Shown in pieces: positions 1 through 64,000 of a stretch of DNA of 64,000 nt. The notes beneath the pieces were generated by a model, which searched no databases, was not told the DNA's origin, and saw only the letters and a list, made by a program, of their open reading frames with translations. A program made the translations under genes and the position numbers. The stretch comes from Opitutales bacterium (GTDB taxonomy: Bacteria > Verrucomicrobiota > Verrucomicrobiia > Opitutales > PNEW01). The stretch spans positions 1,408,001 to 1,472,000 of the forward strand of contig CBDANS010000006.1 in the NCBI GenBank assembly GCA_965197745.1, in the 5' to 3' direction. Each line of letters opens with the position of its first letter. Within the stretch, counting starts at the first letter, position 1.

Positions 1-76
1 TGATCGCCAATGAATACTGATTCCGTCAATCCCTCATTTTCTTTCGCTGGCTGTTATTTGGCTTACAGTTAATCCC

Positions 77-1276
77 TTAGATCCCTTCGGGGTGGAGATT
101 AAAGGTCAGTGACCTGAAATCGGGCAGACGATGAAAGGTGACAAGATCGTTGTCGTGTTGATTGGGTCGGTTTTTCGATGTTCGTGAAGCGATCAGTAAG
201 TCGTCGCCATTAATTAAAAGAGAAGCATAATTGAAACTCTGCAACGGGCTGGGCCACATGGCAACGCATCCGGCTGGAAACCAGTTCAGGGCATCCAGGC
301 TGTAATATAAGAAGAGAAATCGCCTTTCGTTGCCCGGGCCGCCAAGGAATCCCATGGCATTGAGTTTCCGACCCCATTCGATATCCTGAGATTTTGTCGG
401 CAGGCAAGCCGTCATCCAGAAATAACCGGTCTTGTCATCACGAGTGATATGGAAATAGTTCTGTCCACCGGGCAGGGGATAGAACTGGGTGAATCGAAAG
501 TTCAGTGTATCCTTTTGGTCATCTACATCACATACCGCGCACATATGTGAGGTAGCCATACCATCAATGCGTAACCGAATAATAACGCGTATCCTGCCAT
601 TGACATTCACGATGTTCGGTTCGAGCCAGTGATCACCCCCGTCGGGGTTCTCATCGCGAAAAGGAAACAGATCGGCACTCAATCCCTCGGGCGTACCGGG
701 ATAGGTGAGGTAAGGTGAAATCCGCCAAGATGCAGGGTCCATCAAATTTGACTTTAAGTCTCCCGCGACCACCACGGCCCGAGAACCTGCACGGTTAAAA
801 TTCCCCTCTTCGTTAGGCGCCCCGAGGGTCCAGTATAAAGTGTTTCCGCAGACTGCATGTGGCGTAAATGTGTTCCAGAACCTTCCCTCAAACAAAGTTA
901 CCGGCTCACTCCATGTCTTTGCTTCGTCTTCGCTGTAGACGAGGACAATGTCTCTGCGACCCAGCTTTTTGCACAGATAATAAAGTCGGTCGCGGCATAT
1001 GAAAGGAATACCGTCGTCGAGCTCCAGTGAACCCTGAACTTTCCATGTTTTCCCCTGGTTCTCGCTGATATGGAATAAAGTCTTTATTTCACGATTGGGA
1101 ACGCCTGGCTCGGAGTGGTTACGGTCAAGCAGAGCAAAACTGGATAGCAATCGTCCACTGGGCAATCGCATGAGCGATGGAGTATCGGTGTAAATCTGCG
1201 GCTCAGGTGCTTCAAAAATTACCGCATAGCCTTGGGCCAGTGGAGTTGCCCCTTCATTCGATGATATGTCGTTCAT
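77..1276 (-). CDS. Sialidase/BNR (Asp-box) beta-propeller protein
   Basis: Asp-box motifs SENQGKTW, SEDEAKTW and SLDALNW; WLEPN and YASL motifs typical of sialidase-like propellers. Confidence 0.65.
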   Translation of the reverse strand: MNDISSNEGATPLAQGYAVIFEAPEPQIYTDTPSLMRLPSGRLLSSFALLDRNHSEPGVPNREIKTLFHISENQGKTWKVQGSLELDDGIPFICRDRLYYLCKKLGRRDIVLVYSEDEAKTWSEPVTLFEGRFWNTFTPHAVCGNTLYWTLGAPNEEGNFNRAGSRAVVVAGDLKSNLMDPASWRISPYLTYPGTPEGLSADLFPFRDENPDGGDHWLEPNIVNVNGRIRVIIRLRIDGMATSHMCAVCDVDDQKDTLNFRFTQFYPLPGGQNYFHITRDDKTGYFWMTACLPTKSQDIEWGRKLNAMGFLGGPGNERRFLFLYYSLDALNWFPAGCVAMWPSPLQSFNYASLLINGDDLLIASRTSKNRPNQHDNDLVTFHRLPDFRSLTFNLHPEGI

Positions 1277-1413
1277 TTATTATTAAAAAATAGCGATTAA
1301 ATTATTATAAGAAAGTTAATAAAATAATTTGATGCTGAGACTAATCAATTTTACTAGTTAATTAACGCAGTTGAGAAATTTTAGTAAATTGAACCGTTAA
1401 AAGATTGATTCCG

Positions 1414-3618
1414 ATGAAAATTAAAATTCCTTTTTTACTCCTTTAAATTTTGTTACCTGTTCACCTTTATGCATTACCTGAAGAACTTGTGATATTTACG
1501 GATTTTGAGGACATTAGCGGAGAGGGAGAATTTTTCATTGGTGAAGAACCGAACCGAGTCAGGTTAATCGGATTCACGGTGGAGACCTTAGAGGATCCGA
1601 CACTCTTACACTCGGGAACAAAAGCGATAACCCTTGGGCCCGGTCAGGAAGGTAGAATTATATCGGAAAAAGGCATTCAACTCATTCAATTTTACGCGGC
1701 GGAGTCAACAGGCGGGGGAAAAATCGAATTCAGAGGAGTAAAGTTAGTCACTGCCGGGGTTGTTTCAGGATCCGAACCTCAGGTAGTGATCGCTGAAAAT
1801 GGTGTCGTGGAAGGATTGCCGACCGACATCAGTCCCGGTGCCAACCCGACATTACAAAGCTTTGTCTCTGACAGTAATATTTTTCTCGATATCACTGATT
1901 TTGATTTTCTTGACGGCATCGTGGAAATGAAGGTCTTAAATGTATCAGGAAAATTTTCACTCGATGATCTGGGAATTACCCTGACAGACAGACCGGTGAA
2001 CAATACCATCTATGACACTTTTGAAGGTTTTTCCAGGGGAGATGGTATTGCCTCACCGATTGTTCTTGGTCAATCGCCAACTACGGCGACCTTCACAGGG
2101 GGATTTATACTTGGTGGCTCAGGAGGGGTACGCACCGCTACTCAATCATGGGGGATAAATAACGGTGAATCCGCGACTATCACCTTTGAGACTCCAGCTT
2201 TTGAGGTGGATTTTTATGGATCCACGGTTGTGACCACGAGCACCAACAGTCCCGATACTTCAATTGAAGTCTATGACACGGATGACAACCTGATTGCTAC
2301 TTTCACAAATTTTGAAGCTGACATCACCCCGGAATTTAAACCCGGGTTTATATCCATCAATGCCGTAGAACTGGGTGCTCCCGGAGGCATCAGCCAGCTG
2401 ATTATGTCTGACAATCAGAATATAAACCCGACATTCAGCCGTTCGACTATCGATGACTTCGGTTTTACCCCTATTGGTGCTCCCGGCACGGATGACGGAT
2501 TTCCTCCCCCAAGCCCAACTATCACTGCCCAACCCGAGAGCCAGGAAGTAACGGCCGGCAGCACTGTTACCGTATCTGTTACAGCCAGTGGTGACGGGCT
2601 TTCATACCAGTGGTACCTGGGTAACAGCGGAGATACTTCTAACCCCATAGCCGAAGCCACGACCAGCATCTTTAACAAGGGAGAAGTAAATGAGACTTCA
2701 AGTTGCTGGGTCCGGGTGAGCCAGGTATCGGGAGGTAGTGTGGATAGCGACACCGCGGTCATTACCGTATCAGTCCCAGCCGTACCCCTGGTGCTTGAAG
2801 GTACCGGGGATATTGCCGGTGAAAACATCCAGCACCCCAACGGCAACGTTTTTGACCAGATATTACTCACCGGCGATAGCATCAGGCTTCAGGCGAGACC
2901 CAATCAGATTACCCGGGTATCGTTCATGGACGAAGACGAGGACATTGTGCAGGTAGAGTTCTCCGGCGCGGGGACCTTTACCGTAACCCTAGACCCGGCT
3001 ACCTTCCTCCCTCCGGCCCTGCCCCCGCGCTACAATCAGTCAGTAGAGTACGTGACAGGCAGACCGAGTGTGGTTATCGAAGGAGCCGATTCCAATACCT
3101 TTTTCAGTATCTTCACGGTGGGCAGGATCAATGCGGTGAACCAGGCACTGTTCCCTGAGGGCCAGGTCTATGACGCTCAAGCGGACGTAACGATAGTAGA
3201 AGTGATCAACTCCACGGGAATGGGGGGCATGCAATTATCGAACACGGTCTTTAGTGGAAGCACAGACAGGATCGGGATCGATGCGCGAGGAGTGCCAATT
3301 GCGGTGCGATTAACGGTAGGTGACATCGATGCCAGCGGGGATGCGGTACCCCATTTACTTTTTGGAGAGGGTTCCTTTACAGTTCCGGCGGGTAACCCCG
3401 GTTTGAGAATTACGGGCGGAGACCTGGAGCAGACAAACGGTGCATCCATCGTCGTGGCCGAGAGCGGGTCGACGACGCGTGGCTTCGACCAATTGATTAC
3501 GCAGAACAATTTTAAATCGGACAATACCCCTCAACCGACGCGGAGCATTAATGCAACTTTTGTTAACGAGGATGGGGATGACATTACTGTCGAAGTCGAT
3601 GAGGTGACGATTGAATGA
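1414..3618 (+). CDS. Secreted/surface protein paralog 1 (duplicated N-terminal domain, Ig-like domain, conserved C-terminal domain); signal peptide interrupted by in-frame TAA
   Basis: ORF 1450-3618; in-frame ATG at 1414 reads MKIKIPFLLL*ILLPVHLYA; Ig-like PTITAQPESQ..LSYQWY segment; C-terminal QHPNGNVFDQILLTG domain nearly identical to those of 24135-26363 and 37130-39070. Confidence 0.7.
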
Positions 3619-3754
3619 ACTATCGTTCAGTTTTAAGTGTTAGGTTTTATGCAATTAGGTGGGACGGGTGGGTGCCTGTCAGCCATAGCTACCGAGCGTG
3701 AAACACGACATCTTCCATTCCAAAGGACAATCAATACATGATTGGAATTCGGCT

Positions 3755-3797
3755 GGATTGCTTCGTCTCCCGCTGTTGCGGGCTCCTCGCAATGACA
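3755..3797. repeat. TGTC/CGTC-type REP-like palindrome arm (GGATTGCTTCGTC..CTCCTCGCAATGACA)
   Basis: Same motif recurs near 13128-13156 and 63938-63972; here the loop contains an extra CCCGC..GCGGG hairpin. Confidence 0.65.
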
Positions 3798-3843
3798 ATT
3801 GGAAGAATACGAATTAATAATTAAATTTGATAACCGTTAGGCA

Positions 3844-3885
3844 CAATCCGCAATCCGCAATCCGATATCCGCATTCCGCAATTCC
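3844..3885. repeat. Degenerate heptamer tandem repeat (CAATCCG)n
   Basis: caatccg caatccg caatccg atatccg cattccg caattcc, just downstream of the M81 gene stop. Confidence 0.8.
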
Positions 3886-3894
3886 TAATGGCGC

Positions 3895-5364
3895 TCAGCT
3901 CCATGACATCTCGGGATCAAGAGGGTAGATAGGACGGGGAGCGTGCTGATAATCTTCAGGGCAGAGGACTTGCTTATCAAATCCAGGGCTGTCCACCATG
4001 AGAATTTTCGCAGCGACATCATCATAGGTGACCAATGGATTTAATCCTTCTTTTACAACGATGAATTTTTTTTCGTTTGGATCGATGCCCAGTTCTTGTA
4101 AAAATGATGGGCCACCGAGCTTACCCGCGCGTTCGATTAAGACAATTTCAATTCCCTGGTCTTCCACTACGGCAATTTTTCCCAGGGCTGTCTCATATCC
4201 CGAATGAATCGTGGTATCTCCGGCCACATCAGCATTCACTGCTTTGACCGTTCCATCGAATACTAACGGGGGATTATCTGTTCGACATACTTTACCACCT
4301 ATTGACAAATGCACCTTATTGCCAACACCTGCCTGCACCGCTTCGGAAACAGATTGAGGATCAACAATACCCACTGCGATCGAATCCTTGATTCCTTCTT
4401 CATAAAAGTAGCGAAGCGTAGACACGACATCACCCGAGGCCCCACCTAAGGTGCAATCGCTTAGCTCATTAAGGACAATGGGCTTATCTGATGATTCCAG
4501 CCCGATTTTTACAGCCTCCTTTGCTGAATGAATAGGAAAAAGAAATTCTTTTCTCAGGTTCCACATCTTATTGGCGAGCTGTTTTGCATATGTATTTGCC
4601 AGATTTTGATCTTCGCGAGAAATAACCAGGACGCTGGCGCCAAGGATGCTTACATCTGCCCATGGATAACCTACAAAAAACGAACTGGTAATTATCTTTG
4701 GGTCACGTTCTATTCGCTCGACCTCTGAACGTAGTTGGTCAATAGGTTCACTTCTGTTTTCAGCCGGCGTGATGAGGGGAAGTTTGATAAATGATTTAGT
4801 GAGGACGGGTTTTTCTTTAATTAGAGTGACCAGGTGCCTGGCTGCCATACAACCGACTTCATATTGATCAATGTGTGGATGGGTGCGATAACTCACGAGG
4901 ATATCCGCGTGTGAAACCATGGCTTTGGTCGCGTTAGCGTGATGGTCAAAGGTTGCAGCCACATATTTCACATCCGGGAAACATAACCTTATGCTTTCCA
5001 GAATATCGCCTTCGGGATCTTCTATTTCTTCTACATTCATCGATCCATGCAGCGCTAACAAAATGCCATCCAGTGTATGGCTGATCTGTTCCAGGTTTTT
5101 GATCAGATCTGTTTTAATTTGTTCGTAGGTGGACTTGGACACTAAGGGGGATGGCATTGCCCATGCTGAAAGAGTAGGGACAATCGTGACACCCTCTTTT
5201 TCCAAGGTTTGCACCATTCCCCCAATTTCCGAACGTCCGACACGATGGGCTGAAATGATACCGTCACCCCTAATGTATTGGGTATTACGGAAGTTCTCCA
5301 AGGTCGTGCGGCCTGGAGCGAAGGTGTTCGATTCATGCATCATGGCGCCAATCGCGATATTCAT
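3895..5364 (-). CDS. M81 family metallopeptidase (MlrC-like)
   Basis: HESNTF, LALHGSM, DHHAN and YRTHPHID motifs; C-terminal PRPIYPLD. Confidence 0.85.
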   Translation of the reverse strand: MNIAIGAMMHESNTFAPGRTTLENFRNTQYIRGDGIISAHRVGRSEIGGMVQTLEKEGVTIVPTLSAWAMPSPLVSKSTYEQIKTDLIKNLEQISHTLDGILLALHGSMNVEEIEDPEGDILESIRLCFPDVKYVAATFDHHANATKAMVSHADILVSYRTHPHIDQYEVGCMAARHLVTLIKEKPVLTKSFIKLPLITPAENRSEPIDQLRSEVERIERDPKIITSSFFVGYPWADVSILGASVLVISREDQNLANTYAKQLANKMWNLRKEFLFPIHSAKEAVKIGLESSDKPIVLNELSDCTLGGASGDVVSTLRYFYEEGIKDSIAVGIVDPQSVSEAVQAGVGNKVHLSIGGKVCRTDNPPLVFDGTVKAVNADVAGDTTIHSGYETALGKIAVVEDQGIEIVLIERAGKLGGPSFLQELGIDPNEKKFIVVKEGLNPLVTYDDVAAKILMVDSPGFDKQVLCPEDYQHAPRPIYPLDPEMSWS

Positions 5365-6341
5365 GAGGAAGTGTTCCTCTTCGCCAGCGCCATATCTATC
5401 ATTTTTTCTACTGTAATTTGGGGCCGATAGCCAAGCATCCTTCCCGCTTTTTCATTGCTGATTACGTAGGGTTGAGGGCCCACAACTTTCACCCCTTCCC
5501 AGGAAACCCCCAGCCCTTTTGCGACCCTGTCTATCACGTCGAGACTTCTGAATGGAACTTCAGCTGCGATGTTGAAGATTTGATTCTTCGCTTGCTCATG
5601 TTTCTCAATGGCAAGTGCGAAACCACGGGCAATGTCCTGTGCGTGTGCCAGTTGAAGAGCAACGGATTCACCGTTTTCATAAAGCAGTGCCATCGCCCCT
5701 TTGCCATTCGCCAATTTTGGGCCGATAACTTCTCTGTCTTTTGCATCGATTAAACTCTCCCAAAATTCATAGGCAAATGACTCCAATACATCATCTTCAT
5801 CCAGACACCAGCCAACGCGAATAATTGTGTAGGGTAAACTGAACACCTTTTGGTAATTGATACACATCGATTCCACCAGGGCTTTTGCCAACGCATAAAA
5901 TCGCCCCGGCCGCGGAAAAACCTCAACCTCTTCCGTCACCGGTTCGTCATATTTTTTATAGATAGCAGAGAACACTGCATCCGAACTGGCATAGACAAAT
6001 AAGTCTATGCTCCCTGCTGTTCTTGCTGCTTCGAGAAGGTTGAAGGTCCCTTTCACATGATACTCAAACATCCGGTTATTTTCCTTCTCAAAATTCGACG
6101 GTCCAATCATGTCAAATATCGCTGCAAGGTGGCAGACAAACTGACAACCCTGGACCGCTTCAAGGAGACATTTAGCGTCGAGGATGTCCCCGCGCACAAG
6201 TACCATATTGTCACTGACGATCCCATCAGGTTCGTGTTCGTGCACGAGGACTTTCACTGTATACCCGCTGTCGAGCAACAAACGAAGCACCCGTTTGCCG
6301 ATACGCCCAGCCCCTCCCGTAAGGAATACAGTCTTGTTCAT
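5361..6341 (-). CDS. NAD-dependent epimerase/dehydratase (extended SDR)
   Basis: TGGAGRIG Rossmann motif, HLAA, YALAK catalytic YxxxK; overlaps the M81 start by 4 nt. Confidence 0.85.
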   Translation of the reverse strand: MNKTVFLTGGAGRIGKRVLRLLLDSGYTVKVLVHEHEPDGIVSDNMVLVRGDILDAKCLLEAVQGCQFVCHLAAIFDMIGPSNFEKENNRMFEYHVKGTFNLLEAARTAGSIDLFVYASSDAVFSAIYKKYDEPVTEEVEVFPRPGRFYALAKALVESMCINYQKVFSLPYTIIRVGWCLDEDDVLESFAYEFWESLIDAKDREVIGPKLANGKGAMALLYENGESVALQLAHAQDIARGFALAIEKHEQAKNQIFNIAAEVPFRSLDVIDRVAKGLGVSWEGVKVVGPQPYVISNEKAGRMLGYRPQITVEKMIDMALAKRNTSS

Positions 6342-6350
6342 GAACTTTCC

Positions 6351-7526
6351 TCAGCCTGATTTAAGCTCATCTTGCAGCTGGATCACCTTCTTTATAGCAT
6401 CTGCAATCAGAGCAACCTGCTTCTCGTCACCGAGCAGGGCATGATGGGAAATCCAGACCGACCTATCGGCTATTTGTTCTGAAACAGGAAAACTCCCCGC
6501 TACCACTCCTTCGTTCTTAAGACAGTCAAGTTTATGAAGCGGGGGATATGCCTCTTCAACTGGGACTCCTTCGGCCCGCAACGCTCGTGTGAAGTCGTCT
6601 CTCGGAATATGAGCTTCGAGAATGAATGTAAACAGATAGTATCCATGTCGGTCCATCATCGATTGCCGTAATTGAGGTCTAACCCCTTCGATTTTGCACA
6701 AATGCTCATTAAGCAATGCGCCGTTTTGCTCTCTTTTCTTACACTGTTCCTCGAGGCGGCTCATCTGGGTAAGAAGGAGGGCAACCTGTAGCTCGGTCAT
6801 CCTGTAGTTAGTGCCGCAGATATAGTGGTTGTAATCGTCTTCTGAACCACGACGGCCGGCATTGTGAATAGATTTGAGTTTGGAAAAAAGAAGTTCGGAT
6901 TGGGTAACAACGGCACCGCCTTCCCCGCAGCATAGAGTTTTGCTTGATTGAAAACTGAATGTACCGATAGAGCCAAAGGTGCCAACATATTGACCGTCAA
7001 ATATTGCACCATGTGCATGAGCGCAGTCCTCGATGACAAATAGTTCTTCTCGTTCGGCGATCTCCATGATGCGGGGCATATCACAGGGATGGCCGCCGAA
7101 ATGCACGGGGATAATGGCTTTTGTCTTGTCAGTTATAGCATCCTTTATGAGATCAGGATCAATGTTGAAAGTTGCAGCATCCACATCGACAAGGACGGGT
7201 TTTATTCCACGACGAATGGGGGCAACCGCTGTGGCCATAAACGTATAATCCGGAACAATGACTTCGTCATTTTTACCGATGCCCAAGGCTTCGAGGGCTA
7301 AATCTATCGCGATCGAGCCGTTGGCAACGGGCAATACATAATCAGCATGCTGAAATTCGGCAAACTGCCTGGCGAACTCGGGAAGTCGTGTTCCTCCTAC
7401 TCCCCATATTCCGCTCCTTATTACCTCTTCAATCTCTCGAATGTCCTTTTCGTCCCATACCGGCCAAAGCGGAAATTCCTTTTCAATGATCGGACTGCCG
7501 GTATGAACTGCTAATGATTGGGTCAT
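6351..7526 (-). CDS. DegT/DnrJ/EryC1/StrS PLP-dependent aminotransferase
   Basis: IEDCAHAHG, FSFQSSK (PLP lysine), GEGG and NYRMTELQ motifs. Confidence 0.9.
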   Translation of the reverse strand: MTQSLAVHTGSPIIEKEFPLWPVWDEKDIREIEEVIRSGIWGVGGTRLPEFARQFAEFQHADYVLPVANGSIAIDLALEALGIGKNDEVIVPDYTFMATAVAPIRRGIKPVLVDVDAATFNIDPDLIKDAITDKTKAIIPVHFGGHPCDMPRIMEIAEREELFVIEDCAHAHGAIFDGQYVGTFGSIGTFSFQSSKTLCCGEGGAVVTQSELLFSKLKSIHNAGRRGSEDDYNHYICGTNYRMTELQVALLLTQMSRLEEQCKKREQNGALLNEHLCKIEGVRPQLRQSMMDRHGYYLFTFILEAHIPRDDFTRALRAEGVPVEEAYPPLHKLDCLKNEGVVAGSFPVSEQIADRSVWISHHALLGDEKQVALIADAIKKVIQLQDELKSG

Positions 7527-7866
7527 CCCGATATTTCCTGTAAATAATGGAATATCACCACGGAGACCTGCAAGTCAATGTGAATGGATATCTGATGAAA
7601 AGCGACGACGTATCGTTATCAATATAAGGCTAAGAAACCAGGTGTAATTAAGAGCCGGTGCCCGTTGACTGATTTATCCAATCCGCGTATCTGATGGTGA
7701 CTTAATCGAGGACAGTGTCCGGCAACTGCAATATTCAGAAAATAAAATTCATTGGTACGAGTACGCAGACCAAAACGCGATCGACCCTTTGACGACCGTT
7801 AAAATGCTGGATACACAGGTTATAAGGTTGCTAACACAGCAACCTTCACTTCTTCGCTAAATCCTA

Positions 7867-8148
7867 TTACCTTTTTCTGTTATAGTCGCCTCTGGGTGCT
7901 CTCTCTTCCCTAGGTTTGGCCTGATTAACTTTAATAGGCCTTCCACCCAATTCAGTATTATCCAATGCCTCTATGGCGCTTTGACCTTCTTTCACGTCAG
8001 GCATCGTCACAAATGCAAACCCTTTGGCTCTTCCGGTATGCCTGTCATATATTATATTTACTTTTTCTACATTTCCATACTCAGAAAATGTATCTCTAAT
8101 CGTCTGTTCATCCGTGTCGTACGGAAGATTTCCAACATATATATCCAT
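7867..8148 (-). CDS. RRM (RNP-1) RNA-binding protein
   Basis: IYVGNL (RNP2) and KGFAFV (RNP1) motifs. Confidence 0.92.
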   Translation of the reverse strand: MDIYVGNLPYDTDEQTIRDTFSEYGNVEKVNIIYDRHTGRAKGFAFVTMPDVKEGQSAIEALDNTELGGRPIKVNQAKPREERAPRGDYNRKR

Positions 8149-8350
8149 TTCTCTATATTCCTTTAAGTATTACGCCATTGCAAATAAGGACAGTTCTGAA
8201 TAATGGCGAAACCAGATCCTGCTTTTGAACATTCATCGATCACATTCAAATTCTTTTTCAAAAATTTATCAAACATATTTAAAAGCGAAGGTATTGCACC
8301 ACTGATATAAAAAAAGCAAGGCTACATTTAGGCTATCTGCCCCCCTCGGT

Positions 8351-9478
8351 TTAACAGCACCAGTGTTGAATGAGCTTTGTGTACATTTCTGTCCCCCGTT
8401 CCAACTGATCCAGATCGATCCACTCATCGTTCTTATGCGCCTGGGCAATGTTACCAGGGCCGAAAACGACCAGTTTAGGCATCGTTGTAAATGCCATCCC
8501 ATCACTGCCATAGGAAACGGTCCGCGGTGCTTCTTTCCCTGCCAGCTTCAGCATATCATGCATAAATTCCGAATGAGGATCGCAATATAGTGGGGCTCCA
8601 TATAAACCGGTTTCAAATTCGAGGCCGCATTTTTCTGCCACCTGTCGCGCCCGATCTATTAGCGTATCGGTGTCCAGGCCCGGCATCGGTCTAAATCGAA
8701 CGATGCAGACGCTCTGTGGCGGTGTTATATTGAGCGCCTTGCAGTTGTCTTTCATTATGATATTCCAGCGCAATGTAGGTGGATTGAATTCTTCGTTTTT
8801 CCACTTCGGGTCTGATTCAGTCTCATCATGTAATTTTTTCATTTCAACAAGGAATGGGATCATGGCGAGATTGGCGTTAAGGCCCTCCTCGGTGCTGGAA
8901 TGAGCAGCCTTACCATGCGATATAGCCTGGAATCCGGAAGTTCCTTTGTGCGCGTAGACAACTTCGAGCATTGTCGGTTCACCGATCACACCCATACTCT
9001 CACCTTCGACCATTTCCCGATAGTACTTAGAATTTTGTGCTACTTGTATCGCCCCTTCCATACTGATTTCTTCATCTGCAGTACAGGTTACATATACCGG
9101 GTTTTTTAACTCCGCGGTGGATATCTGTTCCGCTGCGGCTAACATACAGGCGACCGATCCTTTCATGTCACAGCTTCCGCGGCCGTAAAGTTTATTATCT
9201 TTTACCGTTGGTGTGTAGGGACCATGATCCTGGGAAAACCAGGCATCGACAGGGACAACATCGGTATGACCAAAGTAAGCCATACCACCCCGGTCATTTC
9301 CTTTTTTGCCGACAATACTTGCCTTTCTCGTTCCGTTAATGTCGTCATACTCAAGTCGCTCGGTTTCAAAACCGATTATTTTTAAAGTGTCTTCTACATA
9401 GTCGCTTATCGCGATATTCGATAAGACACTCGTCGACTCAAAAGCGATCAAATCCCGGCTGTATTCAAGTGAATCCAT
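8351..9478 (-). CDS. M20 family metallo-amidohydrolase (ArgE/DapE-like)
   Basis: GHTDVVP, GRGSCDMKG, DEE, GEPT and AHKNDEW motifs. Confidence 0.85.
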   Translation of the reverse strand: MDSLEYSRDLIAFESTSVLSNIAISDYVEDTLKIIGFETERLEYDDINGTRKASIVGKKGNDRGGMAYFGHTDVVPVDAWFSQDHGPYTPTVKDNKLYGRGSCDMKGSVACMLAAAEQISTAELKNPVYVTCTADEEISMEGAIQVAQNSKYYREMVEGESMGVIGEPTMLEVVYAHKGTSGFQAISHGKAAHSSTEEGLNANLAMIPFLVEMKKLHDETESDPKWKNEEFNPPTLRWNIIMKDNCKALNITPPQSVCIVRFRPMPGLDTDTLIDRARQVAEKCGLEFETGLYGAPLYCDPHSEFMHDMLKLAGKEAPRTVSYGSDGMAFTTMPKLVVFGPGNIAQAHKNDEWIDLDQLERGTEMYTKLIQHWCC

Positions 9479-9648
9479 AAAGTGTTATTCTGACTGTGAT
9501 AATCTATTCCTGTAAATGTAATTATGAGTTACGATCATTAATCTTCAGTTTGCTGTCGATCAATAAGTATTATTGAAACAATCTCTTCAGGGTAAGCATT
9601 TCGTTCACCTCAGCGCGTTTTTATAATTATAGTGAAATTCATTTTATT

Positions 9649-10181
9649 TGGAGGGACGCGCTCCGTCGCGTCCGTGGATATTCCATTGAAAGCCGTAATC
9701 CAAAGCGGCCACGACGAAGCGTGGCCCTCCAGAAATTCATCATAGCCAGGTGGAGCACGGTGTCCCTGCCGTGATTAGTAAAGTAATAAATAAAGAAGCG
9801 TGCTGGGACAGCCCGCTCCACCTATGTTTTATGCTATCGCAGGTTGAACGAGCTGTCCCTAGCGCGTATGTAGTAATTAAAAAATAAAAAATAGCGTTCT
9901 CTTGATCAGCTGTCGTCCCAATAAATTCTTTACGGCCACGACAACGCGTGGCCCTCCGGAAAATTTGACCGTTGTTATGAGATTAGATGCCCATATTAAG
10001 GACGAAGATGTTTAAAATAAACTGGAGGGACGCGCGGTCGCCTGACGGCCATAGTTCCGCATCTGCGAGGCGACGGCTGATCGCGTCCACGTATTTAATA
10101 ATCAGAGATTAAGAAGCGTGCTGAGATCAACCTTCGTCCCGCGGTGGCGGGACTACGGCGTGACAGGCAGCCCGCTCCACC
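9649..10181. repeat. Cluster of REP-like palindromes (GGAG/GTGGAG-footed), two carrying nested inserts
   Basis: GGAGGGACGCG..CGCGTCC, CGGCCACGAC..GCGTGGCCCTCC and AAGCGTGCTGGGACAGCCCGCTCCACC units separated by AT-rich spacers; inserts at 10041-10080 and 10127-10167. Confidence 0.8.
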
Positions 10182-10294
10182 GTAAATTATGATAAAAATA
10201 TAAAATTGTTTACACTGATAATTAAGGCACATAGACAGTAAAGACCTGAAACAGGCAATTGAGATTTTATGAATAAAAAATTTATGGAGGATTC

Positions 10295-11134
10295 ATGAAA
10301 CCCAAGTTAGCCTGTCCCGACTTCACTTTTCCATTGTTAAAACATGAACAGGCGCTGCAGCTGATTGCCATGCTGGGTATCAAAGGTGTGGATATCGGAT
10401 TGTTTGAAAAGCGATCGCATCTCCAACCATCAATTGAGTTCAAAAATGTGCGGCGTTCAGCATATCGATTAAAAGGGAAGCTGGACAATCTTGGGCTGAA
10501 AGCAGCCGATGTTTTCATGCAACCTGCAGGGGATTTCCGAACCAACGCGATCAACCATCCCCAGCGATCGCGCCGTCGACGGATGCGTGACTGGTACCTG
10601 AAAACACTGGAGTACGCAGCAGGGTGTAAATGCAGACATGTCACGATAACGCCCGGCGCTCATTTCGAAGGAGAATTATACCGTGATTCCTTTGCCCGGG
10701 CCGTTGAGGAATTACAATGGCGGGTAGATGAGGCCAAACACCATCGCATCGTTCTGGGAGTCGAAGCGCACTTAGGATCGATTGTCCCTCGACCCAAACC
10801 TGCGGAAAAACTGGTAAAAAGTGTTCCCGGGTTGACACTGACCTTGGACTACGGGCACTTCATACGCGATGGTTGTTCGGAAGCGGTTATAGAACCGCTG
10901 CTCAAGTATGCCAGTCACTTCCATGTGCGCGGAGGATCCAGGAAGCGTTTGCAGGAAAGCTTTGATAGCAACACCATTGATTTTAAAAGAATATATAAAG
11001 TGATGCAGAAAACAGGGTACCGTGGATGGCTTTCGCTTGAGTACGTCTGGACCGATTGGGAGCATTGCAATGAGTGCGATAATCTTTCTGAGACAATTCG
11101 CTATCGGGATTTTTTTCGGATGCTGGCAAACTGA
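10295..11134 (+). CDS. Sugar phosphate isomerase/epimerase (AP-endonuclease-2 TIM barrel)
   Basis: LGVEAH, LDYGH, HFHVR and GYRGWLSLEY metal-site motifs. Confidence 0.8.
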   Translation: MKPKLACPDFTFPLLKHEQALQLIAMLGIKGVDIGLFEKRSHLQPSIEFKNVRRSAYRLKGKLDNLGLKAADVFMQPAGDFRTNAINHPQRSRRRRMRDWYLKTLEYAAGCKCRHVTITPGAHFEGELYRDSFARAVEELQWRVDEAKHHRIVLGVEAHLGSIVPRPKPAEKLVKSVPGLTLTLDYGHFIRDGCSEAVIEPLLKYASHFHVRGGSRKRLQESFDSNTIDFKRIYKVMQKTGYRGWLSLEYVWTDWEHCNECDNLSETIRYRDFFRMLAN

Positions 11135-11320
11135 AGATACAAGAAAAATAGGGGAGCAAGATGTATTCCATTGGTATGACTTTCAATCTGAAACCCAGAT
11201 GTTACCCCGAGTATAAAGAAGCTCAGACATATTATAGCCTGAGATCGCGGAGCATTTGGCAGTCAACAAAGTAAATATGGCGATCCACTGCTTTGGGGAA
11301 CGGCTATCATGGACAACTCA

Positions 11321-11398
11321 CGGACGCGACAACGCGCGTCCCTCCATTATTCTGTTAATAATAATATTTATCTGGAGGGCCACGCGTCGTCGTGGGCG
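11321..11398. repeat. Inverted pair of REP-like palindromes
   Basis: CGGACGCGACAACGCGCGTCCCTCCA ... TGGAGGGCCACGCGTCGTCGTGGGCG between convergent genes. Confidence 0.75.
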
Positions 11399-11459
11399 TA
11401 TCGAATTATATGGGGTCTACGACGTGGCAAGCGCAAACCAAGTATATTAACGATTAGGA

Positions 11460-12920
11460 TCAGCATTCTGGAAATGGCAACTGGGTGAGTGCTCGCCAGT
11501 AAGCCGGGCCGCGTAAAGATTCCCCGTGCAATGGAGCTTCGGTGCCAATGATTCGATCGATGAGCATTCTGCTCATACGCGTGAGCTGCTCCCGGTAGTC
11601 GGGATTAGGGTAGAGATTGTGGATTTCGTCGGGGTCTTGATCGAGATCATAAAGTTCGCCGTAGTCTTGACCGGGGTAATGAATGAGTTTCCAGCGTTGC
11701 TCTCTCAGCATCTTGACCGCGCCAATTTCCGCAAAAATTGATGATCGCTTCGGCGACGTCTCGCCGCGCAAATCTGAATTCAATTCATGCCCCTGGATCT
11801 GGGAGGGGCGATCTATCCCCAGTTCATTGACGATAGTCGGAAAGATATCGATCAATTCGATGGGTTCTTTCACATTGTTGCCTCGACTAGCTTGGGGTGA
11901 TGGGGACCGAATGATCAATGGAACACGCAATGAGACATCATAGAGCATCGGGTATTCGTCTTTGGGTTTTTGCAGCATTCCGTGATGACCGAGTAGTTCC
12001 CCGTGATCGGACAAGAAAACAATAAGGGTATCATCCAGCAATCCAAGTTGCGTCAGGGAATTCATGATTTTACCAACTTGATCATCTATCATTGTAATCG
12101 AAGCATAGTAATAGGCGATGACACGTTGTAATCTTTCCCTGTCCAGATTTTCATAATTACTCGTTCTTCCTTCGACCTTATACTTCGCTTGCTGAGGCGG
12201 TTTTCCGGACAGGTCGCTATGAAATGAAGCCGGTAGTGGCATATCCGCGGGGTCATACAGGGACGCGTAGGGCTCGGGAGGTTCAAACGGATTATGAGGG
12301 TTAGGAAAACCGACAAAGAGGAAAAAGGGTGTGTCGGACGAACGGTTATGAAGATAGGCAACCGCCTGATCGGCTGCCCACACATCAAAGTAAGCTTCAG
12401 CAGGGATGCAATTCACCGTGCATTGAAATGAATCCAGATATTCCTGAGTGGCATGGTGTGTGTAAGAACGATGAAAGTAATCCCAATAACCGTTATCTTT
12501 AATCCACTTTTTATAGTGTGGGTACAATACCTCGGGATCGGTTGCGGCGGAGTTCTGCCCCTCACACAGCATCTGTTCGGCAAAAGAGGCATTTGTTTTC
12601 TCTTCGAACAAGTGTACTTTTCCCGTGGCGCAGGTATCCCATCCCAATGATTTTAAGAACTCGGGTAGGGTCACTTCCTCTTCATGCATGGCGCAGTGGT
12701 TGGAAATCGCTCCATTGGTATGCGGATACCTGCCCGTAAGCATTGAAGAACGGCTGGGCACACATTGTGGATGCTGCGCAAAAGCAGAGTCGAAACGTGT
12801 TCCTGCGGCCGCTAATTTATCCAGGTATGGCGTCTTGACGATGGCATTGCCATAACAACCGACACTATCCGCGCGCAACTGATCAGCGAGCATGAATATT
12901 ACATTTCGGGAATTTGCCAT
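11460..12920 (-). CDS. Formylglycine-dependent sulfatase (S1)
   Basis: DQLR, CVPSRSSMLTG (CxPxR), GKVH, PHNPF and SDHG motifs. Confidence 0.92.
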   Translation of the reverse strand: MANSRNVIFMLADQLRADSVGCYGNAIVKTPYLDKLAAAGTRFDSAFAQHPQCVPSRSSMLTGRYPHTNGAISNHCAMHEEEVTLPEFLKSLGWDTCATGKVHLFEEKTNASFAEQMLCEGQNSAATDPEVLYPHYKKWIKDNGYWDYFHRSYTHHATQEYLDSFQCTVNCIPAEAYFDVWAADQAVAYLHNRSSDTPFFLFVGFPNPHNPFEPPEPYASLYDPADMPLPASFHSDLSGKPPQQAKYKVEGRTSNYENLDRERLQRVIAYYYASITMIDDQVGKIMNSLTQLGLLDDTLIVFLSDHGELLGHHGMLQKPKDEYPMLYDVSLRVPLIIRSPSPQASRGNNVKEPIELIDIFPTIVNELGIDRPSQIQGHELNSDLRGETSPKRSSIFAEIGAVKMLREQRWKLIHYPGQDYGELYDLDQDPDEIHNLYPNPDYREQLTRMSRMLIDRIIGTEAPLHGESLRGPAYWRALTQLPFPEC

Positions 12921-12996
12921 TTATTTTCCTTATCTTGTTCAGCTATTGCATTGGGCCATGGTTGTTTTATTCCTCTGATATAACACATGTCTAGCT

Positions 12997-13156
12997 CATT
13001 GCGTGGGAGGCCACCAGCTGGCCCCGACTACCGAGTCTCGCGACTGCGAAGCGGCATCTTCCATTCCAGGAGAATAGCCGTCGTGTTTACGATTACCACT
13101 CTATCTACTATAAATTTTTCCATTGAAGCTTCGTCTCTTCACTCCTCGCAATGACA
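12997..13156. repeat. Degenerate TGTC-type REP pair
   Basis: TCATTGCG.. left arm and GCTTCGTC..CTCCTCGCAATGACA right arm; shares CATCTTCCATTCCA with the 3709 region. Confidence 0.5.
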
Positions 13157-13245
13157 ATAGGACGCGGACGAAGTTTTAAACTTTGAGAAATAATAAATCC
13201 CTTAAGCTCCACCGCATACTTGATTTTCTCATTTACGCATAACCC

Positions 13246-14823
13246 TCATTTCCCTTCACGGTCCTTAAGTTCCGGCCAGATGCTGCGCATCTGCCAGGCG
13301 TCTATTGAGACAAGCGATGCTTCACTGCCTCGTGCGAAGACTGAGACCCCATTGCTGTCGTCACGATCAGGATAGGCGCGAATAGTCAAACATTGCGTCC
13401 CGTTAGCGAATACTTCAACGATGGATCGGTCGATGAAGATGTGCAGGTGAAGAAGTTCTCCTATATCAAGTTTAAGGGGCCCTGTTTCAGGAATGCGCGC
13501 GAGAACATCACTTCGCAGAGATGAAGACGAAACATCAATCTGGAGCGAGCTGATGGTGTTCTGGCGCGAGCTTATAATTTCAGGTATGTTTTTCCGAAAG
13601 AGCGTGACACATGTCTGCTCTGTGCCTTCGGGCGAACGAAAAACGCATAGTCCCACTTCTCGTGCATCATGCGGATCGATGACGGCGTAAATCTCCATTG
13701 CTTTTCCATTAATGCTCGCTAAGACAATTTCACCATTTGCGGGAATTTTCTTTGACTCGATGCGTCGGTGATCGAATCGCAATGTTTCGAGTTCGTTAAC
13801 CGGCTCGATTTTGAGAGTGTTATCTGCATCCAATGACAGACATCGAGGGACAGTCATAATATCGTTCCATCCCTCTCGCGGCTTACCTTCTTTGACATTA
13901 AAGAATGCGATAAACCTGCCTTTATCGTCGATCATAGCCCCGGGTGCGTGCAGACTGCCGACCACAAAAGCTCCATAATTCATGCGCCCATGGTAATCCG
14001 GCATGAAGCGATGTGCTGTCCGGTCGTATGTGCCGACATAGTACTGCGCGGCGCGTTTGTGACTGAAAAAAAGGAGCATATGCTTTCCGTTAGCAATGGG
14101 CCAGAAGTTAGGGACTGCACTGTCTTCTCCTGGTTCGGTGAAACCCCCGTGCTCGATTAATGGACCAAGATATTCCCATTCTGCCAGGTCTTTAGAGTGG
14201 AATAATGGATTCACCCCTCGGCAATTATTTCCAATGTCACCGTCCTTGTAGGTGCCAGATAGGGCGTAATAGCCGTCTTCTTCTTTCCAGATACAGGGGT
14301 CGAAGACACGGTAGGGAGCACCGTTTTCGTCAATGGGCACGATCGGAATAACCGGATTATTTAGATGCTTTTTCCAGTTCAGCAGCAGCGGATCGGAAGC
14401 GGTAGCGATGGCATTGCCCGATTCTGTGCCGTGATAGATGGCTACCACCCGGTCTTCTTCAACCAGGGTCTGTCCGCTGTAGCAGTCCTTTTCTGTATCG
14501 GGGTAAATCGCGGGAGGCAGATCGCGCCAATGGACGAGATCATCGCTTACAAAGTGTCCCCACATGACCCTGTCCACACCATCAGGCTTAAACTGGTAGA
14601 AAAGATGGTAATTCCCCTGCCAATAGCAGGGACCATTAGGGTCGTTCATTACATTTTCGGGTGGCGAGAGATGGTAAAGCGGACGATAGGGATCGTCAGC
14701 CAGTCGTTCCCGCGATGCTTTGAACTTTAATAGATCTTCATCCCTATCCAACGCTTTAAGCTGTTCCTCGAGAGTGTCGGGAAATGTTTTCCCCCGCAGC
14801 GCTTCATATTTATGAACAGGCAT
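13246..14823 (-). CDS. Glycoside hydrolase family 32
   Basis: MNDPNG nucleophile motif, WGH, SG, FDP (RDP variant), IDRSIVEVF C-terminal beta-sandwich. Confidence 0.85.
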   Translation of the reverse strand: MPVHKYEALRGKTFPDTLEEQLKALDRDEDLLKFKASRERLADDPYRPLYHLSPPENVMNDPNGPCYWQGNYHLFYQFKPDGVDRVMWGHFVSDDLVHWRDLPPAIYPDTEKDCYSGQTLVEEDRVVAIYHGTESGNAIATASDPLLLNWKKHLNNPVIPIVPIDENGAPYRVFDPCIWKEEDGYYALSGTYKDGDIGNNCRGVNPLFHSKDLAEWEYLGPLIEHGGFTEPGEDSAVPNFWPIANGKHMLLFFSHKRAAQYYVGTYDRTAHRFMPDYHGRMNYGAFVVGSLHAPGAMIDDKGRFIAFFNVKEGKPREGWNDIMTVPRCLSLDADNTLKIEPVNELETLRFDHRRIESKKIPANGEIVLASINGKAMEIYAVIDPHDAREVGLCVFRSPEGTEQTCVTLFRKNIPEIISSRQNTISSLQIDVSSSSLRSDVLARIPETGPLKLDIGELLHLHIFIDRSIVEVFANGTQCLTIRAYPDRDDSNGVSVFARGSEASLVSIDAWQMRSIWPELKDREGK

Positions 14824-14880
14824 AGTATAATTTCCTCTACAATGTCTATCTACGTATTATCCGTATCGGGACCTGTTATT

Positions 14881-15606
14881 CTAAACGTTTCGATTTACAC
14901 TACTGAAATAGACTAAATAGATCTGTTCGTCCGTGACATTAATTATGGTATGACCGGGATCACAGGGACAAACCGATATCGTGGTTCCTTCTGATTGGAT
15001 ACAGACTTCCTGGCTTACGAGATGAACAGCCTGACCTCGCCACATGTACCATACTTCGTCAAAATCAGGTCCATGACCATGATTATCGCCGGTTCGAAGA
15101 GGATCGATTAATACCACACCCACATACCCCAGCTCATTAAAACCGTCTTCCTGGTCAAAGAGTCGATAACCCAGATAACACCAGTGGTTAATGCTCATAA
15201 CGCTTTCTCGATAGTTGCGAACCAGGGGTTTGTTTGCTCTATTCGCGGATTCATCGGAAAGTGATTCAACGACCAGTAAAAATTCCATTGGGGTGGGTCC
15301 GTCATTATTAATGGTATATTCAATACCTGGCGGCATAAGAATGCCATCGCCTTCTCTGAGTGCCTGCTCACTATTGGGAGTACTCAATATACCCGATCCA
15401 TTTAGAATAAAGAAGACTTCCTGAATACCTTCATTGATTTGGGCAAGTGATCGCGTTCCCGTTTCCAAAGAGCAGTGTGAATAAGAATCGATATAGCGTA
15501 GCACTGATTCAGAACTATTATCTCCTTCTTTGCGAAAGATCGTTCGTTGAACGATGTTTCCATGAGTGAGGGAAAGATCGCCTTCTTTCCAGTGTCGCTT
15601 ATCCAT
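14881..15606 (-). CDS. Bicupin-domain protein
   Basis: EVFFILNGSG..GDGILMPPG and HGHGPDFDEVWY..H cupin motifs. Confidence 0.7.
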   Translation of the reverse strand: MDKRHWKEGDLSLTHGNIVQRTIFRKEGDNSSESVLRYIDSYSHCSLETGTRSLAQINEGIQEVFFILNGSGILSTPNSEQALREGDGILMPPGIEYTINNDGPTPMEFLLVVESLSDESANRANKPLVRNYRESVMSINHWCYLGYRLFDQEDGFNELGYVGVVLIDPLRTGDNHGHGPDFDEVWYMWRGQAVHLVSQEVCIQSEGTTISVCPCDPGHTIINVTDEQIYLVYFSSVNRNV

Positions 15607-15626
15607 TTGACCTCCTGACTATTGAA

Positions 15627-16607
15627 TTAACCTCGCAGCGCGCGCAATAGCAATTCTTTATCGATATTCCCTCCCGATAAAACCAACCCTGTTTTTTTTC
15701 CCGCCATCCTTTCTTTTTCCTTTATTAAGGCTGCCAGCGGACTTGCCCCAGCGCCCTCGGCGACATTATGCGTATCGGTGTAATAGAATCGAATAGCATC
15801 AAACATTTCATTATCAGAAACAGTTACGATTCGAGTCACCCCTTGTATTATAAATTTTAAAGCGATCGCGTCAGGAACCCGGACCGCAAGTCCGTCGGCA
15901 AAAGTATCACAGGTATCCGTTGATTCACATTTTTTATGATTAAAGGAAAGCGCATATGCAGGAGCTTTTTCCGAGACAACACCCACGATCTCTGTTTTCA
16001 AATTCAATGCATTGCGGGCATTGACCATACCGCAAATTCCAGAACCTAAACCTATGGGTACGTAGACGGTGTGCAAGTCAGGAACCGCCTTCAATAACTC
16101 AACACCGCAGGTGCCTACACCCTGAACGAGCAATGGATGAAAAGAGGGAAACATATGCAGGTTCTCCTTATCAGCCAATTCCCTGGCATATTCCAATGCG
16201 GTATTAAAATCTTCTCCATGTTCAATTAATTCGGCACCATATGCTTTCATCGCACGGTTTTTTTCTGGGCTATTTCCATGGGGAATTACAACGACTGCCC
16301 GAAGGCCCTTTTTCTTAGCGGCATAAGCAACACTCTGCCCATGGTTACCTCGTGTTGCGGCGACTACACCGGAAATTTCTCTTTCACTTTCAATCTTATT
16401 TTCTAAATACCAGATGCCACCCCGGACCTTAAACGAGCCCGTGGGTAAATGATTTTCATGTTTGGTCCAAACTTCACATCCGCACCTTTCACACAAAAGC
16501 GGCCATGCAATCTGTGGGGTAGGTGAGAGGTGTTCATAAATTACGGAAGAAGCCGACTCAAAATCGGATAGAGAAATGGCTATATGCTCACTATCTTTTA
16601 ATTCCAT
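15627..16607 (-). CDS. Threonine dehydratase / PLP fold-type II family
   Basis: KHENHLPTGSFKVRG, ATRGNHG, PIGLGSG and LSGGN motifs; start moved to internal ATG (MELKD). Confidence 0.85.
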   Translation of the reverse strand: MELKDSEHIAISLSDFESASSVIYEHLSPTPQIAWPLLCERCGCEVWTKHENHLPTGSFKVRGGIWYLENKIESEREISGVVAATRGNHGQSVAYAAKKKGLRAVVVIPHGNSPEKNRAMKAYGAELIEHGEDFNTALEYARELADKENLHMFPSFHPLLVQGVGTCGVELLKAVPDLHTVYVPIGLGSGICGMVNARNALNLKTEIVGVVSEKAPAYALSFNHKKCESTDTCDTFADGLAVRVPDAIALKFIIQGVTRIVTVSDNEMFDAIRFYYTDTHNVAEGAGASPLAALIKEKERMAGKKTGLVLSGGNIDKELLLRALRG

Positions 16608-16697
16608 TAATTCCTGACTAACGATACTAGCACAGCTTCGCAAGCTGAACAATCAAATGCTCATCTTTGTTCTCTGCATAGAATAAAAATAAATGAA

Positions 16698-17177
16698 TGG
16701 TGGAGTGGGCTGTCACAGCACGCTTCTTAAACCCTGATTAACAATAATACAAACGCGGTAGGGACCAGCCGTCGTCCCGTCCCGCAATCGCGGGGGGACT
16801 ATGGCCGGCAGGCGACAACGCGCGTCCCTCCATTAATTTGTTAGAAATATTCATTTAAATTTAGGTTATGAATCTTCGTCTTCGTCTATCTCCAATAAAA
16901 TATAATATAATGACAGTTCAAATCGAGACGAAATGGTGGAGCGGGCTCCCCAGCACGCTTCTTTTTTTACTGAACATAAACGCGGTAGGGACACGATTCT
17001 ACTGAGCTCGTCGCAGGCCGCGTTCCACCTGGCAATGATGCCGATTCGGAGGGCCACGCGATGCCTGTCATGCCGTAATCCTCCCGCGACTGCGGGATGG
17101 GACGAAGGCAGATCGTAGCCGTATTAGGGTTCAGCATTCAATAGACAATCCGCGGACGCAACGGATTGCGTCTCTCC
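16698..17177. repeat. REP-like cluster with three nested inserts
   Basis: Same REP types as 9649-10181; inserts at 16765-16812, 16994-17017 and 17064-17112. Confidence 0.8.
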
Positions 17178-17178
17178 A

Positions 17179-17733
17179 TTATTCAGTCTTTGGTTCTAGA
17201 GATATATCATGGAACTGAGTCCCTGACACCAAACCCATGCTTTCACCGCTTGTTATTGAAATCGCCCCGTGTATCTCCTCATTAATGCCCCAGAATACCA
17301 GTTCCTGCCCTTTGCTTTCGTAGATCGTTACTTCCCCTCCACGATTCACGATCGCGTGCAATTGAACATAGCCATCAGCTCTTTTATTATAAGTCATGAC
17401 TAAACCATCTCCAATTTTATTGGATCCGAGGGAAGCGACTACTTCGCCATCATCACCGACGACTTCAAATCTTTTAATTTGGACAATTTCAGGTTCCTTA
17501 TGCAACGATGGAGTCGTTTCCTGAAGCCCAGTGGTGTTCCCTTGAACCATAGACGAGGCATCCTCTTTTGCGCGTATTTCGTCAATCATGTATGTTCTTG
17601 ATTCCAGAACAAAATGGAGCGTGAAAATTAAAACAACCCCAACGCCGAATAAAACTATACCCATACTAAACAAGGCCAGTTTTAATCGGCTGTTTTGTTG
17701 TTCTAAGTGATGAAAACGATCTTCTAATTTCAT
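17179..17733 (-). CDS. Hypothetical single-pass membrane protein
   Basis: N-terminal coiled segment, one hydrophobic helix, then beta-rich repeats. Confidence 0.55.
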   Translation of the reverse strand: MKLEDRFHHLEQQNSRLKLALFSMGIVLFGVGVVLIFTLHFVLESRTYMIDEIRAKEDASSMVQGNTTGLQETTPSLHKEPEIVQIKRFEVVGDDGEVVASLGSNKIGDGLVMTYNKRADGYVQLHAIVNRGGEVTIYESKGQELVFWGINEEIHGAISITSGESMGLVSGTQFHDISLEPKTE

Positions 17734-18075
17734 TAGCTTGGCGCTATTTATCAGTTGCTTTTAAAGACAGAGGTAAGGCTGGATTGTCAGGAAAAGGGCT
17801 GCAGTCATAATAAGAAGGAATAATAAATACCAGAGTGACTGCGGTAACAGATTTTACGCTGAAGTAAATAATCTGTAATCAGTAATTGAGTCATAGATAA
17901 ACTGTTTTGTCAAAATCTTTCATCATTAACAATTTTCCTGGTTCCGCTTCAGGGTCACTGCCCATAAGCCAAAACATATTCCTCGGGGATGTTTTTATTT
18001 TTATCGATTATGCCCTTCACATTTTCATAAAAGTAAGGCACGGGACAATGACTCATTCTCATTGGGTCAGAATCT

Positions 18076-18522
18076 TTAAATTTTCTTTATGAAATGAACG
18101 AGTCGCAGATTTTCACGAAAACCCAAAGCTTTGTGCGCTGCGACACTAGTGACATTTTCAAGCTCAGCGTCGCTTGCCAGTTCGCTGAATCCTTTTTCTT
18201 TAACCCATTTTTCCGCTGACTCCACTAATTTTCGTCCAATTCCCTGGCCTCTATATTGGGTGTCAACATACCACCCTTCGAGATAGCCGACATGTGAGGA
18301 AAGAGAGCCGTCCACTCTTGATCTGATGGATAGCTCAGCAAATCCCCGTGGTTTATTTTTCGTGTCGAGAAAAAACAAAACGGTCTTTGTCTCAGGTTTA
18401 GCCAGGTATTCATTCATTTCAACAGCGTGCATTTCATCGCTGCACTCTGGCCATAAAGCTTTACGCATACGTCTCCATGCGTCCCAATCCCCTTTTATGT
18501 AAGGTCTAATTTCCACAGCCAA
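18076..18522 (-). CDS. GNAT acetyltransferase, AAC(6')-I-like
   Basis: MRKALWP, GFAELSIR..VDG..VGYLEGWYV, RGQGIG and ELASDA..N..S..AHKALGF motifs. Confidence 0.8.
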   Translation of the reverse strand: MAVEIRPYIKGDWDAWRRMRKALWPECSDEMHAVEMNEYLAKPETKTVLFFLDTKNKPRGFAELSIRSRVDGSLSSHVGYLEGWYVDTQYRGQGIGRKLVESAEKWVKEKGFSELASDAELENVTSVAAHKALGFRENLRLVHFIKKI

Positions 18523-18553
18523 TGGGCTACAATAGCGGTGCAGATCGGCATCT

Positions 18554-19339
18554 TTATACTAAGTAATTACTGGGTATACGGGTGCGTTCGTATAGGGCTT
18601 CAGGAATGCGATTGAGAATTGATTCGGGAATCTCACCGGACCAATTATGCGGCACCGTTTTGGGCCGCCGATTCCAAAACAATAACAGGGTGCGACGATG
18701 ATCACTGTTATTGCTGTGTGCTGCATGTAACATCCTTCCCTCGGCAATGACAAGAGAGCCGGCTTTAACCGGGACATCGATGGCTTCAGGATGGTCGCAG
18801 AACATGTCAGGATCCTGTTGGTCTACATTATGGGCTCCTTCGGCATGGGGCGGAATTAATCGATCATGGAGATCAATGCGTTTCAGGTGGGTGCCGGGTA
18901 TGACGCGAAGACAGCCGTTCTCAACCCTGGTCTCCACGAGGTAATAGGAAAAGAACAAATACTGTGGCCAGGGTGCGGCACTTATGGGGTCATTCCAATC
19001 CCCCCAATCCTGATGCCAATACAGCGCCGGACCACCCGGGGGCTTACTGAGAACAATTAGCGTTTCATCTGGCTTAAAATCGCCCAGCCCCAGTGCTTCT
19101 ATTGCGACGTACGCGGGCTGCCAGTGAATCAGCCGGTCGATCACGGGTTCGTCACTGGCATTCACGCGAAGATCCGACCCCTGGTACTTCCAGTGTGCGG
19201 GATGTTCAACCGCGTCAAGCATGCGATCAGTCTCCCGCCGTAGTTCGTCGAGAATGTTTTCACTCAATACATTTTCGATGATGCAGTAACCATCGGTGAT
19301 CAACTGGATCCGTTTTTCTGCTGTTTCATCAGGGTTCAT
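18554..19339 (-). CDS. Phytanoyl-CoA dioxygenase family Fe/2OG oxygenase
   Basis: WHQD, NGCLRVIPGTH and LHAAHSN..RR motifs. Confidence 0.88.
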   Translation of the reverse strand: MNPDETAEKRIQLITDGYCIIENVLSENILDELRRETDRMLDAVEHPAHWKYQGSDLRVNASDEPVIDRLIHWQPAYVAIEALGLGDFKPDETLIVLSKPPGGPALYWHQDWGDWNDPISAAPWPQYLFFSYYLVETRVENGCLRVIPGTHLKRIDLHDRLIPPHAEGAHNVDQQDPDMFCDHPEAIDVPVKAGSLVIAEGRMLHAAHSNNSDHRRTLLLFWNRRPKTVPHNWSGEIPESILNRIPEALYERTRIPSNYLV

Positions 19340-19568
19340 GCGGGAATGCTTTATTTCTTAAGGTTCCAGTTAATAAAGCAAAGGACCAGACAATTGTAAA
19401 TAATTTGTAAGGTATTTATCAATAAAGTGTTAAAGGTGCAACCGGGGGGTTTAATGATTTGCTAATAAGGTGAAGATATACTATAAATGAATCTAATACA
19501 CTATTAATAGAGCTGCACATTTAGAAGATAAATAATTTTCACGAGATAAGATAAATGGAGAGAAAACG

Positions 19569-20156
19569 ATGAACAGAACAAACGACACAATGATAATCTG
19601 GCCTTTCGGTCTTCGAAAGGAATATACCTCCCGTCTTGGTGTGGCCGGCATGGGTGTTGTGAATGGACCCAAAAAAGGGGACAACATCAATTCATATGAA
19701 ATCTCATATGCAGATAGAAGCAAAGACTGGGATGATCCTTATGTAGAAAAACTCAGGGATCTGGCGTTGTCTTACTGGTTGGGATCGGAATATGACATTG
19801 CGTTAATCAAGATAGAAAAATTAAGCTCAACTATCGAACCGGTTACCAGTGTATACCATGTTTTTGACGCGCTCACGCATACTGCTTTAAAACTAAAGTA
19901 TGACTTCGACTGGAACGATGCGAGGTCTTGCCACCTATCATTAAATTCGGTCGATTATTCGATACTAATTCCTTTTCTCTTAACCTACTATAACGGTGTC
20001 TTTATCGATGACACGATGCTGGGTGAAAGTTGGGTGAATTATCACCGAATAATTACCAAAAGCATCCCACCTAAAATTAAAATACATCAAAAAGGGAAGA
20101 AGGATTTAAGATTTCTACAATCAGAAACATGTAAATACGCCCTGGAAAAAGAATAG
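19569..20156 (+). CDS. Hypothetical protein
   Basis: 195 aa ORF with GGAG Shine-Dalgarno; no family recognised. Confidence 0.5.
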   Translation: MNRTNDTMIIWPFGLRKEYTSRLGVAGMGVVNGPKKGDNINSYEISYADRSKDWDDPYVEKLRDLALSYWLGSEYDIALIKIEKLSSTIEPVTSVYHVFDALTHTALKLKYDFDWNDARSCHLSLNSVDYSILIPFLLTYYNGVFIDDTMLGESWVNYHRIITKSIPPKIKIHQKGKKDLRFLQSETCKYALEKE

Positions 20157-20224
20157 ACAATTTTACTATCACCTAAAATAAATGATTGTTCAACAAACCG
20201 ACTTTTTAATACTTGTAGTTCGCA

Positions 20225-20692
20225 ATGAAAAATTCCCAAAAATTTGGGGAGATGCTAGCCTTTACCCTGGTAGAAATGATGATTGCTGTCGTCATCGTCG
20301 GTCTATTGGCATCGTTTGCGATTCCCGCGTTTAGAAGAGCGAATACAAAGTCTATGAATTCCCGCCTTCTCAATGATTATCGAATTCATGCCGAAGCATT
20401 CAAGCGCTATGCCCTGGAAACTGGTAACTACCCACCCGATGGGGGATTTGGTTCCATGCCAGCAGGTATGGATGAATATTTACCCTCCACATGGCTAGAC
20501 TCACCCGCGGGCGGTCAGTGGATTTGGGATTATAACCAATGGGGCATCACCGCAGGAATAAGTATTCGCAATCCCAGTGTCGGAACCCAACAAATGGCGT
20601 TGCTCGATGCACAACTGGATGACGGCGATCTCGCGACAGGATATTTCCGAAAGGTTAATGCAGATCGTTTCACTCTTGTAATCGAGGAGTAA
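20225..20692 (+). CDS. Prepilin-type N-terminal cleavage/methylation domain protein
   Basis: AFTLVEMMIAVVIVGLLASFAIP class III signal peptide. Confidence 0.85.
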   Translation: MKNSQKFGEMLAFTLVEMMIAVVIVGLLASFAIPAFRRANTKSMNSRLLNDYRIHAEAFKRYALETGNYPPDGGFGSMPAGMDEYLPSTWLDSPAGGQWIWDYNQWGITAGISIRNPSVGTQQMALLDAQLDDGDLATGYFRKVNADRFTLVIEE

Positions 20693-20710
20693 GGCTCGAG
20701 ATCATTAACC

Positions 20711-23350
20711 TTATTGCAAAGCGCGCATTCTTATTTTCACGCAGCGCTCGTCTTCCTGGTGGTTGACTTTAAGGCGTTTCATTACAATCGAGCTTAGATC
20801 CGGGTGCTCATCTATAAACTGTTTGATTTGTTTCACGCTTTGATCGGAACAGAGCGTCGGGGTTAAATAACGAGCATAACTGGAGGTAAAAACATCGGGT
20901 TTGTGTTCGATGAGGAGCAAAAGATTGTTGAAAATATCGTGGGTAAATTGCTGGTGGAGAGTTTCCTGCTCAAAGGGAAAAAGATGCGTCATCACGACAC
21001 GAGCGCGTGCCATGGGAAGTGGAGAATCCAAATTCAAAAGTTTATCTATCCATTCCTCTTTGATCCCATTATCCGGTTGTACCACTAAAGCGGCTAAGGA
21101 TGACTTTTTACCTTTTTCCGAACCGTCTTTTTCAAGTTCAGCGAGACGAAGCGCTTCGGCTGTCGGATAACGATGTTTATTAAGGTGAATAACAATGTTC
21201 CAACGGCGATCCTGGTCGAGAGTATATTTTTTAAGTTTTAAATTGCCGTTGAGTAATGACTCCAACCGTGTGAGAGCCTCTGATGATCGGGCCATGCTGG
21301 TATAAGTATCCAGCCATAATTTTTGAAAATCTGATTTACCTTTAGCGGCGGTTAATTTTGACCAAAGGAAACTCTCACTCATCTCAATATACGCTTGTCT
21401 TTTGGCAATATCTTCCGGGGAACATTTTGGGAGGAAATATAGGGCGGCCTTCATACGATCCGCGGTTCGCGTCGCTATTTTGATATCCCTCTCATTTGAT
21501 AAATGTTCAAACATGATGGAGATATAGTCCCAAATCGATATTTCCAACGCTCGCACCATGTCCCAGAGGGATTGCCAAAACATCATGCGGACAAATGGAT
21601 CTTTGATTACGGACAGGTATGACTCGGCAGCCTGTAGCGTTGCGTTATCGAGCTGGACGTTGATAAAATCATAGTCACCGTGATTGGGATAAATTAGTAA
21701 TGGACAATTTTTTTGATGAAGTTGAAGAACGGGAGTTTCATCTGCTGAATAGATGACAGGGATGGATTGATTCAAAACGATCTTTCCGTCTTGAAGGGAA
21801 TACAGTCCCACCAGTGTTTTATGCTCTCGTAACCGCGGATAATTCGGTTGCGCTGTCTGCTTGAGGGTAAATGTCGTAATTTTATTATCGATGCACGTAA
21901 GCTCAGCCTTAAGATTGTTATGGTTAGAAGTTTTTAACCATGAATTGGTCCAAACCTTAAGATTTTTTCCCGAAGCATGGGACAGAGAATTTATAAAGTC
22001 GGCCATCACCGTATTTTTGAACGCATAATTTTTAAAATAATGCCGCACACCCTCCCTGAAATTCACAGGGCCCAAAAGGTGAGAGAGTTGTTTTAAAGCC
22101 GAAGCGCCTTTACCATAGGTGATGCCGTCAAAATTGGCGAATCCCTGTTGCGTGTCTGGGACTTCAGCGACAATGGGATGTGTGGTGACGAGGCGATCTT
22201 CCCAATAAGCCCATTGTTTAGTGCGATTATAAAATGTCTGCCACGCTAATTTAAATTCTGTCGCTTCAGCAAGGGCAAGGGAGGCCATATAGGTTGCGAA
22301 ACTTTCATTGAGCCACAAGTCATCCCACCATTTCATCGTTACCAGATTACCAAACCACATATGGGCCATTTCATGTAGAATGGTATTAGCTCTTCGTTCA
22401 CGCTGATTGTAAGTTGGCGTCCCTTTTGGCATATAGCTTTCATTAAAGGTCACCGCGCCGGTATTTTCCATCGCCCCGGCATTAAAGTCGGGGACAATCA
22501 ATTGATCGTATTTTCCAAAGGGGTAAGGGGTGTCGAAGTAATTTTGAAAAAAGTCGAAACCCTGTTTCGTGATTAAAAACCATTCATTTACATTCATGTA
22601 CTTGGCAAACGATTGACGGGAGAAAATCCTTAAGGGAATATTCCCTGCTTGGGATTTCCAGACCCTATAAGGACCGGCATGAAGGGAGAAAATATAAGTG
22701 CTGAATACTTCGCTTCTGGGAAAGATCCACTGTTTGCGTTGTAAAGGAATTTTATTTATTTCCGATTCCCGGTTTGAAGTCACAACCTTCCAATTCTCAG
22801 GAACCTCAACTTTCAATGCGTAACTGGCCTTAATGTCCGGTTGATCGAAACAGGGGAAGAGCAAATTGGCATCATAGGGTTCAAAGTCGGTATAAAGATA
22901 AACATTTTCATCTTCCGGATCTTTAAATCGATAGAGCCCGGAACCCGATTTACTATAGGGGTGCTGATACTCAACGGAAATAACATTGGTTCCCTTCCGT
23001 AACCATTGGGGTGCAATCGCAATAAAATAATTATTATAGGAAAAATTCTCGAACGGTTGCCTGTTTAAATTAAGGGTAATGATACTACCGCCTTCAAAGT
23101 CGATAGTGAGCGGGGCGTTATTATCATTTAATTCAAAAAAAATAATAACATTTCCTGAAAAATCTTTTTCTACTCGATCAAGTGAAAGCGAAAGTTCATA
23201 GCGCACGTTGCTGACAATCTTCGCTCGTTGCTCAGCGTCTATTTTTGTGAGGCCTCGGATCGCTTCTCGTGCGGATAATCCCTGTCCGGCAATGAATAGG
23301 GTAATAGCGACGGTTAAGAAGACGGATAGTTTCAGCGAATCTTTCCCCAT
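20711..23350 (-). CDS. pepN: Aminopeptidase N (M1 family), with signal peptide
   Basis: GAMEN, HEMAH-x18-E (WLNES) and FDGITYGKG motifs. Confidence 0.9.
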   Translation of the reverse strand: MGKDSLKLSVFLTVAITLFIAGQGLSAREAIRGLTKIDAEQRAKIVSNVRYELSLSLDRVEKDFSGNVIIFFELNDNNAPLTIDFEGGSIITLNLNRQPFENFSYNNYFIAIAPQWLRKGTNVISVEYQHPYSKSGSGLYRFKDPEDENVYLYTDFEPYDANLLFPCFDQPDIKASYALKVEVPENWKVVTSNRESEINKIPLQRKQWIFPRSEVFSTYIFSLHAGPYRVWKSQAGNIPLRIFSRQSFAKYMNVNEWFLITKQGFDFFQNYFDTPYPFGKYDQLIVPDFNAGAMENTGAVTFNESYMPKGTPTYNQRERRANTILHEMAHMWFGNLVTMKWWDDLWLNESFATYMASLALAEATEFKLAWQTFYNRTKQWAYWEDRLVTTHPIVAEVPDTQQGFANFDGITYGKGASALKQLSHLLGPVNFREGVRHYFKNYAFKNTVMADFINSLSHASGKNLKVWTNSWLKTSNHNNLKAELTCIDNKITTFTLKQTAQPNYPRLREHKTLVGLYSLQDGKIVLNQSIPVIYSADETPVLQLHQKNCPLLIYPNHGDYDFINVQLDNATLQAAESYLSVIKDPFVRMMFWQSLWDMVRALEISIWDYISIMFEHLSNERDIKIATRTADRMKAALYFLPKCSPEDIAKRQAYIEMSESFLWSKLTAAKGKSDFQKLWLDTYTSMARSSEALTRLESLLNGNLKLKKYTLDQDRRWNIVIHLNKHRYPTAEALRLAELEKDGSEKGKKSSLAALVVQPDNGIKEEWIDKLLNLDSPLPMARARVVMTHLFPFEQETLHQQFTHDIFNNLLLLIEHKPDVFTSSYARYLTPTLCSDQSVKQIKQFIDEHPDLSSIVMKRLKVNHQEDERCVKIRMRALQ

Positions 23351-23455
23351 GTCCGTAGTGTTAAATTTCCGGGTATCCTGATGGCAAGTGAAGGGATAGG
23401 GTATAATGAGGATGCTACCGACAGAAACCTAAGTCTATAGCGTAGGTAGTGCCAT

Positions 23456-23830
23456 TCACTTGCGAAGTGAATAGACCGGGGATTCTTTTGCCGTGTCTGC
23501 AAGTTTTTGCGTCGTTCGCTTCAGACGTGCAGTCAAAGTCTTGATAATGGCTAAACCGACATCCGGATTTTCCTGAATAAGCTTTCGCATATCGTCAGCC
23601 ACGACGTGGACAACCTTACTGGGTTCTTTTGCTTTTACGGTACAGGTCCGCGGTTCACCAAGAAAGTCACCCATCTCGCCAAAGATGGTGCCTGGATGCT
23701 TGAGCACGCTGAGTAGTATGCCATCTTTGATAACTTCCAGATTTCCCGACTCGAGGATATAAAAACCCCCGTCCGTTTGTCCCTGTTCAATGATAACCTG
23801 CCCCGGCGAAACTTCTAAATATTCTTCCAT
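23456..23830 (-). CDS. Stand-alone cyclic-nucleotide-binding domain protein
   Basis: FYILESG, FGEM and PRTCTV motifs; no HTH. Confidence 0.8.
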   Translation of the reverse strand: MEEYLEVSPGQVIIEQGQTDGGFYILESGNLEVIKDGILLSVLKHPGTIFGEMGDFLGEPRTCTVKAKEPSKVVHVVADDMRKLIQENPDVGLAIIKTLTARLKRTTQKLADTAKESPVYSLRK

Positions 23831-24134
23831 GGATCCTTATTCCTGTGATTAATCGGTGAGAACTAAATCAGAAAGTCAAACTTTACCTTAAAATTTATTT
23901 TTGATTTTGCCCTTTTGGCAAGCTTAGTCTTATTGACACATCCCAGGGGGTCAATTCTCTGCCAAGGGAACATTGTCCTTACGCTGGATACTTAATCATA
24001 TATACAGGGCGCACTTACAGAGAGGGTTGGAGATAAATAAATTTTTAAAAACTGGAATTTATTTTATTTCTTTGGCTCTTATAGGTCTAATTGTTAGCGA
24101 TAAACGGTGAAAAAAATCAAATTGAGAAAGCATC

Positions 24135-26363
24135 ATGGATTTTCAATGGATTAAACCTGCGGTGATTATTTATTTTGGGGTAACCCTTCCCCTCAATGCC
24201 GCGCCACAAGATCTCGACAACTTTACCGATTTTGAAGAAGTATCAGGAGAGGGAGATGAATTCATCATTGGCGACCCTCCCAACACCATTCGTGTCATAG
24301 GCTTCACCCTCGAAGATGTGGTGAGCCCAACGCTCGCCCATTCCGGGGCGCGTGCGCTTGTCCTTACGCCGGGCAAGGAAGGGAAAATTTTATTCGAACG
24401 GGGTGTCAACCTTCTTCAATTCTATGCGGCTGAATCGACGGGTGGAGCCAGGATTGAACTTAGAGATAGAAATTTTGAAGTTCTAAGCCCGAACGGTCTG
24501 GTCATTGGTTTACCCACTACCATCAGTCCCGGTGCCAATCCTCTATTACAAAGTTTTGTCGCATACAGTGGAGATTTTACTGATGCATCGGATATGAATT
24601 TTACGAATGGAATAACTGAGATAAAAGTAGTCAATGTGAACGGTGTATTTGCGCTCGATGATCTTGGATTCACCTATGTTGAAGGACCGCCCAATAACAC
24701 GGTATATGAAGATTTTGAAAGAAGATTCAATAATCCTTTATTTGCCGATCCGACTGAATTTACTTTAGGGCAATCTCCCTATACGGCTCATTTTGCTAAC
24801 GGCTTCGTGGGAACTTCGGGAAGGGAGTCATTTAACCACACCTTTCCAGCAGTCATATTGATCCCCAATGAATTCGTGAGTGGGGGCGGGTGGATTATCA
24901 GTGATAATAGTGTAGGGACAATTACCTTTGAAACGCCAGCTGCTCAGGTTCAATTTTATGCCGCTGTTGTCGTTGAAGGTGAAGGAGAGATTAATGTCTT
25001 TGATACAAATGATAACCTGATTACTTCGACAAGGGAAATCCCGAGAAATATTGAAATAACTTCTGTTGTTCCATTCACCTTTTTTGATTTTAATGCCGCG
25101 GAACTGGGTGCTCCAAACGGGATTGGAAAAGTTACCTACCACAGAAATCCGGGAATGGTAACGGGGCAAGGTGATATAGACGATATTGTTATTGATGACA
25201 TTGGGTTTACTCCCATCGGTGCCCCGGGAAGCGGGACCGAGGGTCCCATCCCCTCAGAAGCTCCCTCGATCATTACTCAACCCATAAGCCAGGAAGTGCA
25301 GTCCGGCACCGCTCTAGTCTTGTCAGTAACCGCAACTGGAGATGACTTGAGTTACCAGTGGTATGAAGGTAACAGCGGTGACGTCACTAATCCCATTGCT
25401 GGCGCCACAGACGGGACGATCGACACCGGTATTCTTACCGAGAGCAGGAATTTCTGGGTAGCGGTTACTGGCACAGGTGGTAGCGCTGACAGCGATACCG
25501 CGGTCATCACGGTTGCAGTTCCTTCCGTGCCCCTCGTCCTCGATGGTGCGGGCGATATTGCCGGTGAAAATATCCAGCACCCTAATGGTAATATATTCGA
25601 CCAGGTACTGCTAACAGGAGAAACGATTCAGCTTCAGGCCAGACCGGGACAGATCACACGGGTCTCCTTTATGGATGAAGACGAAGACATCGTGCAGGTA
25701 GAGTTCTCAGGAGCAGGGACCTTTACTGTTACCTTGGACCCGGCCACCTTCCTACCCCCTGCGTTGCCCCCTCGCTACAATCAGGAAGTGTCCTATGTGA
25801 CCGGTAAACCGAGCTTGGTAATCGATGGCGCCGACGACACGACTTTTTTCAGTATCTTCACCGTAGGATCGATTAATGCCGTAAACCAGGCCCTCTTCCC
25901 CGAAGGGCAGGTCTATGATGCCCAGGCCGACGTCACCCTCGTGGAAGTAATCAACTCCACCGGAATGGGTGGCATGCAACTGGCGAATACGGTATTCAGC
26001 GGAGACACAGGGAAGGTAGGCATAGATGCCCGCGGAGTGCCGATAGCAGTACGTTTAACGATAGGTGACATCGACGCCAGTGGCGATGCAGTACCTCATC
26101 TGTTGTTTGGAGAAGATTCCTTTACAGTACCTGCGGGCAATCAGGGACTGCGCATTACTGGAGGAGATTTTGCGCAGGCGAACGGAGCTTCAATCATTGT
26201 CGCGGAGGGTGGATCGACGACCCTTGGGTTTGAAACTCTATTCTCTCAGAATAATTTTAAGTCAGATGGAACAGATCAACCCACACAGAGCATAGACGCG
26301 ACTTTTAGAAATGAGGATGGAGATGAAATTACGGTCTCTGTGATTGAGGTGACGATCAATTAA
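24135..26363 (+). CDS. Secreted/surface protein paralog 2 (Ig-like plus conserved C-terminal domain)
   Basis: Signal peptide; architecture collinear with 1414-3618. Confidence 0.8.
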   Translation: MDFQWIKPAVIIYFGVTLPLNAAPQDLDNFTDFEEVSGEGDEFIIGDPPNTIRVIGFTLEDVVSPTLAHSGARALVLTPGKEGKILFERGVNLLQFYAAESTGGARIELRDRNFEVLSPNGLVIGLPTTISPGANPLLQSFVAYSGDFTDASDMNFTNGITEIKVVNVNGVFALDDLGFTYVEGPPNNTVYEDFERRFNNPLFADPTEFTLGQSPYTAHFANGFVGTSGRESFNHTFPAVILIPNEFVSGGGWIISDNSVGTITFETPAAQVQFYAAVVVEGEGEINVFDTNDNLITSTREIPRNIEITSVVPFTFFDFNAAELGAPNGIGKVTYHRNPGMVTGQGDIDDIVIDDIGFTPIGAPGSGTEGPIPSEAPSIITQPISQEVQSGTALVLSVTATGDDLSYQWYEGNSGDVTNPIAGATDGTIDTGILTESRNFWVAVTGTGGSADSDTAVITVAVPSVPLVLDGAGDIAGENIQHPNGNIFDQVLLTGETIQLQARPGQITRVSFMDEDEDIVQVEFSGAGTFTVTLDPATFLPPALPPRYNQEVSYVTGKPSLVIDGADDTTFFSIFTVGSINAVNQALFPEGQVYDAQADVTLVEVINSTGMGGMQLANTVFSGDTGKVGIDARGVPIAVRLTIGDIDASGDAVPHLLFGEDSFTVPAGNQGLRITGGDFAQANGASIIVAEGGSTTLGFETLFSQNNFKSDGTDQPTQSIDATFRNEDGDEITVSVIEVTIN

Positions 26364-26386
26364 TCACACATCTGAAAAAGGATTTT

Positions 26387-26923
26387 TTACGTGTATCGCA
26401 GTGCTAAGGCGATAACCGTGGCCCAGCCCAGAACCTTGAACTTGCCGGCTGAAAGAGCGGCTTCCACTTCGGAACGACTGAGTCTTTGAAGTTCCTGTTC
26501 TTCCAGATCATCTGAGTTAGATTCAGACACCTGGCGCGCTTCACGGGCAAGAAAAAGATGGGCAATGCCAGCACCTCGATTGCCGTCCACGATATAATCT
26601 CCCAGATGAATCCAATCCCCTGCTACATACCCGGTCTCTTCCAGGAGCTCCCGTTGTGCGGCGGTAAGGGAGTCTTCACCCGGTTCCAGGTATCCTCCCA
26701 CCGGTGCAAGCGTTATTCCCTCCACACTGTATTTAGTCTGACGGAAGCAAAGATACTCACCTTTTTCGGTTACCGCGGCAATATTTACGTAGTCGGGAGT
26801 GATAATCCAGGGCCAATCATCAATCACTTTACCGTCGGGTAACTCAACTGCGTGATTTTCGACAAGTAAATAACTGCTGTGATTCAAGATAGTTTCTCGG
26901 GAGAGCGTTTTCCAGGGTTTCAC
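26387..26923 (-). CDS. NUDIX hydrolase
   Basis: GGYLEPGE..AAQRELLEETG Nudix box. Confidence 0.9.
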   Translation of the reverse strand: MKPWKTLSRETILNHSSYLLVENHAVELPDGKVIDDWPWIITPDYVNIAAVTEKGEYLCFRQTKYSVEGITLAPVGGYLEPGEDSLTAAQRELLEETGYVAGDWIHLGDYIVDGNRGAGIAHLFLAREARQVSESNSDDLEEQELQRLSRSEVEAALSAGKFKVLGWATVIALALRYT

Positions 26924-26994
26924 AGGGTCGAAGTTCCTTGCTTAAATTATATTAAGATCATGCGATTTTTTTAATAGGTGATTAATCCCTATTT

Positions 26995-27187
26995 AACAAT
27001 AATACAAACGCGGACGAGGCCCTTAATTACGAAATAAATGGTGGAGCGGGCTACCTGTCACGCCGTAGTCCCGCCACCGCGGGACGGGAATACGGTTGAT
27101 CCCAGCCCGCTTCTTTTTTATTACTTATCCGAAAACGTGGTAGGGACACGATTCGACTGAGCTCGTCGCAGGCCGCGTTCCTCCTGG
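26995..27187. repeat. REP-like cluster with two nested inserts
   Basis: Inserts at 27054-27099 and 27149-27172; unit order resembles the 16739-17030 cluster. Confidence 0.8.
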
Positions 27188-27329
27188 CATTCTCATGGAA
27201 ATATGCCACACGTCCAACAACCTTAACCCTTAGCCAACTATTTCAATTTACGGAGAAATATATGTTGCAGGATGGAATAGAGTTTTGTATTGGCTATACG
27301 AATTCTAAAAATTAACTAATACAACACTT

Positions 27330-28061
27330 ATGAGTAGCGAGACATTCATCCAGGCATTACAATCAGAAATCGATAAAAGACACCTGTTAAAGCACCCGTT
27401 TTATCAAATGTGGAATCGTGGAACATTACCCATAGAGGTGATGAGAAAATATGCTGAACAGTACTACCATTTAGAAAAGAATTTTCCGACATTCTTAAGT
27501 CGAATGCATGCAGCTTGTGCCAATGATGAATTCGAGGTGCGTCAGGCTATCACTGATAATCTCTATGATGAAGAACACGGCCCTGAAAATCACCGTGAAT
27601 TGTGGCTGCGATTTGGAGAGGGGATTGGCGCGACACGCACCGATATGCAGGGTTCAGTGCCATTGGCTGAAACCCAGGCGGCTATTGATACCTTTAGTGA
27701 GTTGGCCTCCAATTCATACCTGGAGGGTGTCGGCGCATTGGCTGCTTACGAATCACAAATTCCTGCAGTCGCTGAGACGAAACTGGATGGATTGGAAAAT
27801 AATTACCAGATGACAGATGAGCGAAGCCAAAGGTTTTTCAAGGTTCACGGCATCATGGATATCGAGCACGCAAATTCCTGGTGGGACATTATTCGAAAGC
27901 ACGCGGACAACGAGGAGAAGGAAAATAAGGTGACCGAAGCAGTGAAGAGAGGGAGAGACGCGCTCTGGAGTTTTCTCGACGGAGTCAGCCGCACTTATAT
28001 GCCAGAAGAAGAGCAGGAAGAAATGGAATTGCTCTATGCAGAGGTGGCTCCACCCGCCTGA
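27330..28061 (+). CDS. CADD-family (TenA/PqqC-like, heme-oxygenase-like dimetal) putative p-aminobenzoate synthase
   Basis: HPFY, DEE..NH, YESQIP..K and HxxxDxxH motifs as in Chlamydia CADD; directly upstream of folP and folK. Confidence 0.85.
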   Translation: MSSETFIQALQSEIDKRHLLKHPFYQMWNRGTLPIEVMRKYAEQYYHLEKNFPTFLSRMHAACANDEFEVRQAITDNLYDEEHGPENHRELWLRFGEGIGATRTDMQGSVPLAETQAAIDTFSELASNSYLEGVGALAAYESQIPAVAETKLDGLENNYQMTDERSQRFFKVHGIMDIEHANSWWDIIRKHADNEEKENKVTEAVKRGRDALWSFLDGVSRTYMPEEEQEEMELLYAEVAPPA

Positions 28062-28067
28062 TCGCAT

Positions 28068-28880
28068 TTGAAGTTTAAAAAAAACAAAACAGTAATCATG
28101 GGGGTGCTAAATGTCACCCCCGATTCATTTTCAGATGGCGGCCAGTTTTTTACGGTTGAAGATGCCATTACGAGGGCGAAGCAGCTTGTAGAAGAGGGTG
28201 CCGACATCATAGATGTCGGAGGAGAAAGCACGCGACCCGGTTCGGATCCGGTCACCACAGAGGAGGAACTCAGCCGTGTGGTCCCGGTAATTGAGCAATT
28301 GGCAAAGGATATTAAAGTACCGGTTTCGATCGATACCTATGAACCGGTTGTCGCGGAAAAATGTATCAGTCGCGGCGCAAAGATGATTAATGATATAAGC
28401 GGCTTGCGTCATGAGGATGGGAGGATGATGCATGTTGCCGCAGAGCATCGCGTGCCCATCTGCATTGTTCACATGCAGGGGTTACCGAAGACCATGCAGC
28501 AGGAACCCCATTACGATGATGTGATTACAGATATTAAACAATTTTTCAGTGAGCGTGTGGATGCCGCTCAGTCGGCTGGGATACAAATTGAAAATATCAT
28601 TCTCGATCCGGGTATAGGCTTTGGTAAAACCCTGGAACATAACTTAACGATTTTAAGGCGATTGCACGAACTTACTGATCTTGGATTGCCACTCCTGATC
28701 GGAACCTCGCGTAAGTCGTTTATTGGAAAAATCAGCGACCTTGATGCAGACCAACGTTTGGAGGGCACTATTGCTTCAAATGTAATAGCGGTATTGAACG
28801 GCGCTCAAATTGTGCGCGTTCACGATGTGCGTGAGCATAAACGCGCTTTCGAAATCATTGATGCCATCAGAGCGGCATAA
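28068..28880 (+). CDS. folP: Dihydropteroate synthase
   Basis: NVTPDSFSDGG, GGESTRPG, DPGIGF, SRKSF and RVHDV motifs. Confidence 0.97.
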   Translation: MKFKKNKTVIMGVLNVTPDSFSDGGQFFTVEDAITRAKQLVEEGADIIDVGGESTRPGSDPVTTEEELSRVVPVIEQLAKDIKVPVSIDTYEPVVAEKCISRGAKMINDISGLRHEDGRMMHVAAEHRVPICIVHMQGLPKTMQQEPHYDDVITDIKQFFSERVDAAQSAGIQIENIILDPGIGFGKTLEHNLTILRRLHELTDLGLPLLIGTSRKSFIGKISDLDADQRLEGTIASNVIAVLNGAQIVRVHDVREHKRAFEIIDAIRAA

Positions 28881-28885
28881 TAATA

Positions 28886-29341
28886 ATGGTAAGCGATGTC
28901 TTTTTAGGACTGGGAGCCAACCTTGGCGACCGCAGTAAGAATATCGAACAAGCTGCTGCAATGCTCGGTGAACACGGGACCGTCATTGCCGTATCAAAGT
29001 TACATGAAACCGAACCTTGGGGGATTACCGATCAACCGCTGTTTTTAAACGCTGCCCTGCACCTGCAAACTAGTCTTGAGGCTTACAATCTGCTTAAAAG
29101 CATTTTTGAAATCGAACGCAATCTTAAGCGTGAAAGAAGGGTCAAGTACGGACCGCGTACCATTGATATCGATATTCTGCTTTATGGGGATACGGTCATT
29201 GATGAACCAGGATTACAAGTGCCTCATCCTGGTATGCACGAGCGATTATCTGTCCTTCTGCCCCTCATCGATATCGCTCCCGAGGTGGTGCACCCCGTGC
29301 TTCGAAAGACGGTCGCGGAACTTCTGGCGGAGATGATGTGA
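28886..29341 (+). CDS. folK: 6-hydroxymethyl-7,8-dihydropterin pyrophosphokinase
   Basis: LGANLGD, GPRTIDIDIL and PHP motifs. Confidence 0.97.
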   Translation: MVSDVFLGLGANLGDRSKNIEQAAAMLGEHGTVIAVSKLHETEPWGITDQPLFLNAALHLQTSLEAYNLLKSIFEIERNLKRERRVKYGPRTIDIDILLYGDTVIDEPGLQVPHPGMHERLSVLLPLIDIAPEVVHPVLRKTVAELLAEMM

Positions 29342-29460
29342 ATAAAAGGTGCCAGTGTTTCCTTCGACTACGCTCAGGACAGGCATGGGTTCGGGGTTCA
29401 GTGGGAGAAGGTGTCGGGGTTCAGATACCAGTAAACAGTGAACAGTATGGAAGAGGGAAG
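29342..29460 (+). repeat. ORF-less heptamer cassette arm with 24-bp insert
   Basis: GGGTTCR and GTRAACA heptamers directly after the folK stop; insert TCCTTCGACTACGCTCAGGACAGG at 29360-29383. Confidence 0.65.
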
Positions 29461-29582
29461 ATTGGCTGGCTGGATATATCTGTATATTTTATGCATATTC
29501 TATCCTTCCATTCTTCACCTGATTACTGCTAACTTTTCACTTAACCCTCAACTCAGAACCAATAATCCTTATATTTAGAATA

Positions 29583-29789
29583 ATGGACATAGGAAAAGGT
29601 ATCTTCAATTTCCCCTCTGGGTATTTATCACGGCTTCGCTACCCTTGGTTATTTCTCATTACTATTTTGCTCTTTATCTTCGACTTGGTGATTCCGGATG
29701 TCCTGCCTTTTGTCGATGAAATTATTCTCGGTCTGTTGGCCGCAATTTTCAGCAAAATGAAAAAAGAGAAATCCGGGAAGTCAGAGTGA
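29583..29789 (+). CDS. Small membrane protein (DUF6116-like)
   Basis: LRYPWLF..DLVIPDVLPFVDEIILG motif. Confidence 0.65.
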   Translation: MDIGKGIFNFPSGYLSRLRYPWLFLITILLFIFDLVIPDVLPFVDEIILGLLAAIFSKMKKEKSGKSE

Positions 29790-29804
29790 GAGGTGTTAGT
29801 GACT

Positions 29805-30392
29805 GAGGATTCAGGGTTCAGGGTTCAGGAAAAATGCCGATAGTTAAAAGTGAACTGTAGTTAAACGGTCGACTGTCGGAGGAGAGGAATGAGTGCCTAT
29901 AAACGGTTGGAGGATTTAAGTGTTTATCAGAAGCTATGCCAACTTCACATTGAAATCTGTGACTTAACTCACGAGTGGCCCGTTGAGGAAAAATACGAAC
30001 TTGGGTCGCAAGCGAGACGGTCTTCAAACAGTGCAGCTGCTCAATTAGCTGAGAAATACGATGTTTCGGCATATTAGAAATAAGATCGAGGGAGTGAATC
30101 GCAGTCGAGGTGAAGCCGCTGAAATTTTGCACCACATATATATGGCGCATCTGAAGAAATACGAAAGCAGAAATACATATGAGGATTATACCCAACGCTA
30201 TCAGGAATGCATCCGGATGCTGAATGGAATGGAACGGTCCTTAGAGAGGTATCTACCCGAAAGTGCCCATCGATGGCCCGAAGCCACACACGAGGAACGT
30301 TAATCGCAGATTAACTCCACATCGGTCTTTTCTGAACCCTGAACCCTGAACCCTGCCTGTCCTGAGCGAAGCCGAAGGAAACCCTGAACCCT
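29805..30392 (+). mobile_element. Four-helix-bundle cassette 1 with inverted heptamer flanks (putative mobile element)
   Basis: Left flank (GGGTTCA)n plus conserved leader AAAATGCCGATAGTTA; right flank (TGAACCC)n containing a 24-bp insert at 30356-30379. Confidence 0.6.
29889..30303 (+). pseudogene. Four helix bundle protein (23S rRNA-IVP / TIGR02436-like), frameshifted
   Basis: LEDLSVYQK, EEKYELGSQARRSSNS..AE and SRGEAAE motifs; +1 nt near 30064 splits it into ORFs 29889-30077 and 30061-30303, compared with intact EKYDDRHIRN in the 46425 copy. Confidence 0.85.
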
Positions 30393-30476
30393 AGCTCGTG
30401 ACTTCCAGTATTGACGGCGTTAGAAACCGTCACGACAATCACGGTCGTCAAAAGCAACAAAAACTAAAGGAACATC

Positions 30477-31370
30477 ATGACCAGAGTTAATAAATGTATC
30501 GAATTGTTGGAGCAGGGGGAACCGGTCTACTTAAGCACTTGGGCTGAAGTTACTTATGAAGCTGGCCTGGAGCAGGCAAAAACCTGGGCCGACATGATCA
30601 TCATCGATTTTGAACACCTCGCTTACGATATTGTGGGTCTGACTAAGTTCATGCGCGGTCTTAAGGATGGGGGCCCTACCGCAAGTGGTCATCCGACACC
30701 GACCGTGCTTGTATCTCCACCTCCGAATTGTACTAGTCCTGAAGAAGTCATTTACAATGCATGGCAAGTCAGGCAGATCCTTACGACAGGGGTCCATGGA
30801 TTTTACTACCCGCAGGCGCGTGATCCCGAGTCGGTTAAGGCTTATGTCTCTACCACACGTTACACTTTTCAGACTATCGGGCGCGACCAGGGTTTACCGG
30901 AGGGCCTGCGCGGACACGGCGGGGAGAATCATGCAGCCAAAATCTGGGACATTTCTCCCGACGATTACCTGATGAAAGCGGACCCATGGCCCTTGAATCC
31001 GGATGGTGAACTATTGCTGGGCCTGAAAATTGAAGACCCGCAAGGCATAGCAAATGCCGAAGCAATCGCCAGTACTCCTGGTATCGCACTTATGGCAGGG
31101 GGGGTAGGTGATATAGCGATGTCGATGGGCTATGTCCCGAGACCCGACTGGCCCTACCCATCGGACTTGTTAAATGCATGGTTAGCCATAGAGTCGACCT
31201 GTAGAAAGGTTGGTATTTCCTTTGTCTGGGGTTGGCATGATCCTGAAATGACCGAAGAGCAACAGGTGGAGTACCTCATCAAAGAAAAAGGGGCAAAAAT
31301 AATAGTGGGGAAAAACGAGGAATATGCAGCCGCCGGCCGGAAAATCACCGGCCGCACCATGCCCGTGTAG
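30477..31370 (+). CDS. HpcH/HpaI aldolase/citrate lyase family protein
   Basis: IDFEH, LKIED and GVGDIAMSMG motifs. Confidence 0.75.
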   Translation: MTRVNKCIELLEQGEPVYLSTWAEVTYEAGLEQAKTWADMIIIDFEHLAYDIVGLTKFMRGLKDGGPTASGHPTPTVLVSPPPNCTSPEEVIYNAWQVRQILTTGVHGFYYPQARDPESVKAYVSTTRYTFQTIGRDQGLPEGLRGHGGENHAAKIWDISPDDYLMKADPWPLNPDGELLLGLKIEDPQGIANAEAIASTPGIALMAGGVGDIAMSMGYVPRPDWPYPSDLLNAWLAIESTCRKVGISFVWGWHDPEMTEEQQVEYLIKEKGAKIIVGKNEEYAAAGRKITGRTMPV

Positions 31371-31471
31371 GGGAAAGAAGTGAACGGTGAACAGTGGAAG
31401 AATGAATTGATTATAATTATTTCCCTGAACCCATGCCCGTCCTGAGCGAAGCCGAAGGAAACCCGACACCT
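31371..31471 (+). repeat. Short ORF-less heptamer cassette with 24-bp insert
   Basis: GTGAACGGTGAACAG left arm, CCCTGAACCC right arm, insert at 31436-31459. Confidence 0.65.
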
Positions 31472-31472
31472 T

Positions 31473-33167
31473 ATGCTAGCAAATTCCCAACTCCAAGGTC
31501 TGCTCTTTGGATCTTTTGTCGGTGACGCTCTTTCCATGGGGTCTCTTTGGATTTACAATCCCAAAGCGATTGAAAGAAAGTTTGGAAGAATAACCGACTA
31601 TCGATTGCCTGAACCGAATTCTTATCATCCGAAAAAGAAAGCGGGAGATTTTACTCACTACGGTGATCAAACCATGGTATTGATGGATTCTATTGCCGGG
31701 ATTCAGGCATTTGATTTGGGCGATTTTTCTGCGCGTTGGCAGCAACTCTTCACGGGTTACGAGGGCTATGTGGACCAGGCGACGAAAGACACCTTAGCGC
31801 ATATTGCATCGGGAATTACACCAGGGAGAGCAGGGTCCTCGTCGAACGATTTGGCGGGAGCTTCAAGGATAGCACCCGTGCTTATCGGCTATGCTGATAA
31901 AGATTTCAATGAAGTGCAATCAGCTGCGGAAGCACAGACCGCGATGACCCACAACCACCCTCAAGTAATCGAAGCAGCTACGTATTTTGCACGCGTTGCA
32001 TTGCGTATCCTGGAAGGCACGGGTGTAGAGGCGGCCATTGAATACGCAGCACTTTTTGATTATAACCATCTGCCTGCTGATGAATGGTTGGAACTGGCTG
32101 TTAATCAATTGCATTTAGATTCAGTGAGTGCGGTAAAGACGCTTGGGCAGACTTGTCATATCGACCACGCATTCCCGGCAACACTTTACCTGCTTCTCAA
32201 GCATGGAGAAAATTTTGAAACAACACTTATTGAGAATGTAATGTGTGGTGGAGATTCAGCAGCCCGCGGCTTAATCCTGGGTATGGTATTGGGAGCTAAA
32301 TACGGAATTGAGAGCATCCCAAAAAACTGGCTGAAAGAACTAAACGCCTTTGCCCCTATTGATGAGTATTTTAAAAAAATATACCCTGAAAAAGACGGTG
32401 ATCAAACTGTCGTTCAGGGGGGAAAAGTTTCTTTTGTTAATGATGATGGGTTTGAACTCGCAGCGCGTATGGAACATCCCACCGAATCACCTAAAGCGTA
32501 CGCACTGTTTGCTCATTGCTTTACCTGTTCCAAGGAGATCGCGGCTGCCAGCCGAATCAGCCGCGCTCTTGCCAAAAAAGGAATTGCAGTTTTGCGTTTC
32601 GACTTTACCGGATTGGGCAGCAGCGATGGGGACTTCGCCAACACGAACTTTTCGTCAAATATTCAGGATTTAATCAGCGCGGCTGATTTTCTGCGAAATA
32701 ATTTTACTGCGCCACTGCTACTCATAGGACACAGCCTCGGTGGGACGGCTGTGTTAGCAGCAGGAACGCTCATTCCCGAAGTAAAAGGAATTGCGACAAT
32801 AGGGGCACCCTTCGATCCCGTTCATGTCAGTCATCTTTTTAAAGGAAACATTGAAAAAGTTAAAACTAAAGGCGAAGCAACCGTTCTTTTAGCAGGCCGA
32901 GAGTTTCGTGTAAAAAAACAATTCTTCGATGATCTCGAAAACCAGAGCGTGCTGAATATTCTGCGTGAAACGCGAAAACACGTTCTTATTATGCATTCTC
33001 CCAGCGATGAAACGGTTGGAATTGATAACGCACGCCATATTTATGAGGCAGCCAGGCATCCAAAGAGTTTTATCTCCCTCGACGGTGCTGATCATCTCTT
33101 AACCCAAAGGAGAGACTCGACTTTCGTCGCAGAAATGATCGCTGCCTGGAGCACCCGGTTTGTCTAG
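31473..33167 (+). CDS. ADP-ribosylglycohydrolase fused to an alpha/beta hydrolase (OsmC-associated type)
   Basis: N-terminal [14 protein letters not shown] and GGDSAARG; C-terminal [22 protein letters not shown] and GADHLL. Confidence 0.85.
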
Positions 33168-33516
33168 GTGGGGTGAAGGGTTTCCTTCGGCTTCGCTCAG
33201 GACAGGCAGGGTTCGGTGGTTTCCTTCGACTACGCTCAGGACGGGCATGGGTTCGGGGTTCAGGGTTCAGGTAAAATGCCGATAGTTAGATGTGAACAGT
33301 AAACAGTAAACGGTGAACAGCTGAAGAGAGGAAGAGTGGAAGTATGGAATGATGGATGACAGGAAAAATAAATATATTATAATAACCCTGAACCCTGAAC
33401 CCTGAACCCTGAACCCTGAACCCTGAACCCTGAACCCTGAACCCTGAACCCTGAACCCTGAACCCTGAACCCTGAACCCTGAACCCTGAACCCTGAACCC
33501 TGAACCTCTGAACCTC
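33168..33516 (+). mobile_element. ORF-less heptamer cassette: two 24-bp inserts, conserved leader and (AACCCTG)17 array
   Basis: Leader at 33263-33295 nearly identical to those at 29821 and 46351; 17 perfect AACCCTG units at 33384-33502. Confidence 0.7.
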
Positions 33517-34236
33517 CTACTCCTCCGCTTTCTTAAGAATCGCGGGATCCCAACGGTAATCTTTAAATCCTATGCGAAAGAAGAGGGAGTAAAGAACCGG
33601 GCAGAGGGCCAACGTCAAGATAGTGGAAAAGGCGAGACCGAAAATAATAACGTTAGCCAACGGTCGCCACATCTCTCCTCCCTGGAGAGAGAGCGGAATC
33701 AGCCCAATTACGGTGGTCGTCGCGGTGGTAAGGATGGGGCGCATTCTTGATAGAGCGGTCACCATTATAGCATTGGCGTCATCGATTCCTTTTTTGCGAA
33801 GCGCTTCGATACTGTCGATTATCATGATTGCATTATTGACGATTATACCCATGAGGCTAAGTGCACCGAGCAAGGCCATAAATCCAAATGCAGCATCGGT
33901 AATGAGCAAACCCAGGGCGATGCCGAAAATCGCCGGCACAATAGTAATTCCAATGATGATGGGACGTGTAACCGAATTGAACATGGAGACAAGGGTTAGA
34001 AAAAGTAGACCCATCGCCAAAGGAAAACTGGCCGCGATAGACTCTTGCGCGATGGCACTTTTTTCCTGCTCTCCACCAAATTCATAAAAGAAACCGGTTG
34101 GCCACTCGGGGGTCTCCATCATCGCATCGAGCTTGGGTTGAATTGTGGCTAAAGAGTCAGTCGCGAAATAACCCGGACGGAGATAAGCTTTTATGGTCAT
34201 CGTTCGCTTACCGTTTTCTCTTCGTATATTTGCGGG
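33517..34236 (-). pseudogene. 3' fragment of an AcrB/AcrD/AcrF RND efflux permease, truncated by an IS
   Basis: GIIVNNAIMIID, SRMRPILTTATTT and LTLALCPVLY motifs; homology stops at the IS end at 34237. Confidence 0.85.
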
Positions 34237-35481
34237 TGGAGTGACCCCCAAAAATGGTATCATTAACAGAGAGAGGTTATCGGGATAAACAGATAACCTC
34301 AATGAAAAGAAAAAGATATACAACAGAACAGATCATAGCAATACTGCGGCAGCCCGATACGGGCAAAACCGTGCAGGAAGTCTGCCACGGCAACAACCTA
34401 AGTGAACAGACCTTCTATCGCTGGGGCAAAAAGTATGGCAACTTGGAGCTGGCTGATGCGAAGCGATTTAAAGAGCTGGAAAAGGAGAATACGGAGCTGA
34501 AGAAGATGCTCGCTGATCAAATGCTCAAGCTTCGGGTGTTGGAGGAAACGCTCTCAAAAAAATGGTGAGCCCAAAGCAGAAGAAGCGAGCAGTAAAAGAT
34601 GCGGCTGAGAAGGGGCTGTGCTCGTTTTAGAGGGCTTGTGCTTATCTCAGCCTCAGTTGGTCAACGTACAGCTACCGACCCAAGCAGGCCAGTAAGAAGG
34701 CTCAGCAATTGGCCGAGCGGATTTTGACCTTGTCCTGGGAACATCCCCGTTACGGTTACCGGCGCATTCGTGCCTTGCTGGTGAAAGAAGGTTGGGCGGC
34801 AAGCAGGAAATTTGTACAGGCAGTGCGACGTTCTTCGGGCTTACAGGTAAAGCCCCCGAAAAAGCGTAGACACCGTCAGGGGATCTCTACTGGGCTCCCT
34901 ACTAAAGCAACCGGTCGCAATCACGTCTGGTCCTGGGACTTTGTCCATGATCGTACAGACAATGGCGGTATGCTAAAGATGATGACCTTGATCGATGTAC
35001 CGAGGAGCTGAAAGCGACGACACTCAAGCGAAGCGAAGACATATACGCGTAAATGTTTACGCATCCGGGTAGCTCGACAGCTCACCTCAACCGATGTTCT
35101 CTCGGTACTCAGCGAAACCATCGATGAAGAGGGAGTTCCTAGCTATATCCGCAGTGACAACGGCAGTGTTCCGAGGAGCGAAGCGACGACATGCGAAGCC
35201 ATTCATTGCTCATCAGGTGCAGCAGTGGTTGTCCGACAAAAAGATCAAGGCGATATATATCGATCCGGGCAGTCCCTGGCAAAACGGTTTCATCGAATCG
35301 TTCCATGCCCGTTTTCGTGAGGAGTGTTTAAACCGTGAACAGCTATGGACTTTAACCGAAGCACGTGTAGTGATCGAGGATTGGCGCCAGACCTATAACC
35401 ATGATCATCCCCACAGTCGATTAGGCTTTAAAAGCCCACAAGAGTTTGTCACATTCCTTTCAGATCTTGGCCGCGTTCGGG
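34237..35481 (+). mobile_element. IS3-family element A (IS407-like), defective, right end lost
   Basis: IRL TGGAGTGACCCCCAAAAATGGTATCA; orfA 34302-34568; A7 slippery site 34556-34562; orfB with YGYRRI, WSWDF, SDNG and PWQNGFIESF; TAG at 34628 and inserts at 34998-35039 and 35169-35199. Confidence 0.9.
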
Positions 35482-36799
35482 TGGTCGGGTTACACAAACT
35501 GGTCCACAGGGAGAGTTAGTCTGGAGAGGTTAATGTTGAAGTTAAGTTGGTAGAGGAAGTCAAGGCTTGGGCGCAATGAGGGCGTAGCCCGAATGGAGCC
35601 CGAGCCTTCGGTATTGAGGTTTTCAGTGAAGTGCCGTGGAGTGATGTTGCCGAGGCTGCGGTGGGGTCGGACATGATTGTAAAGCCAGCGCCAATCTTCG
35701 ATGACCACGCGGGCTTCGGTCAAAGTCCATAGCTGTTCACGGTTTAAACACTCCTCGCGAAAACGGGCATGGAACGATTCAATGTATCCGTTCTGCCAAG
35801 GGCTTGCTGGTTCGATATAGAGGGTTTTGATTTTCATCGCAGTTAGCCAGGCTCTCAATTGGCTTTCAATGAATGGCTTTGCATGTCGTCGCTTCGCTCC
35901 TCGGAACGGAACCGTTGTCGCTACGAATATATTTTGGCGGCCCATGCCGGTCGAGCAGTTTTTGCATGATACCGCGCACCGTTTCCGCATTGATATGGCG
36001 ATCAACATGGATCACCCGGCACTCGCGGGTGTACTCATCGAGCACGGTCAGCATTTTTAGACTGCCGCCGCGAACCGTCTTATCGTGGATAAAATCCCAG
36101 GTCCAAACATGGTCGGGATGTTCGGCCTTTGTCGGTAGCCCGGTGCAGACACCCCTGCGCCGGCGTCTTGGCTTGCGTGGGGGGATCGCCAGACCCAGTT
36201 CACGTCGCAGACCTTGCACGAGACGTTTACCCACCTGCCAGCCTTCGTCCTTCAACAGCTTCGTGATCTTGGGATAGCCCCACCTCGCGTATTGCCGTGA
36301 TAACCGCCTTACTGCCGCTTTTAGTTTCGTTAGCCAGGCATCCGGATGCTTGGCCCTATACGCATAGGTGGAACGGTGCAGCCGAAAGTACCGGCACCCC
36401 GCTCGCATCGAACACTGGCCCCGAGTCACAAGTCTCTCTGCCACTTGCCGCTTGTGCCCAGGGCTTACAGTTTTTTTTCGAGGGTCTCCTGCAGGATCTC
36501 TATCCCCAGCATCTTGTCCGCCAGCATCCGTTTTAACCGCGCGTTCTCCTTCAAAGAGCTCCTTCATCCGCTTGGCCTGGTTGACATCAATCATCCCAAA
36601 CTCACGTTTCCAGCGGTGGAAGGTCTGTTCGCTTATGTTGTTCTCGCGGCATGCTTCCAGGATCGTTTTCCCTTTGTCCGCCTGGCGCAGCATCCGTATT
36701 TTCTCTTCGGTCGTGTATCTTTTGCCTTTCATTGTCTGTGTCCTTTCTAGTTGGACCAGACTAACTTTTCAAGTGGACCAGTTTTCGTGGTCACGACCA
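35482..36799 (-). mobile_element. IS3-family element B, full length but defective
   Basis: Terminal IRs TGGTCGGGTTACACAAACTGGTCCAC and TGGTCGTGACCACGAAAACTGGTCCAC; orfA starts at 36732 with an extra base near 36554; A8 slippery site 36471-36478; orfB broken by a 31-bp insert at 35876-35906; no target-site duplication. Confidence 0.92.
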
Positions 36800-37115
36800 A
36801 TTTAAAGGCTTCCTTTATACTTACGTGTGGTGCCTGACCGCTCAATTGCATCATTGCTAATTCATACTGCGCGTCCGGGTTACCCTTCTCCGCGGCTTTC
36901 CTAAACCACTTAACCGCGAGATAAAAATCCTGGGGAAGATCCTCACCCTTTTTAAAAACAACGCCTAATCGGTATTGGGACGGCGTGTGCCCGGCATCAG
37001 CTTTTCTAACCAGTTCTGCTACGGTCTCATTCTCAGCCAAGAGAAAGGAATGCAAGGTTATCATAAATGATGCTATTACTATGCTCTTTAAAAGTAATAT
37101 TCGCATCCCATCCAT
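36800..37115 (-). pseudogene. Sel1-like repeat protein, 3'-truncated by IS element B
   Basis: Signal peptide, SQYRLG..AVKWFRKAAEKGNPDAQYELA; the frame runs into the IS terminus. Confidence 0.85.
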
Positions 37116-37129
37116 TGTTTAGAACTTTT

Positions 37130-39070
37130 CTATTCACCAGTGATCTCTTCCATGGTGACCGTAATCTCCTCACCATCCACATTGACAAAGACCGCATTGA
37201 TGCTCTGTGTCGGCTGAGGCGTGTTATCCGATTTATAATTATTTTGCGAAATTAAGGTCTCAAAGCCAGGCGTCGTCGATCCACTTTCCGCGACCACAAT
37301 CGAAGCTGTATTCGTCTGCTTCAAGTCTCCTCCGGTGATGCGCAATCCCGGGTTGTCAGCCGGTACCGTGAAAGAACCTTTTCCGAACAGTAAATGGGGT
37401 ACCGCATCACCACTGGCATCGATGTCGCCTATGGTTAAGCGTACCGCAATCGGTACCGCTCTGGCATCGACACCGATCTTACCTGTGCTTCCACTAAAGA
37501 CGGTGTTCGACAGCTGCATTCCCCCGATTCCCGTGGAGTTAATCACTTCCACTAATGCCACGTCGGCTTCGGCGTCATAAACCTGACCCTCTGGGAAGAG
37601 AGCCTGGTTCACCGCGTTGACCGATCCCACCGTAAAAATACTGAAGAAGGTACTCGAATCGGCTCCCTCGATAACTACGCTCGGTTTGCCGGTAACGTAC
37701 TCTACATGCTGGTTGTAACGCGGGGGTAAAGCCGGAGGTAAAAAGGTGGCCGGATCCAGGGTAACGGTAAAGTTACCTGCACCTGAATACTCTACTTGGA
37801 CAATGTCCTCGTCTTCGTCCATGAATGAGACCCTGGTGATTTGTCCCGATCTGGCCTGCAGTTGGATCGATTCTCCGGTGAGCAGGACTTGGTGATAGAT
37901 GTTTCCATTGGGATGCTGGATATTTTCCTCCGCAATATCACCTGAACCTTCAAGTACTAAGGGTACTATTTGAGGTAGTTTAATATCCCCTATTGGTGTA
38001 AAACCAAAATCATCGAGAGTTATTCCCTCATAATTTTGTCTCGTTGGTATTTGCGGTCCATTGGTATACGTAATTCTACCAATGCCTGATTGTGATCCCA
38101 ATTCAGTGGCTCTAAAATCGAATAATGGAGGAGGAATAGAAGAAACGATGCCCATATTTTGCGGAATATCGAATATCGAAGTGAGAAGATTGTTATTGGC
38201 GTCAAAGACCTCTATTTCCCCATCTCCCGTTAATAAGGCAGCAGCGTAAAATTGCACTTTTTCCACTGGCGTTTCAAAGGTAATCGTTCCCGTTCTATCA
38301 TTAGCTATATGCCAGGCAAAATATGTTGGATATAATTCTAAGGTGTGATTTAATGCAATAAAAGGAACAAATAAGCGAGAGCCTCCCGTGAAAGTGGCAG
38401 TAATTGGTGATATGCCTAAAGTAAAATTTGCTTGAATATCAGGATTATTTGTTACGTAAAAGAATCCATGAATATCATATCCATTTGCTCCAAAATCATA
38501 AAATACTGTATTGTTGGATGATCCTTCCTTGAGGGTAAATCCAAGATCATCGAGAGCAAATTGCCCAGTAATGTTTTTAATTAAAATATGTCTTATACCG
38601 TATGTAATATTAAGGTCTGAGGTGTCTTGAGGATCCCCGCTAAATGCTATAAAACTTAGTAAGTTTGGGTTCGCACTAGGACTGATGTTCTTAGGAAGAC
38701 CTTTCACCAATCCATTTGGATGCGGGAAATAAGACGGATTTGTTTTAACCTCGATCCTACCCATGCCATTTGTCTCAGCTGCATAGAACTCTAAAAGATT
38801 TATTCCTCTTTCAAACCGGATTATCCCTTGTTGCCCAGGAATTACCACTAATGACCTAGTCCCAGAATGATGAAGCTCAGGATTGCCCGTAGACTCGATT
38901 CTAAAATTGATAAACCTAACCATGTTCGGTGATTCACCTATAATAAAATCACCTTCACCGTAGACATCCTCAAAATCAATGAATGTATCAAGATCTTGAG
39001 GGAGCGCAGAAAGCAATATTGGTAATCCAGTAAATACCAATAAGACCGTGAATTGATCTTTAATATTCAA
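37130..39070 (-). CDS. Secreted/surface protein paralog 3 (lacks the Ig-like domain)
   Basis: Signal peptide ending LSA-LPQDLD; same duplicated N-terminal domain and conserved C-terminal domain. Confidence 0.8.
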   Translation of the reverse strand: MNIKDQFTVLLVFTGLPILLSALPQDLDTFIDFEDVYGEGDFIIGESPNMVRFINFRIESTGNPELHHSGTRSLVVIPGQQGIIRFERGINLLEFYAAETNGMGRIEVKTNPSYFPHPNGLVKGLPKNISPSANPNLLSFIAFSGDPQDTSDLNITYGIRHILIKNITGQFALDDLGFTLKEGSSNNTVFYDFGANGYDIHGFFYVTNNPDIQANFTLGISPITATFTGGSRLFVPFIALNHTLELYPTYFAWHIANDRTGTITFETPVEKVQFYAAALLTGDGEIEVFDANNNLLTSIFDIPQNMGIVSSIPPPLFDFRATELGSQSGIGRITYTNGPQIPTRQNYEGITLDDFGFTPIGDIKLPQIVPLVLEGSGDIAEENIQHPNGNIYHQVLLTGESIQLQARSGQITRVSFMDEDEDIVQVEYSGAGNFTVTLDPATFLPPALPPRYNQHVEYVTGKPSVVIEGADSSTFFSIFTVGSVNAVNQALFPEGQVYDAEADVALVEVINSTGIGGMQLSNTVFSGSTGKIGVDARAVPIAVRLTIGDIDASGDAVPHLLFGKGSFTVPADNPGLRITGGDLKQTNTASIVVAESGSTTPGFETLISQNNYKSDNTPQPTQSINAVFVNVDGEEITVTMEEITGE

Positions 39071-39134
39071 GCTATTATCAACTAACGAAATTTGTGATGT
39101 GCAATTGCCACTCTAAGACAATATCTGATCATCA

Positions 39135-39200
39135 TTATTCAATCGTCACGTCTTTTGCATCCTCGTTAACAAAAGTACCGCTGATGTTTTGTGTGGCTTG
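39135..39200 (-). pseudogene. 3'-end relic of a fourth paralog of the secreted family
   Basis: Translates as QATQNISGTFVNEDAKDVTIE*, compared with QPTRSINATFVNEDGDD..VTIE* in paralog 1. Confidence 0.7.
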
Positions 39201-39215
39201 ATTTACCTGTTACTA

Positions 39216-41384
39216 TTAAAAGTTCACAGGTATATGGCTGAAAGTGAATTGCTGATAGACATGGGCATAGGTTGGCCTGCCCCGTTTCATCGGTGGTTCG
39301 AATTTCCATTCTTTAACGGCAGCTAAGGCGGAAATGGAAAACTCATCATTGGTGGCCATCTTTATCCCCGGCGCTTTCACATTACCCGTCGGATCGATGA
39401 AAAACTCCACAATAACTCTACCACTCTTCTCTGCTTTTTTCATGTTTTCTGGAAAAACGGGTAATACACTATTTAGCAGTCTGGGTTCTCGGTCCAACTG
39501 TCCCAGGTTACTGATACTGTCGAAGAACAGGTTGTCTCTTCCAGTTCTCAGTATTGCTTCATCTATGATTTTGATATCGTCACTACTGATACCGATATGT
39601 TCAAAGTTCACTTCTACTTTTACCCGACTGGTATGCGGTGTTCCCTCCACGAGCAGAGGATTAAATTGCCATTTCTTTATCGCTTCAACAGCTGCTTTGC
39701 CAAATTCAGTATGGGAAGCAGCAGAGACGACAAAATCCCGCGACTGTCCCCTCTCATCGACTATCAGAACAACGTTAGCAAAGCCACTGTTTATCCCCAT
39801 ATGGAGAACCGACTCGGGAAAAACAGGTCTTACCTTATTAAATATCTCTAATTTAGAATAAAACTGCTTATCATCCTCTGCCTGATTCTTTTTATATGAC
39901 CGGGTATACGTTTGAGAGGGTTGATTATTTTTCCTATCACTTACGGTTTGTGCAACCTGCAAGGGGCTGAATATTTTATTAAGCGTTGATACCGTGGACT
40001 TCCCAAGAAAAGGATCTGTTTCTAATTTGGATAAAGGTTTCAATGCTTCCAGGTCTTTCGTCTCAGGATCTACCGACTCATCCGAATGGTATAAAGTTGC
40101 GTTTCCAGCTCTAACAGAATTAAATGGAGTTATAAATCTCTCCCCTTCATTACTTGAGTTTAAATTGATAGTGTAGGCGTTCTGTTCATTAGCATTGAAT
40201 TCATCAGGCGCAGCAGCGTATTCGTGTTTTGAGTGGATTTCACTTTCAGGGATTTCGCCCGTGGCATTGATATCTTTTTCTAAACGATCCTCTTCCTGAG
40301 TGCTTGACGCTTCCAAATGGGCCAGGAATCCACTCGCCGAGGTTGCGAGGATAAGAAAGAACACCACTGCTATTACAATCAGCCGGTAATAGAGCCCGTC
40401 GAAGAATCCGTTACCATGGAAGCTCATTATAGACTTTAAACGACTGCCCATTCGCGCGCTGCTCATGCCGGATAGCCCCGGAATTTTTAAGCCAGTACAA
40501 AAATGGGAAACCCGGATTATAGCTTTAGCATAATTCCTACTATCCTTGGATTGGTTCAAAACCTCCTCATCACAGGATTTTTCACTCTCCAAGGTCAGCC
40601 GCTGATTCAACCACCAGATCAGGGGATTAAACCAGAACGCACAGAAAAACAGCATCTGTATAAATCGCCAGAGATTGTCACGCCGCTTGATATGAATCAG
40701 CTCATGCAAGAGAACAGCTTCGAGTTCCTTAGCGCTCAGCTCTTGAACGAGGTTCGCAGGAAAGATCAACCTGGGTGATACTATTCCAATGACGCTGGGT
40801 TCTATATTAGTGTCTGCATAATAACTGCTGATCTGTTTTTTGATTCCGATTTTATCCTTCAACTGGATTATCTTCTCATTCAGTGAGCCGTTTATTGACT
40901 TGATTCTCGATTTTAATTCCAGGCGAAATTGATAGAGTCGATACTGCCATACGCAGAAGATAAGAAGTGAGCCCAGTATCCAGATAACACCCAGGATGTT
41001 TAAGAATGAAATACCGGAGTATGACACCGCTCCCGTCAACGCCCCGGAATTTCCAACAAGTGTTTCCGTTTCATTAAAGGGAATCAGGGGATCAGATAAG
41101 TGAGCATTAACGGGCAGAATTATCGATTCTATATTAAATGCTTCGGTCGTAGAGAGAAAAGACGGCCATATCTTTTTAAACGCCAGGAAAATGAGTGAAG
41201 ATGGAAGGGCAAATTTGATAAGCCCCACCCATCCGATCATATACCTGGTACTTGCAGGTGCTTTCCATAATAGCGTTATAACTAACAATATGAATATGCC
41301 AAATAACGTGGACTGCCAGAGGTGGTTTCCGGTCTCGACCCAAAACGAGAAAGACGGTTTACTGATGATACTTAAGGTGTTCAT
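39216..41384 (-). CDS. M56 (BlaR1/MecR1-like) metallopeptidase with two C-terminal TonB domains
   Basis: HELIHIKRRD, FWFNPLIW and EKSCDE motifs; two TonB-C repeats (AVEAIKKWQFNP, ALAAVKEWKFEP). Confidence 0.88.
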   Translation of the reverse strand: MNTLSIISKPSFSFWVETGNHLWQSTLFGIFILLVITLLWKAPASTRYMIGWVGLIKFALPSSLIFLAFKKIWPSFLSTTEAFNIESIILPVNAHLSDPLIPFNETETLVGNSGALTGAVSYSGISFLNILGVIWILGSLLIFCVWQYRLYQFRLELKSRIKSINGSLNEKIIQLKDKIGIKKQISSYYADTNIEPSVIGIVSPRLIFPANLVQELSAKELEAVLLHELIHIKRRDNLWRFIQMLFFCAFWFNPLIWWLNQRLTLESEKSCDEEVLNQSKDSRNYAKAIIRVSHFCTGLKIPGLSGMSSARMGSRLKSIMSFHGNGFFDGLYYRLIVIAVVFFLILATSASGFLAHLEASSTQEEDRLEKDINATGEIPESEIHSKHEYAAAPDEFNANEQNAYTINLNSSNEGERFITPFNSVRAGNATLYHSDESVDPETKDLEALKPLSKLETDPFLGKSTVSTLNKIFSPLQVAQTVSDRKNNQPSQTYTRSYKKNQAEDDKQFYSKLEIFNKVRPVFPESVLHMGINSGFANVVLIVDERGQSRDFVVSAASHTEFGKAAVEAIKKWQFNPLLVEGTPHTSRVKVEVNFEHIGISSDDIKIIDEAILRTGRDNLFFDSISNLGQLDREPRLLNSVLPVFPENMKKAEKSGRVIVEFFIDPTGNVKAPGIKMATNDEFSISALAAVKEWKFEPPMKRGRPTYAHVYQQFTFSHIPVNF

Positions 41385-41773
41385 TTTCTCCCTTTCTTTG
41401 AAGTCTCTTTAATTACAGTTTCCATATCCTTCAGATCCTTCAAGGTGATCTGTTCCGATTCAATCAGATGAGACATAATGAGCCTCGATGAACCCCTGAG
41501 TATATTCGTCAGATCCTCAATAAAATTACTGATCGCGGATTTACGACTGATTATAGGCTGGAAGATGTGCGCGTTGCCTATTTTTTTGACGCGTTCGACC
41601 GCCCCTTTTTCTTCCAGGCGGTAGACGATGGTCTGGACCGTGGTGTACTCCGGTCGCTTCTGCTTAGGCAAACTCTCCTGAATCTCTCGTATCGAGGCGC
41701 TTTCCAATCTCCAGAGCGGCTCCATCACCTCCAATTCCAGCCGCGTTAATCGGTTACTCTTTGTTCTTTTCAT
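41381..41773 (-). CDS. BlaI/MecI/CopY family transcriptional repressor
   Basis: LELEVMEPLW and YTTVQTIVYRLEEKG motifs; overlaps the M56 gene start. Confidence 0.92.
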   Translation of the reverse strand: MKRTKSNRLTRLELEVMEPLWRLESASIREIQESLPKQKRPEYTTVQTIVYRLEEKGAVERVKKIGNAHIFQPIISRKSAISNFIEDLTNILRGSSRLIMSHLIESEQITLKDLKDMETVIKETSKKGRK

Positions 41774-41800
41774 ATAATTTTATTTTAAGTTTTTCACAAA

Positions 41801-41835
41801 ACTATGGATTTAGTATAAAAAACTACAAATTTAGT
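41801..41835. promoter_or_regulatory. Two tandem BlaI/MecI-type operator-like palindromes
   Basis: ACTATGGATTTAGT (41801-41814) and ACTACAAATTTAGT (41822-41835) upstream of the repressor; they resemble ACTACAnnTGTAGT. Confidence 0.55.
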
Positions 41836-42155
41836 AAATAGCAAGTAAAAAGCTCACATTTTATTAAAAAATTCAGGTAATTATACTATAAAACATAATC
41901 TATTGTATTGTGTGTTATTACGTTAACGTACATTAAGAGGAGGGTTTAAAATTTTTGATTATTTGATAAACAGCTACAGAGCTATTTTGTAAAACGTGAT
42001 GCAACAATATCGCTAACCTATTTGTGGCAAAGTGGAACTTAAGGAAAAGTTTATAGCTTATATAGATATTCCAAGTTTTAAGAGTTTGGTAGATGCTGCA
42101 GAAAACGCCAAGAGATGTCCTTGCATGACCAGTTAGAGTTGAAGGAGACTGGGTG

Positions 42156-42560
42156 ACCTGCTCCCATTTACTGGACCAGGCCCAGTGTTGGGACTTGCAG
42201 ATTAGTCCCTCTCAAGACAGTGCCATCGCAATTGGTACCCGGCAGGTCATAGTCACTGCCGTTGCCAGTGTTGAGATCAACAGGGCCCAATTGAACCTTC
42301 TGGATTGATGCTCTGGTAGCTTGAGAGGTTCGCGCTGTAAAGAATTGACCCAGGCTTCCCTGTAACCTCTATTCTTTCATCAAAACGCGTATGCAGTGTT
42401 CTCATGCTGCCGTATTCTCTTAGGAATACCGAAAGACACTGCATCGTCATAGGGCATGCGTAGCGAAGTCTAGAAACAGCAACCAGGACATCATTCGAAC
42501 AATAGATCCACGGTCAGTGTATATTCCATGAATACATTCCGGAGATGTCTTTCCGAGAGA
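42156..42560 (-). mobile_element. Possible heavily decayed IS3-family relic
   Basis: IS3-like terminus TGACCTGCTCCCATTTACTGGACCA at 42156; minus-strand fragments IYTDRGS and PYDDAVSF echo the HSDRGS and PYDNA..ESF integrase motifs. Confidence 0.35.
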
Positions 42561-43344
42561 AACTCGTGCGAGAGGAAACAGGGTAACCTCGGAGCTGACC
42601 AATCTCTGCTGGAGTCTGACATACTGCATTAGCGAGGATTACGGGCAGGCAAGCATACTCATTGCTCGCAGTTGTGAGCAGCATCTTCGTTTGAGTACGC
42701 ACAGCTTCATGCTCAGATCCGGGCAACTTGTTCTAATACAAATACCACGCCAGCGACAAAGGAGGAGATTACATTTAAGGTGGGTGGGGAGCCTTCACAA
42801 ATCGAAATACCAGGGTTGCGAGCCGTTTATAAGCGATTTGCTTGGGCTGCTAGCACGCGTTCACTCGCATCTACTGACGAATCTAAATATAGATGCTAAT
42901 ACAGGGAGGGGATAAAATTGTTATTTAAATACGGGAAGGTATTAAATAAGAAGAATCCTCAAACCATCAGTTAAATAACGCATTTTAAACTGTAACCCGA
43001 ACAACTTATCTGAAACCTGAGTTTCTGTGAATCTGCTTCATCGGGAAATCTGGAGATGCCATTACAGGTACCGTTGCGATTAAACTTACCTTTACCGAGC
43101 GTATAAATTTGTTGTTTTTTATCACAAGGGACACTTAATTGATATTATTAAATCCACTCAAAATTCTTGTCCGATTCCTGGCTGAACCTCACCAGAAAAA
43201 TATGATTCCTGCCTATTCCTGCCAGACATTTTGAGGCAACGCCAGGAAATCAAAGGAAACCATAAGTTATTTTTGAATCACTATTTAAGTGTAAATTATT
43301 ATTAATAAACAGTTTCTGTAGCGTTACTATGTCCCGTTCATAGT

Positions 43345-43647
43345 CGGTTTCATCGAGTCGTTTCACAACCGCTTACGCGATGAGTGTTTGAACCGTGAAG
43401 TGTTGCTCAGCGTGGCTGAAGCGCAAGTGCTAATAGAACAATGGCGTCAGACCTATAACAATGAACATCCCCACAGTCGATTAGGCTTTAAAAGCCCACA
43501 AGAGTTTGTCACATTCCTTTCCGCTCTTGGCCGCGTTCGGGCTACGCCCTCACTGCGCCAAGATCTCTCATATACATCAATCCTAAAACCATTAACACCC
43601 GGTAGTTCTCTCACTTAAAATTTGGTACGAAATACGGGGTCCGATCA
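43345..43647 (+). mobile_element. IS3-family 3' remnant (relative of element A) with right terminal repeat
   Basis: GFIESFHNRLRDECLNRE..HPHSRLGFKSPQEF; the 3' part is nearly identical to 35388-35481; ends TGGTACGAAATACGGGGTCCGATCA, resembling the element A IRL. Confidence 0.85.
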
Positions 43648-43803
43648 ATATCGCTCAATTTCACCACGTTGATCCAGTAGACTTTTGAGCGGCGCTTCCA
43701 AAGTGAAATGAAGCAATTCATCTGACTCAAACAGATTCGCATTCGATGATAGCGTTAGTGATGCATATAAAATTGTCGTAAGTAAAATGACTTTTATTTT
43801 CAT
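43648..43803 (-). pseudogene. 5' fragment of a secreted protein truncated by the IS remnant
   Basis: MKIKVILLTTILYASLTLSSNA signal peptide, then LFESDELLHFTLEAP; stops exactly at the IS end. Confidence 0.6.
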
Positions 43804-43991
43804 AGATCTGAAGTGAAGATTAATTAATAACACGGGTTGCACTTATTTGTTTTCTCTAAAATCAATTCTTGAAATCCAATATATCCGATAGGGTGTATGA
43901 AAAACTACAGCAAGTTTTTTCTGCCATTGGGTTCGAATCCAGGTAACAGGTTTACCTTGTGACACTGATGATTGATGAAAGCCTGGTCTCA

Positions 43992-44495
43992 TTAAGTAAT
44001 ATTATGGATTTTTTTTGGATATTCATAAAAATCCACAATACCTATACCTTCTGATACTTCTTCCCAATTAAGTATTTCAAAGCTTACGCTGACAACGCCG
44101 CATGTGGGTATATTTTCAATAGGATGATGAGTGAGAAACAGGGTCAGTTGTGTAATTGCGGGGTTATGCCCAATGAGTATAACGGTTTCGTATCTATTCT
44201 CAATCTGCTGTATTATGGTGATAAGGGTTACATGACCGGCCCCATATATTTCTTCGCGATCAATGATTTTATTAATCGGAAAACCGAGTTTCCGAGAAAT
44301 GATGTTGGCTGTTTTAATGGCCCTCCGGGCCGGGCTGGAAAGGATAAGATCAGGCTTAATCGCTTGCTGCTTCAAATGTTCACCCATCAGGGGGGCGTCT
44401 CGTTTCCCGCGTTTATTTAACGGTCTGTCATAATCGGCTAATGCATGATTTTTCCAGCTCGATTTAGCATGTCTGATTAATATTAAATTTTTCAT
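43992..44495 (-). CDS. Histidine phosphatase family protein (SixA-like)
   Basis: IRHAKS, DRPLNKRG, SSPARRA and GHNP motifs; start placed at MKNLILIRH. Confidence 0.88.
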   Translation of the reverse strand: MKNLILIRHAKSSWKNHALADYDRPLNKRGKRDAPLMGEHLKQQAIKPDLILSSPARRAIKTANIISRKLGFPINKIIDREEIYGAGHVTLITIIQQIENRYETVILIGHNPAITQLTLFLTHHPIENIPTCGVVSVSFEILNWEEVSEGIGIVDFYEYPKKIHNIT

Positions 44496-44605
44496 ACAAT
44501 CCATACATAAGAAGCCACTAATATAGTGTATGTTAATGTGAAAGCGATGGTGGAAAGTCAATTTCGCTCACGGATTAACCAGGTAATGATATATTCCAGG
44601 ATACT

Positions 44606-44958
44606 GAAGCACCAAATAAAAAAGACAAAAAACAAATAAATTCCAGAAAATGAATTTTCAATCAACCAAACATTTAATTGTTTTCGTTTTTGAATTTTAG
44701 AAATTGAAAATTGGATGTTATTTGGGATTTGTGTATTGCGATTTGATAATTTAATGACTACCCCCCTCGACCCACGACACTCTCTCTTTGAAGCACCAAA
44801 TAACAAATGACAAAACACAAATAAATTCCAATATTGAAAATTCAAAATCTCAAATCTGAGTAAAGGTTATCCAGTTCTCAAAACAAATAAAGTATACCTT
44901 TTGGTAATTTAAAAATTGAAAACTGAATATTTTTTGAAATTTGTGTTTTGATCATTTT
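44606..44958. repeat. Two tandem copies of an A-rich/T-rich imperfect inverted-repeat element
   Basis: GAAGCACCAAATAA..ACAAATAAATTCCA at 44606 and 44790, each followed by a complementary T-rich arm. Confidence 0.65.
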
Positions 44959-45058
44959 CGAGCAGCCCGCTCCACCTATCTGCTTAACACTGCTACTGCT
45001 TTCCACCGTTTACAGATTACTGACTACTGATCTTAGCTCCTGGGAACGTTATAATAGT

Positions 45059-46096
45059 TCATTCAATCATATCCACTTTTTTTATTGTGGATAATTCTTT
45101 TTTTTGACCATTACGAAGGACGGTTACGAATATTTCCCCCCCCGCTTCCAAAGTGTTTAATTTTTCGACAATCGCGGTCATATTTATTTCGTCGACCTTT
45201 AAACCCATTACTTCAAGAACAATATCACCGCCGATAAGTAATTCCTCTCCATCAATAATTGAGCGCAGGGTACCGGGGCGTAATCCCATTCGCGACGCAG
45301 GGGAATCGTCGGCAACCCGCTGAATGAGCAGTGCTTTGGACTGAGGAACATTCAGGGCTTGGGCGAGCTCACCTTGCAGCCGATATGATTCAGCCCCACT
45401 CCAGAATGATTTACTTTTTAATAATAGATCCGAAACTAAGTTCAAAGTAACAGCAAAACCAATACCCTCAAAACCACCCGAATTGGACAGTAAATAACTA
45501 ACGATACCGATTACTTCACCTTGTGTGTTAAACATGGGTCCTCCAGAATTTCCCATATTGACCGCAGCGTCAGTTTGTAAATATTCCAGGTCCACCATAT
45601 AGCCAGATATTCGATTGGGAATGCGCCGAGCACTGATATGACCAACCGTCAAGGTGTGGGTAGCTCCGTAGGGTGCGCCTACAATAAATATTTCCTCCCC
45701 TATATTCACTTCATCTGAATCGCCCAATTCAGCTACAGAAGGCACACGTGGAAGATATTCCATTTGCAAGAGAGCAACATCGGCTTGGGTATTTGAAGAT
45801 ACAACGTAAGCAGGACTTTTTTGACCATTAAGCAATTCAATAGTAATCTCATTAGCGGTTTGAACCACATGAGAAGCAGTTACAACCTTCCCGTCACCGG
45901 AAATTATTACACCAGAGCCCATTCCCTTATAGGTAGCCATGAGGCGTTCCCTGGTTGGTGTGGATTTTTTCTCGTTAGTTTTGATTACGACGACGTTGTG
46001 CTTAATTTCATGAAAAATTTCATGAATTTCTTTTGCCGATAAAGTTAATGAGCTTAAGGTTATAAATAGTGCTAACCCTGAATATAATTTAAACAT
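45059..46096 (-). CDS. HtrA/DegP-like trypsin serine protease with PDZ domain
   Basis: GSGVII, TASHVV, DVAL and TDAAVNMGNSGGP motifs; C-terminal PDZ. Confidence 0.9.
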   Translation of the reverse strand: MFKLYSGLALFITLSSLTLSAKEIHEIFHEIKHNVVVIKTNEKKSTPTRERLMATYKGMGSGVIISGDGKVVTASHVVQTANEITIELLNGQKSPAYVVSSNTQADVALLQMEYLPRVPSVAELGDSDEVNIGEEIFIVGAPYGATHTLTVGHISARRIPNRISGYMVDLEYLQTDAAVNMGNSGGPMFNTQGEVIGIVSYLLSNSGGFEGIGFAVTLNLVSDLLLKSKSFWSGAESYRLQGELAQALNVPQSKALLIQRVADDSPASRMGLRPGTLRSIIDGEELLIGGDIVLEVMGLKVDEINMTAIVEKLNTLEAGGEIFVTVLRNGQKKELSTIKKVDMIE

Positions 46097-46334
46097 AACT
46101 TTGAAATTTGCTGTGATTTTTTCTCATTGTAACTGTTCGAGTGACATAGTAAGCACAAAATACTTTATTTCAATAGACTTGATAATTATAAGCCCTGTTA
46201 ATCGTATGCAAGAATGCTTTGGAATGATTTCACGTGACTATAATAAATGAAAATTCTTCAGGGTATAAAACTATTCATTAATATTATACCTTCTAGCATT
46301 GCTTTCTTTATAGATCAAGTAGTGATCAGTGGAA

Positions 46335-46960
46335 GAGGATTCTGCGTTCAGGGTTCAGGGAAAATGCCGATAGTTAGATGTGATAGTAAACAGTAAATAA
46401 GGGATCGTGTGTCGAAGAAAAGAGATGAATGCATATAAGCGCTTTGAAGATTTGAGCGTTTACCAGAAACTTTGCCAACTGCATATAAGGGTCTGTGATC
46501 TAACTCACATGTGGCCCGCTGAGGAGAAGTATGAACTTGGATCCCAAGCGAGACTCTCTTCAAACAGTGTAGCTGCTCAAATGGCTGAGAAATATGACGA
46601 TCGGCATATTAGAAATAAGATCGAGGGAGTAAATAGAAGTCGAGGCGAAGCGGCCGAAACTGTGCACTACTTATATATGGCCCACCTGAAAGAATATGAA
46701 AGTAGAGTTACATATGAAGATTATAGCCAACGCTATCATGAATGCATCCGGATGTTGAATGGATTGGAATGAACTTTGGAGAAGCAATTACCCGAACAAG
46801 ATCATCGCTGGCCGGAAGTCGCGCGAGGAGACGAAGAACGGTACGACGGCTTCCCTGAACCCCGAACCCTCTTCTCCCGAACCCCGCCTATCCTGAGCGT
46901 AGGCGAAGGGAACCCCACCTGCCCTGAGCTTGATGAAATCCCTGAGCCAAGTTGAAGGTT
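46335..46960 (+). mobile_element. Four-helix-bundle cassette 2 with inverted heptamer flanks
   Basis: GGGTTCA plus leader at 46351-46383; right flank of (CYGAACC) repeats with a 24-bp insert at 46887-46910. Confidence 0.6.
46425..46850 (+). pseudogene. Four helix bundle protein with premature TGA
   Basis: Close paralog of the 29889 copy; TGA at 46770-46772 where the paralog has Arg; homology (LEKQLPE..HRWPE) continues past the stop. Confidence 0.75.
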
Positions 46961-47069
46961 AAACAGGTTGTCTGTAGAAGCTTGGAAGAACAGAATACTG
47001 GAAAAATGGATGGTTGGGATTTCCTTTCGGCATTTATTATTGACCCATATTTTATGATAATCTACCTAA

Positions 47070-47612
47070 ATGGGAAAAACTGAAATAAAATTAATGATGA
47101 AAAACAGAATTGTCTTTATTGGTCTAATTACAGCCATTTTTACCCTTAATTGTGAAGCGCAGGTTAGTAAATTTAATTATAAACTCGGTACGGATTTTTC
47201 CGCTTACAAGACATACGCATGGCACCCTAAAATGGATGGTGTTTTCGATGGAACCGTGGACACGGATTTTCGTGATCCGGAAAATATTCAGCGTGTTAAA
47301 AAGGCGGTAGAAAAAGAATTGGTGAAAAAAAATTGCCAGCAAGTCGATCGTAATGAAGCTGATCTCCACATTGCCTATAGCGGAAATCTGGAAAAAATAG
47401 TTACCTGGGGTCGTAAAGATGATAGAATCTATCTTTTCGAGGATACCCAAAACGCTAAAGGCACACTTTTTGTCGATATTATTGACGCAAATCATGACGA
47501 ACTATTATGGCGTGGCTGGATAACCGATACCGTTGGTCTAGAGGTTAAAAAAAAGAAAATTATAAAGACGGTATCTAAAATTCTGAAGAATTACCCCCCG
47601 AAGGTGAAGTGA
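47070..47612 (+). CDS. DUF4136-like exported protein
   Basis: TDFSAYKTYAW, GTLFVDIIDA..LLWRG and ILKNYPP motifs. Confidence 0.75.
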   Translation: MGKTEIKLMMKNRIVFIGLITAIFTLNCEAQVSKFNYKLGTDFSAYKTYAWHPKMDGVFDGTVDTDFRDPENIQRVKKAVEKELVKKNCQQVDRNEADLHIAYSGNLEKIVTWGRKDDRIYLFEDTQNAKGTLFVDIIDANHDELLWRGWITDTVGLEVKKKKIIKTVSKILKNYPPKVK

Positions 47613-47647
47613 ACCCTTCGTCTCCTCCCAGGGGAGGCAGTGAGAGT

Positions 47648-48310
47648 GGTTTCAGGGTTAAGGGTTCAGGTATCAGTGAACGGTGAACAGTGGATTGTGA
47701 AAAAAATCGGGGTTCACTGTTAAGTGTCGGTAGGAGTTGACGATATCTAAAAGTGAACAGTTAGAGGAGAAAACAGATTGTAGAGAGAAATCCACACGCT
47801 GCTAATTTCAGAGAACTGATAGTTTATCAGAAGGCAAAAGTTGTATCTGAGGAGATCTTCATCATCTCAAAACAATTTCCTAAGGAAGAAACCTATTCTC
47901 TTACGAACCAGGTGCGACGGTCATCCAGATCGATTGGTGCCCAGATTGCGGAGGCATGGGGAAAACGACGCTACGAAAAACACTTTGTAAGCAAAATTAC
48001 AGATGCAGATGCCGAACAATATGAAACGCAGCACTGGATCGAGATGGCAGTAAATTGTGGGTATTTACGCGAAGATAATGCGAACGAGTTATGTGACAAG
48101 CTATCCAAAATAGGACGCATGCTAAATAGCATGATAGTTAAATCCGCATCCTTCTGTGATAAGATCCCAATTGTTATCAGAGAAGATGCCACTGAATTTT
48201 TCACATAATAAAGAGATATCTATTTATCTACTGTTCACCGTTTACTGTTCACCGTTCACTTTCCACCGCCCCGCCTGCCCTGGGCTAAGTCGAAGGAGCT
48301 CCCGACAACC
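47648..48310 (+). mobile_element. Four-helix-bundle cassette 3 with inverted heptamer flanks
   Basis: Left GGGTT(C/A)A and GTGAACR repeats; right CYGTTCA repeats with a 24-bp insert at 48274-48297. Confidence 0.6.
47777..48208 (+). CDS. Four helix bundle protein (divergent subtype) lacking a canonical start codon
   Basis: FRELIVYQKA..FPKEETYSLTNQVRRSSRSIGAQIAEAW..ETQHW; frame open from 47765; only ATT at 47777 follows the GAGGAG SD. Confidence 0.75.
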   Translation: MVERNPHAANFRELIVYQKAKVVSEEIFIISKQFPKEETYSLTNQVRRSSRSIGAQIAEAWGKRRYEKHFVSKITDADAEQYETQHWIEMAVNCGYLREDNANELCDKLSKIGRMLNSMIVKSASFCDKIPIVIREDATEFFT

Positions 48311-48314
48311 TTCC

Positions 48315-49058
48315 TCACTTATTAATCCGGGCTTTACCAATAAACTTTTTAATACCTTTAACCGAACCTTTAGCAGCATTGCCAACTTTATCAGTTACAT
48401 CAAAACCTACTCCCACCGCCAACCCTGGCACATCTCGCACCTTGAGTTCGACATTAATAGTTACCTTACTTAGTATTTCTTTTACCAGCTCATCAGAAGT
48501 AATTCCTCCCGATTCCTTCCCCATATCGTGGAATTCAATTCTCGGGACGGGAATGGTCATGTTTCTTGTTGGCATAATAATTTCGACACTGCCTCCCTCC
48601 AAAATGAATTCTGTGATTTCAAATCTTACCAACTCCTCCTTATTATTTTCGCGCCGCTTTACCACTTCATTTACATTATTACGCAATTGGGTGAGGTTAT
48701 TTCCCTTGGATGAATTTTCCAAAACGATTTGGGGTTCGCTGATGTATATTCTTTCGATGAGAAAGCGTTCAGAGAACAGAGAAAGCAGTTCTATATCGAC
48801 TTCAACTTCTCCCAGGTAGAAAGCTTTATCGGATTTAAAACCTTTGGGGTTGCCAATAAAAAAGCCTTTCAATGCCCCGTGCCCATCAAGAGGGGAAATA
48901 TTGACTTCATCTAATCGAATTTCTGTCCGGGTTAGTGTTGACCCGATCGTTTCGACCCCGGCATGAATAACCTTGTCCATCGTAAACGCCAGGACAAATA
49001 AAAGCGTCACAATGAGGGCGAGGATGGTAACCAATCCAATTTTAATTAGCCGTACCAT
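48315..49058 (-). CDS. AsmA-like protein
   Basis: N-terminal TM anchor, IGNPKGF and IERIYISEPQIVLE..NNL motifs. Confidence 0.65.
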   Translation of the reverse strand: MVRLIKIGLVTILALIVTLLFVLAFTMDKVIHAGVETIGSTLTRTEIRLDEVNISPLDGHGALKGFFIGNPKGFKSDKAFYLGEVEVDIELLSLFSERFLIERIYISEPQIVLENSSKGNNLTQLRNNVNEVVKRRENNKEELVRFEITEFILEGGSVEIIMPTRNMTIPVPRIEFHDMGKESGGITSDELVKEILSKVTINVELKVRDVPGLAVGVGFDVTDKVGNAAKGSVKGIKKFIGKARINK

Positions 49059-49150
49059 TGTTTATCAGTAATCTGTAGATGCCGAGAGTTAAATGATTCT
49101 CATTTATTTAGCGTACTCTTTCAATCTTCTAATTATCCACTTTTCGCAAA

Positions 49151-49852
49151 TCACAGCTTTTCCCCGCTCCCGTATAGAAAATGCGTATCCGTTCTTTTTA
49201 CTGATATCTGCCAACCGATTTCTTTGAGACGAGCGGTAAGTTCTTCGGGTTGGAAGAAGATCTTGATAATCTGGAATTCACGACCGTTATTGAGGTAACG
49301 AACAGATATATTATCGTCCTTCTGATTCAGGCTGTGGTTTTTTGCCCCTGCTGTCGGTGCCCCTAAAGTGTCAGCAAAAAAAACGCGTCCACCCGGTTTG
49401 AGTGATGATCGCACCACGTCCCAGAATTCAGAGAAACGTCCCGGGGGGACATGTGATAACCAAAAACTGAAAAATATTGCATCGTAAAGTTTGTCTGGTC
49501 GCCACTGGAATATATCTGAAATAACGTAATTAACTTTTTTACTTTGTACTTTATTGCGATTTAATGTTACTACTTCTTCAGACGAATCGACGGCAGTGAT
49601 ATTATCAGCAAAAATAACAAGAAGTTCCGTCCCCCAGCCGGTGCCGCAAGCAAATTCCAGGACATTTCCGATAGGATTAAAAAGTCTGATTTGCTCACGC
49701 ACTTCATCTAATTCTGAGAAAAATTTTTGATTTGAATCCGGTCCGCGATCGTACCGTCCTTTTCGAAGAAGCCAATCGTCGTACTCCCCGGCACGTGCCT
49801 GGTAGTAGGTGATCTGTTCTTCAAATATCTCCTTGTCGTCTGCAGTTGGCAT
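49151..49852 (-). CDS. Class I SAM-dependent methyltransferase
   Basis: VLEFACGTG, FWLSHVP and LKPGG motifs. Confidence 0.88.
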   Translation of the reverse strand: MPTADDKEIFEEQITYYQARAGEYDDWLLRKGRYDRGPDSNQKFFSELDEVREQIRLFNPIGNVLEFACGTGWGTELLVIFADNITAVDSSEEVVTLNRNKVQSKKVNYVISDIFQWRPDKLYDAIFFSFWLSHVPPGRFSEFWDVVRSSLKPGGRVFFADTLGAPTAGAKNHSLNQKDDNISVRYLNNGREFQIIKIFFQPEELTARLKEIGWQISVKRTDTHFLYGSGEKL

Positions 49853-49884
49853 CTGAACAGGTCTCGTTTCCCTTCCCAGGAAGA

Positions 49885-50484
49885 TTACAGGTTTTCCAGT
49901 TCAATTTCCCCCGATATGATTTTCCCTACGGTTTCAACAAGAAAACGATGCTCTCTATCGAGAACGCGCTTTGACAATGAATCAACGGTGTCGTCATCTG
50001 TTACGGGGATAGTGGTCTGGGCGATGATCGGTCCGGTGTCATATTCTTCGTCAATAATATGAATAGTAACGCCGGTCTCCTTTTCCCCGGCTTTCAAGAC
50101 CGCTTCGTGAACGCGGGAACCGTACATCCCCTTGCCGCCATACTTGGGGAGCAAGGCCGGGTGAATATTTATTATTCTCCCTTTGTAATCTTTAAGGATT
50201 TTCTCTCCTATTTTTTTCATATACCCGGCGAGTATAATGAGCTGGACTTCATGCTGTCGCAGAGCGTTGAGCATTGCGTTATCGAGAGTTTCAGGTGAGG
50301 CATGGGTCCTGGCATTGAGGACGGAGTAGGGGATTTGCTCTTTCTTTGCCCGCGCGACTGCACCGGAATCGCCGTTGTTACTGATAACAAGAGCGGGATT
50401 TGCTTTAATCTCACCTGACCTGCAGGCATCAATTATCGCCTGCATGTTACTGCCATTGTGTGATGCAAAAAAACCGAGATTCAT
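49885..50484 (-). CDS. purN: Phosphoribosylglycinamide formyltransferase
   Basis: SHNGSNMQAI, LAGYMK, NIHPALLP, GVTIH and YDTGPII motifs; start placed at MNLGFF. Confidence 0.93.
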   Translation of the reverse strand: MNLGFFASHNGSNMQAIIDACRSGEIKANPALVISNNGDSGAVARAKKEQIPYSVLNARTHASPETLDNAMLNALRQHEVQLIILAGYMKKIGEKILKDYKGRIINIHPALLPKYGGKGMYGSRVHEAVLKAGEKETGVTIHIIDEEYDTGPIIAQTTIPVTDDDTVDSLSKRVLDREHRFLVETVGKIISGEIELENL

Positions 50485-50594
50485 GAGGTTTATTATCCCT
50501 GTATTAGTTGTATTACCGCTCAAGGTCCAGCATTGATCAACCTGATGGATGGTGGAATACAGTTTTCCCTGCGTGTTTGAATGAACCTTTATTG

Positions 50595-50742
50595 GAGAAG
50601 CGTGCTGGGGATCAAGCAATAATTTAAGTCTGCGTTTGCCACGTCGTCTTCGTCCTACCCAAAAATTCGTTGCGGCCATGATCAACCGTCGTCCCGTCCC
50701 GCAATGGCGGGAGGACTATGTCGGACAAACAGCCCACTCCAT
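50595..50742. repeat. REP-like cluster with nested insert
   Basis: GAAGCGTGCTGGGA, CGGCCATGA plus insert at 50682-50729, then CAGCCCACTCCA. Confidence 0.65.
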
Positions 50743-50747
50743 TTGCT

Positions 50748-51776
50748 TTACTGCATCTGCTTTGGCAGCCACTCGAACCACCTGGCATGCCCGTGTACAT
50801 TAGCGATGGGTTCATCAAATTTTTCTCCCTGATGATAATAAGTTAAATGTAAATGGGGCATTATATTATTATGGAGATGATAAATGTCTCTCTGAGTACT
50901 GTGTTCTGTAATTAAATCAAATAGCTTTTCCTTTGTCTCCCGTGAAAATTGATTCGCTACATGGGTATGATAAATACAGAGAGCCGTATTTTCCGGGACT
51001 TCGTTTATTATTTCTGAAAGCCGTTCAACAGCGTCACCGGTGAATAATCGGGGTGGGTGTTCAGTGACAATTGCTTTCGCGGCCGCCAACAGCCTTACGC
51101 GCTCTTTTTCCTCCGGCCAGATTAACGCTCTTAACCACAAGTACTGATCATCATCGTTTAAGTTGATAACATTCAGATCAACACCAAAACGCGAAACCAC
51201 AGGAGGGGTCTGTTGGAGGAAATCCGGTTTATTTTCTCCACGAACGGTTGAAGTGATTTTAACCGTGGATACCTTGTTTCCATATATTTTACCGTCACCA
51301 TAGGAGTAAGCATAATAGTCCCATAACAAATTTAATCCCGCGCTGGGGCCGATTTCAATAAGGGAGAGCGGGGTTTCCTGCGCGTGTTTATAGATGCGGC
51401 AAAATGAAGGGAATAAGTAAGCGCATCTTTTAATCACGTTGGTTTGAACAAGCCGGGTTTTGAGAAGCTCTGTCATCTCATCGAGATGCTCCCGGCAGAA
51501 GGCAAGAAAGTGGGGATAACAGTCTTCCCGAGGTTCTGTTGCTTCCGTCATACTGGGATAATAGGCGGCTAACGCAGAGGAGGGTGATTGCAAAAGCAAG
51601 TAGTGAACTGCGGCAAACAATATATTGGGGACAGGTTGCCCCTTTTGCGCATTCGATGCCAATGCTAGCATTTCGGGGTCCTCCGCAATTGCCAGTGACA
51701 ATTGTTCATATAACGGTGAAGCGTCCCGTGTTTCACTTTCAGCAAAGGCTCGAAATCTATCTGCGATATTTTTCAA
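50748..51776 (-). CDS. DUF2332-like protein
   Basis: SPLYEQL, LFAAVHYL, VQTN..R, EIGPSAGLNL..D, WLRALIWPE and HGHARW motifs. Confidence 0.75.
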   Translation of the reverse strand: MKNIADRFRAFAESETRDASPLYEQLSLAIAEDPEMLALASNAQKGQPVPNILFAAVHYLLLQSPSSALAAYYPSMTEATEPREDCYPHFLAFCREHLDEMTELLKTRLVQTNVIKRCAYLFPSFCRIYKHAQETPLSLIEIGPSAGLNLLWDYYAYSYGDGKIYGNKVSTVKITSTVRGENKPDFLQQTPPVVSRFGVDLNVINLNDDDQYLWLRALIWPEEKERVRLLAAAKAIVTEHPPRLFTGDAVERLSEIINEVPENTALCIYHTHVANQFSRETKEKLFDLITEHSTQRDIYHLHNNIMPHLHLTYYHQGEKFDEPIANVHGHARWFEWLPKQMQ

Positions 51777-51852
51777 AACGGAATTGAATTAAGGTGAGTG
51801 GGTTTTATTTATAGTAGTGGCCGCGAATTGTATGTTTGTTAATCAGGGATAA

Positions 51853-52029
51853 AGAAGCGTGCTGGGGACAGCCCTCTCCACCATTTATTATTTTTTGCAA
51901 TGTATAGGTGGAACTCGGTGTCCCTACCGCGTTATCGGGTAATTTATATCTAAAAAATCATTGCGCGATTATACCAGCCGTCATCCGAATTAATTCGTTA
52001 CGGCATGACAGTCATCGCGTGGTCCTCCA
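51853..52029. repeat. REP-like cluster (uninterrupted units)
   Basis: AAGCGTGCTGGGGACAGCCCTCTCCACC and AGGTGGAACTCGGTGTCCCTACCGCGTT; these serve as empty-site references for the inserts. Confidence 0.7.
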
Positions 52030-52048
52030 ATTACCAGTCTTGCCAGGC

Positions 52049-52822
52049 TTAAACCCGTGTCGAGTCGTCAATAGGCTCGTAGCCAATCAACTCTCGGGCG
52101 TGTTCAATATCCCAGCGCATGCCGGTGTTGTTTGACATGCCGTTGATGACCGCAAACTTGATCGCCGGATCAGCATTGATGCAACGTTCCATAAGCTGAC
52201 AAAGGTCGGGATTTGAAAGCCACATAAGGTGAAACCACGATTCGCGATCCGGGGGTAAGTCGTTTAATCGATTTTCACCTCTCTGGACCCAGCCAATACG
52301 AACGGCGATGAACGAGAACCCATGGGCATCGGAAAAACATTTACCCATACGTTCGCCCATTAACTTGGCCGAACCGTAGGGTGTGCTGTCGTAAGACTGT
52401 TCGTTGTTGACGTAATGTGTTCCCGGTAGCGGTGGAATGTCAGTGGTAATTTTATTTGGTGTGGGAACGTCTTTATAGCCGCCCATGGCGTGATTGGAAC
52501 TGGCGTAGATGACACGCTTAACACCACCCTTTGCCGCTGCCGATAAAAGATTGACTACCGCATCGATATTCGAACCTACGACACTCGCCCAACTTTGATG
52601 GGCCGTGGGGTTGGCAGCCATATGCACGACGGTATCGACATCCTGGAAGTGTTTAGACCAGGATTCGTTCCATTCGCTCATATCTGCCTGTTTGATCTCA
52701 TTATCCCCACGAGGGTCAATATCGAGGAGGCGCAAATTATAGCGACCCTGCAAATGCTGCCTCAGCTTGTTCCCGATATTGCCCGCTGCACCGGTGATGA
52801 GTACTGTCTTCGTGGTGCTCAT
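52049..52822 (-). CDS. NAD-dependent epimerase/dehydrogenase (uronate dehydrogenase-like SDR)
   Basis: TGAAGNIG, ASSNHA, YGSAK, RIG and WLSNPD motifs. Confidence 0.8.
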   Translation of the reverse strand: MSTTKTVLITGAAGNIGNKLRQHLQGRYNLRLLDIDPRGDNEIKQADMSEWNESWSKHFQDVDTVVHMAANPTAHQSWASVVGSNIDAVVNLLSAAAKGGVKRVIYASSNHAMGGYKDVPTPNKITTDIPPLPGTHYVNNEQSYDSTPYGSAKLMGERMGKCFSDAHGFSFIAVRIGWVQRGENRLNDLPPDRESWFHLMWLSNPDLCQLMERCINADPAIKFAVINGMSNNTGMRWDIEHARELIGYEPIDDSTRV

Positions 52823-52835
52823 TTATGTGATAGGT

Positions 52836-53110
52836 GGGTTCAGGGTTCAGGGTTCAGGTTCAGGGTTCAGGGTTCAGGGTTCAGGGTTCAGGGTTCAGGG
52901 TTCAGGGTTCAGGGTTCAGGGTTCAGGGTTCAGGGTTCAGGGTTCAGGGTTCAGGGATTTTTTTTCTAACACTTAAAACTTAACACCGCCACTGCATTTT
53001 CACCGTTCACTGTTTACTGTTCACATCTTTCCCGACACCAGACGCCTTCTCCCTACTCTTCACTTCTTTCCCGAACCCTAATTCTTCTCCCCACTGTTCA
53101 CTGGACAACC
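52836..53110 (-). mobile_element. ORF-less heptamer cassette in reverse orientation with a (GGGTTCA) x17 array
   Basis: 52836-52953 has 16 GGGTTCA units plus one 6-nt unit; the reverse complement of the AGATGTGAACAGTAAACAG leader lies at about 53008-53028. Confidence 0.7.
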
Positions 53111-53113
53111 GGC

Positions 53114-55438
53114 TTACACTTTAACACCACTGCCTACGGTTGCAGGGGCGGGGTCTTCAACAGGTTGCTGCAATGCCGCGATTATGCAATCCGGGCTCAT
53201 GGGCAAAGCATACAATCGTTTGCCTATGGCATGGTAAATAGCATTTGCGATGGCTGCCAAGGGGGGGACAATGGGTACTTCACCGACACCACGAATTCCG
53301 TGCGGGCTATTCGGATTGGGGACTTCTACTAAAATAGTTTCGATCATGGGAAGGTCCAGTGCGGTCGGCATGCGATAATCGAGAAAACTGGTGTTAGCAA
53401 TGGAACACGCATCATTGTAGAAGAAACCCTCATTGAGAGCCCAACCGATACCCTGAACGACACCACCTTGAATCTGTCCTTCCACATAGCTGGGATGAAT
53501 GGCGGTGCCGGCATCCTGGACTGCAGTGTAGCGCAGGATTTCAACCTTTCCGGTTTCCGGATCGACTTCGACATCGACGATATGGGTTGCATAAGCGTTG
53601 CCCGGGCCGCTCGCATTAATGGTCCCACTCCCGGTAATCGGCCCTCCGGTACTACCCTGTTCAGCAGCAACTTCTTTAAAGGTAAGATGTTTGCTCGAGT
53701 CCGAATTGCAAATGAAGTTACCATCCTTAAATTCCACATCATCTTTCTCTACCTCAAGTTGATCAGCGGCGCGTCGACACATCTCCTTTATAACATCCTG
53801 GGCCGCGAGGTGACAGGCATGTCCGGTAGCATAGGTGACGCGGCTGCCACCGGTGCCATCAGTATAAGCTATGGAATCGGTATCGGCGACCATGGGGTTG
53901 ACATCTTCAACTTTCAAACCCAGTTCTTCAGCGACGATCATGGCCATGGAGGCACGCGTTCCCCCAATATCGACTGAACCTTCGAGAAGATTTACGGTCC
54001 CGTTGGTGCTTACATTAATCACGGCAGCAGACTGACCGCCGCCATTAATCCAAAAACCTGAAGCCACACCGCGTCCACGATACGGACCTTCCAGTTTACT
54101 TTTATAGTGGTCCGATTGGAAGGCTGCATCAACCGTTTCTTCACACCCAATTTTCCCAAAGACCACCCCATCTACCCGGCGGTCCCCCTCTTTTGCTGCG
54201 TTCATGCGACGGAATTCCAGGGGATCAAGATTTAGTTTTTCCGCGATTTCATCGAGAACCGTTTCCGAGGCAAAAGCGGCATTGGGTGCACCCGGTGCTC
54301 GGTATGCTTGTGATTTCGGTTTATTATTCACTACGTCGTAGGCGTCGATATGGGTATTTTCGATATTGTAGGGAGAGAAAATACACATGACTCCAGCGCC
54401 CACCGCCGATCCGGGGTAGGCACCCGCTTCAAAAGCCAGGTAAGCCTCTGCTGCAGTAATCTTACCCTCCTTGGTGGCCCCCATTTTCACGCGGATATAA
54501 GATCCGGGTGCCGGTCCTGAACCTTCGAAAACTTCAGTGCGCGACATCACCATTTTAACGGGATGGCCTGTCTTGTGGGACATAACTGCAGCAGCAGGTT
54601 CCATATAAATGGGGAATTTACCGCCAAAGCCGCCACCGATCTCACAGGGAATAACCTTTATTTTAGAGATCGGGACCTGCAATACATCAGCCAGCTGGGC
54701 ACGAATTTGAAATGGCCCCTGGGTGCTCACCCAGACAGTTACACTCCCATCCTTTTTCCAATGGACGGTCGTATTATGAGGCTCAATATAACCTTGATGA
54801 ACGGTTGCGGTATTATACTCGCGCTCAATGACGATGTCGGCTTCAGAATACCCCTTCTCTATATCTCCCAGTTTAAACTGGTTATGCGTGGCGATATTGC
54901 TGTGAATGCCTGTGTCTTCACCCAGAGCTTGCATCGTTCTCTTTTCGTCCAGCAGGGGGGCGCCCTCTTTCATCGCTTCGCGCACATCTATCACTGCGGG
55001 TAGCGGTTCGTATTCGACTTCAATCAGGTCCAGGGCTTCTTCCGCAATATGCGGACTGGTGGCGGCTACGGCCGCAACAGCATGTCCCGTGTAAAGAACT
55101 TTATCTGAAGCCAGGGAATTGCTGGCGATTTCTCGGATGTCCACGACTGTTTCGCCGATACTGGAGACTTTGCTCACGGTCTCTACGAGGTCATCGGCAG
55201 TAGCCACGGCACGCACTCCCGGCAGTTTCATGGCTTTACTCGTATCAATTGATAATATACGCGCGTGAGCGTGAGGGCTTCGTTTTACCTTTCCATAAAG
55301 CAGGTCCGGGATACGCACATCCGCTCCGTAGATGGCCCGGCCCGTCACTTTATCCCAACCATCGTGTCGGATTGGACGAGAACCAATTACATTGTATTTT
55401 CCATTACTTTTTCCGTTACCCGAAAAATCCTGTGTCAT
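53114..55438 (-). CDS. Xanthine dehydrogenase family molybdopterin-binding large subunit
   Basis: DKVTGRAIYGAD, GGGFGGK, AYRAPG, EGQIQGGVVQG and GVGE motifs. Confidence 0.9.
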   Translation of the reverse strand: MTQDFSGNGKSNGKYNVIGSRPIRHDGWDKVTGRAIYGADVRIPDLLYGKVKRSPHAHARILSIDTSKAMKLPGVRAVATADDLVETVSKVSSIGETVVDIREIASNSLASDKVLYTGHAVAAVAATSPHIAEEALDLIEVEYEPLPAVIDVREAMKEGAPLLDEKRTMQALGEDTGIHSNIATHNQFKLGDIEKGYSEADIVIEREYNTATVHQGYIEPHNTTVHWKKDGSVTVWVSTQGPFQIRAQLADVLQVPISKIKVIPCEIGGGFGGKFPIYMEPAAAVMSHKTGHPVKMVMSRTEVFEGSGPAPGSYIRVKMGATKEGKITAAEAYLAFEAGAYPGSAVGAGVMCIFSPYNIENTHIDAYDVVNNKPKSQAYRAPGAPNAAFASETVLDEIAEKLNLDPLEFRRMNAAKEGDRRVDGVVFGKIGCEETVDAAFQSDHYKSKLEGPYRGRGVASGFWINGGGQSAAVINVSTNGTVNLLEGSVDIGGTRASMAMIVAEELGLKVEDVNPMVADTDSIAYTDGTGGSRVTYATGHACHLAAQDVIKEMCRRAADQLEVEKDDVEFKDGNFICNSDSSKHLTFKEVAAEQGSTGGPITGSGTINASGPGNAYATHIVDVEVDPETGKVEILRYTAVQDAGTAIHPSYVEGQIQGGVVQGIGWALNEGFFYNDACSIANTSFLDYRMPTALDLPMIETILVEVPNPNSPHGIRGVGEVPIVPPLAAIANAIYHAIGKRLYALPMSPDCIIAALQQPVEDPAPATVGSGVKV

Positions 55439-55612
55439 TTCTATTTTCTCCTTTATACGGCGTTATATCTAAAATGAGTGCTATATATCTATATTTTCAT
55501 TCTTATATATAAGGAAGAGTGTAATTACCATCTTATTTCCCCGTTGCTGGCAAGTCTGGGATACTCCAAATTTAATCAGGGTTTTTTTCATCCGAGAAGT
55601 GATTCAAGAGTA

Positions 55613-56158
55613 TTAATGGGTCATTCCTTCCACATGGATGGTAACTGTTAATTCAGGATCAACTTTCAGGACTAAAACTTTAACGATCGGCAAGTCCCAA
55701 TCAAGGTGGTCAATTATCGTGCTCCCATCAATTGTCCATTGGGGCCCCTCAGTATGAACATTAATGGGAAAAGATATATCTTTTTCTATGCCATGAAGCG
55801 TTAACTTGCCTTCCGCAATGATTTTTTCTCCCAGTTCGTGGATTTTTGCTAAAACGAAAGTAGCGGTTGGAAATTTATGGTGCTCCTCCCATTTGAGCAT
55901 AGCCTTGTCCCGGGCTTTCTTGCCTGTTTTAAGATCCTCAAAGTCGAAACTGAATTCCGTGTTTAGAATTTTTGCACTTTCAGTGTCGACCATGATTTTT
56001 AAATCATAATTTTCTAAACTGGCTACAAATGAATGAGCGGTAACATTAACTGCGACTTCCACCTTAGAATTCGCTTTTTCAATTTGCAACAGTTGCTCTT
56101 CGCCATAAAGCGAGAACACGGTGGTAAAAAGAGTAATGATACCTATTAACTTTTTCAT
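55613..56158 (-). CDS. YceI family protein
   Basis: Signal peptide, LKTGKKARD..M, FPTATF and GKLTLHG motifs. Confidence 0.85.
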   Translation of the reverse strand: MKKLIGIITLFTTVFSLYGEEQLLQIEKANSKVEVAVNVTAHSFVASLENYDLKIMVDTESAKILNTEFSFDFEDLKTGKKARDKAMLKWEEHHKFPTATFVLAKIHELGEKIIAEGKLTLHGIEKDISFPINVHTEGPQWTIDGSTIIDHLDWDLPIVKVLVLKVDPELTVTIHVEGMTH

Positions 56159-56336
56159 AAGTATTATCGTAAATCAGTTCAACTAATTGCTAATAATACA
56201 GCACTTGCTGGCTAATTGACGAAATTGGCGTAAAATTCATTATTATCTTAATAGCTTTAAATAGAAATTCATTGACCCAATCTAATCGATTCCTGTCTAA
56301 TCGCTAGCTCAATTTCGCATTTCAAAAACATGATAC

Positions 56337-58010
56337 ATGTCTAATAATCTGAGTGCATTATCTTTTCGGAAGGGACTGGAAAAGAATCTTTTCGAGAAAA
56401 TGGTTGAGTCCTCCGAAAAAACCGGAACGGCGGTCTCCGACAATCTCAAAGATCTTGCTGATGAGTATTTGATGGGTGATGCGATAATGCTGGGCTCGGT
56501 CTCCTTTTACGATTTCCTGAAAAAGGAAAACGCGGGAAAAAAAGCATTCGTTTGTAATGGAACCGCCTGTATGACCGCGGGGACCCAGGATCAATTGACG
56601 GAGGATTTGAAGAAACATTTTAAGGAGGACGAAGTCGGTGAAATCTGTTGCTTGGGCCGTTGTCATGAAAATCGATCTTTTCAATACAAAGGAGTAAATT
56701 ATTCCGGTAAAAGTGATGCGGATATAGACCGTATCATTGATGGAAACAAGGTGCCGTCACCGGACGAGTATCATGTGGGGTCCCGATTCGATACCCCCCT
56801 ATTGCTGGCCGCATTTCCGGGGGTGGATGAATATTACAACCTGTTTAAAAAATTATTGGAGCGCGACCCCGTGTCACTTCTCGATGAGTTGAAAACTTCC
56901 AAGTTGCGGGGACGAGGGGGCGCAGGTTTCCCCGCGGGGATTAAATGGGATTCCTGTCGCCAGGCGAAAGGAGAACCGAAGTATATTGTTTGCAACGCTG
57001 ACGAAGGTGATCCCGGTGCTTACATCGATCGGTATCTCATGGAAAAACAACCGCATTCAGTTTTATTTGGGATGATAGTGGCAGGTTATCTCGCAGGATC
57101 CAATGTCGGCATTCTTTACATAAGAGCGGAATACCCGGATTCAATTTCAATTATTGAGCAGTCTATAAAAGAACTGCAGGATAAAGCTTTGGTCGGAGAG
57201 AAAATATTAGGCAGTGATTTCTCGTTCCGCTTTAAGATAATAAAAGGCGCGGGCGCTTATATCTGTGGCGAAGAAACCGCGCTCCTTGCTTCCATTGAAG
57301 GGCGACGACCGGAAGTGGGAGTTCGCCCTCCATTTCCCACGGAACAAGGTCTTTTTGGAAAACCAACGATCGTCAATAATGTAGAAACCTTTTCCTGCAT
57401 CCACTCTGTGTTTGCTCTCGGCGGTGAAGCTTTTTCGAAAATTGGAACGGAAGCATCGACCGGCCCCAAGCTCGTGTCGCTCGATGGTAAATTTAAAAAG
57501 CCCGGCCTCTACGAAGTGGAAATGGGAACACCATTTACGGTTGTTATTGATGAGATGGGCGGCGGTTTTCGTGTTCCGGTCAAAGCGGTTCAGGTAGGTG
57601 GCCCATTAGGGGGTATCGTTCCGGTTGAAAATTTTCAAGACCTCACCCTTGATTTTGAATCCTTTAAAGACAACGGATTTTTATTAGGTCATGGCAGTAT
57701 CGTTTGCATTCCCGAGTCATTTCCCATGCTTCAATTTATCGAACACCTCTTTGAATTTACCGCGGCCGAATCTTGCGGAAAATGTTTTCCTTGTCGTTTA
57801 GGCTCAGTTAGAGGGCAGGAAATGGCGGAAAAGGCGCGTAAAGAGGATTATAAAATTGACCCGGAACTGATAATGGATTTATTGGATACGATGGAGCTAA
57901 CTTCACTGTGTGCTCTGGGTGGAGGTGTTCCCCTGCCGATAAAAAACGCGCTTCACTATTTTGAAAAAGAGTTAAGGCCCCATTTAAAAACCCAAACAGT
58001 GGTGTCATGA
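56337..58010 (+). CDS. NAD-linked formate dehydrogenase flavoprotein subunit (short NuoE-like N-terminus plus NuoF-like domain)
   Basis: CNGTAC and CLGRC [2Fe-2S] motifs, LRGRGGAGFP, NADEGDPG, GAYICGEET, ESCGKCFPCR. Confidence 0.88.
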   Translation: MSNNLSALSFRKGLEKNLFEKMVESSEKTGTAVSDNLKDLADEYLMGDAIMLGSVSFYDFLKKENAGKKAFVCNGTACMTAGTQDQLTEDLKKHFKEDEVGEICCLGRCHENRSFQYKGVNYSGKSDADIDRIIDGNKVPSPDEYHVGSRFDTPLLLAAFPGVDEYYNLFKKLLERDPVSLLDELKTSKLRGRGGAGFPAGIKWDSCRQAKGEPKYIVCNADEGDPGAYIDRYLMEKQPHSVLFGMIVAGYLAGSNVGILYIRAEYPDSISIIEQSIKELQDKALVGEKILGSDFSFRFKIIKGAGAYICGEETALLASIEGRRPEVGVRPPFPTEQGLFGKPTIVNNVETFSCIHSVFALGGEAFSKIGTEASTGPKLVSLDGKFKKPGLYEVEMGTPFTVVIDEMGGGFRVPVKAVQVGGPLGGIVPVENFQDLTLDFESFKDNGFLLGHGSIVCIPESFPMLQFIEHLFEFTAAESCGKCFPCRLGSVRGQEMAEKARKEDYKIDPELIMDLLDTMELTSLCALGGGVPLPIKNALHYFEKELRPHLKTQTVVS

Positions 58011-60817
58011 TCAAATCGGTCGAAAAATCTCAAATGGTATATATCGATGACCAGCCTCATGAAATTGAGGAAGGTGATACAATTTTATCACTCATCGATC
58101 GCCATAACGGGCGGGGGTTTGTCCCAACCCTTTGTGATGCTCCTCAATTAGAACCCTATGGCGCCTGCCGCGTATGTTCTGTAGAAATCGCACAATCGGC
58201 CGATGGGCCAAGGCGTGTCGTTGCAGCCTGTCATACCCCGTTAACGGCAGGTCTTCATATTTTCCCGGAAACAAAAAATATTCAAAGATTACGAAGGAAC
58301 ATCATTGAACTGGTTCTCACCGATCACCCCCTGGATTGCCTGACATGTGAGGTAAACGGCAATTGTGAACTACAGACAGTTGCCGCTAAAGTGGGCGTTC
58401 GCGATGTGCGCTATCCGGAGGGTAAAAACCATCTGGACCGGAAGAAAGATTTAAGTCATCCCTACATGACTTCGGACCTCTCCAAATGTATTAATTGCAA
58501 TCGCTGTGTTCGAGCGTGTGATGAAGTTCAAGGCCAGTTCGTGCTCAGTATGCATGGCCGCGGTTTTGATAGCAGAATCATCAAAGGATTGGATTCTACA
58601 TTTGAAGACTCGGACTGCGTATCGTGTGGGGCCTGCGCCCAAGCCTGTCCCACTTCGGCCATCTCCGATGTTTTTCAGTCCAAATCGATTGAAGCATCAG
58701 CGAAAACGCGAACAGTCTGCACCTATTGCGGGGTGGGGTGCAACCTGGATGTAGCAGTCAAAAATAACGAAGTTCATTCCATCCAGGCTCCGATTGACGC
58801 GGAAGTTAATCATGCGCACACATGCTTGAAAGGAAGATATGCGTTTAAATTTTATAATCATCCGGACCGTTTGAGAAATCCCCTCATAAAGCGCGATGGT
58901 AAATTTGAAGAAGCGTCGTGGGATGAAGCTTATGATACAATTGTTAATCGTTTCAAAGAAATTCGAGCCCGTTCGGGACCGGATGCGATAGCCGGCATTT
59001 CATCGGCGCGTTGCACAAATGAAGAAAACTACCTGATGCAGAAATTTATTCGTGCGGTGATTGGCACGAATAATATCGATTGCTGCGCCCGTGTCTGCCA
59101 CGCCCCGACAGCCTGGGGGATGCAACAGAGTTTTGGTACCGGGGCGGCGACAAACTCGACTAATGATTTAGAGAAAACAGATTTAATTCTCCTCATTGGA
59201 GCCAACCCCACGCAGGGCCACCCCGTCACGGGCGCGAGAATTAAACAAAGGGTGATGAAGGGAGTTCCGATGATTGTCATCGATCCGCGTAAGATCGAAC
59301 TGGTTCCCTATGCTAAGTACCACCTGCAACTGCGCCCGGGTACAAACATTGCCATGCTCAATATGTTTGCTTACTTCATTATCGAAACGGGCAACGTTGA
59401 TGAAGAATTTGTCAAAGAGCGCTGTGAGGACTTTGAAACATTTCGCGAGAATATAAAAAAGCTCGATATCGACGAAATGGAACGTGTGACCGGAGTCGAT
59501 CGCGAGCTCGTAAAGAAAGCGGCCATCGCCTATGCTTCAACCCCACGTGCCATGAGTTTTCACGGGCTGGGTGTCACCGAGCATTCCCAGGGAAGTAAAA
59601 CTGTAATGCTCATTTCAAACATCGCGATGATGACCGGCAATATCGGACGTGAAGGAGTAGGGGTCAATCCCCTGCGGGGTCAGAATAATGTCCAGGGTGC
59701 CGCTGATATGGGAGTGCAGCCTCACCAGGGAGCTGGCTACCTCAATGTAACGCTACCGGAAATCCACGAGCAATATGAGAAGGCCTATGGAGCCAATCTT
59801 TCGAACAAGATAGGTTACAAGATTCCCCAGATGTTTGAAGCGGCAGTGGATAAAGATCTAAAAGCGCTCTGGATAATTGGCGAAGATGTCGTTCAGACTG
59901 ATCCCAATTCCGCGGAAGTGCGTAAAGCCATGGAGAGCCTGGAATTTCTCGTCGTCCAGGAAATTTTCATGACAGAAACCGCCCATTATGCGGATGTCAT
60001 ATTACCGGCTACCTCATTTCTTGAAAAAAGCGGAACCTTTACTAATGCCGAGCGCCGTGTTCAGCGCGTCAACCGGGTAGTAGAACCTCTCGAGGGGACC
60101 AGGCCTGACGGTCAGATTGTCGTCGATATTATGAATAGGATGGGCTATGAACAAAAGGGTTACAGTCCTGACATTATTCTCGAAGAAATCGCACAAGTCG
60201 TTCCTTTTTTCAAAGGAATCCGATGGGATGAACTCGGTAAAAACGGCAAGCAGTGGCCGGTTGCTGAAGATGGCACTGACACAAAAATCATGCACCGGGA
60301 CACATTTAAAAGAGGCAAAGGCAAGTTTCACTATTTCGATTGGACTGAGACAAAAGAAATGCAAGACAATCGCAATGAATACCCCTTTATTTTAACTACG
60401 GGTCGGGTTTTGGAACATTACAATTGCGGCACTATGACGAGACGCACGGGCAATAAGGAAATTGTGAGTGAAGATATGCTCGCGATTAATCCGAAAGACG
60501 CGGCAAACAAAGGGATTGAATCTGGAGATAAGGTGCGAATCTTTTCCGCGCGCGGTGAAGTGCAGCTTGACGCCATAGTTTCCGATGAAGTTAAACCGGG
60601 TATCCTTTATACCACATTTCATTTTCCGGAGCACATGGTTAATCAGGTAACGAGTGAGGAAAAAGATGAGGAGAGTCTGTGTCCCGAGTATAAAGTTTCC
60701 GCAGTTGATTTCGAAAAAGTATCACCTTCTGAGAACAAGGTTAAGGAAACTAAAGAATCAGTCAGTTCAGGCAGGAAAAGAAAACCTGTTCCGGTTGCCG
60801 GTGGGGGTTCAAGCTAG
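58007..60817 (+). CDS. fdhF: Formate dehydrogenase alpha subunit (Cys-type molybdo/tungsto-bisPGD)
   Basis: N-terminal Fe-S clusters, CTYCGVGC, CARVCH active site, LRGQNNVQG and PEYK. Confidence 0.92.
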   Translation: MIKSVEKSQMVYIDDQPHEIEEGDTILSLIDRHNGRGFVPTLCDAPQLEPYGACRVCSVEIAQSADGPRRVVAACHTPLTAGLHIFPETKNIQRLRRNIIELVLTDHPLDCLTCEVNGNCELQTVAAKVGVRDVRYPEGKNHLDRKKDLSHPYMTSDLSKCINCNRCVRACDEVQGQFVLSMHGRGFDSRIIKGLDSTFEDSDCVSCGACAQACPTSAISDVFQSKSIEASAKTRTVCTYCGVGCNLDVAVKNNEVHSIQAPIDAEVNHAHTCLKGRYAFKFYNHPDRLRNPLIKRDGKFEEASWDEAYDTIVNRFKEIRARSGPDAIAGISSARCTNEENYLMQKFIRAVIGTNNIDCCARVCHAPTAWGMQQSFGTGAATNSTNDLEKTDLILLIGANPTQGHPVTGARIKQRVMKGVPMIVIDPRKIELVPYAKYHLQLRPGTNIAMLNMFAYFIIETGNVDEEFVKERCEDFETFRENIKKLDIDEMERVTGVDRELVKKAAIAYASTPRAMSFHGLGVTEHSQGSKTVMLISNIAMMTGNIGREGVGVNPLRGQNNVQGAADMGVQPHQGAGYLNVTLPEIHEQYEKAYGANLSNKIGYKIPQMFEAAVDKDLKALWIIGEDVVQTDPNSAEVRKAMESLEFLVVQEIFMTETAHYADVILPATSFLEKSGTFTNAERRVQRVNRVVEPLEGTRPDGQIVVDIMNRMGYEQKGYSPDIILEEIAQVVPFFKGIRWDELGKNGKQWPVAEDGTDTKIMHRDTFKRGKGKFHYFDWTETKEMQDNRNEYPFILTTGRVLEHYNCGTMTRRTGNKEIVSEDMLAINPKDAANKGIESGDKVRIFSARGEVQLDAIVSDEVKPGILYTTFHFPEHMVNQVTSEEKDEESLCPEYKVSAVDFEKVSPSENKVKETKESVSSGRKRKPVPVAGGGSS

Positions 60818-60870
60818 ACCGCGGATTACGCTGATGAGTTAAACCGCGGATTACGCGGATTAAGCGGATT
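60818..60870 (+). repeat. Short 9-mer tandem repeat (CGCGGATTA)n
   Basis: accgcggattacgctgat..aaccgcggattacgcggattaagcggatt directly after the fdhF stop. Confidence 0.7.
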
Positions 60871-60956
60871 GTTGCCTTGGTGATATTCATATGTTGATGC
60901 GTTGATGGATGTCGGGCTTCGCTGTCGGTACAGACTTCACCCCAATTATTTCATTA

Positions 60957-61170
60957 CGGCCACGATCTGCCTTCGTCCAGTCCCGCAGTCGCGGGAGGGC
61001 TACGGCATGACAGGCATCGCGTGGCCTCCGGAAATGTGCAATTATCTTCGTCTGCGTCTGCTTCTTCGTCTTGAATTGAATTAAGATAAAGCAGCGTGCT
61101 GGGACAGCCCGCTCCACCTCATAAATATTAACTGAGATAAAAATGTGGAACGCGGACAAGCAGCCCGCTC
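60957..61170. repeat. REP-like cluster with nested insert
   Basis: CGGCCACGA[60966-61014]CATCGCGTGGCCTCC and GCGTGCTGGGACAGCCCGCTCCACC. Confidence 0.78.
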
Positions 61171-61175
61171 TAACT

Positions 61176-63593
61176 TTAACTCAGATTCTTATCGCCCGTT
61201 TTCCTGATAATAGAAGGGGAAAACTTATCCGCCGCATATTTATCTTCGTAATAACCGACTTTGGCATTTTCATTCAGCTTGACTTGCCAATTCCGCTCCA
61301 GTTTTTCGTCAAATTTCACGGTTACACGCAAAACATGTATCTCCATCATTTCACAGCTGCAATTTTCAAAAGATAACGGCGCGATATCATCTTCGAGGTA
61401 AAAATAGAGAGCGTGTTCAGTGTGTGGCGGGCCTGCCGTTCTACCTGTAATTACCCGATCTTGTAAATCATATCGCCACTCCTCGACGGCAAATGCACCG
61501 GTTATGTGGCGGTCCGATCCGATGAGTGTAACTTCCTTTTGCTTCTCGGTTGCGAATACCACCTGACAGGTAAAAGGGGGAAGCGAGACGGCATATTCAT
61601 CATTGAGTGTTCCGAGGAACCTTTTGTCCCAGAAGTCGAATAAGAAAAAGGCCCCCTTACTTTCAACCACCTCGTTCTGTTTGAACGATACTCTGATTTG
61701 TTCATCCTTATTCCAGTTAAACAAGCCAACGACAGTGTGGCCACCATCTCCAGATTGAGAGACCGGGAGCACCCATATACTGAGAGGATTTTTTTCGGCC
61801 ATCAAGTCGAGCGGGTAAGCACGACCCGGATAGACAGGCAGAGCGCGGGTATAAAGATAAAACCGTTCGTCGGATGTTCTCTCCAACGCACCTCCCACGA
61901 AAAAACACCAACAGTTGATGCTGTAGAGCGAGATCAACGCTTTCGCTTTCTCAAAGGGGGTAATTATCTTTTGCGAGAGAGGAATCTTTGAATCCCAGAA
62001 AAAAGGTCTTTCCGCGATGTCGATAAATTCAGGGTCTAAATGAAACCATTTTCCATGATAGAAGTAACGCTGGGCCATTTGATGGAGCAGAATCGTTTCC
62101 ATACTGCCACGAAAGTCCTGAGCGGCGCGCGAACTATCGACGATCCCAATCGTTTGCGTGGGATGGGTGCTTGAGATAAAAATATCGGGCCCTACTAGCT
62201 CTCTTATGCGCTGAATTCTGTTCCGGTAAGCTTCGATTAAAGTAATATCAGTTTGATAATTTTGCGATCCACCTCCGATAAAGAGATAGTCGAAACCCCA
62301 GTCATCAGTATACTTTTTTTTAATCCATTTGGCCGCCGCTTCGTCCCATTCACGCTTACCCCCCTTTATATGCTGGAACTCTACAAAGTGAAAGCCAGCT
62401 TGGAAACCACGCTTGTGAATCTCTTCATTAAAACTTTTGATGCCTTCTGGAAAATAATCATCCAGTTTGAATCCCTCGGCCAGGCCTTGATAGTCAGAAC
62501 GAGAAGCATCAATCTTTTTTAGAACTTCATCGGGAATAGTTGATCGCCAGTCGAAATCGTCGGGGGCGACTTCATTAGCCTCGCCTACCGCAAGCGTATA
62601 CATAATGGTGGTCAGGCCGTATTTCTGTAGATGTTTCTGAAGTATATCCATATTGGCGGTTAATCGCTTACTGGTCACATATTCAGGATTAATATTGCGG
62701 AATGACGGATCGCAGGCGTAGTCGCCCCATAGGCCGGCAGGGGGATCGTAGCGTAACTTTATTTCAAGATAATCGCGGACATAATCCGCGTGTTTATCCA
62801 GCGCGTTATGGATAGAGATTGAGTTAGCAAATGAAAACCTGCAATCGATGGATCGACCTGCTCCCAGGAAGAGTGGATGGATAGGGATAATTTCCGCATT
62901 CGGGTTGGCCGCTACTACGCCACCGGGCCCAATCCACGGATAATTATTTTTAGTCTCCTGCAGAGCCGACGCATAGAGTTTAACCCGGGAATTATCGCGG
63001 GAAAAAACATAGCGATAAAAAGCTTTGGGAGCGGCTCCCATGCCAATAACAAAATTTATGTTTCTGGCGGGATTATTTATTGCCGTAGACCAGTAAGCTT
63101 CAATTTGCGAACCGCTGTTAAGCCCCGTTGTTACCTCTTCGAGGAATCTCGAATACCAGAGAAATCCTCCCATGTTCGGGCTGCAGTTTAAGACACGACA
63201 CTTTTCTTTTTCGTCCCAGTCCTCGAATAGTGTTCCATCAATAGCGAATATGTCTTCGACCTTGAGGGTGTCGGAACCATTGTTTGTCACTGATAATGCA
63301 ACGGCCCTGGTGGGGGCGTTTTCATAACAGTAAAGTTGCCAGATAAACGACAGTTTATGCGCATCGTTGACAAACTCAGCAATGACGCATTCACCGGACC
63401 CGGCTGTATCGGAAAAAGGCTTCTTTTCTGATTGAATTAATTTCCCAAAAATCTTTTCCCCGCCCACGAGATGGGCGCCTACTCGACTTTCTTTGATCGT
63501 AATCCCGTCCGCCGTATCCAGGGTCCACGTATCAGTTGTCGTATCAAAGTTAATTTCTTCCTTATTAACTAAAGTGAATTTATTCTCTTTCAT
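61176..63593 (-). CDS. GH27/GH36 (clan D)-like glycoside hydrolase homolog
   Basis: FPEGIK..IHKRGF, WGFDY, GIVDSSRAAQD, LDPE and VVGLFNW motifs. Confidence 0.55.
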   Translation of the reverse strand: MKENKFTLVNKEEINFDTTTDTWTLDTADGITIKESRVGAHLVGGEKIFGKLIQSEKKPFSDTAGSGECVIAEFVNDAHKLSFIWQLYCYENAPTRAVALSVTNNGSDTLKVEDIFAIDGTLFEDWDEKEKCRVLNCSPNMGGFLWYSRFLEEVTTGLNSGSQIEAYWSTAINNPARNINFVIGMGAAPKAFYRYVFSRDNSRVKLYASALQETKNNYPWIGPGGVVAANPNAEIIPIHPLFLGAGRSIDCRFSFANSISIHNALDKHADYVRDYLEIKLRYDPPAGLWGDYACDPSFRNINPEYVTSKRLTANMDILQKHLQKYGLTTIMYTLAVGEANEVAPDDFDWRSTIPDEVLKKIDASRSDYQGLAEGFKLDDYFPEGIKSFNEEIHKRGFQAGFHFVEFQHIKGGKREWDEAAAKWIKKKYTDDWGFDYLFIGGGSQNYQTDITLIEAYRNRIQRIRELVGPDIFISSTHPTQTIGIVDSSRAAQDFRGSMETILLHQMAQRYFYHGKWFHLDPEFIDIAERPFFWDSKIPLSQKIITPFEKAKALISLYSINCWCFFVGGALERTSDERFYLYTRALPVYPGRAYPLDLMAEKNPLSIWVLPVSQSGDGGHTVVGLFNWNKDEQIRVSFKQNEVVESKGAFFLFDFWDKRFLGTLNDEYAVSLPPFTCQVVFATEKQKEVTLIGSDRHITGAFAVEEWRYDLQDRVITGRTAGPPHTEHALYFYLEDDIAPLSFENCSCEMMEIHVLRVTVKFDEKLERNWQVKLNENAKVGYYEDKYAADKFSPSIIRKTGDKNLS

Positions 63594-63867
63594 GATTCCC
63601 TATATGCTAAATTATGTCATTTGTGGATGCCATTCCTAGTATTACGCTGCGTGGTTATAATAGAGTATGCTACGAAAAGTTATCACCGCAATCTCTTAAA
63701 TGCTGGGAAAGTGTGAGACTGGAAAGATGCTGGTTGTTTAAATTGTAGATTTTTCGATCCGCCGCCACCTCGTAGCGGCAGGACTGTAGCGTGAGAGTTT
63801 TACGATATGGTGAATAATAATATAGTAATCACACGCGCTAAGAGAGCCCAAATATCGATTTTCCTTT

Positions 63868-63972
63868 TGTCATCGCGAAGGAGGTGATGCCGACTGTGGC
63901 GATCCAGGGGAATGTCTGTAGCGTAACGCCGGCCCCCTGGATTGCTTCGTCGCGCTACTCCTCGCAATGACA
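63868..63972. repeat. Complete TGTC-type REP inverted pair
   Basis: TGTCATCGCGAAGGAG..GCGATCCAGGGG / CCCCCTGGATTGCTTCGTC..CTCCTCGCAATGACA. Confidence 0.75.
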
Positions 63973-64000
63973 AATTGGAATTCAATCTAAGCGGGATAGC

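Follow-up and report, generated by a model that had tools for sequence, protein, structure and literature searches.

A 40-49 nt single-hairpin module inserted in REP loops, and its relatives in several bacterial phyla

The stretch of 64,000 nt from an Opitutales bacterium that we analysed (hereafter the window) carries REP palindromes of several types, some of which occur both in a short, empty form and in a longer, filled form with a module of 40-49 nt in the loop. The question raised by this locus is whether the module is an element that entered the REPs, a part that the shorter REPs have lost, or a motif kept by the host for some function. REPs are among the commonest bacterial repeats, and their movement and their clustering into mosaics are still argued over; the module offers unusually clean before-and-after sites, in REP loops, in other repeats and in copies of tRNA ends. 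We consider it probable that the module is a non-autonomous mobile DNA element made of a single hairpin, of the GTAG-tagged REP kind, with a family that extends over several phyla. We read it as a very small mobile element because it is spliced cleanly and in one direction into palindrome loops, and because the same hairpin recurs in many distant bacterial groups.

The sequence-only reading of this DNA had described seven modules, together with empty REPs at 9796, 9933 and 11322, and their sequences and coordinates are confirmed; we add an eighth, decayed copy. It had also proposed a covariance model as a check, and such a model (R1) was trained on 76 copies, all of them taken from other genomes and none from the window. 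R1 recovers six of the seven window copies, with E-values from 1e-11 to 1e-4. The copies are as follows.

10127..10167, plus strand: module #1, 41 nt, in a type A REP (composite 10111-10181; R1 58.9 bits, E 1e-11)
27054..27099, minus strand: module #2, 46 nt, in a type A REP (composite 27040-27115; R1 39.1 bits, E 5e-7)
10041..10080, minus strand: module #3, 40 nt, with a weakened inner stem, in a type C REP (composite 10024-10091; R1 28.7 bits, E 1.3e-4)
16765..16812, plus strand: module #4, 48 nt, with a left arm of type D (AACGCGGTAGGGA) and a right arm of type C (composite 16752-16831; R1 36.1 bits)
50682..50729, plus strand: module #5, 48 nt, with the tail CAAA in place of CAGG, a left arm of type B and a right arm of type A (R1 matches the inner hairpin only, E 0.28-0.63)
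60966..61014, plus strand: module #6, 49 nt, in a type B REP (composite 60955-61029; R1 38.5 bits)
17064..17112, minus strand: module #7, 49 nt, in a type B REP (composite 17048-17123; R1 36.3 bits)
51974..52012, plus strand: decayed eighth copy, with AT-rich CGAATTAATTCG in place of the inner hairpin (seen by eye; no R1 match)

Every one of the eight lies between ORFs. A strict pattern, CCCGC-N4-GCGGG-N1-4-YTAYGKC-N3-4-CAGG, matches five of the seven copies, where 100 shuffles give an expectation of 0.00, and the composite around module #2 folds at -22 kcal/mol (z -3.3). The eighth copy is adjoined by a type B right arm (52013-52028), with CATCG as in modules #6 and #7, and a lone type A left arm (50595-50613) is found 60 nt upstream of module #5.

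Both ends of this tiny module are fixed, the 5' end beginning TC or CC and the 3' end closing with CAGG. Its fold has three parts, a 6-bp outer stem with one bulge, a 4x4 internal loop and an inner hairpin, which are followed by the CAGG tail. The inner hairpin, TCCCGC-N4-GCGGGA, is GC-rich with a loop of 4 nt; in modules #4-#7 its stem is lengthened to 9 bp and includes a bulge. The internal loop is conserved as TTCG/CTAC, or GTAG/CGAA on the other strand: TTCG is kept in 53 of the 76 non-window copies, and the letters 3' of the inner stem are CTAC in 65, CTAT in 10 and TTAC in 1, counts to be read in the knowledge that the scan pattern demanded YTAY. The invariance of CAGG and of the inner stem in the same 76 copies proves nothing, since the pattern demanded both. 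An alternative outer helix, GCCT/AGGC, joins the head to the CAGG tail and the +1 C; it is compatible, 87% of cells being paired, and uninformative because CAGG was set by the pattern. In the covariation test 91.8% of cells are paired, compared with 88.6% in shuffles, and double-sided changes occur in 24 cells, a value equalled in 0 of 500 shuffles.

This arrangement bears on the tag of the element. The sequence-only reading had held that a CCTG foot separates the module from the GTAG and CGTC feet of known REPs, a claim that is not borne out. What it called the CTAYGGC tail reads GCCRTAG on the other strand, so that GTAG stands directly 5' of the inner hairpin, and on the given strand CGTC leads into that hairpin (TTCGTCCCGC). 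Among the seven window copies the tag is GTAG in three, ATAG in three and GTAA in one; it sits in the internal loop and not at a free end of the element.

The resident REPs of the window supply the empty sites.

9793..9822, plus strand: empty type A REP, 4+4 bp stem, 3-nt loop GGA
16699-16728 (minus), 16935-16963 (minus), 51852-51882 (plus), 61089-61118 (plus): further empty type A REPs
9931..9957, plus strand: empty type B REP, 7-bp stem, loop ACAACG
9704-9730 (plus), 11374-11400 (minus): further empty type B REPs
11320..11345, plus strand: empty type C REP; another at 9650-9676 (minus), and a variant at 17149-17176 (plus)
16979..17029, plus strand: type D REP filled by a different module of 24-26 nt (..ACGATTCTACTGAGCTCGTCGCAG..); second copy at 27134-27184 (plus)
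51907-51933 (minus), 9842-9868 (minus): short, empty-like type D forms

The 24-26 nt module of type D is also found filled and empty in one other locus (L015). The window contains heptamer arrays and several small module types as well.

For types A and B the insert is the only difference between filled and empty REPs. An empty type A REP reads ..GCTGGGA^CAGCCCGCTCCACC and a filled one ..GCTGAGA(41 nt)CAGCCCGCTCCACC, with no duplicated target letters. When their modules are taken out, the joined flanks of #1 match the empty type A REPs at 9793-9822, 16699-16740 and 61084-61118, those of #6 match the empty type B REP at 9917-9962, and those of #7 the one at 9931-9958. In the window the module enters at GA^C, in loops belonging to three to four types of resident REP. 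The site was first described as the palindrome centre, but the folds put it slightly to the side: in type A the module joins the 3-nt loop at its 3' edge, and in types B and C it comes directly behind the loop's first base.

How often the module entered these REPs independently is a separate matter. Three REP types are filled, each with its own module variant, and this is thin support for independent insertions within the window. The variants track REP type, core identity being 89% between #1 and #2 and 92% between #6 and #7, with #3 nearest to #4. Repeated independent insertion within the window is thus shown only in part, and much of the copy number there would come from the spread of composites. 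We suggest that a few primary insertions may have been followed by the copying of REP-plus-module composites as units, which would account both for the variant proper to each REP type and for the unrelated DNA outside the REP arms. Two copies would later have been reshuffled into the chimeras now seen as #4 (D-left/C-right) and #5 (B-left/A-right).

The module is not confined to this genome. In the 109 loci listed from other genomes (772 kb; by megablast the window's own genome is not among them), R1 gives 115 matches, spread over 82 loci. The matches listed, whose counts by taxon are not a census, come from Verrucomicrobiota, Kiritimatiellota, Patescibacteria/Peribacteria, Marinimicrobia and Acidobacteriota, and sequence identity within the family is about 85-90% across phyla. 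The module belongs to a widespread family, since a model built without window copies still recovers them. No match to a 47-nt copy was obtained in plasmid and phage collections. A literature search by motif letters returned only unrelated primers, and one on nested REPs nothing specific.

The joined flanks match an empty copy of another repeat for 21 of 94 copies. Copies of tRNA ends, partial duplications that adjoin the intact tRNA, are rebuilt without a mismatch when the module is removed (20/20 in L013, 17/17 in L019, 18/18 in each of L062 and L016); in a fifth genome (L020) there are 21 matches over 24 columns. A verrucomicrobial locus, L075, holds filled, short-core and empty forms of one REP, GGGACGAGA^C.AGCTCGTCCCTCC, the short cores being without the inner hairpin. 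Of 88 junctions, 45 have A and 23 have T at position -1 (p 2e-9), and 58 have C at position +1 (p 3.5e-16); beyond these two positions the flanks of the 88 copies show no conservation. Read on the GTAG strand, the 5' flank is YTG^ in most restored sites. In other words, the module is a discrete unit inserted precisely, in one orientation and without target duplication, at a weakly specified (A/T)^C site, and the proposal of an inserted unit with fixed ends is borne out by empty and filled pairs in the window, in L075 and at the tRNA-end copies of five other genomes.

We considered whether the direction of change might be the reverse, the original element being a long three-tier hairpin of REP arms plus module and the 'empty' REPs having lost the middle by deletion or precise excision, with no insertion at all. 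The module variant proper to each REP type would be expected on that account, as would the arm-plus-module architecture kept in L075, where the short cores show that internal parts can go. However, a flank-pairing test places 72 of 89 non-window copies outside palindromes, in dozens of unrelated contexts, and the hosts identified there include tRNA fragments, tandem repeats and small elements of other kinds. Had the module arisen within a REP, such cases would have no explanation: here it interrupts tandem arrays, a different small element and copies of tRNA ends, for which the unbroken sequence is known. Precise excision would in any case leave the module a mobile unit. We therefore regard loss of the middle as improbable. 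The same figures do not support the idea that the module parasitises REPs as a rule, since in the other genomes it is not specific to them. Palindromes are over-represented among the hosts, 20 of 95 copies exceeding the 5% control level.

A second account would make the module a functional motif of the host, such as a protein-binding DNA or RNA hairpin that serves as a processing, stabilising or termination signal, maintained by selection and not mobile. Some 40 nt are conserved across phyla, the unpaired letters of the internal loop included; on the other strand that loop, GUAG/CGAA, could form stable purine-purine pairs, and the copies are intergenic. Against this, the strand of the module is unbiased relative to neighbouring genes (14 same and 20 opposite; 13 and 21), which fits selfish DNA, and no T-run is present. 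Rfam gives 0 gathering-level matches in the window and, around the copies at E up to 1, only chance-level microRNA matches. The module interrupts other repeats and tRNA-end copies whose empty sites are restored exactly, and its density is uneven: the window has 8 copies in 64 kb, one of them decayed, and many 20-kb loci have a single match. Of the alternatives we weighed, selection on a host motif is the least probable.

If the module is mobile and carries no gene, an enzyme would have to act on it from elsewhere. No PF01797 (Y1) domain was found by Pfam among the 41 large and 56 small ORFs of the window, and a phmmer search with E. coli RayT through 6,618 six-frame ORFs of the 109 loci and the window gave no credible match (one weak, E 0.0095); no Y1 gene was found in the window or in 1.17 Mb of related loci. 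Clustering of the genes around the copies yielded no family common to more than four loci, and the small clusters consist of ORFs overrunning repeats. Because neither a RAYT nor any other partner gene was found in the window and the 109 loci, HUH chemistry is something that we infer. On this footing the module would move as single-stranded DNA, acted on in trans by an HUH tyrosine enzyme, either a RAYT/IS200-like Y1 or a rolling-circle Y2, which may recognise the hairpin together with its foot tetranucleotide.

A kinship of the module with the cassettes of PF05635 (23S IVS protein), suggested by the common words CCTTCG, CTACG and GACAGGC, was examined and rejected. The window has three such cassettes, and their inverted ends (CCTTCG.CT.CGCTCAGGACAGGC) are targeted by the module in locus L027; a PF05635 homologue occurs in one locus only, L041, and the ends there are unrelated. 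The link was dropped since R1 misses the cassettes, the ends in L041 are unrelated and the end in L027 is a target.

Movement by something other than a Y1/RAYT enzyme also has to be weighed, whether by rolling circle (IS91/Helitron-like Y2), by a site-specific recombinase or through an RNA intermediate. Helitron/IS91 elements follow the rules 5' TC, 3' CTRR and insertion at A^T, and an RNA intermediate has reportedly been proposed for the small dispersed repeats of cyanobacteria. The module's 5' TC/CC and 3' CAGG ends with a hairpin, and its entry between two fixed letters without duplication, resemble the Helitron/IS91 rules; the partial tRNA-end duplications beside an intact tRNA could reflect read-through or capture, and no RAYT was detected in the loci searched. 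The junctions, A^T/C and G^C, differ from the C^T cut of the E. coli RAYT, an enzyme that requires GTAG plus a hairpin (Messing 2012, PMC3479197). Yet no gene for any of these other routes was found near the copies, and GTAG directly 5' of a hairpin is, as described in PMC3479197, a hallmark of the RAYT/IS200 guide arrangement. We hold a non-Y1 route to be unlikely, if less so than either of the two accounts above.

Returning to the single-hairpin mobile element that we favour, a bolder formulation can be offered tentatively, as a possibility to which we give less than even weight. The family may constitute a phylum-spanning class of 'nano-transposons', single hairpins of about 41 nt that enter single-stranded DNA at (A/T)^C, prefer the loops of hairpin repeats and a segment of the tRNA D-arm (where a local partial duplication spares the tRNA), and nest into Russian-doll palindromes. 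The driving enzyme would be one not yet linked to REPs, either a different HUH enzyme or a clade of RAYTs whose cleavage rule is new. Exact ends, a set orientation, a two-letter junction rule and a cross-phylum family make the module directly testable, including for how nested palindromes, or mosaic elements, arise. Annotators should be warned that long composite palindromes may be stacked insertions.

Comparison with known systems places the module among several of them. Full-size IS elements such as IS1397 and ISKpn1 are said, following Tobes and Pareja in 2006, to target REP loops with their own transposase and to leave short target duplications; the module shares the REP palindrome as a target, whereas it is a 40-nt passenger without transposase or duplication. 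The small dispersed repeats of Nostoc, which Elhai and colleagues reportedly described in 2008, are hairpins of 21-27 nt nested in each other as well as in heptamer tandem repeats and mini-transposons. The window resembles them in its heptamer arrays and its several small module types, and differs in the sequences and the host group, having only 3 HIP1 octamers and a non-cyanobacterial gene content; a cyanobacterial origin, which the heptamers had suggested, was rejected on these two grounds. The 23S rRNA intervening sequences (as in Coxiella) and PF05635 cassettes are likewise selfish inserts, placed in a hairpin that they lengthen, gene-carrying and acting at the RNA level in rRNA; they are much larger than the module, and the sequence kinship seen goes no further than short common words. 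MITEs are recognised by terminal inverted repeats and a target-site duplication, whereas the module's sites have no duplicated target letters. IS200/IS605-derived PATEs insert on the 3' side of a fixed tetra- or pentanucleotide, leave no duplication and have a subterminal hairpin with a guide tetranucleotide at either end; set beside these features, the module has one conserved flank letter per side, a single hairpin, no duplication and strand-specific insertion.

With the REP/REPIN-RAYT system (PMC3479197; Bertels and Rainey 2011, PMC3116915) the module shares a hairpin with a guide-like GTAG tetranucleotide on its 5' side, and single-stranded HUH chemistry would give insertion free of duplication, as is seen for the module. 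Unlike a REPIN, an inverted REP doublet that replicates as one long hairpin, the module is a single asymmetric hairpin that does not divide into two inverted tagged REPs (one side has GTAG, the other CGAA). In a REPtron the RAYT (Y1 HUH) gene has its cognate REPs on either side; for the module a flanking RAYT was not found in the loci searched, and the junctions are not C^T.

The closest comparison is with the GTAG- and CGTC-tagged REPs surveyed by Di Nocera, De Gregorio and Rocco (2013; PMC3733652). That REPs can lie 'inserted within' palindromes is already known from this survey, which reports it for GTAG-15 of A. variabilis, CGTC-1 of H. neapolitanus and GTAG-23 of T. roseum, the last with hundreds of empty targets. 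GTAG-tagged REPs are characterised there as GC-rich stem-loops with a stem of 6-13 bp and a small loop, an unpaired GTAG (or GYAG/GTRG) at one end, and high-copy, dispersed, mostly extragenic copies. The module has the stem-loop, the tag and the dispersed intergenic copies, with the tag placed in an internal loop and with YTAY required by the scan pattern. Peptide words that the module would encode are absent from the survey's table of intragenic REPs. The module may be identical with one of the survey's 24 families. Like these REPs, it carries GTAG directly 5' of its hairpin, with CGTC in that place on the opposite strand, is dispersed and intergenic, and occurs in Verrucomicrobia; unlike them as there described, it encloses the tagged hairpin in a further conserved stem and has a CAGG tail, its family is about 85-90% identical across phyla, and its hosts include three or four named REP types together with tRNA-end copies.

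With a GC content of 40-51%, the window is bacterial DNA whose AT-rich intergenic spacers are densely packed with short GC-rich palindromes; no tRNA gene lies in its 64 kb, and none of it matches Rfam at gathering level. All seven of the 40-49 nt modules that the sequence-only reading had placed inside REP palindromes are present at their coordinates, together with a decayed eighth copy.

Module copies and resident REP types in the window (empty: a REP without a module)
10127-10167, plus strand, module #1
27054-27099, minus strand, module #2
10041-10080, minus strand, module #3
16765-16812, plus strand, module #4
50682-50729, plus strand, module #5
60966-61014, plus strand, module #6
17064-17112, minus strand, module #7
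51974-52012, decayed eighth module, adjoining a type B right arm
Type A REP, AAGAAGCGTGCTGGGACAGCCCGCTCCACC, 5 empty copies
Type B REP, TACGGCCACGACAACGCGTGGCCCTCC, 3 empty copies
Type C REP, ACGGACGCGACAACGCGCGTCCCTCC, 2 empty copies and one variant
Type D REP, an additional type with a GGGAC loop

Each of the seven modules opens with the head TC(A/T)RCC(G/T)TCG, continues through its inner GC hairpin into CTAYGGC and closes with CAGG, or with CAAA in #5. A strict pattern (CCCGC-N4-GCGGG-N1-4-YTAYGKC-N3-4-CAGG) matches five of the seven, against 0.00 expected from shuffles. When filled and empty REPs are compared the insert is the sole difference, lying 3' of GA and 5' of C (GA^C, the caret marking the insertion point), and no letters are duplicated, in agreement with the earlier claim that no target duplication occurs. 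Relative to the REP tail (CCTCC or TCCACC), every module points the same way. As DNA the composites form three-tier hairpins (-15 to -22 kcal/mol; z -0.6 to -3.3), and these folds place the insertion site in the loop but off the exact centre of the palindrome, where it had been thought to lie.

A single scan of a reference-genome collection, which does not include the window's own genome, gave at least 109 loci with the strict pattern, a sample biased by the pattern used for searching. Among the 110 distinct matches listed, 76 carry the head CCGCCTTCGT, which is not part of the pattern; the other 34 include many in high-GC genomes, e.g. actinobacteria, and many of them look like chance matches and a few like diverged family members. 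The true copies among the listed matches come mainly from Verrucomicrobiota (Chthoniobacterales, Udaeobacter, Opitutales), with further copies in Kiritimatiellota, Peribacteria/Peregrinibacteria/Patescibacteria, Marinimicrobia, one Pyrinomonadaceae genome and one deltaproteobacterial MAG. In the consensus from alignment of the 76 copies, an outer 6-bp stem with a single bulged base encloses the internal loop TTCG/CTAC (4x4) and the inner stem TCCCGC-N4-GCGGGA, and CAGG follows. The outer stem is backed by pair counts: 24 cells show two-sided changes, a number reached by none of 500 shuffles. That the inner stem and CAGG do not vary is uninformative, since the pattern imposed both. A covariance model trained on these 76 non-window copies alone recovers six of the seven window modules at full length (E 1e-11 to 1.3e-4) and #5 in part; in the 109 listed loci (772 kb) it gives 115 hits, spread over 82 of them. 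No Rfam family corresponds to the module in the window or its copies, and a literature search with the motif letters found no report of its sequence.

Several observations identify the module as a discrete insert. In 88 non-window copies conservation ends abruptly at both edges, leaving a single non-random flanking letter per side: A in 45 and T in 23 at position -1 (p 2e-9), and C in 58 at position +1 (p 3.5e-16). Joining the flanks in silico gave a match to an uninterrupted copy of another repeat for 21 of the 94 copies; this is a minimum, since a flank that is not repeated has no partner to match within 1.2 Mb.

Hosts restored by removal of the module
REP palindromes GGGACGAGA^C.AGCTCGTCCCTCC and GGACGGCTC^GGAGAGCCGTCC, in one Verrucomicrobiota genome
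REP palindrome GCGCGGGAAG^CATCCCGCGC, in one Patescibacteria genome
AATGACGAA tandem motif, in Udaeobacter-like genomes
CGCTCAA repeats
65-nt element common to reference loci L033, L041 and L007
Sequence that forms the inverted ends of the window's PF05635 cassettes, in L027, with the module inserted at GCT^CAGG

At locus L075 one REP, close to the window's type C and with the module at the identical GA^C spot, occurs in three states: with a full module, with a "short" module that lacks the inner hairpin, and empty. Short modules (L075 935-989, 1196-1250 and 4481-4535; L101 about 240-275) retain the outer stem, TTCG and CTAC, and 5 nt (CACCG, CACAG, TTCCG) replace the inner hairpin, which was either lost in one piece or is in its own right a third-level insert. 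A second, unrelated module of 24-26 nt (ACGATTC.ACTGAGCTCGTCGCAG) fills type D REP loops in the window (16979-17029, 27134-27184), and in an Opitutales record sites 11370-11420 and 9930-9955 of L015 are its filled and empty forms; these genomes thus hold several kinds of tiny inserts.

We scored flank complementarity against the 5% level of a mismatched-flank control, which 20 of 95 copies exceed, three of them from the window. Outside the window 17 of 89 do so, against about 5% expected; hairpin loops are therefore favoured hosts, with most copies still elsewhere. The proposal that the module is a parasite of REPs thus holds for this genome, where all eight window copies touch REP arms, but not for the family as a whole.

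A tRNA gene lies within 100 nt of a module in 7 of 60 loci scanned. In four of these the module splits a short duplicate of the adjacent tRNA gene's 5' end, always between tRNA positions 12 and 13 (..TAGCT^CAG..) and with the intact tRNA 18-92 nt away, and in a fifth it splits a copy of a tRNA 3' end.

tRNA-end cases
L013, 5560-5870, Pro, 5' end
L019, 9900-10130, Thr, 5' end
L020, 4220-4480, Arg, 5' end
L062, 9900-10170, Arg, 5' end
L016, 9870-10110, Gln, 3' end

With the module deleted, 17-23 nt of tRNA sequence are restored exactly; the genomes of all five loci lie outside Verrucomicrobiota. The partial tRNA copies may either have formed during the insertion or be earlier fragments that are tolerated. 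At L086 (221-333) the module head (CGCCCGCC) coincides with the reverse complement of a tRNA-Gly 5' end, and a 10-nt direct repeat of the head after the module makes its position relative to the tRNA ambiguous.

Within the window, module variants track REP type. Identity is 89% between the two type A modules, #1 and #2, and 92% between the two in type B, #6 and #7; the latter two and the decayed eighth copy have on their right a loop remnant, CATCG, present in no empty type B, and the nearest relative of #3 is #4, both with type C right arms. Sequence beyond the REP arms is unrelated between composites. The simplest reading is that there were a few primary fusions, at least one each for types A, B and C, after which the composites dispersed as whole units, the module hitch-hiking, as it would seem, on REPs that are copied themselves. 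Later reshuffling is evident from the mixed arms of #4 (D-left/C-right) and #5 (B-left/A-right, with a solitary A-left arm 60 nt upstream). The alternative, in which filled and empty REPs would represent separate lineages, is thus partly borne out in the window, where variants follow REP type, but insertion was repeated independently across REP types and genomes. Some REP halves stand alone or are chimeric, which suggests that GA^C sites were broken and rejoined: a type D right arm, reversed and fused to a type A right arm (61144-61174), a solitary type A right arm (44960-44976), and the lone type A left arm upstream of #5 (50595-50613), which is followed by a module-like start, TCAAGC.

The window holds other repeats as well. 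Three cassettes (29357-30383, about 46328-46924, 47612-48300) carry genes for the PF05635 "23S rRNA intervening sequence protein" (29865-30300, split over two frames; 46401-46769; 47765-48205) and are bordered by inverted ends (GGTTTCCTTCG.CT.CGCTCAGGACAGGCA.GG) and heptamer repeats, with extra solo ends at 31431-31473 and 33177-33263 on either side of a gene at 31473-33167. The heptamer CCCTGAA/GGGTTCA forms long tandem arrays (33384-33513, 52843-52961) and recurs at 29798-29830, 30332-30355 and 47655-47680; GTGAACA-type repeats lie at 31380-31400 and 48230-48266 and also, in L099, beside a module. Two opposed IS3-family transposase gene sets (34245-35516, plus strand, broken over several frames; 35490-36732, minus strand), an rve_3 fragment (43322-43615) and a 124-nt repeat (35358-35481, partner of 43418-43541) are also present, as are two large paralogous ORFs (1450-3618, 24135-26363) without clear Pfam domains, sharing 300 nt at 77% identity (2731-3030 and 25476-25775) and 110 nt at 73%. 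The Opitutales record OY829953.1 (45% GC) contains an empty type A REP 94% identical to the window's over 32 nt (L099 372-403) and a perfect type D REP (AACGCGCTAGGGACAGCGCGTTCCACC; L015, minus strand, offset 8857 of the reverse complement). Judged by three shared repeat families (type A and type D REPs and the 24-nt module), the window's host is probably related to this organism; named relatives of the host's FolP all lie at or below about 65% identity.

The module inserts precisely, in one orientation and without duplication, at (A/T)^C; both its hairpin and the tetranucleotide at the hairpin's foot are conserved. Its movement might be explained by HUH chemistry on single strands, provided in trans. 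The CCTG foot had been held to differ from the GTAG/CGTC classes, which is wrong: the opposite strand of the CTAYGGC tail reads GCCRTAG, so that GTAG stands immediately 5' of the inner hairpin, while on the given strand CGTC leads into that same stem, and CTAC is found in 65 of 76 copies. RAYT enzymes require a hairpin with a 5' GTAG, according to PMC3479197, and the module shares this arrangement with their substrates; its peculiarity is that the tagged hairpin is wrapped in a second conserved stem with a CAGG tail. A simple RAYT model, in which such an enzyme moves the module, nevertheless faces three difficulties: the RAYT/TnpA-like genes that the sequence-only reading proposed to look for did not appear, there being no Y1 gene in the window or the listed loci; no gene recurs beside copies in those loci; and the module's junctions differ from the C^T cut of the E. 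coli RAYT described in PMC3479197. On the GTAG strand, restored targets mostly end in YTG^ and the element begins CCTG, which would fit a guide-type rule. The module may also move by a rolling-circle type enzyme or by an RNA route. Strand relative to neighbouring genes is unbiased (14 vs 20, and 13 vs 21), which argues against a transcript-level role.

Nested very small elements were reportedly described in cyanobacteria by Elhai in 2008. The work that defined the GTAG and CGTC REP super-families in 8 phyla, including Verrucomicrobia (Di Nocera et al., 2013, PMC3733652), also records REPs "inserted within" palindromes and, in T. roseum, an abundance of empty targets, so that this kind of element is known. 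Peptide words that translation of the module would give are absent from the table of intragenic REPs in PMC3733652. What appears to be new, set against these systems, is this double-stem family and how widely it is spread over phyla, the precise rule for the junction, the nesting at three levels and the tRNA-end cases.

What the first reader, a model, noticed from the sequence alone, without database searches (positions are those of the whole stretch)
34998..35906. Same tiny module inserted at the same catalytic motif of two different IS3 transposases
Seen: a 31-bp module TTCCGAGGAGCGAAGCGACGACATGC(G/A)AAGC interrupts the SDNGS-x-FI motif (second Asp region of the DDE site) at the identical register in IS A (35169-35199) and IS B (35876-35906, minus strand). 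The two inserts differ by 1 nt while the neighbouring codons have diverged (GGC AGT..ATT GCT vs GGT TCC..ATT GAA). A related 42-bp module (34998-35039) interrupts the conserved ID-x-YTR motif of IS A and brings an in-frame TGA. Removing each module restores the reading frame, each junction reads G^CAT, and there is no target duplication. The core CGAGGAGCGAAGCGACGA resembles the TGTC-type REP arms elsewhere in the window. I noticed no such module in housekeeping genes here. Inference: independent, site-directed insertions that inactivate transposases, either an anti-transposon mutagenesis system or a hyper-parasitic mini-element.
Basis: partly seen in the sequence, partly recalled or inferred. 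Interest (0 to 1): 0.85.

Follow-up and report, generated by a model that had tools for sequence, protein, structure and literature searches.

The report
Tiny hairpin inserts knocking out transposases
Short DNA snippets of 31-44 bases have each replaced one codon at four conserved spots in nearly every copy of one type of jumping gene in this marine bacterium, breaking its enzyme, and the same snippet sits at the same spot in jumping-gene lineages that had already diverged, which simple decay does not explain.

Summary
The 31-nt module (M1) is in 73 places in this Opitutales genome, all at the Glu codon of the SDNGS-E-F motif of IS3-family transposases. The 42-nt module (M2) and two more (M3, M4) sit at three other conserved codons. 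72 of 77 IS3 copies carry at least one module; only 2 are fully intact.

Uninterrupted alleles in the same genome define the event. The first base of a codon is kept and the last two are replaced by a module that starts TWCCGAG and ends CA. There is no target duplication.

IS subfamilies diverged under purifying selection (dN/dS 0.15-0.20), yet their modules are identical or nearly so (33/33) beside flanks about 57% identical. The modules were therefore acquired after the lineages split, at the same codon.

Related elements lie outside IS in 73 of 301 Opitutales genomes, in tRNA T-loop duplicates and between genes, and in other transposase genes in metagenomes. I saw no RNA-level removal.

Best reading: a REP-like mobile mini-element that breaks transposases, rides on defective IS copies and moves between copies. 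The enzyme is unknown. A dedicated anti-transposon system is not shown. This scan had not reported the finding before on other DNA.

The parts
34242..35481 (+). IS A: IS3-family copy of subfamily a1. It is 3'-truncated where IS B abuts. orfA runs 34302-34568, and orfB follows by -1 frameshift at A7 (34557-34563).
   Evidence: The a1 subfamily has 14-15 copies, all with M1, M2 and a TAG stop.
34998..35041 (+). Module M2 (42 nt plus CA). It replaces the last two bases of the Glu codon in the L-I-D-E-Y-T-R motif and brings an in-frame TGA.
   Evidence: Intact alleles read ATC GAT GAA TAT ACG. M2 is in 32 of 77 copies.
35169..35201 (+). Module M1 (31 nt plus CA) in IS A. It replaces AG of the Glu codon in S-D-N-G-S-E-F and shifts the frame by +1.
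   Evidence: Intact IS A-like alleles read GGC AGT GAG TTC ATT.
35290..35390 (+). IS B-type sequence tract inside this IS A copy, which marks inter-lineage gene conversion.
   Evidence: Alignment. BLAST identity to IS B is 79.6% here against 73.6% in other a1 copies.
34628..34630 (+). In-frame TAG stop in orfB, shared by all a1 copies.
35482..36799 (-). IS B: full-length IS3-family copy of subfamily b1, 1318 bp, with TGGTCG...CGACCA ends.
35874..35906 (-). Module M1 ('A' variant) plus CA in IS B, at the same Glu codon.
   Evidence: Four b1 copies that are otherwise identical read GGT TCC GAG TTT ATT.
36552..36555 (-). orfA lesion GAG->TTTG (+1). It puts the N-terminal 60 residues of OrfA in the orfB frame.
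13142..13156 (-). One of three intergenic REP-like repeats in the window that share the 18-nt core with the modules. The others are at 3783-3797 and 63958-63972.

Best explanation
M1 to M4 are members of a family of very short (31-44 nt) non-autonomous DNA elements of REP/MITE type that is widespread in Opitutales. A member starts TWCCGAGGA. It then has a 2-3-bp mini-hairpin with a GNA loop, then GACGACA, usually a second GCGAAGC hairpin, and it ends in CA.

Shown:
- Insertion replaces an A-R dinucleotide (N|AR|N) without target duplication.
- In this genome four members sit at four conserved-motif codons of IS3-family orfB and break the reading frame.
- 72 of 77 copies are hit.
- Hit subfamilies are multi-copy and near-identical.
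- Modules are far more alike than their flanks between lineages that diverged under purifying selection.

Inferred:
- (i) Defective, module-bearing IS copies are amplified in trans by the few intact copies, so the module hitch-hikes.
- (ii) Modules pass from copy to copy at the homologous codon. The route is either re-insertion with a short sequence preference that conserved protein motifs keep constant (for example G|AR|TTY = Glu-Phe) or short-patch, homology-assisted copying.
- (iii) The enzyme acts on single-stranded hairpin DNA. A RAYT-like Y1 HUH transposase is the only candidate seen, and the link is weak.

Silencing of the IS is a consequence. It is not shown to be a purpose.
For: Empty and filled alleles in one genome define the replacement rule at four sites.

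Counts:
- 87 loci were typed and 77 belong to lineages A/B/C.
- M1 is in 70 of 77, M2 in 32 of 77, and any module in 72 of 77.
- Two copies are fully intact.

The 16 full-length b2 copies differ by a median of 3 substitutions in 1.3 kb, and all carry M1.

Selection:
- a1 vs a2: dS 0.37, dN/dS 0.155.
- b1 vs b2: dS 0.175, dN/dS 0.20.

Modules against 60-nt flanks:
- M1, a1 vs b2: 33/33 against 34/60 and 36/60.
- M4, IS A vs IS D: 36/37 against 32/60 and 37/60.
- M2, a1 vs IS E: 39/44 against 33/60 and 34/60, with a compensatory hairpin change.

The outer pair of the hairpin covaries between G-C and A-T across sources.

The same family occurs outside IS:
- In T-loops of tRNA 3'-end duplicates.
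- In 73 of 301 Opitutales genomes, against reversed-pattern control hits in 6.
- In metagenomes, inside a DUF772 (IS5-type) domain split exactly at the module, and next to an rve core.

The only M1 donors in this genome are IS copies themselves.
Against: - No enzyme is tied to the modules. The one Y1_Tnp gene is not flanked by them and is truncated to 199 aa, against about 310-350 aa in relatives.
- Its co-occurrence with the motif is modest: 41 of 73 motif-positive genomes against 48 of 228 motif-negative ones, by my hand tally. Genome size and kinship confound this.
- Nearest-neighbour DNA folding does not predict a stable structure (z +0.9 to +1.8). The hairpin rests on covariation and on recalled stability of d(GCGAAGC).
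- The N|AR|N target holds too little information to explain same-codon recurrence on its own.
- Gene conversion is documented and could account for much of the spread within lineages A and B.
- Flanking 3-4-bp repeats were found for only 4 of 16 b2 copies and 3 of 14 b1 copies.
- No intact IS A exists in this assembly to mobilise the 25 or so a1/a2 copies.
Confidence: 0.55

Rival explanations
1. Passive decay plus concerted evolution. Each module arose once by an accidental insertion of REP-like DNA into one IS copy. It reached the other copies and lineages only by homologous recombination or gene conversion and by trans-mobilisation. Neither the module nor any enzyme has targeting activity.
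For: - Chimeras with IS A upstream and IS B downstream are joined at M1.
- The window's IS A holds a B-type tract of about 100 nt.
- a1 and a2 share a low-divergence tract from -16 to about +150 nt around M1.
- In b1 all four combinations of orfA lesion and M1 occur: 4, 5, 2 and 2 copies.
- A TTT/TTC change 3 nt downstream travels with M1 in b1.
Against: - Around M2 (a1/a2) and around M1 (b1/b2) identity extends only -9..+12 and -13..+8 nt.
- For M4 between IS A and IS D the perfect match next to the module is 1-2 nt and the flanks are about 55-70% identical.
- A distinct M2 variant sits at the same codon in IS E.
- Related modules sit at Glu-Phe codons of unrelated transposase genes in metagenomes.
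- No singleton modules were found at other positions of the IS.
Confidence: 0.25
2. Functional intervening sequences. The modules are removed at DNA or RNA level, or bypassed in translation, so the interrupted genes still make active transposase.
For: - dN/dS is 0.15-0.20 between subfamilies that all carry the modules.
- Once the modules are deleted, orfB is otherwise open in a2 (9 copies) and b2 (about 14-16 copies).
- a1 and a2 expanded although the assembly holds no intact IS A.
Against: - Intact alleles carry GAG/GAA, not the GCA that precise removal would give.
- M2 and M4 carry in-frame TGA and TAG, and a1 has a further TAG.
- I found no matching take-off and landing codons by reading.
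- In three RNA-library contig sets and one DNA set, the only joints across the site were unmodified alleles: skip 36 + AAACT and skip 33 + CT. None was a G|CA joint. Contigs can miss rare forms.
Confidence: 0.07
3. A host-encoded anti-transposon system writes these cassettes into conserved motifs of transposase genes.
For: - All four IS-borne modules lie in the catalytic domain at conserved codons.
- 93% of copies are hit.
- Modules also occur in DUF772/IS5-type and rve-type genes, and possibly in IS66-type genes, in metagenomes. The IS66 and one IS5-like assignment rest on recalled motifs and gave no Pfam hit.
Against: - In 5 other Opitutales genomes, 0 of 66 ORFs at 30 module loci hit a transposase family. 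Most modules there are intergenic, and one splits a PDDEXK_3 gene.
- Modules also sit in tRNA 3'-end duplicates.
- No RT, no Cas1 and no linked gene were found.
Confidence: 0.1

Closest known systems
REP / REPIN elements and CGTC-tagged palindromic repeats (Di Nocera et al. 2013, PMC3733652; passages read)
   Same: They are short, hairpin-forming, non-autonomous repeats. CGTC lies next to the hairpin on the complementary strand and the tail ends in CA. The paper reports intragenic copies, with the most intragenic GTAG repeats in the Verrucomicrobium Opitutus terrae, and reports that CGTC repeats have no dedicated transposase.
   Different: Here the stem is only 2-3 bp, against 8-9 bp in the paper. 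The copies in this genome lie almost all inside one gene family, at four fixed codons. They replace two bases and break the frame. I did not see the same-codon pattern across diverged IS lineages in the passages read.
Homing introns and inteins
   Same: They sit in the most conserved motifs of a gene family. They spread between diverged homologues at the identical site. The insert is more conserved than its flanks.
   Different: A 31-44-nt element has no ribozyme, intein or endonuclease coding capacity. No splicing was seen. The host gene is destroyed rather than preserved.
Non-autonomous, internally damaged transposons that outnumber their autonomous relatives (MITEs; KP-type P elements; recalled)
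   Same: Defective copies dominate (72 of 77), a few intact copies persist, and the truncated transposase could act as an inhibitor.
   Different: The defect here is an inserted foreign mini-element, not an internal deletion. The same defect recurs in separate lineages.
Translational-bypass inserts ('byps' of Magnusiomyces mitochondria; T4 gene 60; recalled)
   Same: They are short (27-55 nt) mobile inserts inside coding sequence.
   Different: I found no matched take-off and landing codons, and in-frame stops are not placed as in bypass sites. Uninterrupted alleles coexist in the same genome.

Membership tests
IS3 family (the host elements) | orfA and orfB joined by a -1 frameshift at an A-run; a DDE motif including SDNG; TG...CA inverted ends | tested here: met
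   The intact copy C7:408026-406739 has a 100-aa orfA, an A7 run and a 354-aa orfB with W-D-F, SDNGSEF and NGYIES. The ends read TGGTCG...CGACCA. Flanking 3-4-bp repeats were seen for 7 of 30 full-length copies.
REP / RAYT (REPIN) system | RAYT gene flanked by its REPs | tested here: not met
   There is one Y1_Tnp gene, at C6:163149-163742. No module-like sequence lies within 1.5 kb of it. It is truncated compared with relatives.
REP / RAYT (REPIN) system | Short palindrome with a conserved GTAG or CGTC tag at one end | tested here: inconclusive
   There is no GTAG. CGTC lies next to hairpin 1 on the complementary strand, but the stem is only 2-3 bp. The outer pair covaries G-C/A-T. Thermodynamic folding gives no support.
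MITE | Terminal inverted repeats and a target-site duplication | tested here: not met
   The ends TWCCGAG... and ...CA are not inverted repeats. Two target bases are lost and none is duplicated.
IS200/IS605-derived palindrome-associated elements | Insertion 3' of one fixed tetranucleotide, without duplication | tested here: not met
   There is no duplication, which fits. However the 5' flanks vary (AGTG, TCCG, TCGG, GATG, GACG, TGGC, TTCG) and two bases are replaced.
Group I/II intron or other spliced insert | Removal from RNA that restores the reading frame | tested here: not met
   The contigs of 3 RNA libraries show no G|CA joint. This is weak, because contigs drop rare forms. No RT was found, and 31-44 nt is too short for a known ribozyme (established knowledge).
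Integron attC / cassette | R''/R' boxes (RYYYAAC...GTTRRRY) and crossover at G|TT | tested here: not met
   The left junction reads G|TT or G|TA, but no inverse core site is present and the right junction is CA|N. The box consensus is recalled.
Programmed translational bypass | Matching take-off and landing codons around the gap | tested here: not met
   By reading the sequence: the take-off codons are AGT/TCC, GAT and TGG, and none has a match in the landing frame.

The most novel reading that the evidence does not exclude
A homing-type mini-element of 31-44 nt uses an unknown enzyme that swaps an A-R dinucleotide for a GNA-hairpin cassette. It recognises DNA that encodes conserved transposase motifs, and also tRNA T-loops. 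It therefore acts as a hyperparasite of insertion sequences from several families (IS3, IS5-type, rve-type) and silences them genome-wide.
Probability: 0.25. Interest if true: 0.85.

Novelty: new variant of a known kind. Interest (0 to 1): 0.62.

Why it matters
If the modules really move from copy to copy at fixed codons, this would be a natural mechanism that disables a whole family of transposases in one genome (93% of copies here). It would also be an example of a parasite of a parasite at the scale of about 35 bases.

The empty and filled alleles in one genome, the dinucleotide-replacement rule and the T-loop targets give a concrete substrate set for finding the enzyme. The case also shows why conserved motifs attract mobile inserts even when the insert destroys the gene.

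If the spread is only gene conversion, it remains a clear case of concerted evolution that spreads lesions through an IS family.

Tried and rejected
- RNA-level removal. I laid contigs of 3 RNA-library runs and 1 DNA run. The only joints were unmodified alleles. There is no matched DNA for the RNA samples, so the higher share of intact allele in one RNA library (about 25 vs 5 depth units) cannot be read as expression.
- Known RNA families. An Rfam scan of 9 non-IS loci found only tRNAs.
- CRISPR link. No Cas1 was found, in a genome 92% complete.
- Retroelement link. No RVT_1 was found.
- Long autonomous element next to a tRNA-linked copy. The ORFs beside L040 looked to me like a ribosomal protein L25 gene and a peptidyl-tRNA hydrolase gene, by motif recognition without an HMM test.
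- Thermodynamic folding of the modules gave no signal.
- My first regex for module variants was too strict and was replaced.
- A search for IS A full-length ends with a guessed right inverted repeat found 0 copies. The right end of IS A is therefore not defined.
- Literature. Two full-text searches listed no paper describing one mini-element at one codon of diverged transposases. Only listings and abstracts were seen, except PMC3733652 (passages).
- A scan-memory look-up by sequence found nothing.
Full report
OBSERVATION. The 31-nt string occurs exactly twice in the window, at 35169-35199 (+) and 35876-35906 (-). The two copies differ by one base, and no shuffle gives a match. Translation shows two IS3-family elements lying tail to tail. 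IS A runs 34242-35481 on the + strand and is 3'-truncated. IS B runs 35482-36799 on the - strand and is 1318 bp long. Each is interrupted after SDNGS. IS A also carries the 42-nt module at 34998-39, which brings an in-frame TGA.

GENOME-WIDE PICTURE. The window is contig 6 of a 4.45-Mb assembly in 7 contigs that is 92% complete. Earlier notes of this scan call it an Opitutales bacterium and a probable sponge symbiont. Public records with near-identical IS are titled Opitutales MAGs.

The 18-nt core occurs 90 times with up to 2 mismatches, and the reversed control gives 0. By reading the flanks:
- 73 copies are M1 inside IS3 transposases at the same site;
- 16 are intergenic REP-like repeats (TTGTCATTG-core-AGC);
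- 1 is a different module (M4).

Aligning IS copies revealed two further modules. M3 adds 42 nt net at the Gln codon of P-W-Q-N-G. M4 adds 34 nt net at the Glu codon of R-D-E-C-L-N.

Ten were set aside as more distant IS3-like elements: eight without modules, one with M3 only and one with M4 only. Among the 77 copies of lineages A/B/C:
- M1 is in 70;
- M2 is in 32;
- at least one module is in 72;
- no module is in 5.

Of those 5, two are fully intact (C7:408026-406739 and C7:1352654-1353940). Two carry only an orfA lesion, and one has TAG at the M1 codon plus other damage.

WHAT THE EVENT IS. Uninterrupted alleles exist for every site in the same genome.
- M1 site: four b1 copies read GGT TCC GAG TTT ATT and IS A-like copies read GGC AGT GAG TTC ATT. 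Interrupted copies read ...G + 31 nt + CA TTY ATT.
- M2 site: GAT GAA TAT becomes GAT G + 42 nt + CA TAT.
- M3 site: TGG CAA AAC becomes TGG C + 42 nt + CA AAC.
- M4 site: GAT GAG TGT becomes GAT G + 34 nt + CA TGT.

The first codon base stays, the next two are replaced, nothing is duplicated, and every module starts TWCCGAG and ends CA.

M1 and M4 shift the frame. M2 and M4 carry stops. M3 is an in-frame 14-codon replacement of the conserved Gln. These are lesions.

Reads give no sign that they are removed. In contigs of three RNA libraries and one DNA run, the only joints over the site were the unmodified alleles. 'Skip 36 + AAACT' appears in DNA and RNA. 'Skip 33 + CT', which is GAG TTC, appears in one RNA library. 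One loose end shows a b2-like intact allele. None has the G|CA junction of a precise removal. Contigs can hide rare forms, so this evidence is weak.

ARE THE ACQUISITIONS INDEPENDENT? Within a subfamily the module is inherited.
- All 14 a1 copies share M1, M2 and a TAG stop.
- The 16 full-length b2 copies differ by a median of 3 substitutions and all carry M1.

Defective copies have therefore multiplied, presumably in trans.

Between subfamilies the picture differs. Consensus orfB sequences with modules removed give these values:
- a1 vs a2: dS 0.37, dN/dS 0.155;
- b1 vs b2: dS 0.175, dN/dS 0.20;
- A vs B: saturated dS.

The lineages therefore diverged as working genes. Yet the modules are nearly invariant while the 60-nt flanks are not:
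- M1, a1 vs b2: 33/33, flanks 34/60 and 36/60;
- M2, a1 vs a2: 44/44;
- M4, IS A vs IS D: 36/37, flanks 32/60 and 37/60.

IS D (C7:1678200-1676700) is a distant IS3 element with intact SDNGSEF and PWQNG. A further lineage, IS E, carries an M2 variant (39/44) at the same codon. Its hairpin has changed from GCT-GAA-AGC to GCC-GCA-GGC, and the intact IS E allele reads GAT GAC TAT.

The modules are therefore younger than the lineages, or are held constant, and they entered several lineages at the same codon.

THE GENE-CONVERSION RIVAL. Recombination among copies is real.
- Chimeras with IS A upstream and IS B downstream are joined at M1.
- The window's IS A holds a B-type tract at about 35290-35390.
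- a1 and a2 share a low-divergence tract from 16 nt upstream to about 150 nt downstream of M1.
- In b1 all four combinations of the orfA lesion and M1 occur. M1+ and M1- copies are otherwise identical apart from a TTT/TTC change 3 nt downstream.

On the other hand, identity around M2 (a1/a2) and around M1 (b1/b2) reaches only -9..+12 and -13..+8 nt. Next to M4 in IS A and IS D the perfect match is 1-2 nt. Ordinary homologous recombination is unlikely there.

I cannot separate short-patch, homology-assisted copying from true re-insertion. M1 has no copy outside IS in this genome, so the donors must be IS copies.

THE WIDER FAMILY. The exact 24-mer TWCCGAGGAGCGAAGCGACGACAT was found in 20 loci of the species-level genome collection:
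- 11 loci are IS3 contexts in one related MAG;
- 9 are non-IS contexts, 8 in other Opitutales MAGs and 1 in a Parvularculaceae MAG.

Four of the non-IS loci lie just downstream of tRNA genes, inside a duplicate of that tRNA's 3' end. The module there sits in the T-loop: TTCG|AA|TCC, or its complement. This genome has the same arrangement after tRNA-Asn and tRNA-Gln. These sites obey the N|AR|N rule.

Distribution over the order Opitutales:
- IS-type M1 is in 3 of 301 genomes searched, all in one family.
- The generic motif CCGAGGA-N7-GACGACA is in 73 of 301, usually in 1-14 copies, against 84 here. The reversed control hits 6 genomes once each.

In 30 loci from five of those genomes, 0 of 66 ORFs overlapping or abutting a module hit a transposase family. 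Most modules there lie between housekeeping genes, and one splits a PDDEXK_3 gene.

A capped metagenome scan returned 120 loci, many of them chance hits in GC-rich coding DNA. I read 19 in detail. Pfam results:
- one module splits a DUF772 transposase domain exactly (profile 1-27 / 31-74), at a Glu-Phe codon pair;
- one precedes the NG..ER part of an rve core;
- one lies antisense beside an IS481-type HTH.

Three more loci look like IS5-like and IS66-like genes. That rests on recalled motifs, and Pfam gave no support. The family as a whole is REP-like and mostly intergenic. Its capture inside IS3 orfB is special to this lineage.

STRUCTURE. The segment between GAGGA and GACGAC behaves as a 2-3-bp stem with a GNA loop. 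The outer pair switches between G-C (GCGAAGC, GCGCAGC, GCGTAGC) and A-T (ACGGAGT, ACGAAGT, ACGTAGT, ATGGAAT). Three-pair forms also occur. That list includes chance hits without pairing. Nearest-neighbour DNA folding does not rate the modules as structured. The special stability of d(GCGAAGC) is recalled, not tested.

ENZYME. No RT and no Cas1 were found. One RAYT-like Y1_Tnp gene exists. It is not flanked by modules and is cut to 199 aa, where relatives have about 310-350 aa. By my hand tally, homologues occur in 41 of 73 motif-positive genomes and in 48 of 228 motif-negative ones.

COMPARISON WITH WHAT IS KNOWN. Di Nocera et al. 2013 (PMC3733652; passages read) describe GTAG- and CGTC-tagged REPs. 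They report intragenic copies, most numerous in Opitutus terrae, and CGTC repeats without a dedicated transposase. The modules resemble these but have far shorter stems. They fail the RAYT-flanking test, and they differ in breaking one gene family at fixed codons. Two literature searches listed nothing closer.

VERDICT. The best reading is a REP-like mini-element that knocks out transposases, hitch-hikes on defective IS copies and passes between copies. The mechanism is unresolved.

Noticed in passing
window 36552-36555 (- strand) and most IS B copies: In orfA, GAG is replaced by TTTG (+1). This puts the first 60 residues of OrfA in frame with orfB, giving a 415-aa open frame once M1 is removed. 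The lesion is spread mosaic-like over b1 and b2.
   Followed up: partly
G000 C6:355392-355700 and C5:236387-236610: M2-like modules lie 80-100 nt downstream of tRNA-Asn and tRNA-Gln. Each sits inside a partial duplicate of that tRNA's 3' end, in the T-loop, preceded by an inverted copy of the same tRNA segment. How this arrangement forms is unexplained.
   Followed up: partly
window 3783-3797, 13142-13156, 63958-63972; about 45 copies genome-wide: A composite REP-like repeat, TTGTCATTGCGAGGAG..GACGMRGC, is followed directly by TACCGAGCGCAGCGACATCTTCCA.., which resembles the start of M3. It may be the 'strand-locked' cassette-junction repeat noted earlier in this genome. I did not check this.
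   Followed up: no
G000 C6:163149-163742: The only RAYT-like Y1 transposase gene is open for 199 aa, while relatives have about 310-350 aa. The C-terminal part continues in another frame, so the gene is probably frameshifted.
   Followed up: partly
L225 (G260:C457) about 120-780: A PD-(D/E)XK (PDDEXK_3) gene appears split by a family member. Profile positions 32-68 and 75-114 lie on either side of the module.
   Followed up: no
G000 C7:1466425 region: An IS B-like copy without M1 has TAG in place of the same Glu codon (TCC TAG TTC).
   Followed up: no
window 35481/35482: IS A ends abruptly where the right end of IS B begins. The rest of IS A is not on the far side of IS B, so a deletion or rearrangement followed the nested insertion.
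   Followed up: no
all modules: Every module begins TWCCG-AG. The kept first codon base plus that AG would spell the native residue (Glu, Glu, Gln, Glu). I have no explanation and it may be coincidence.
   Followed up: no
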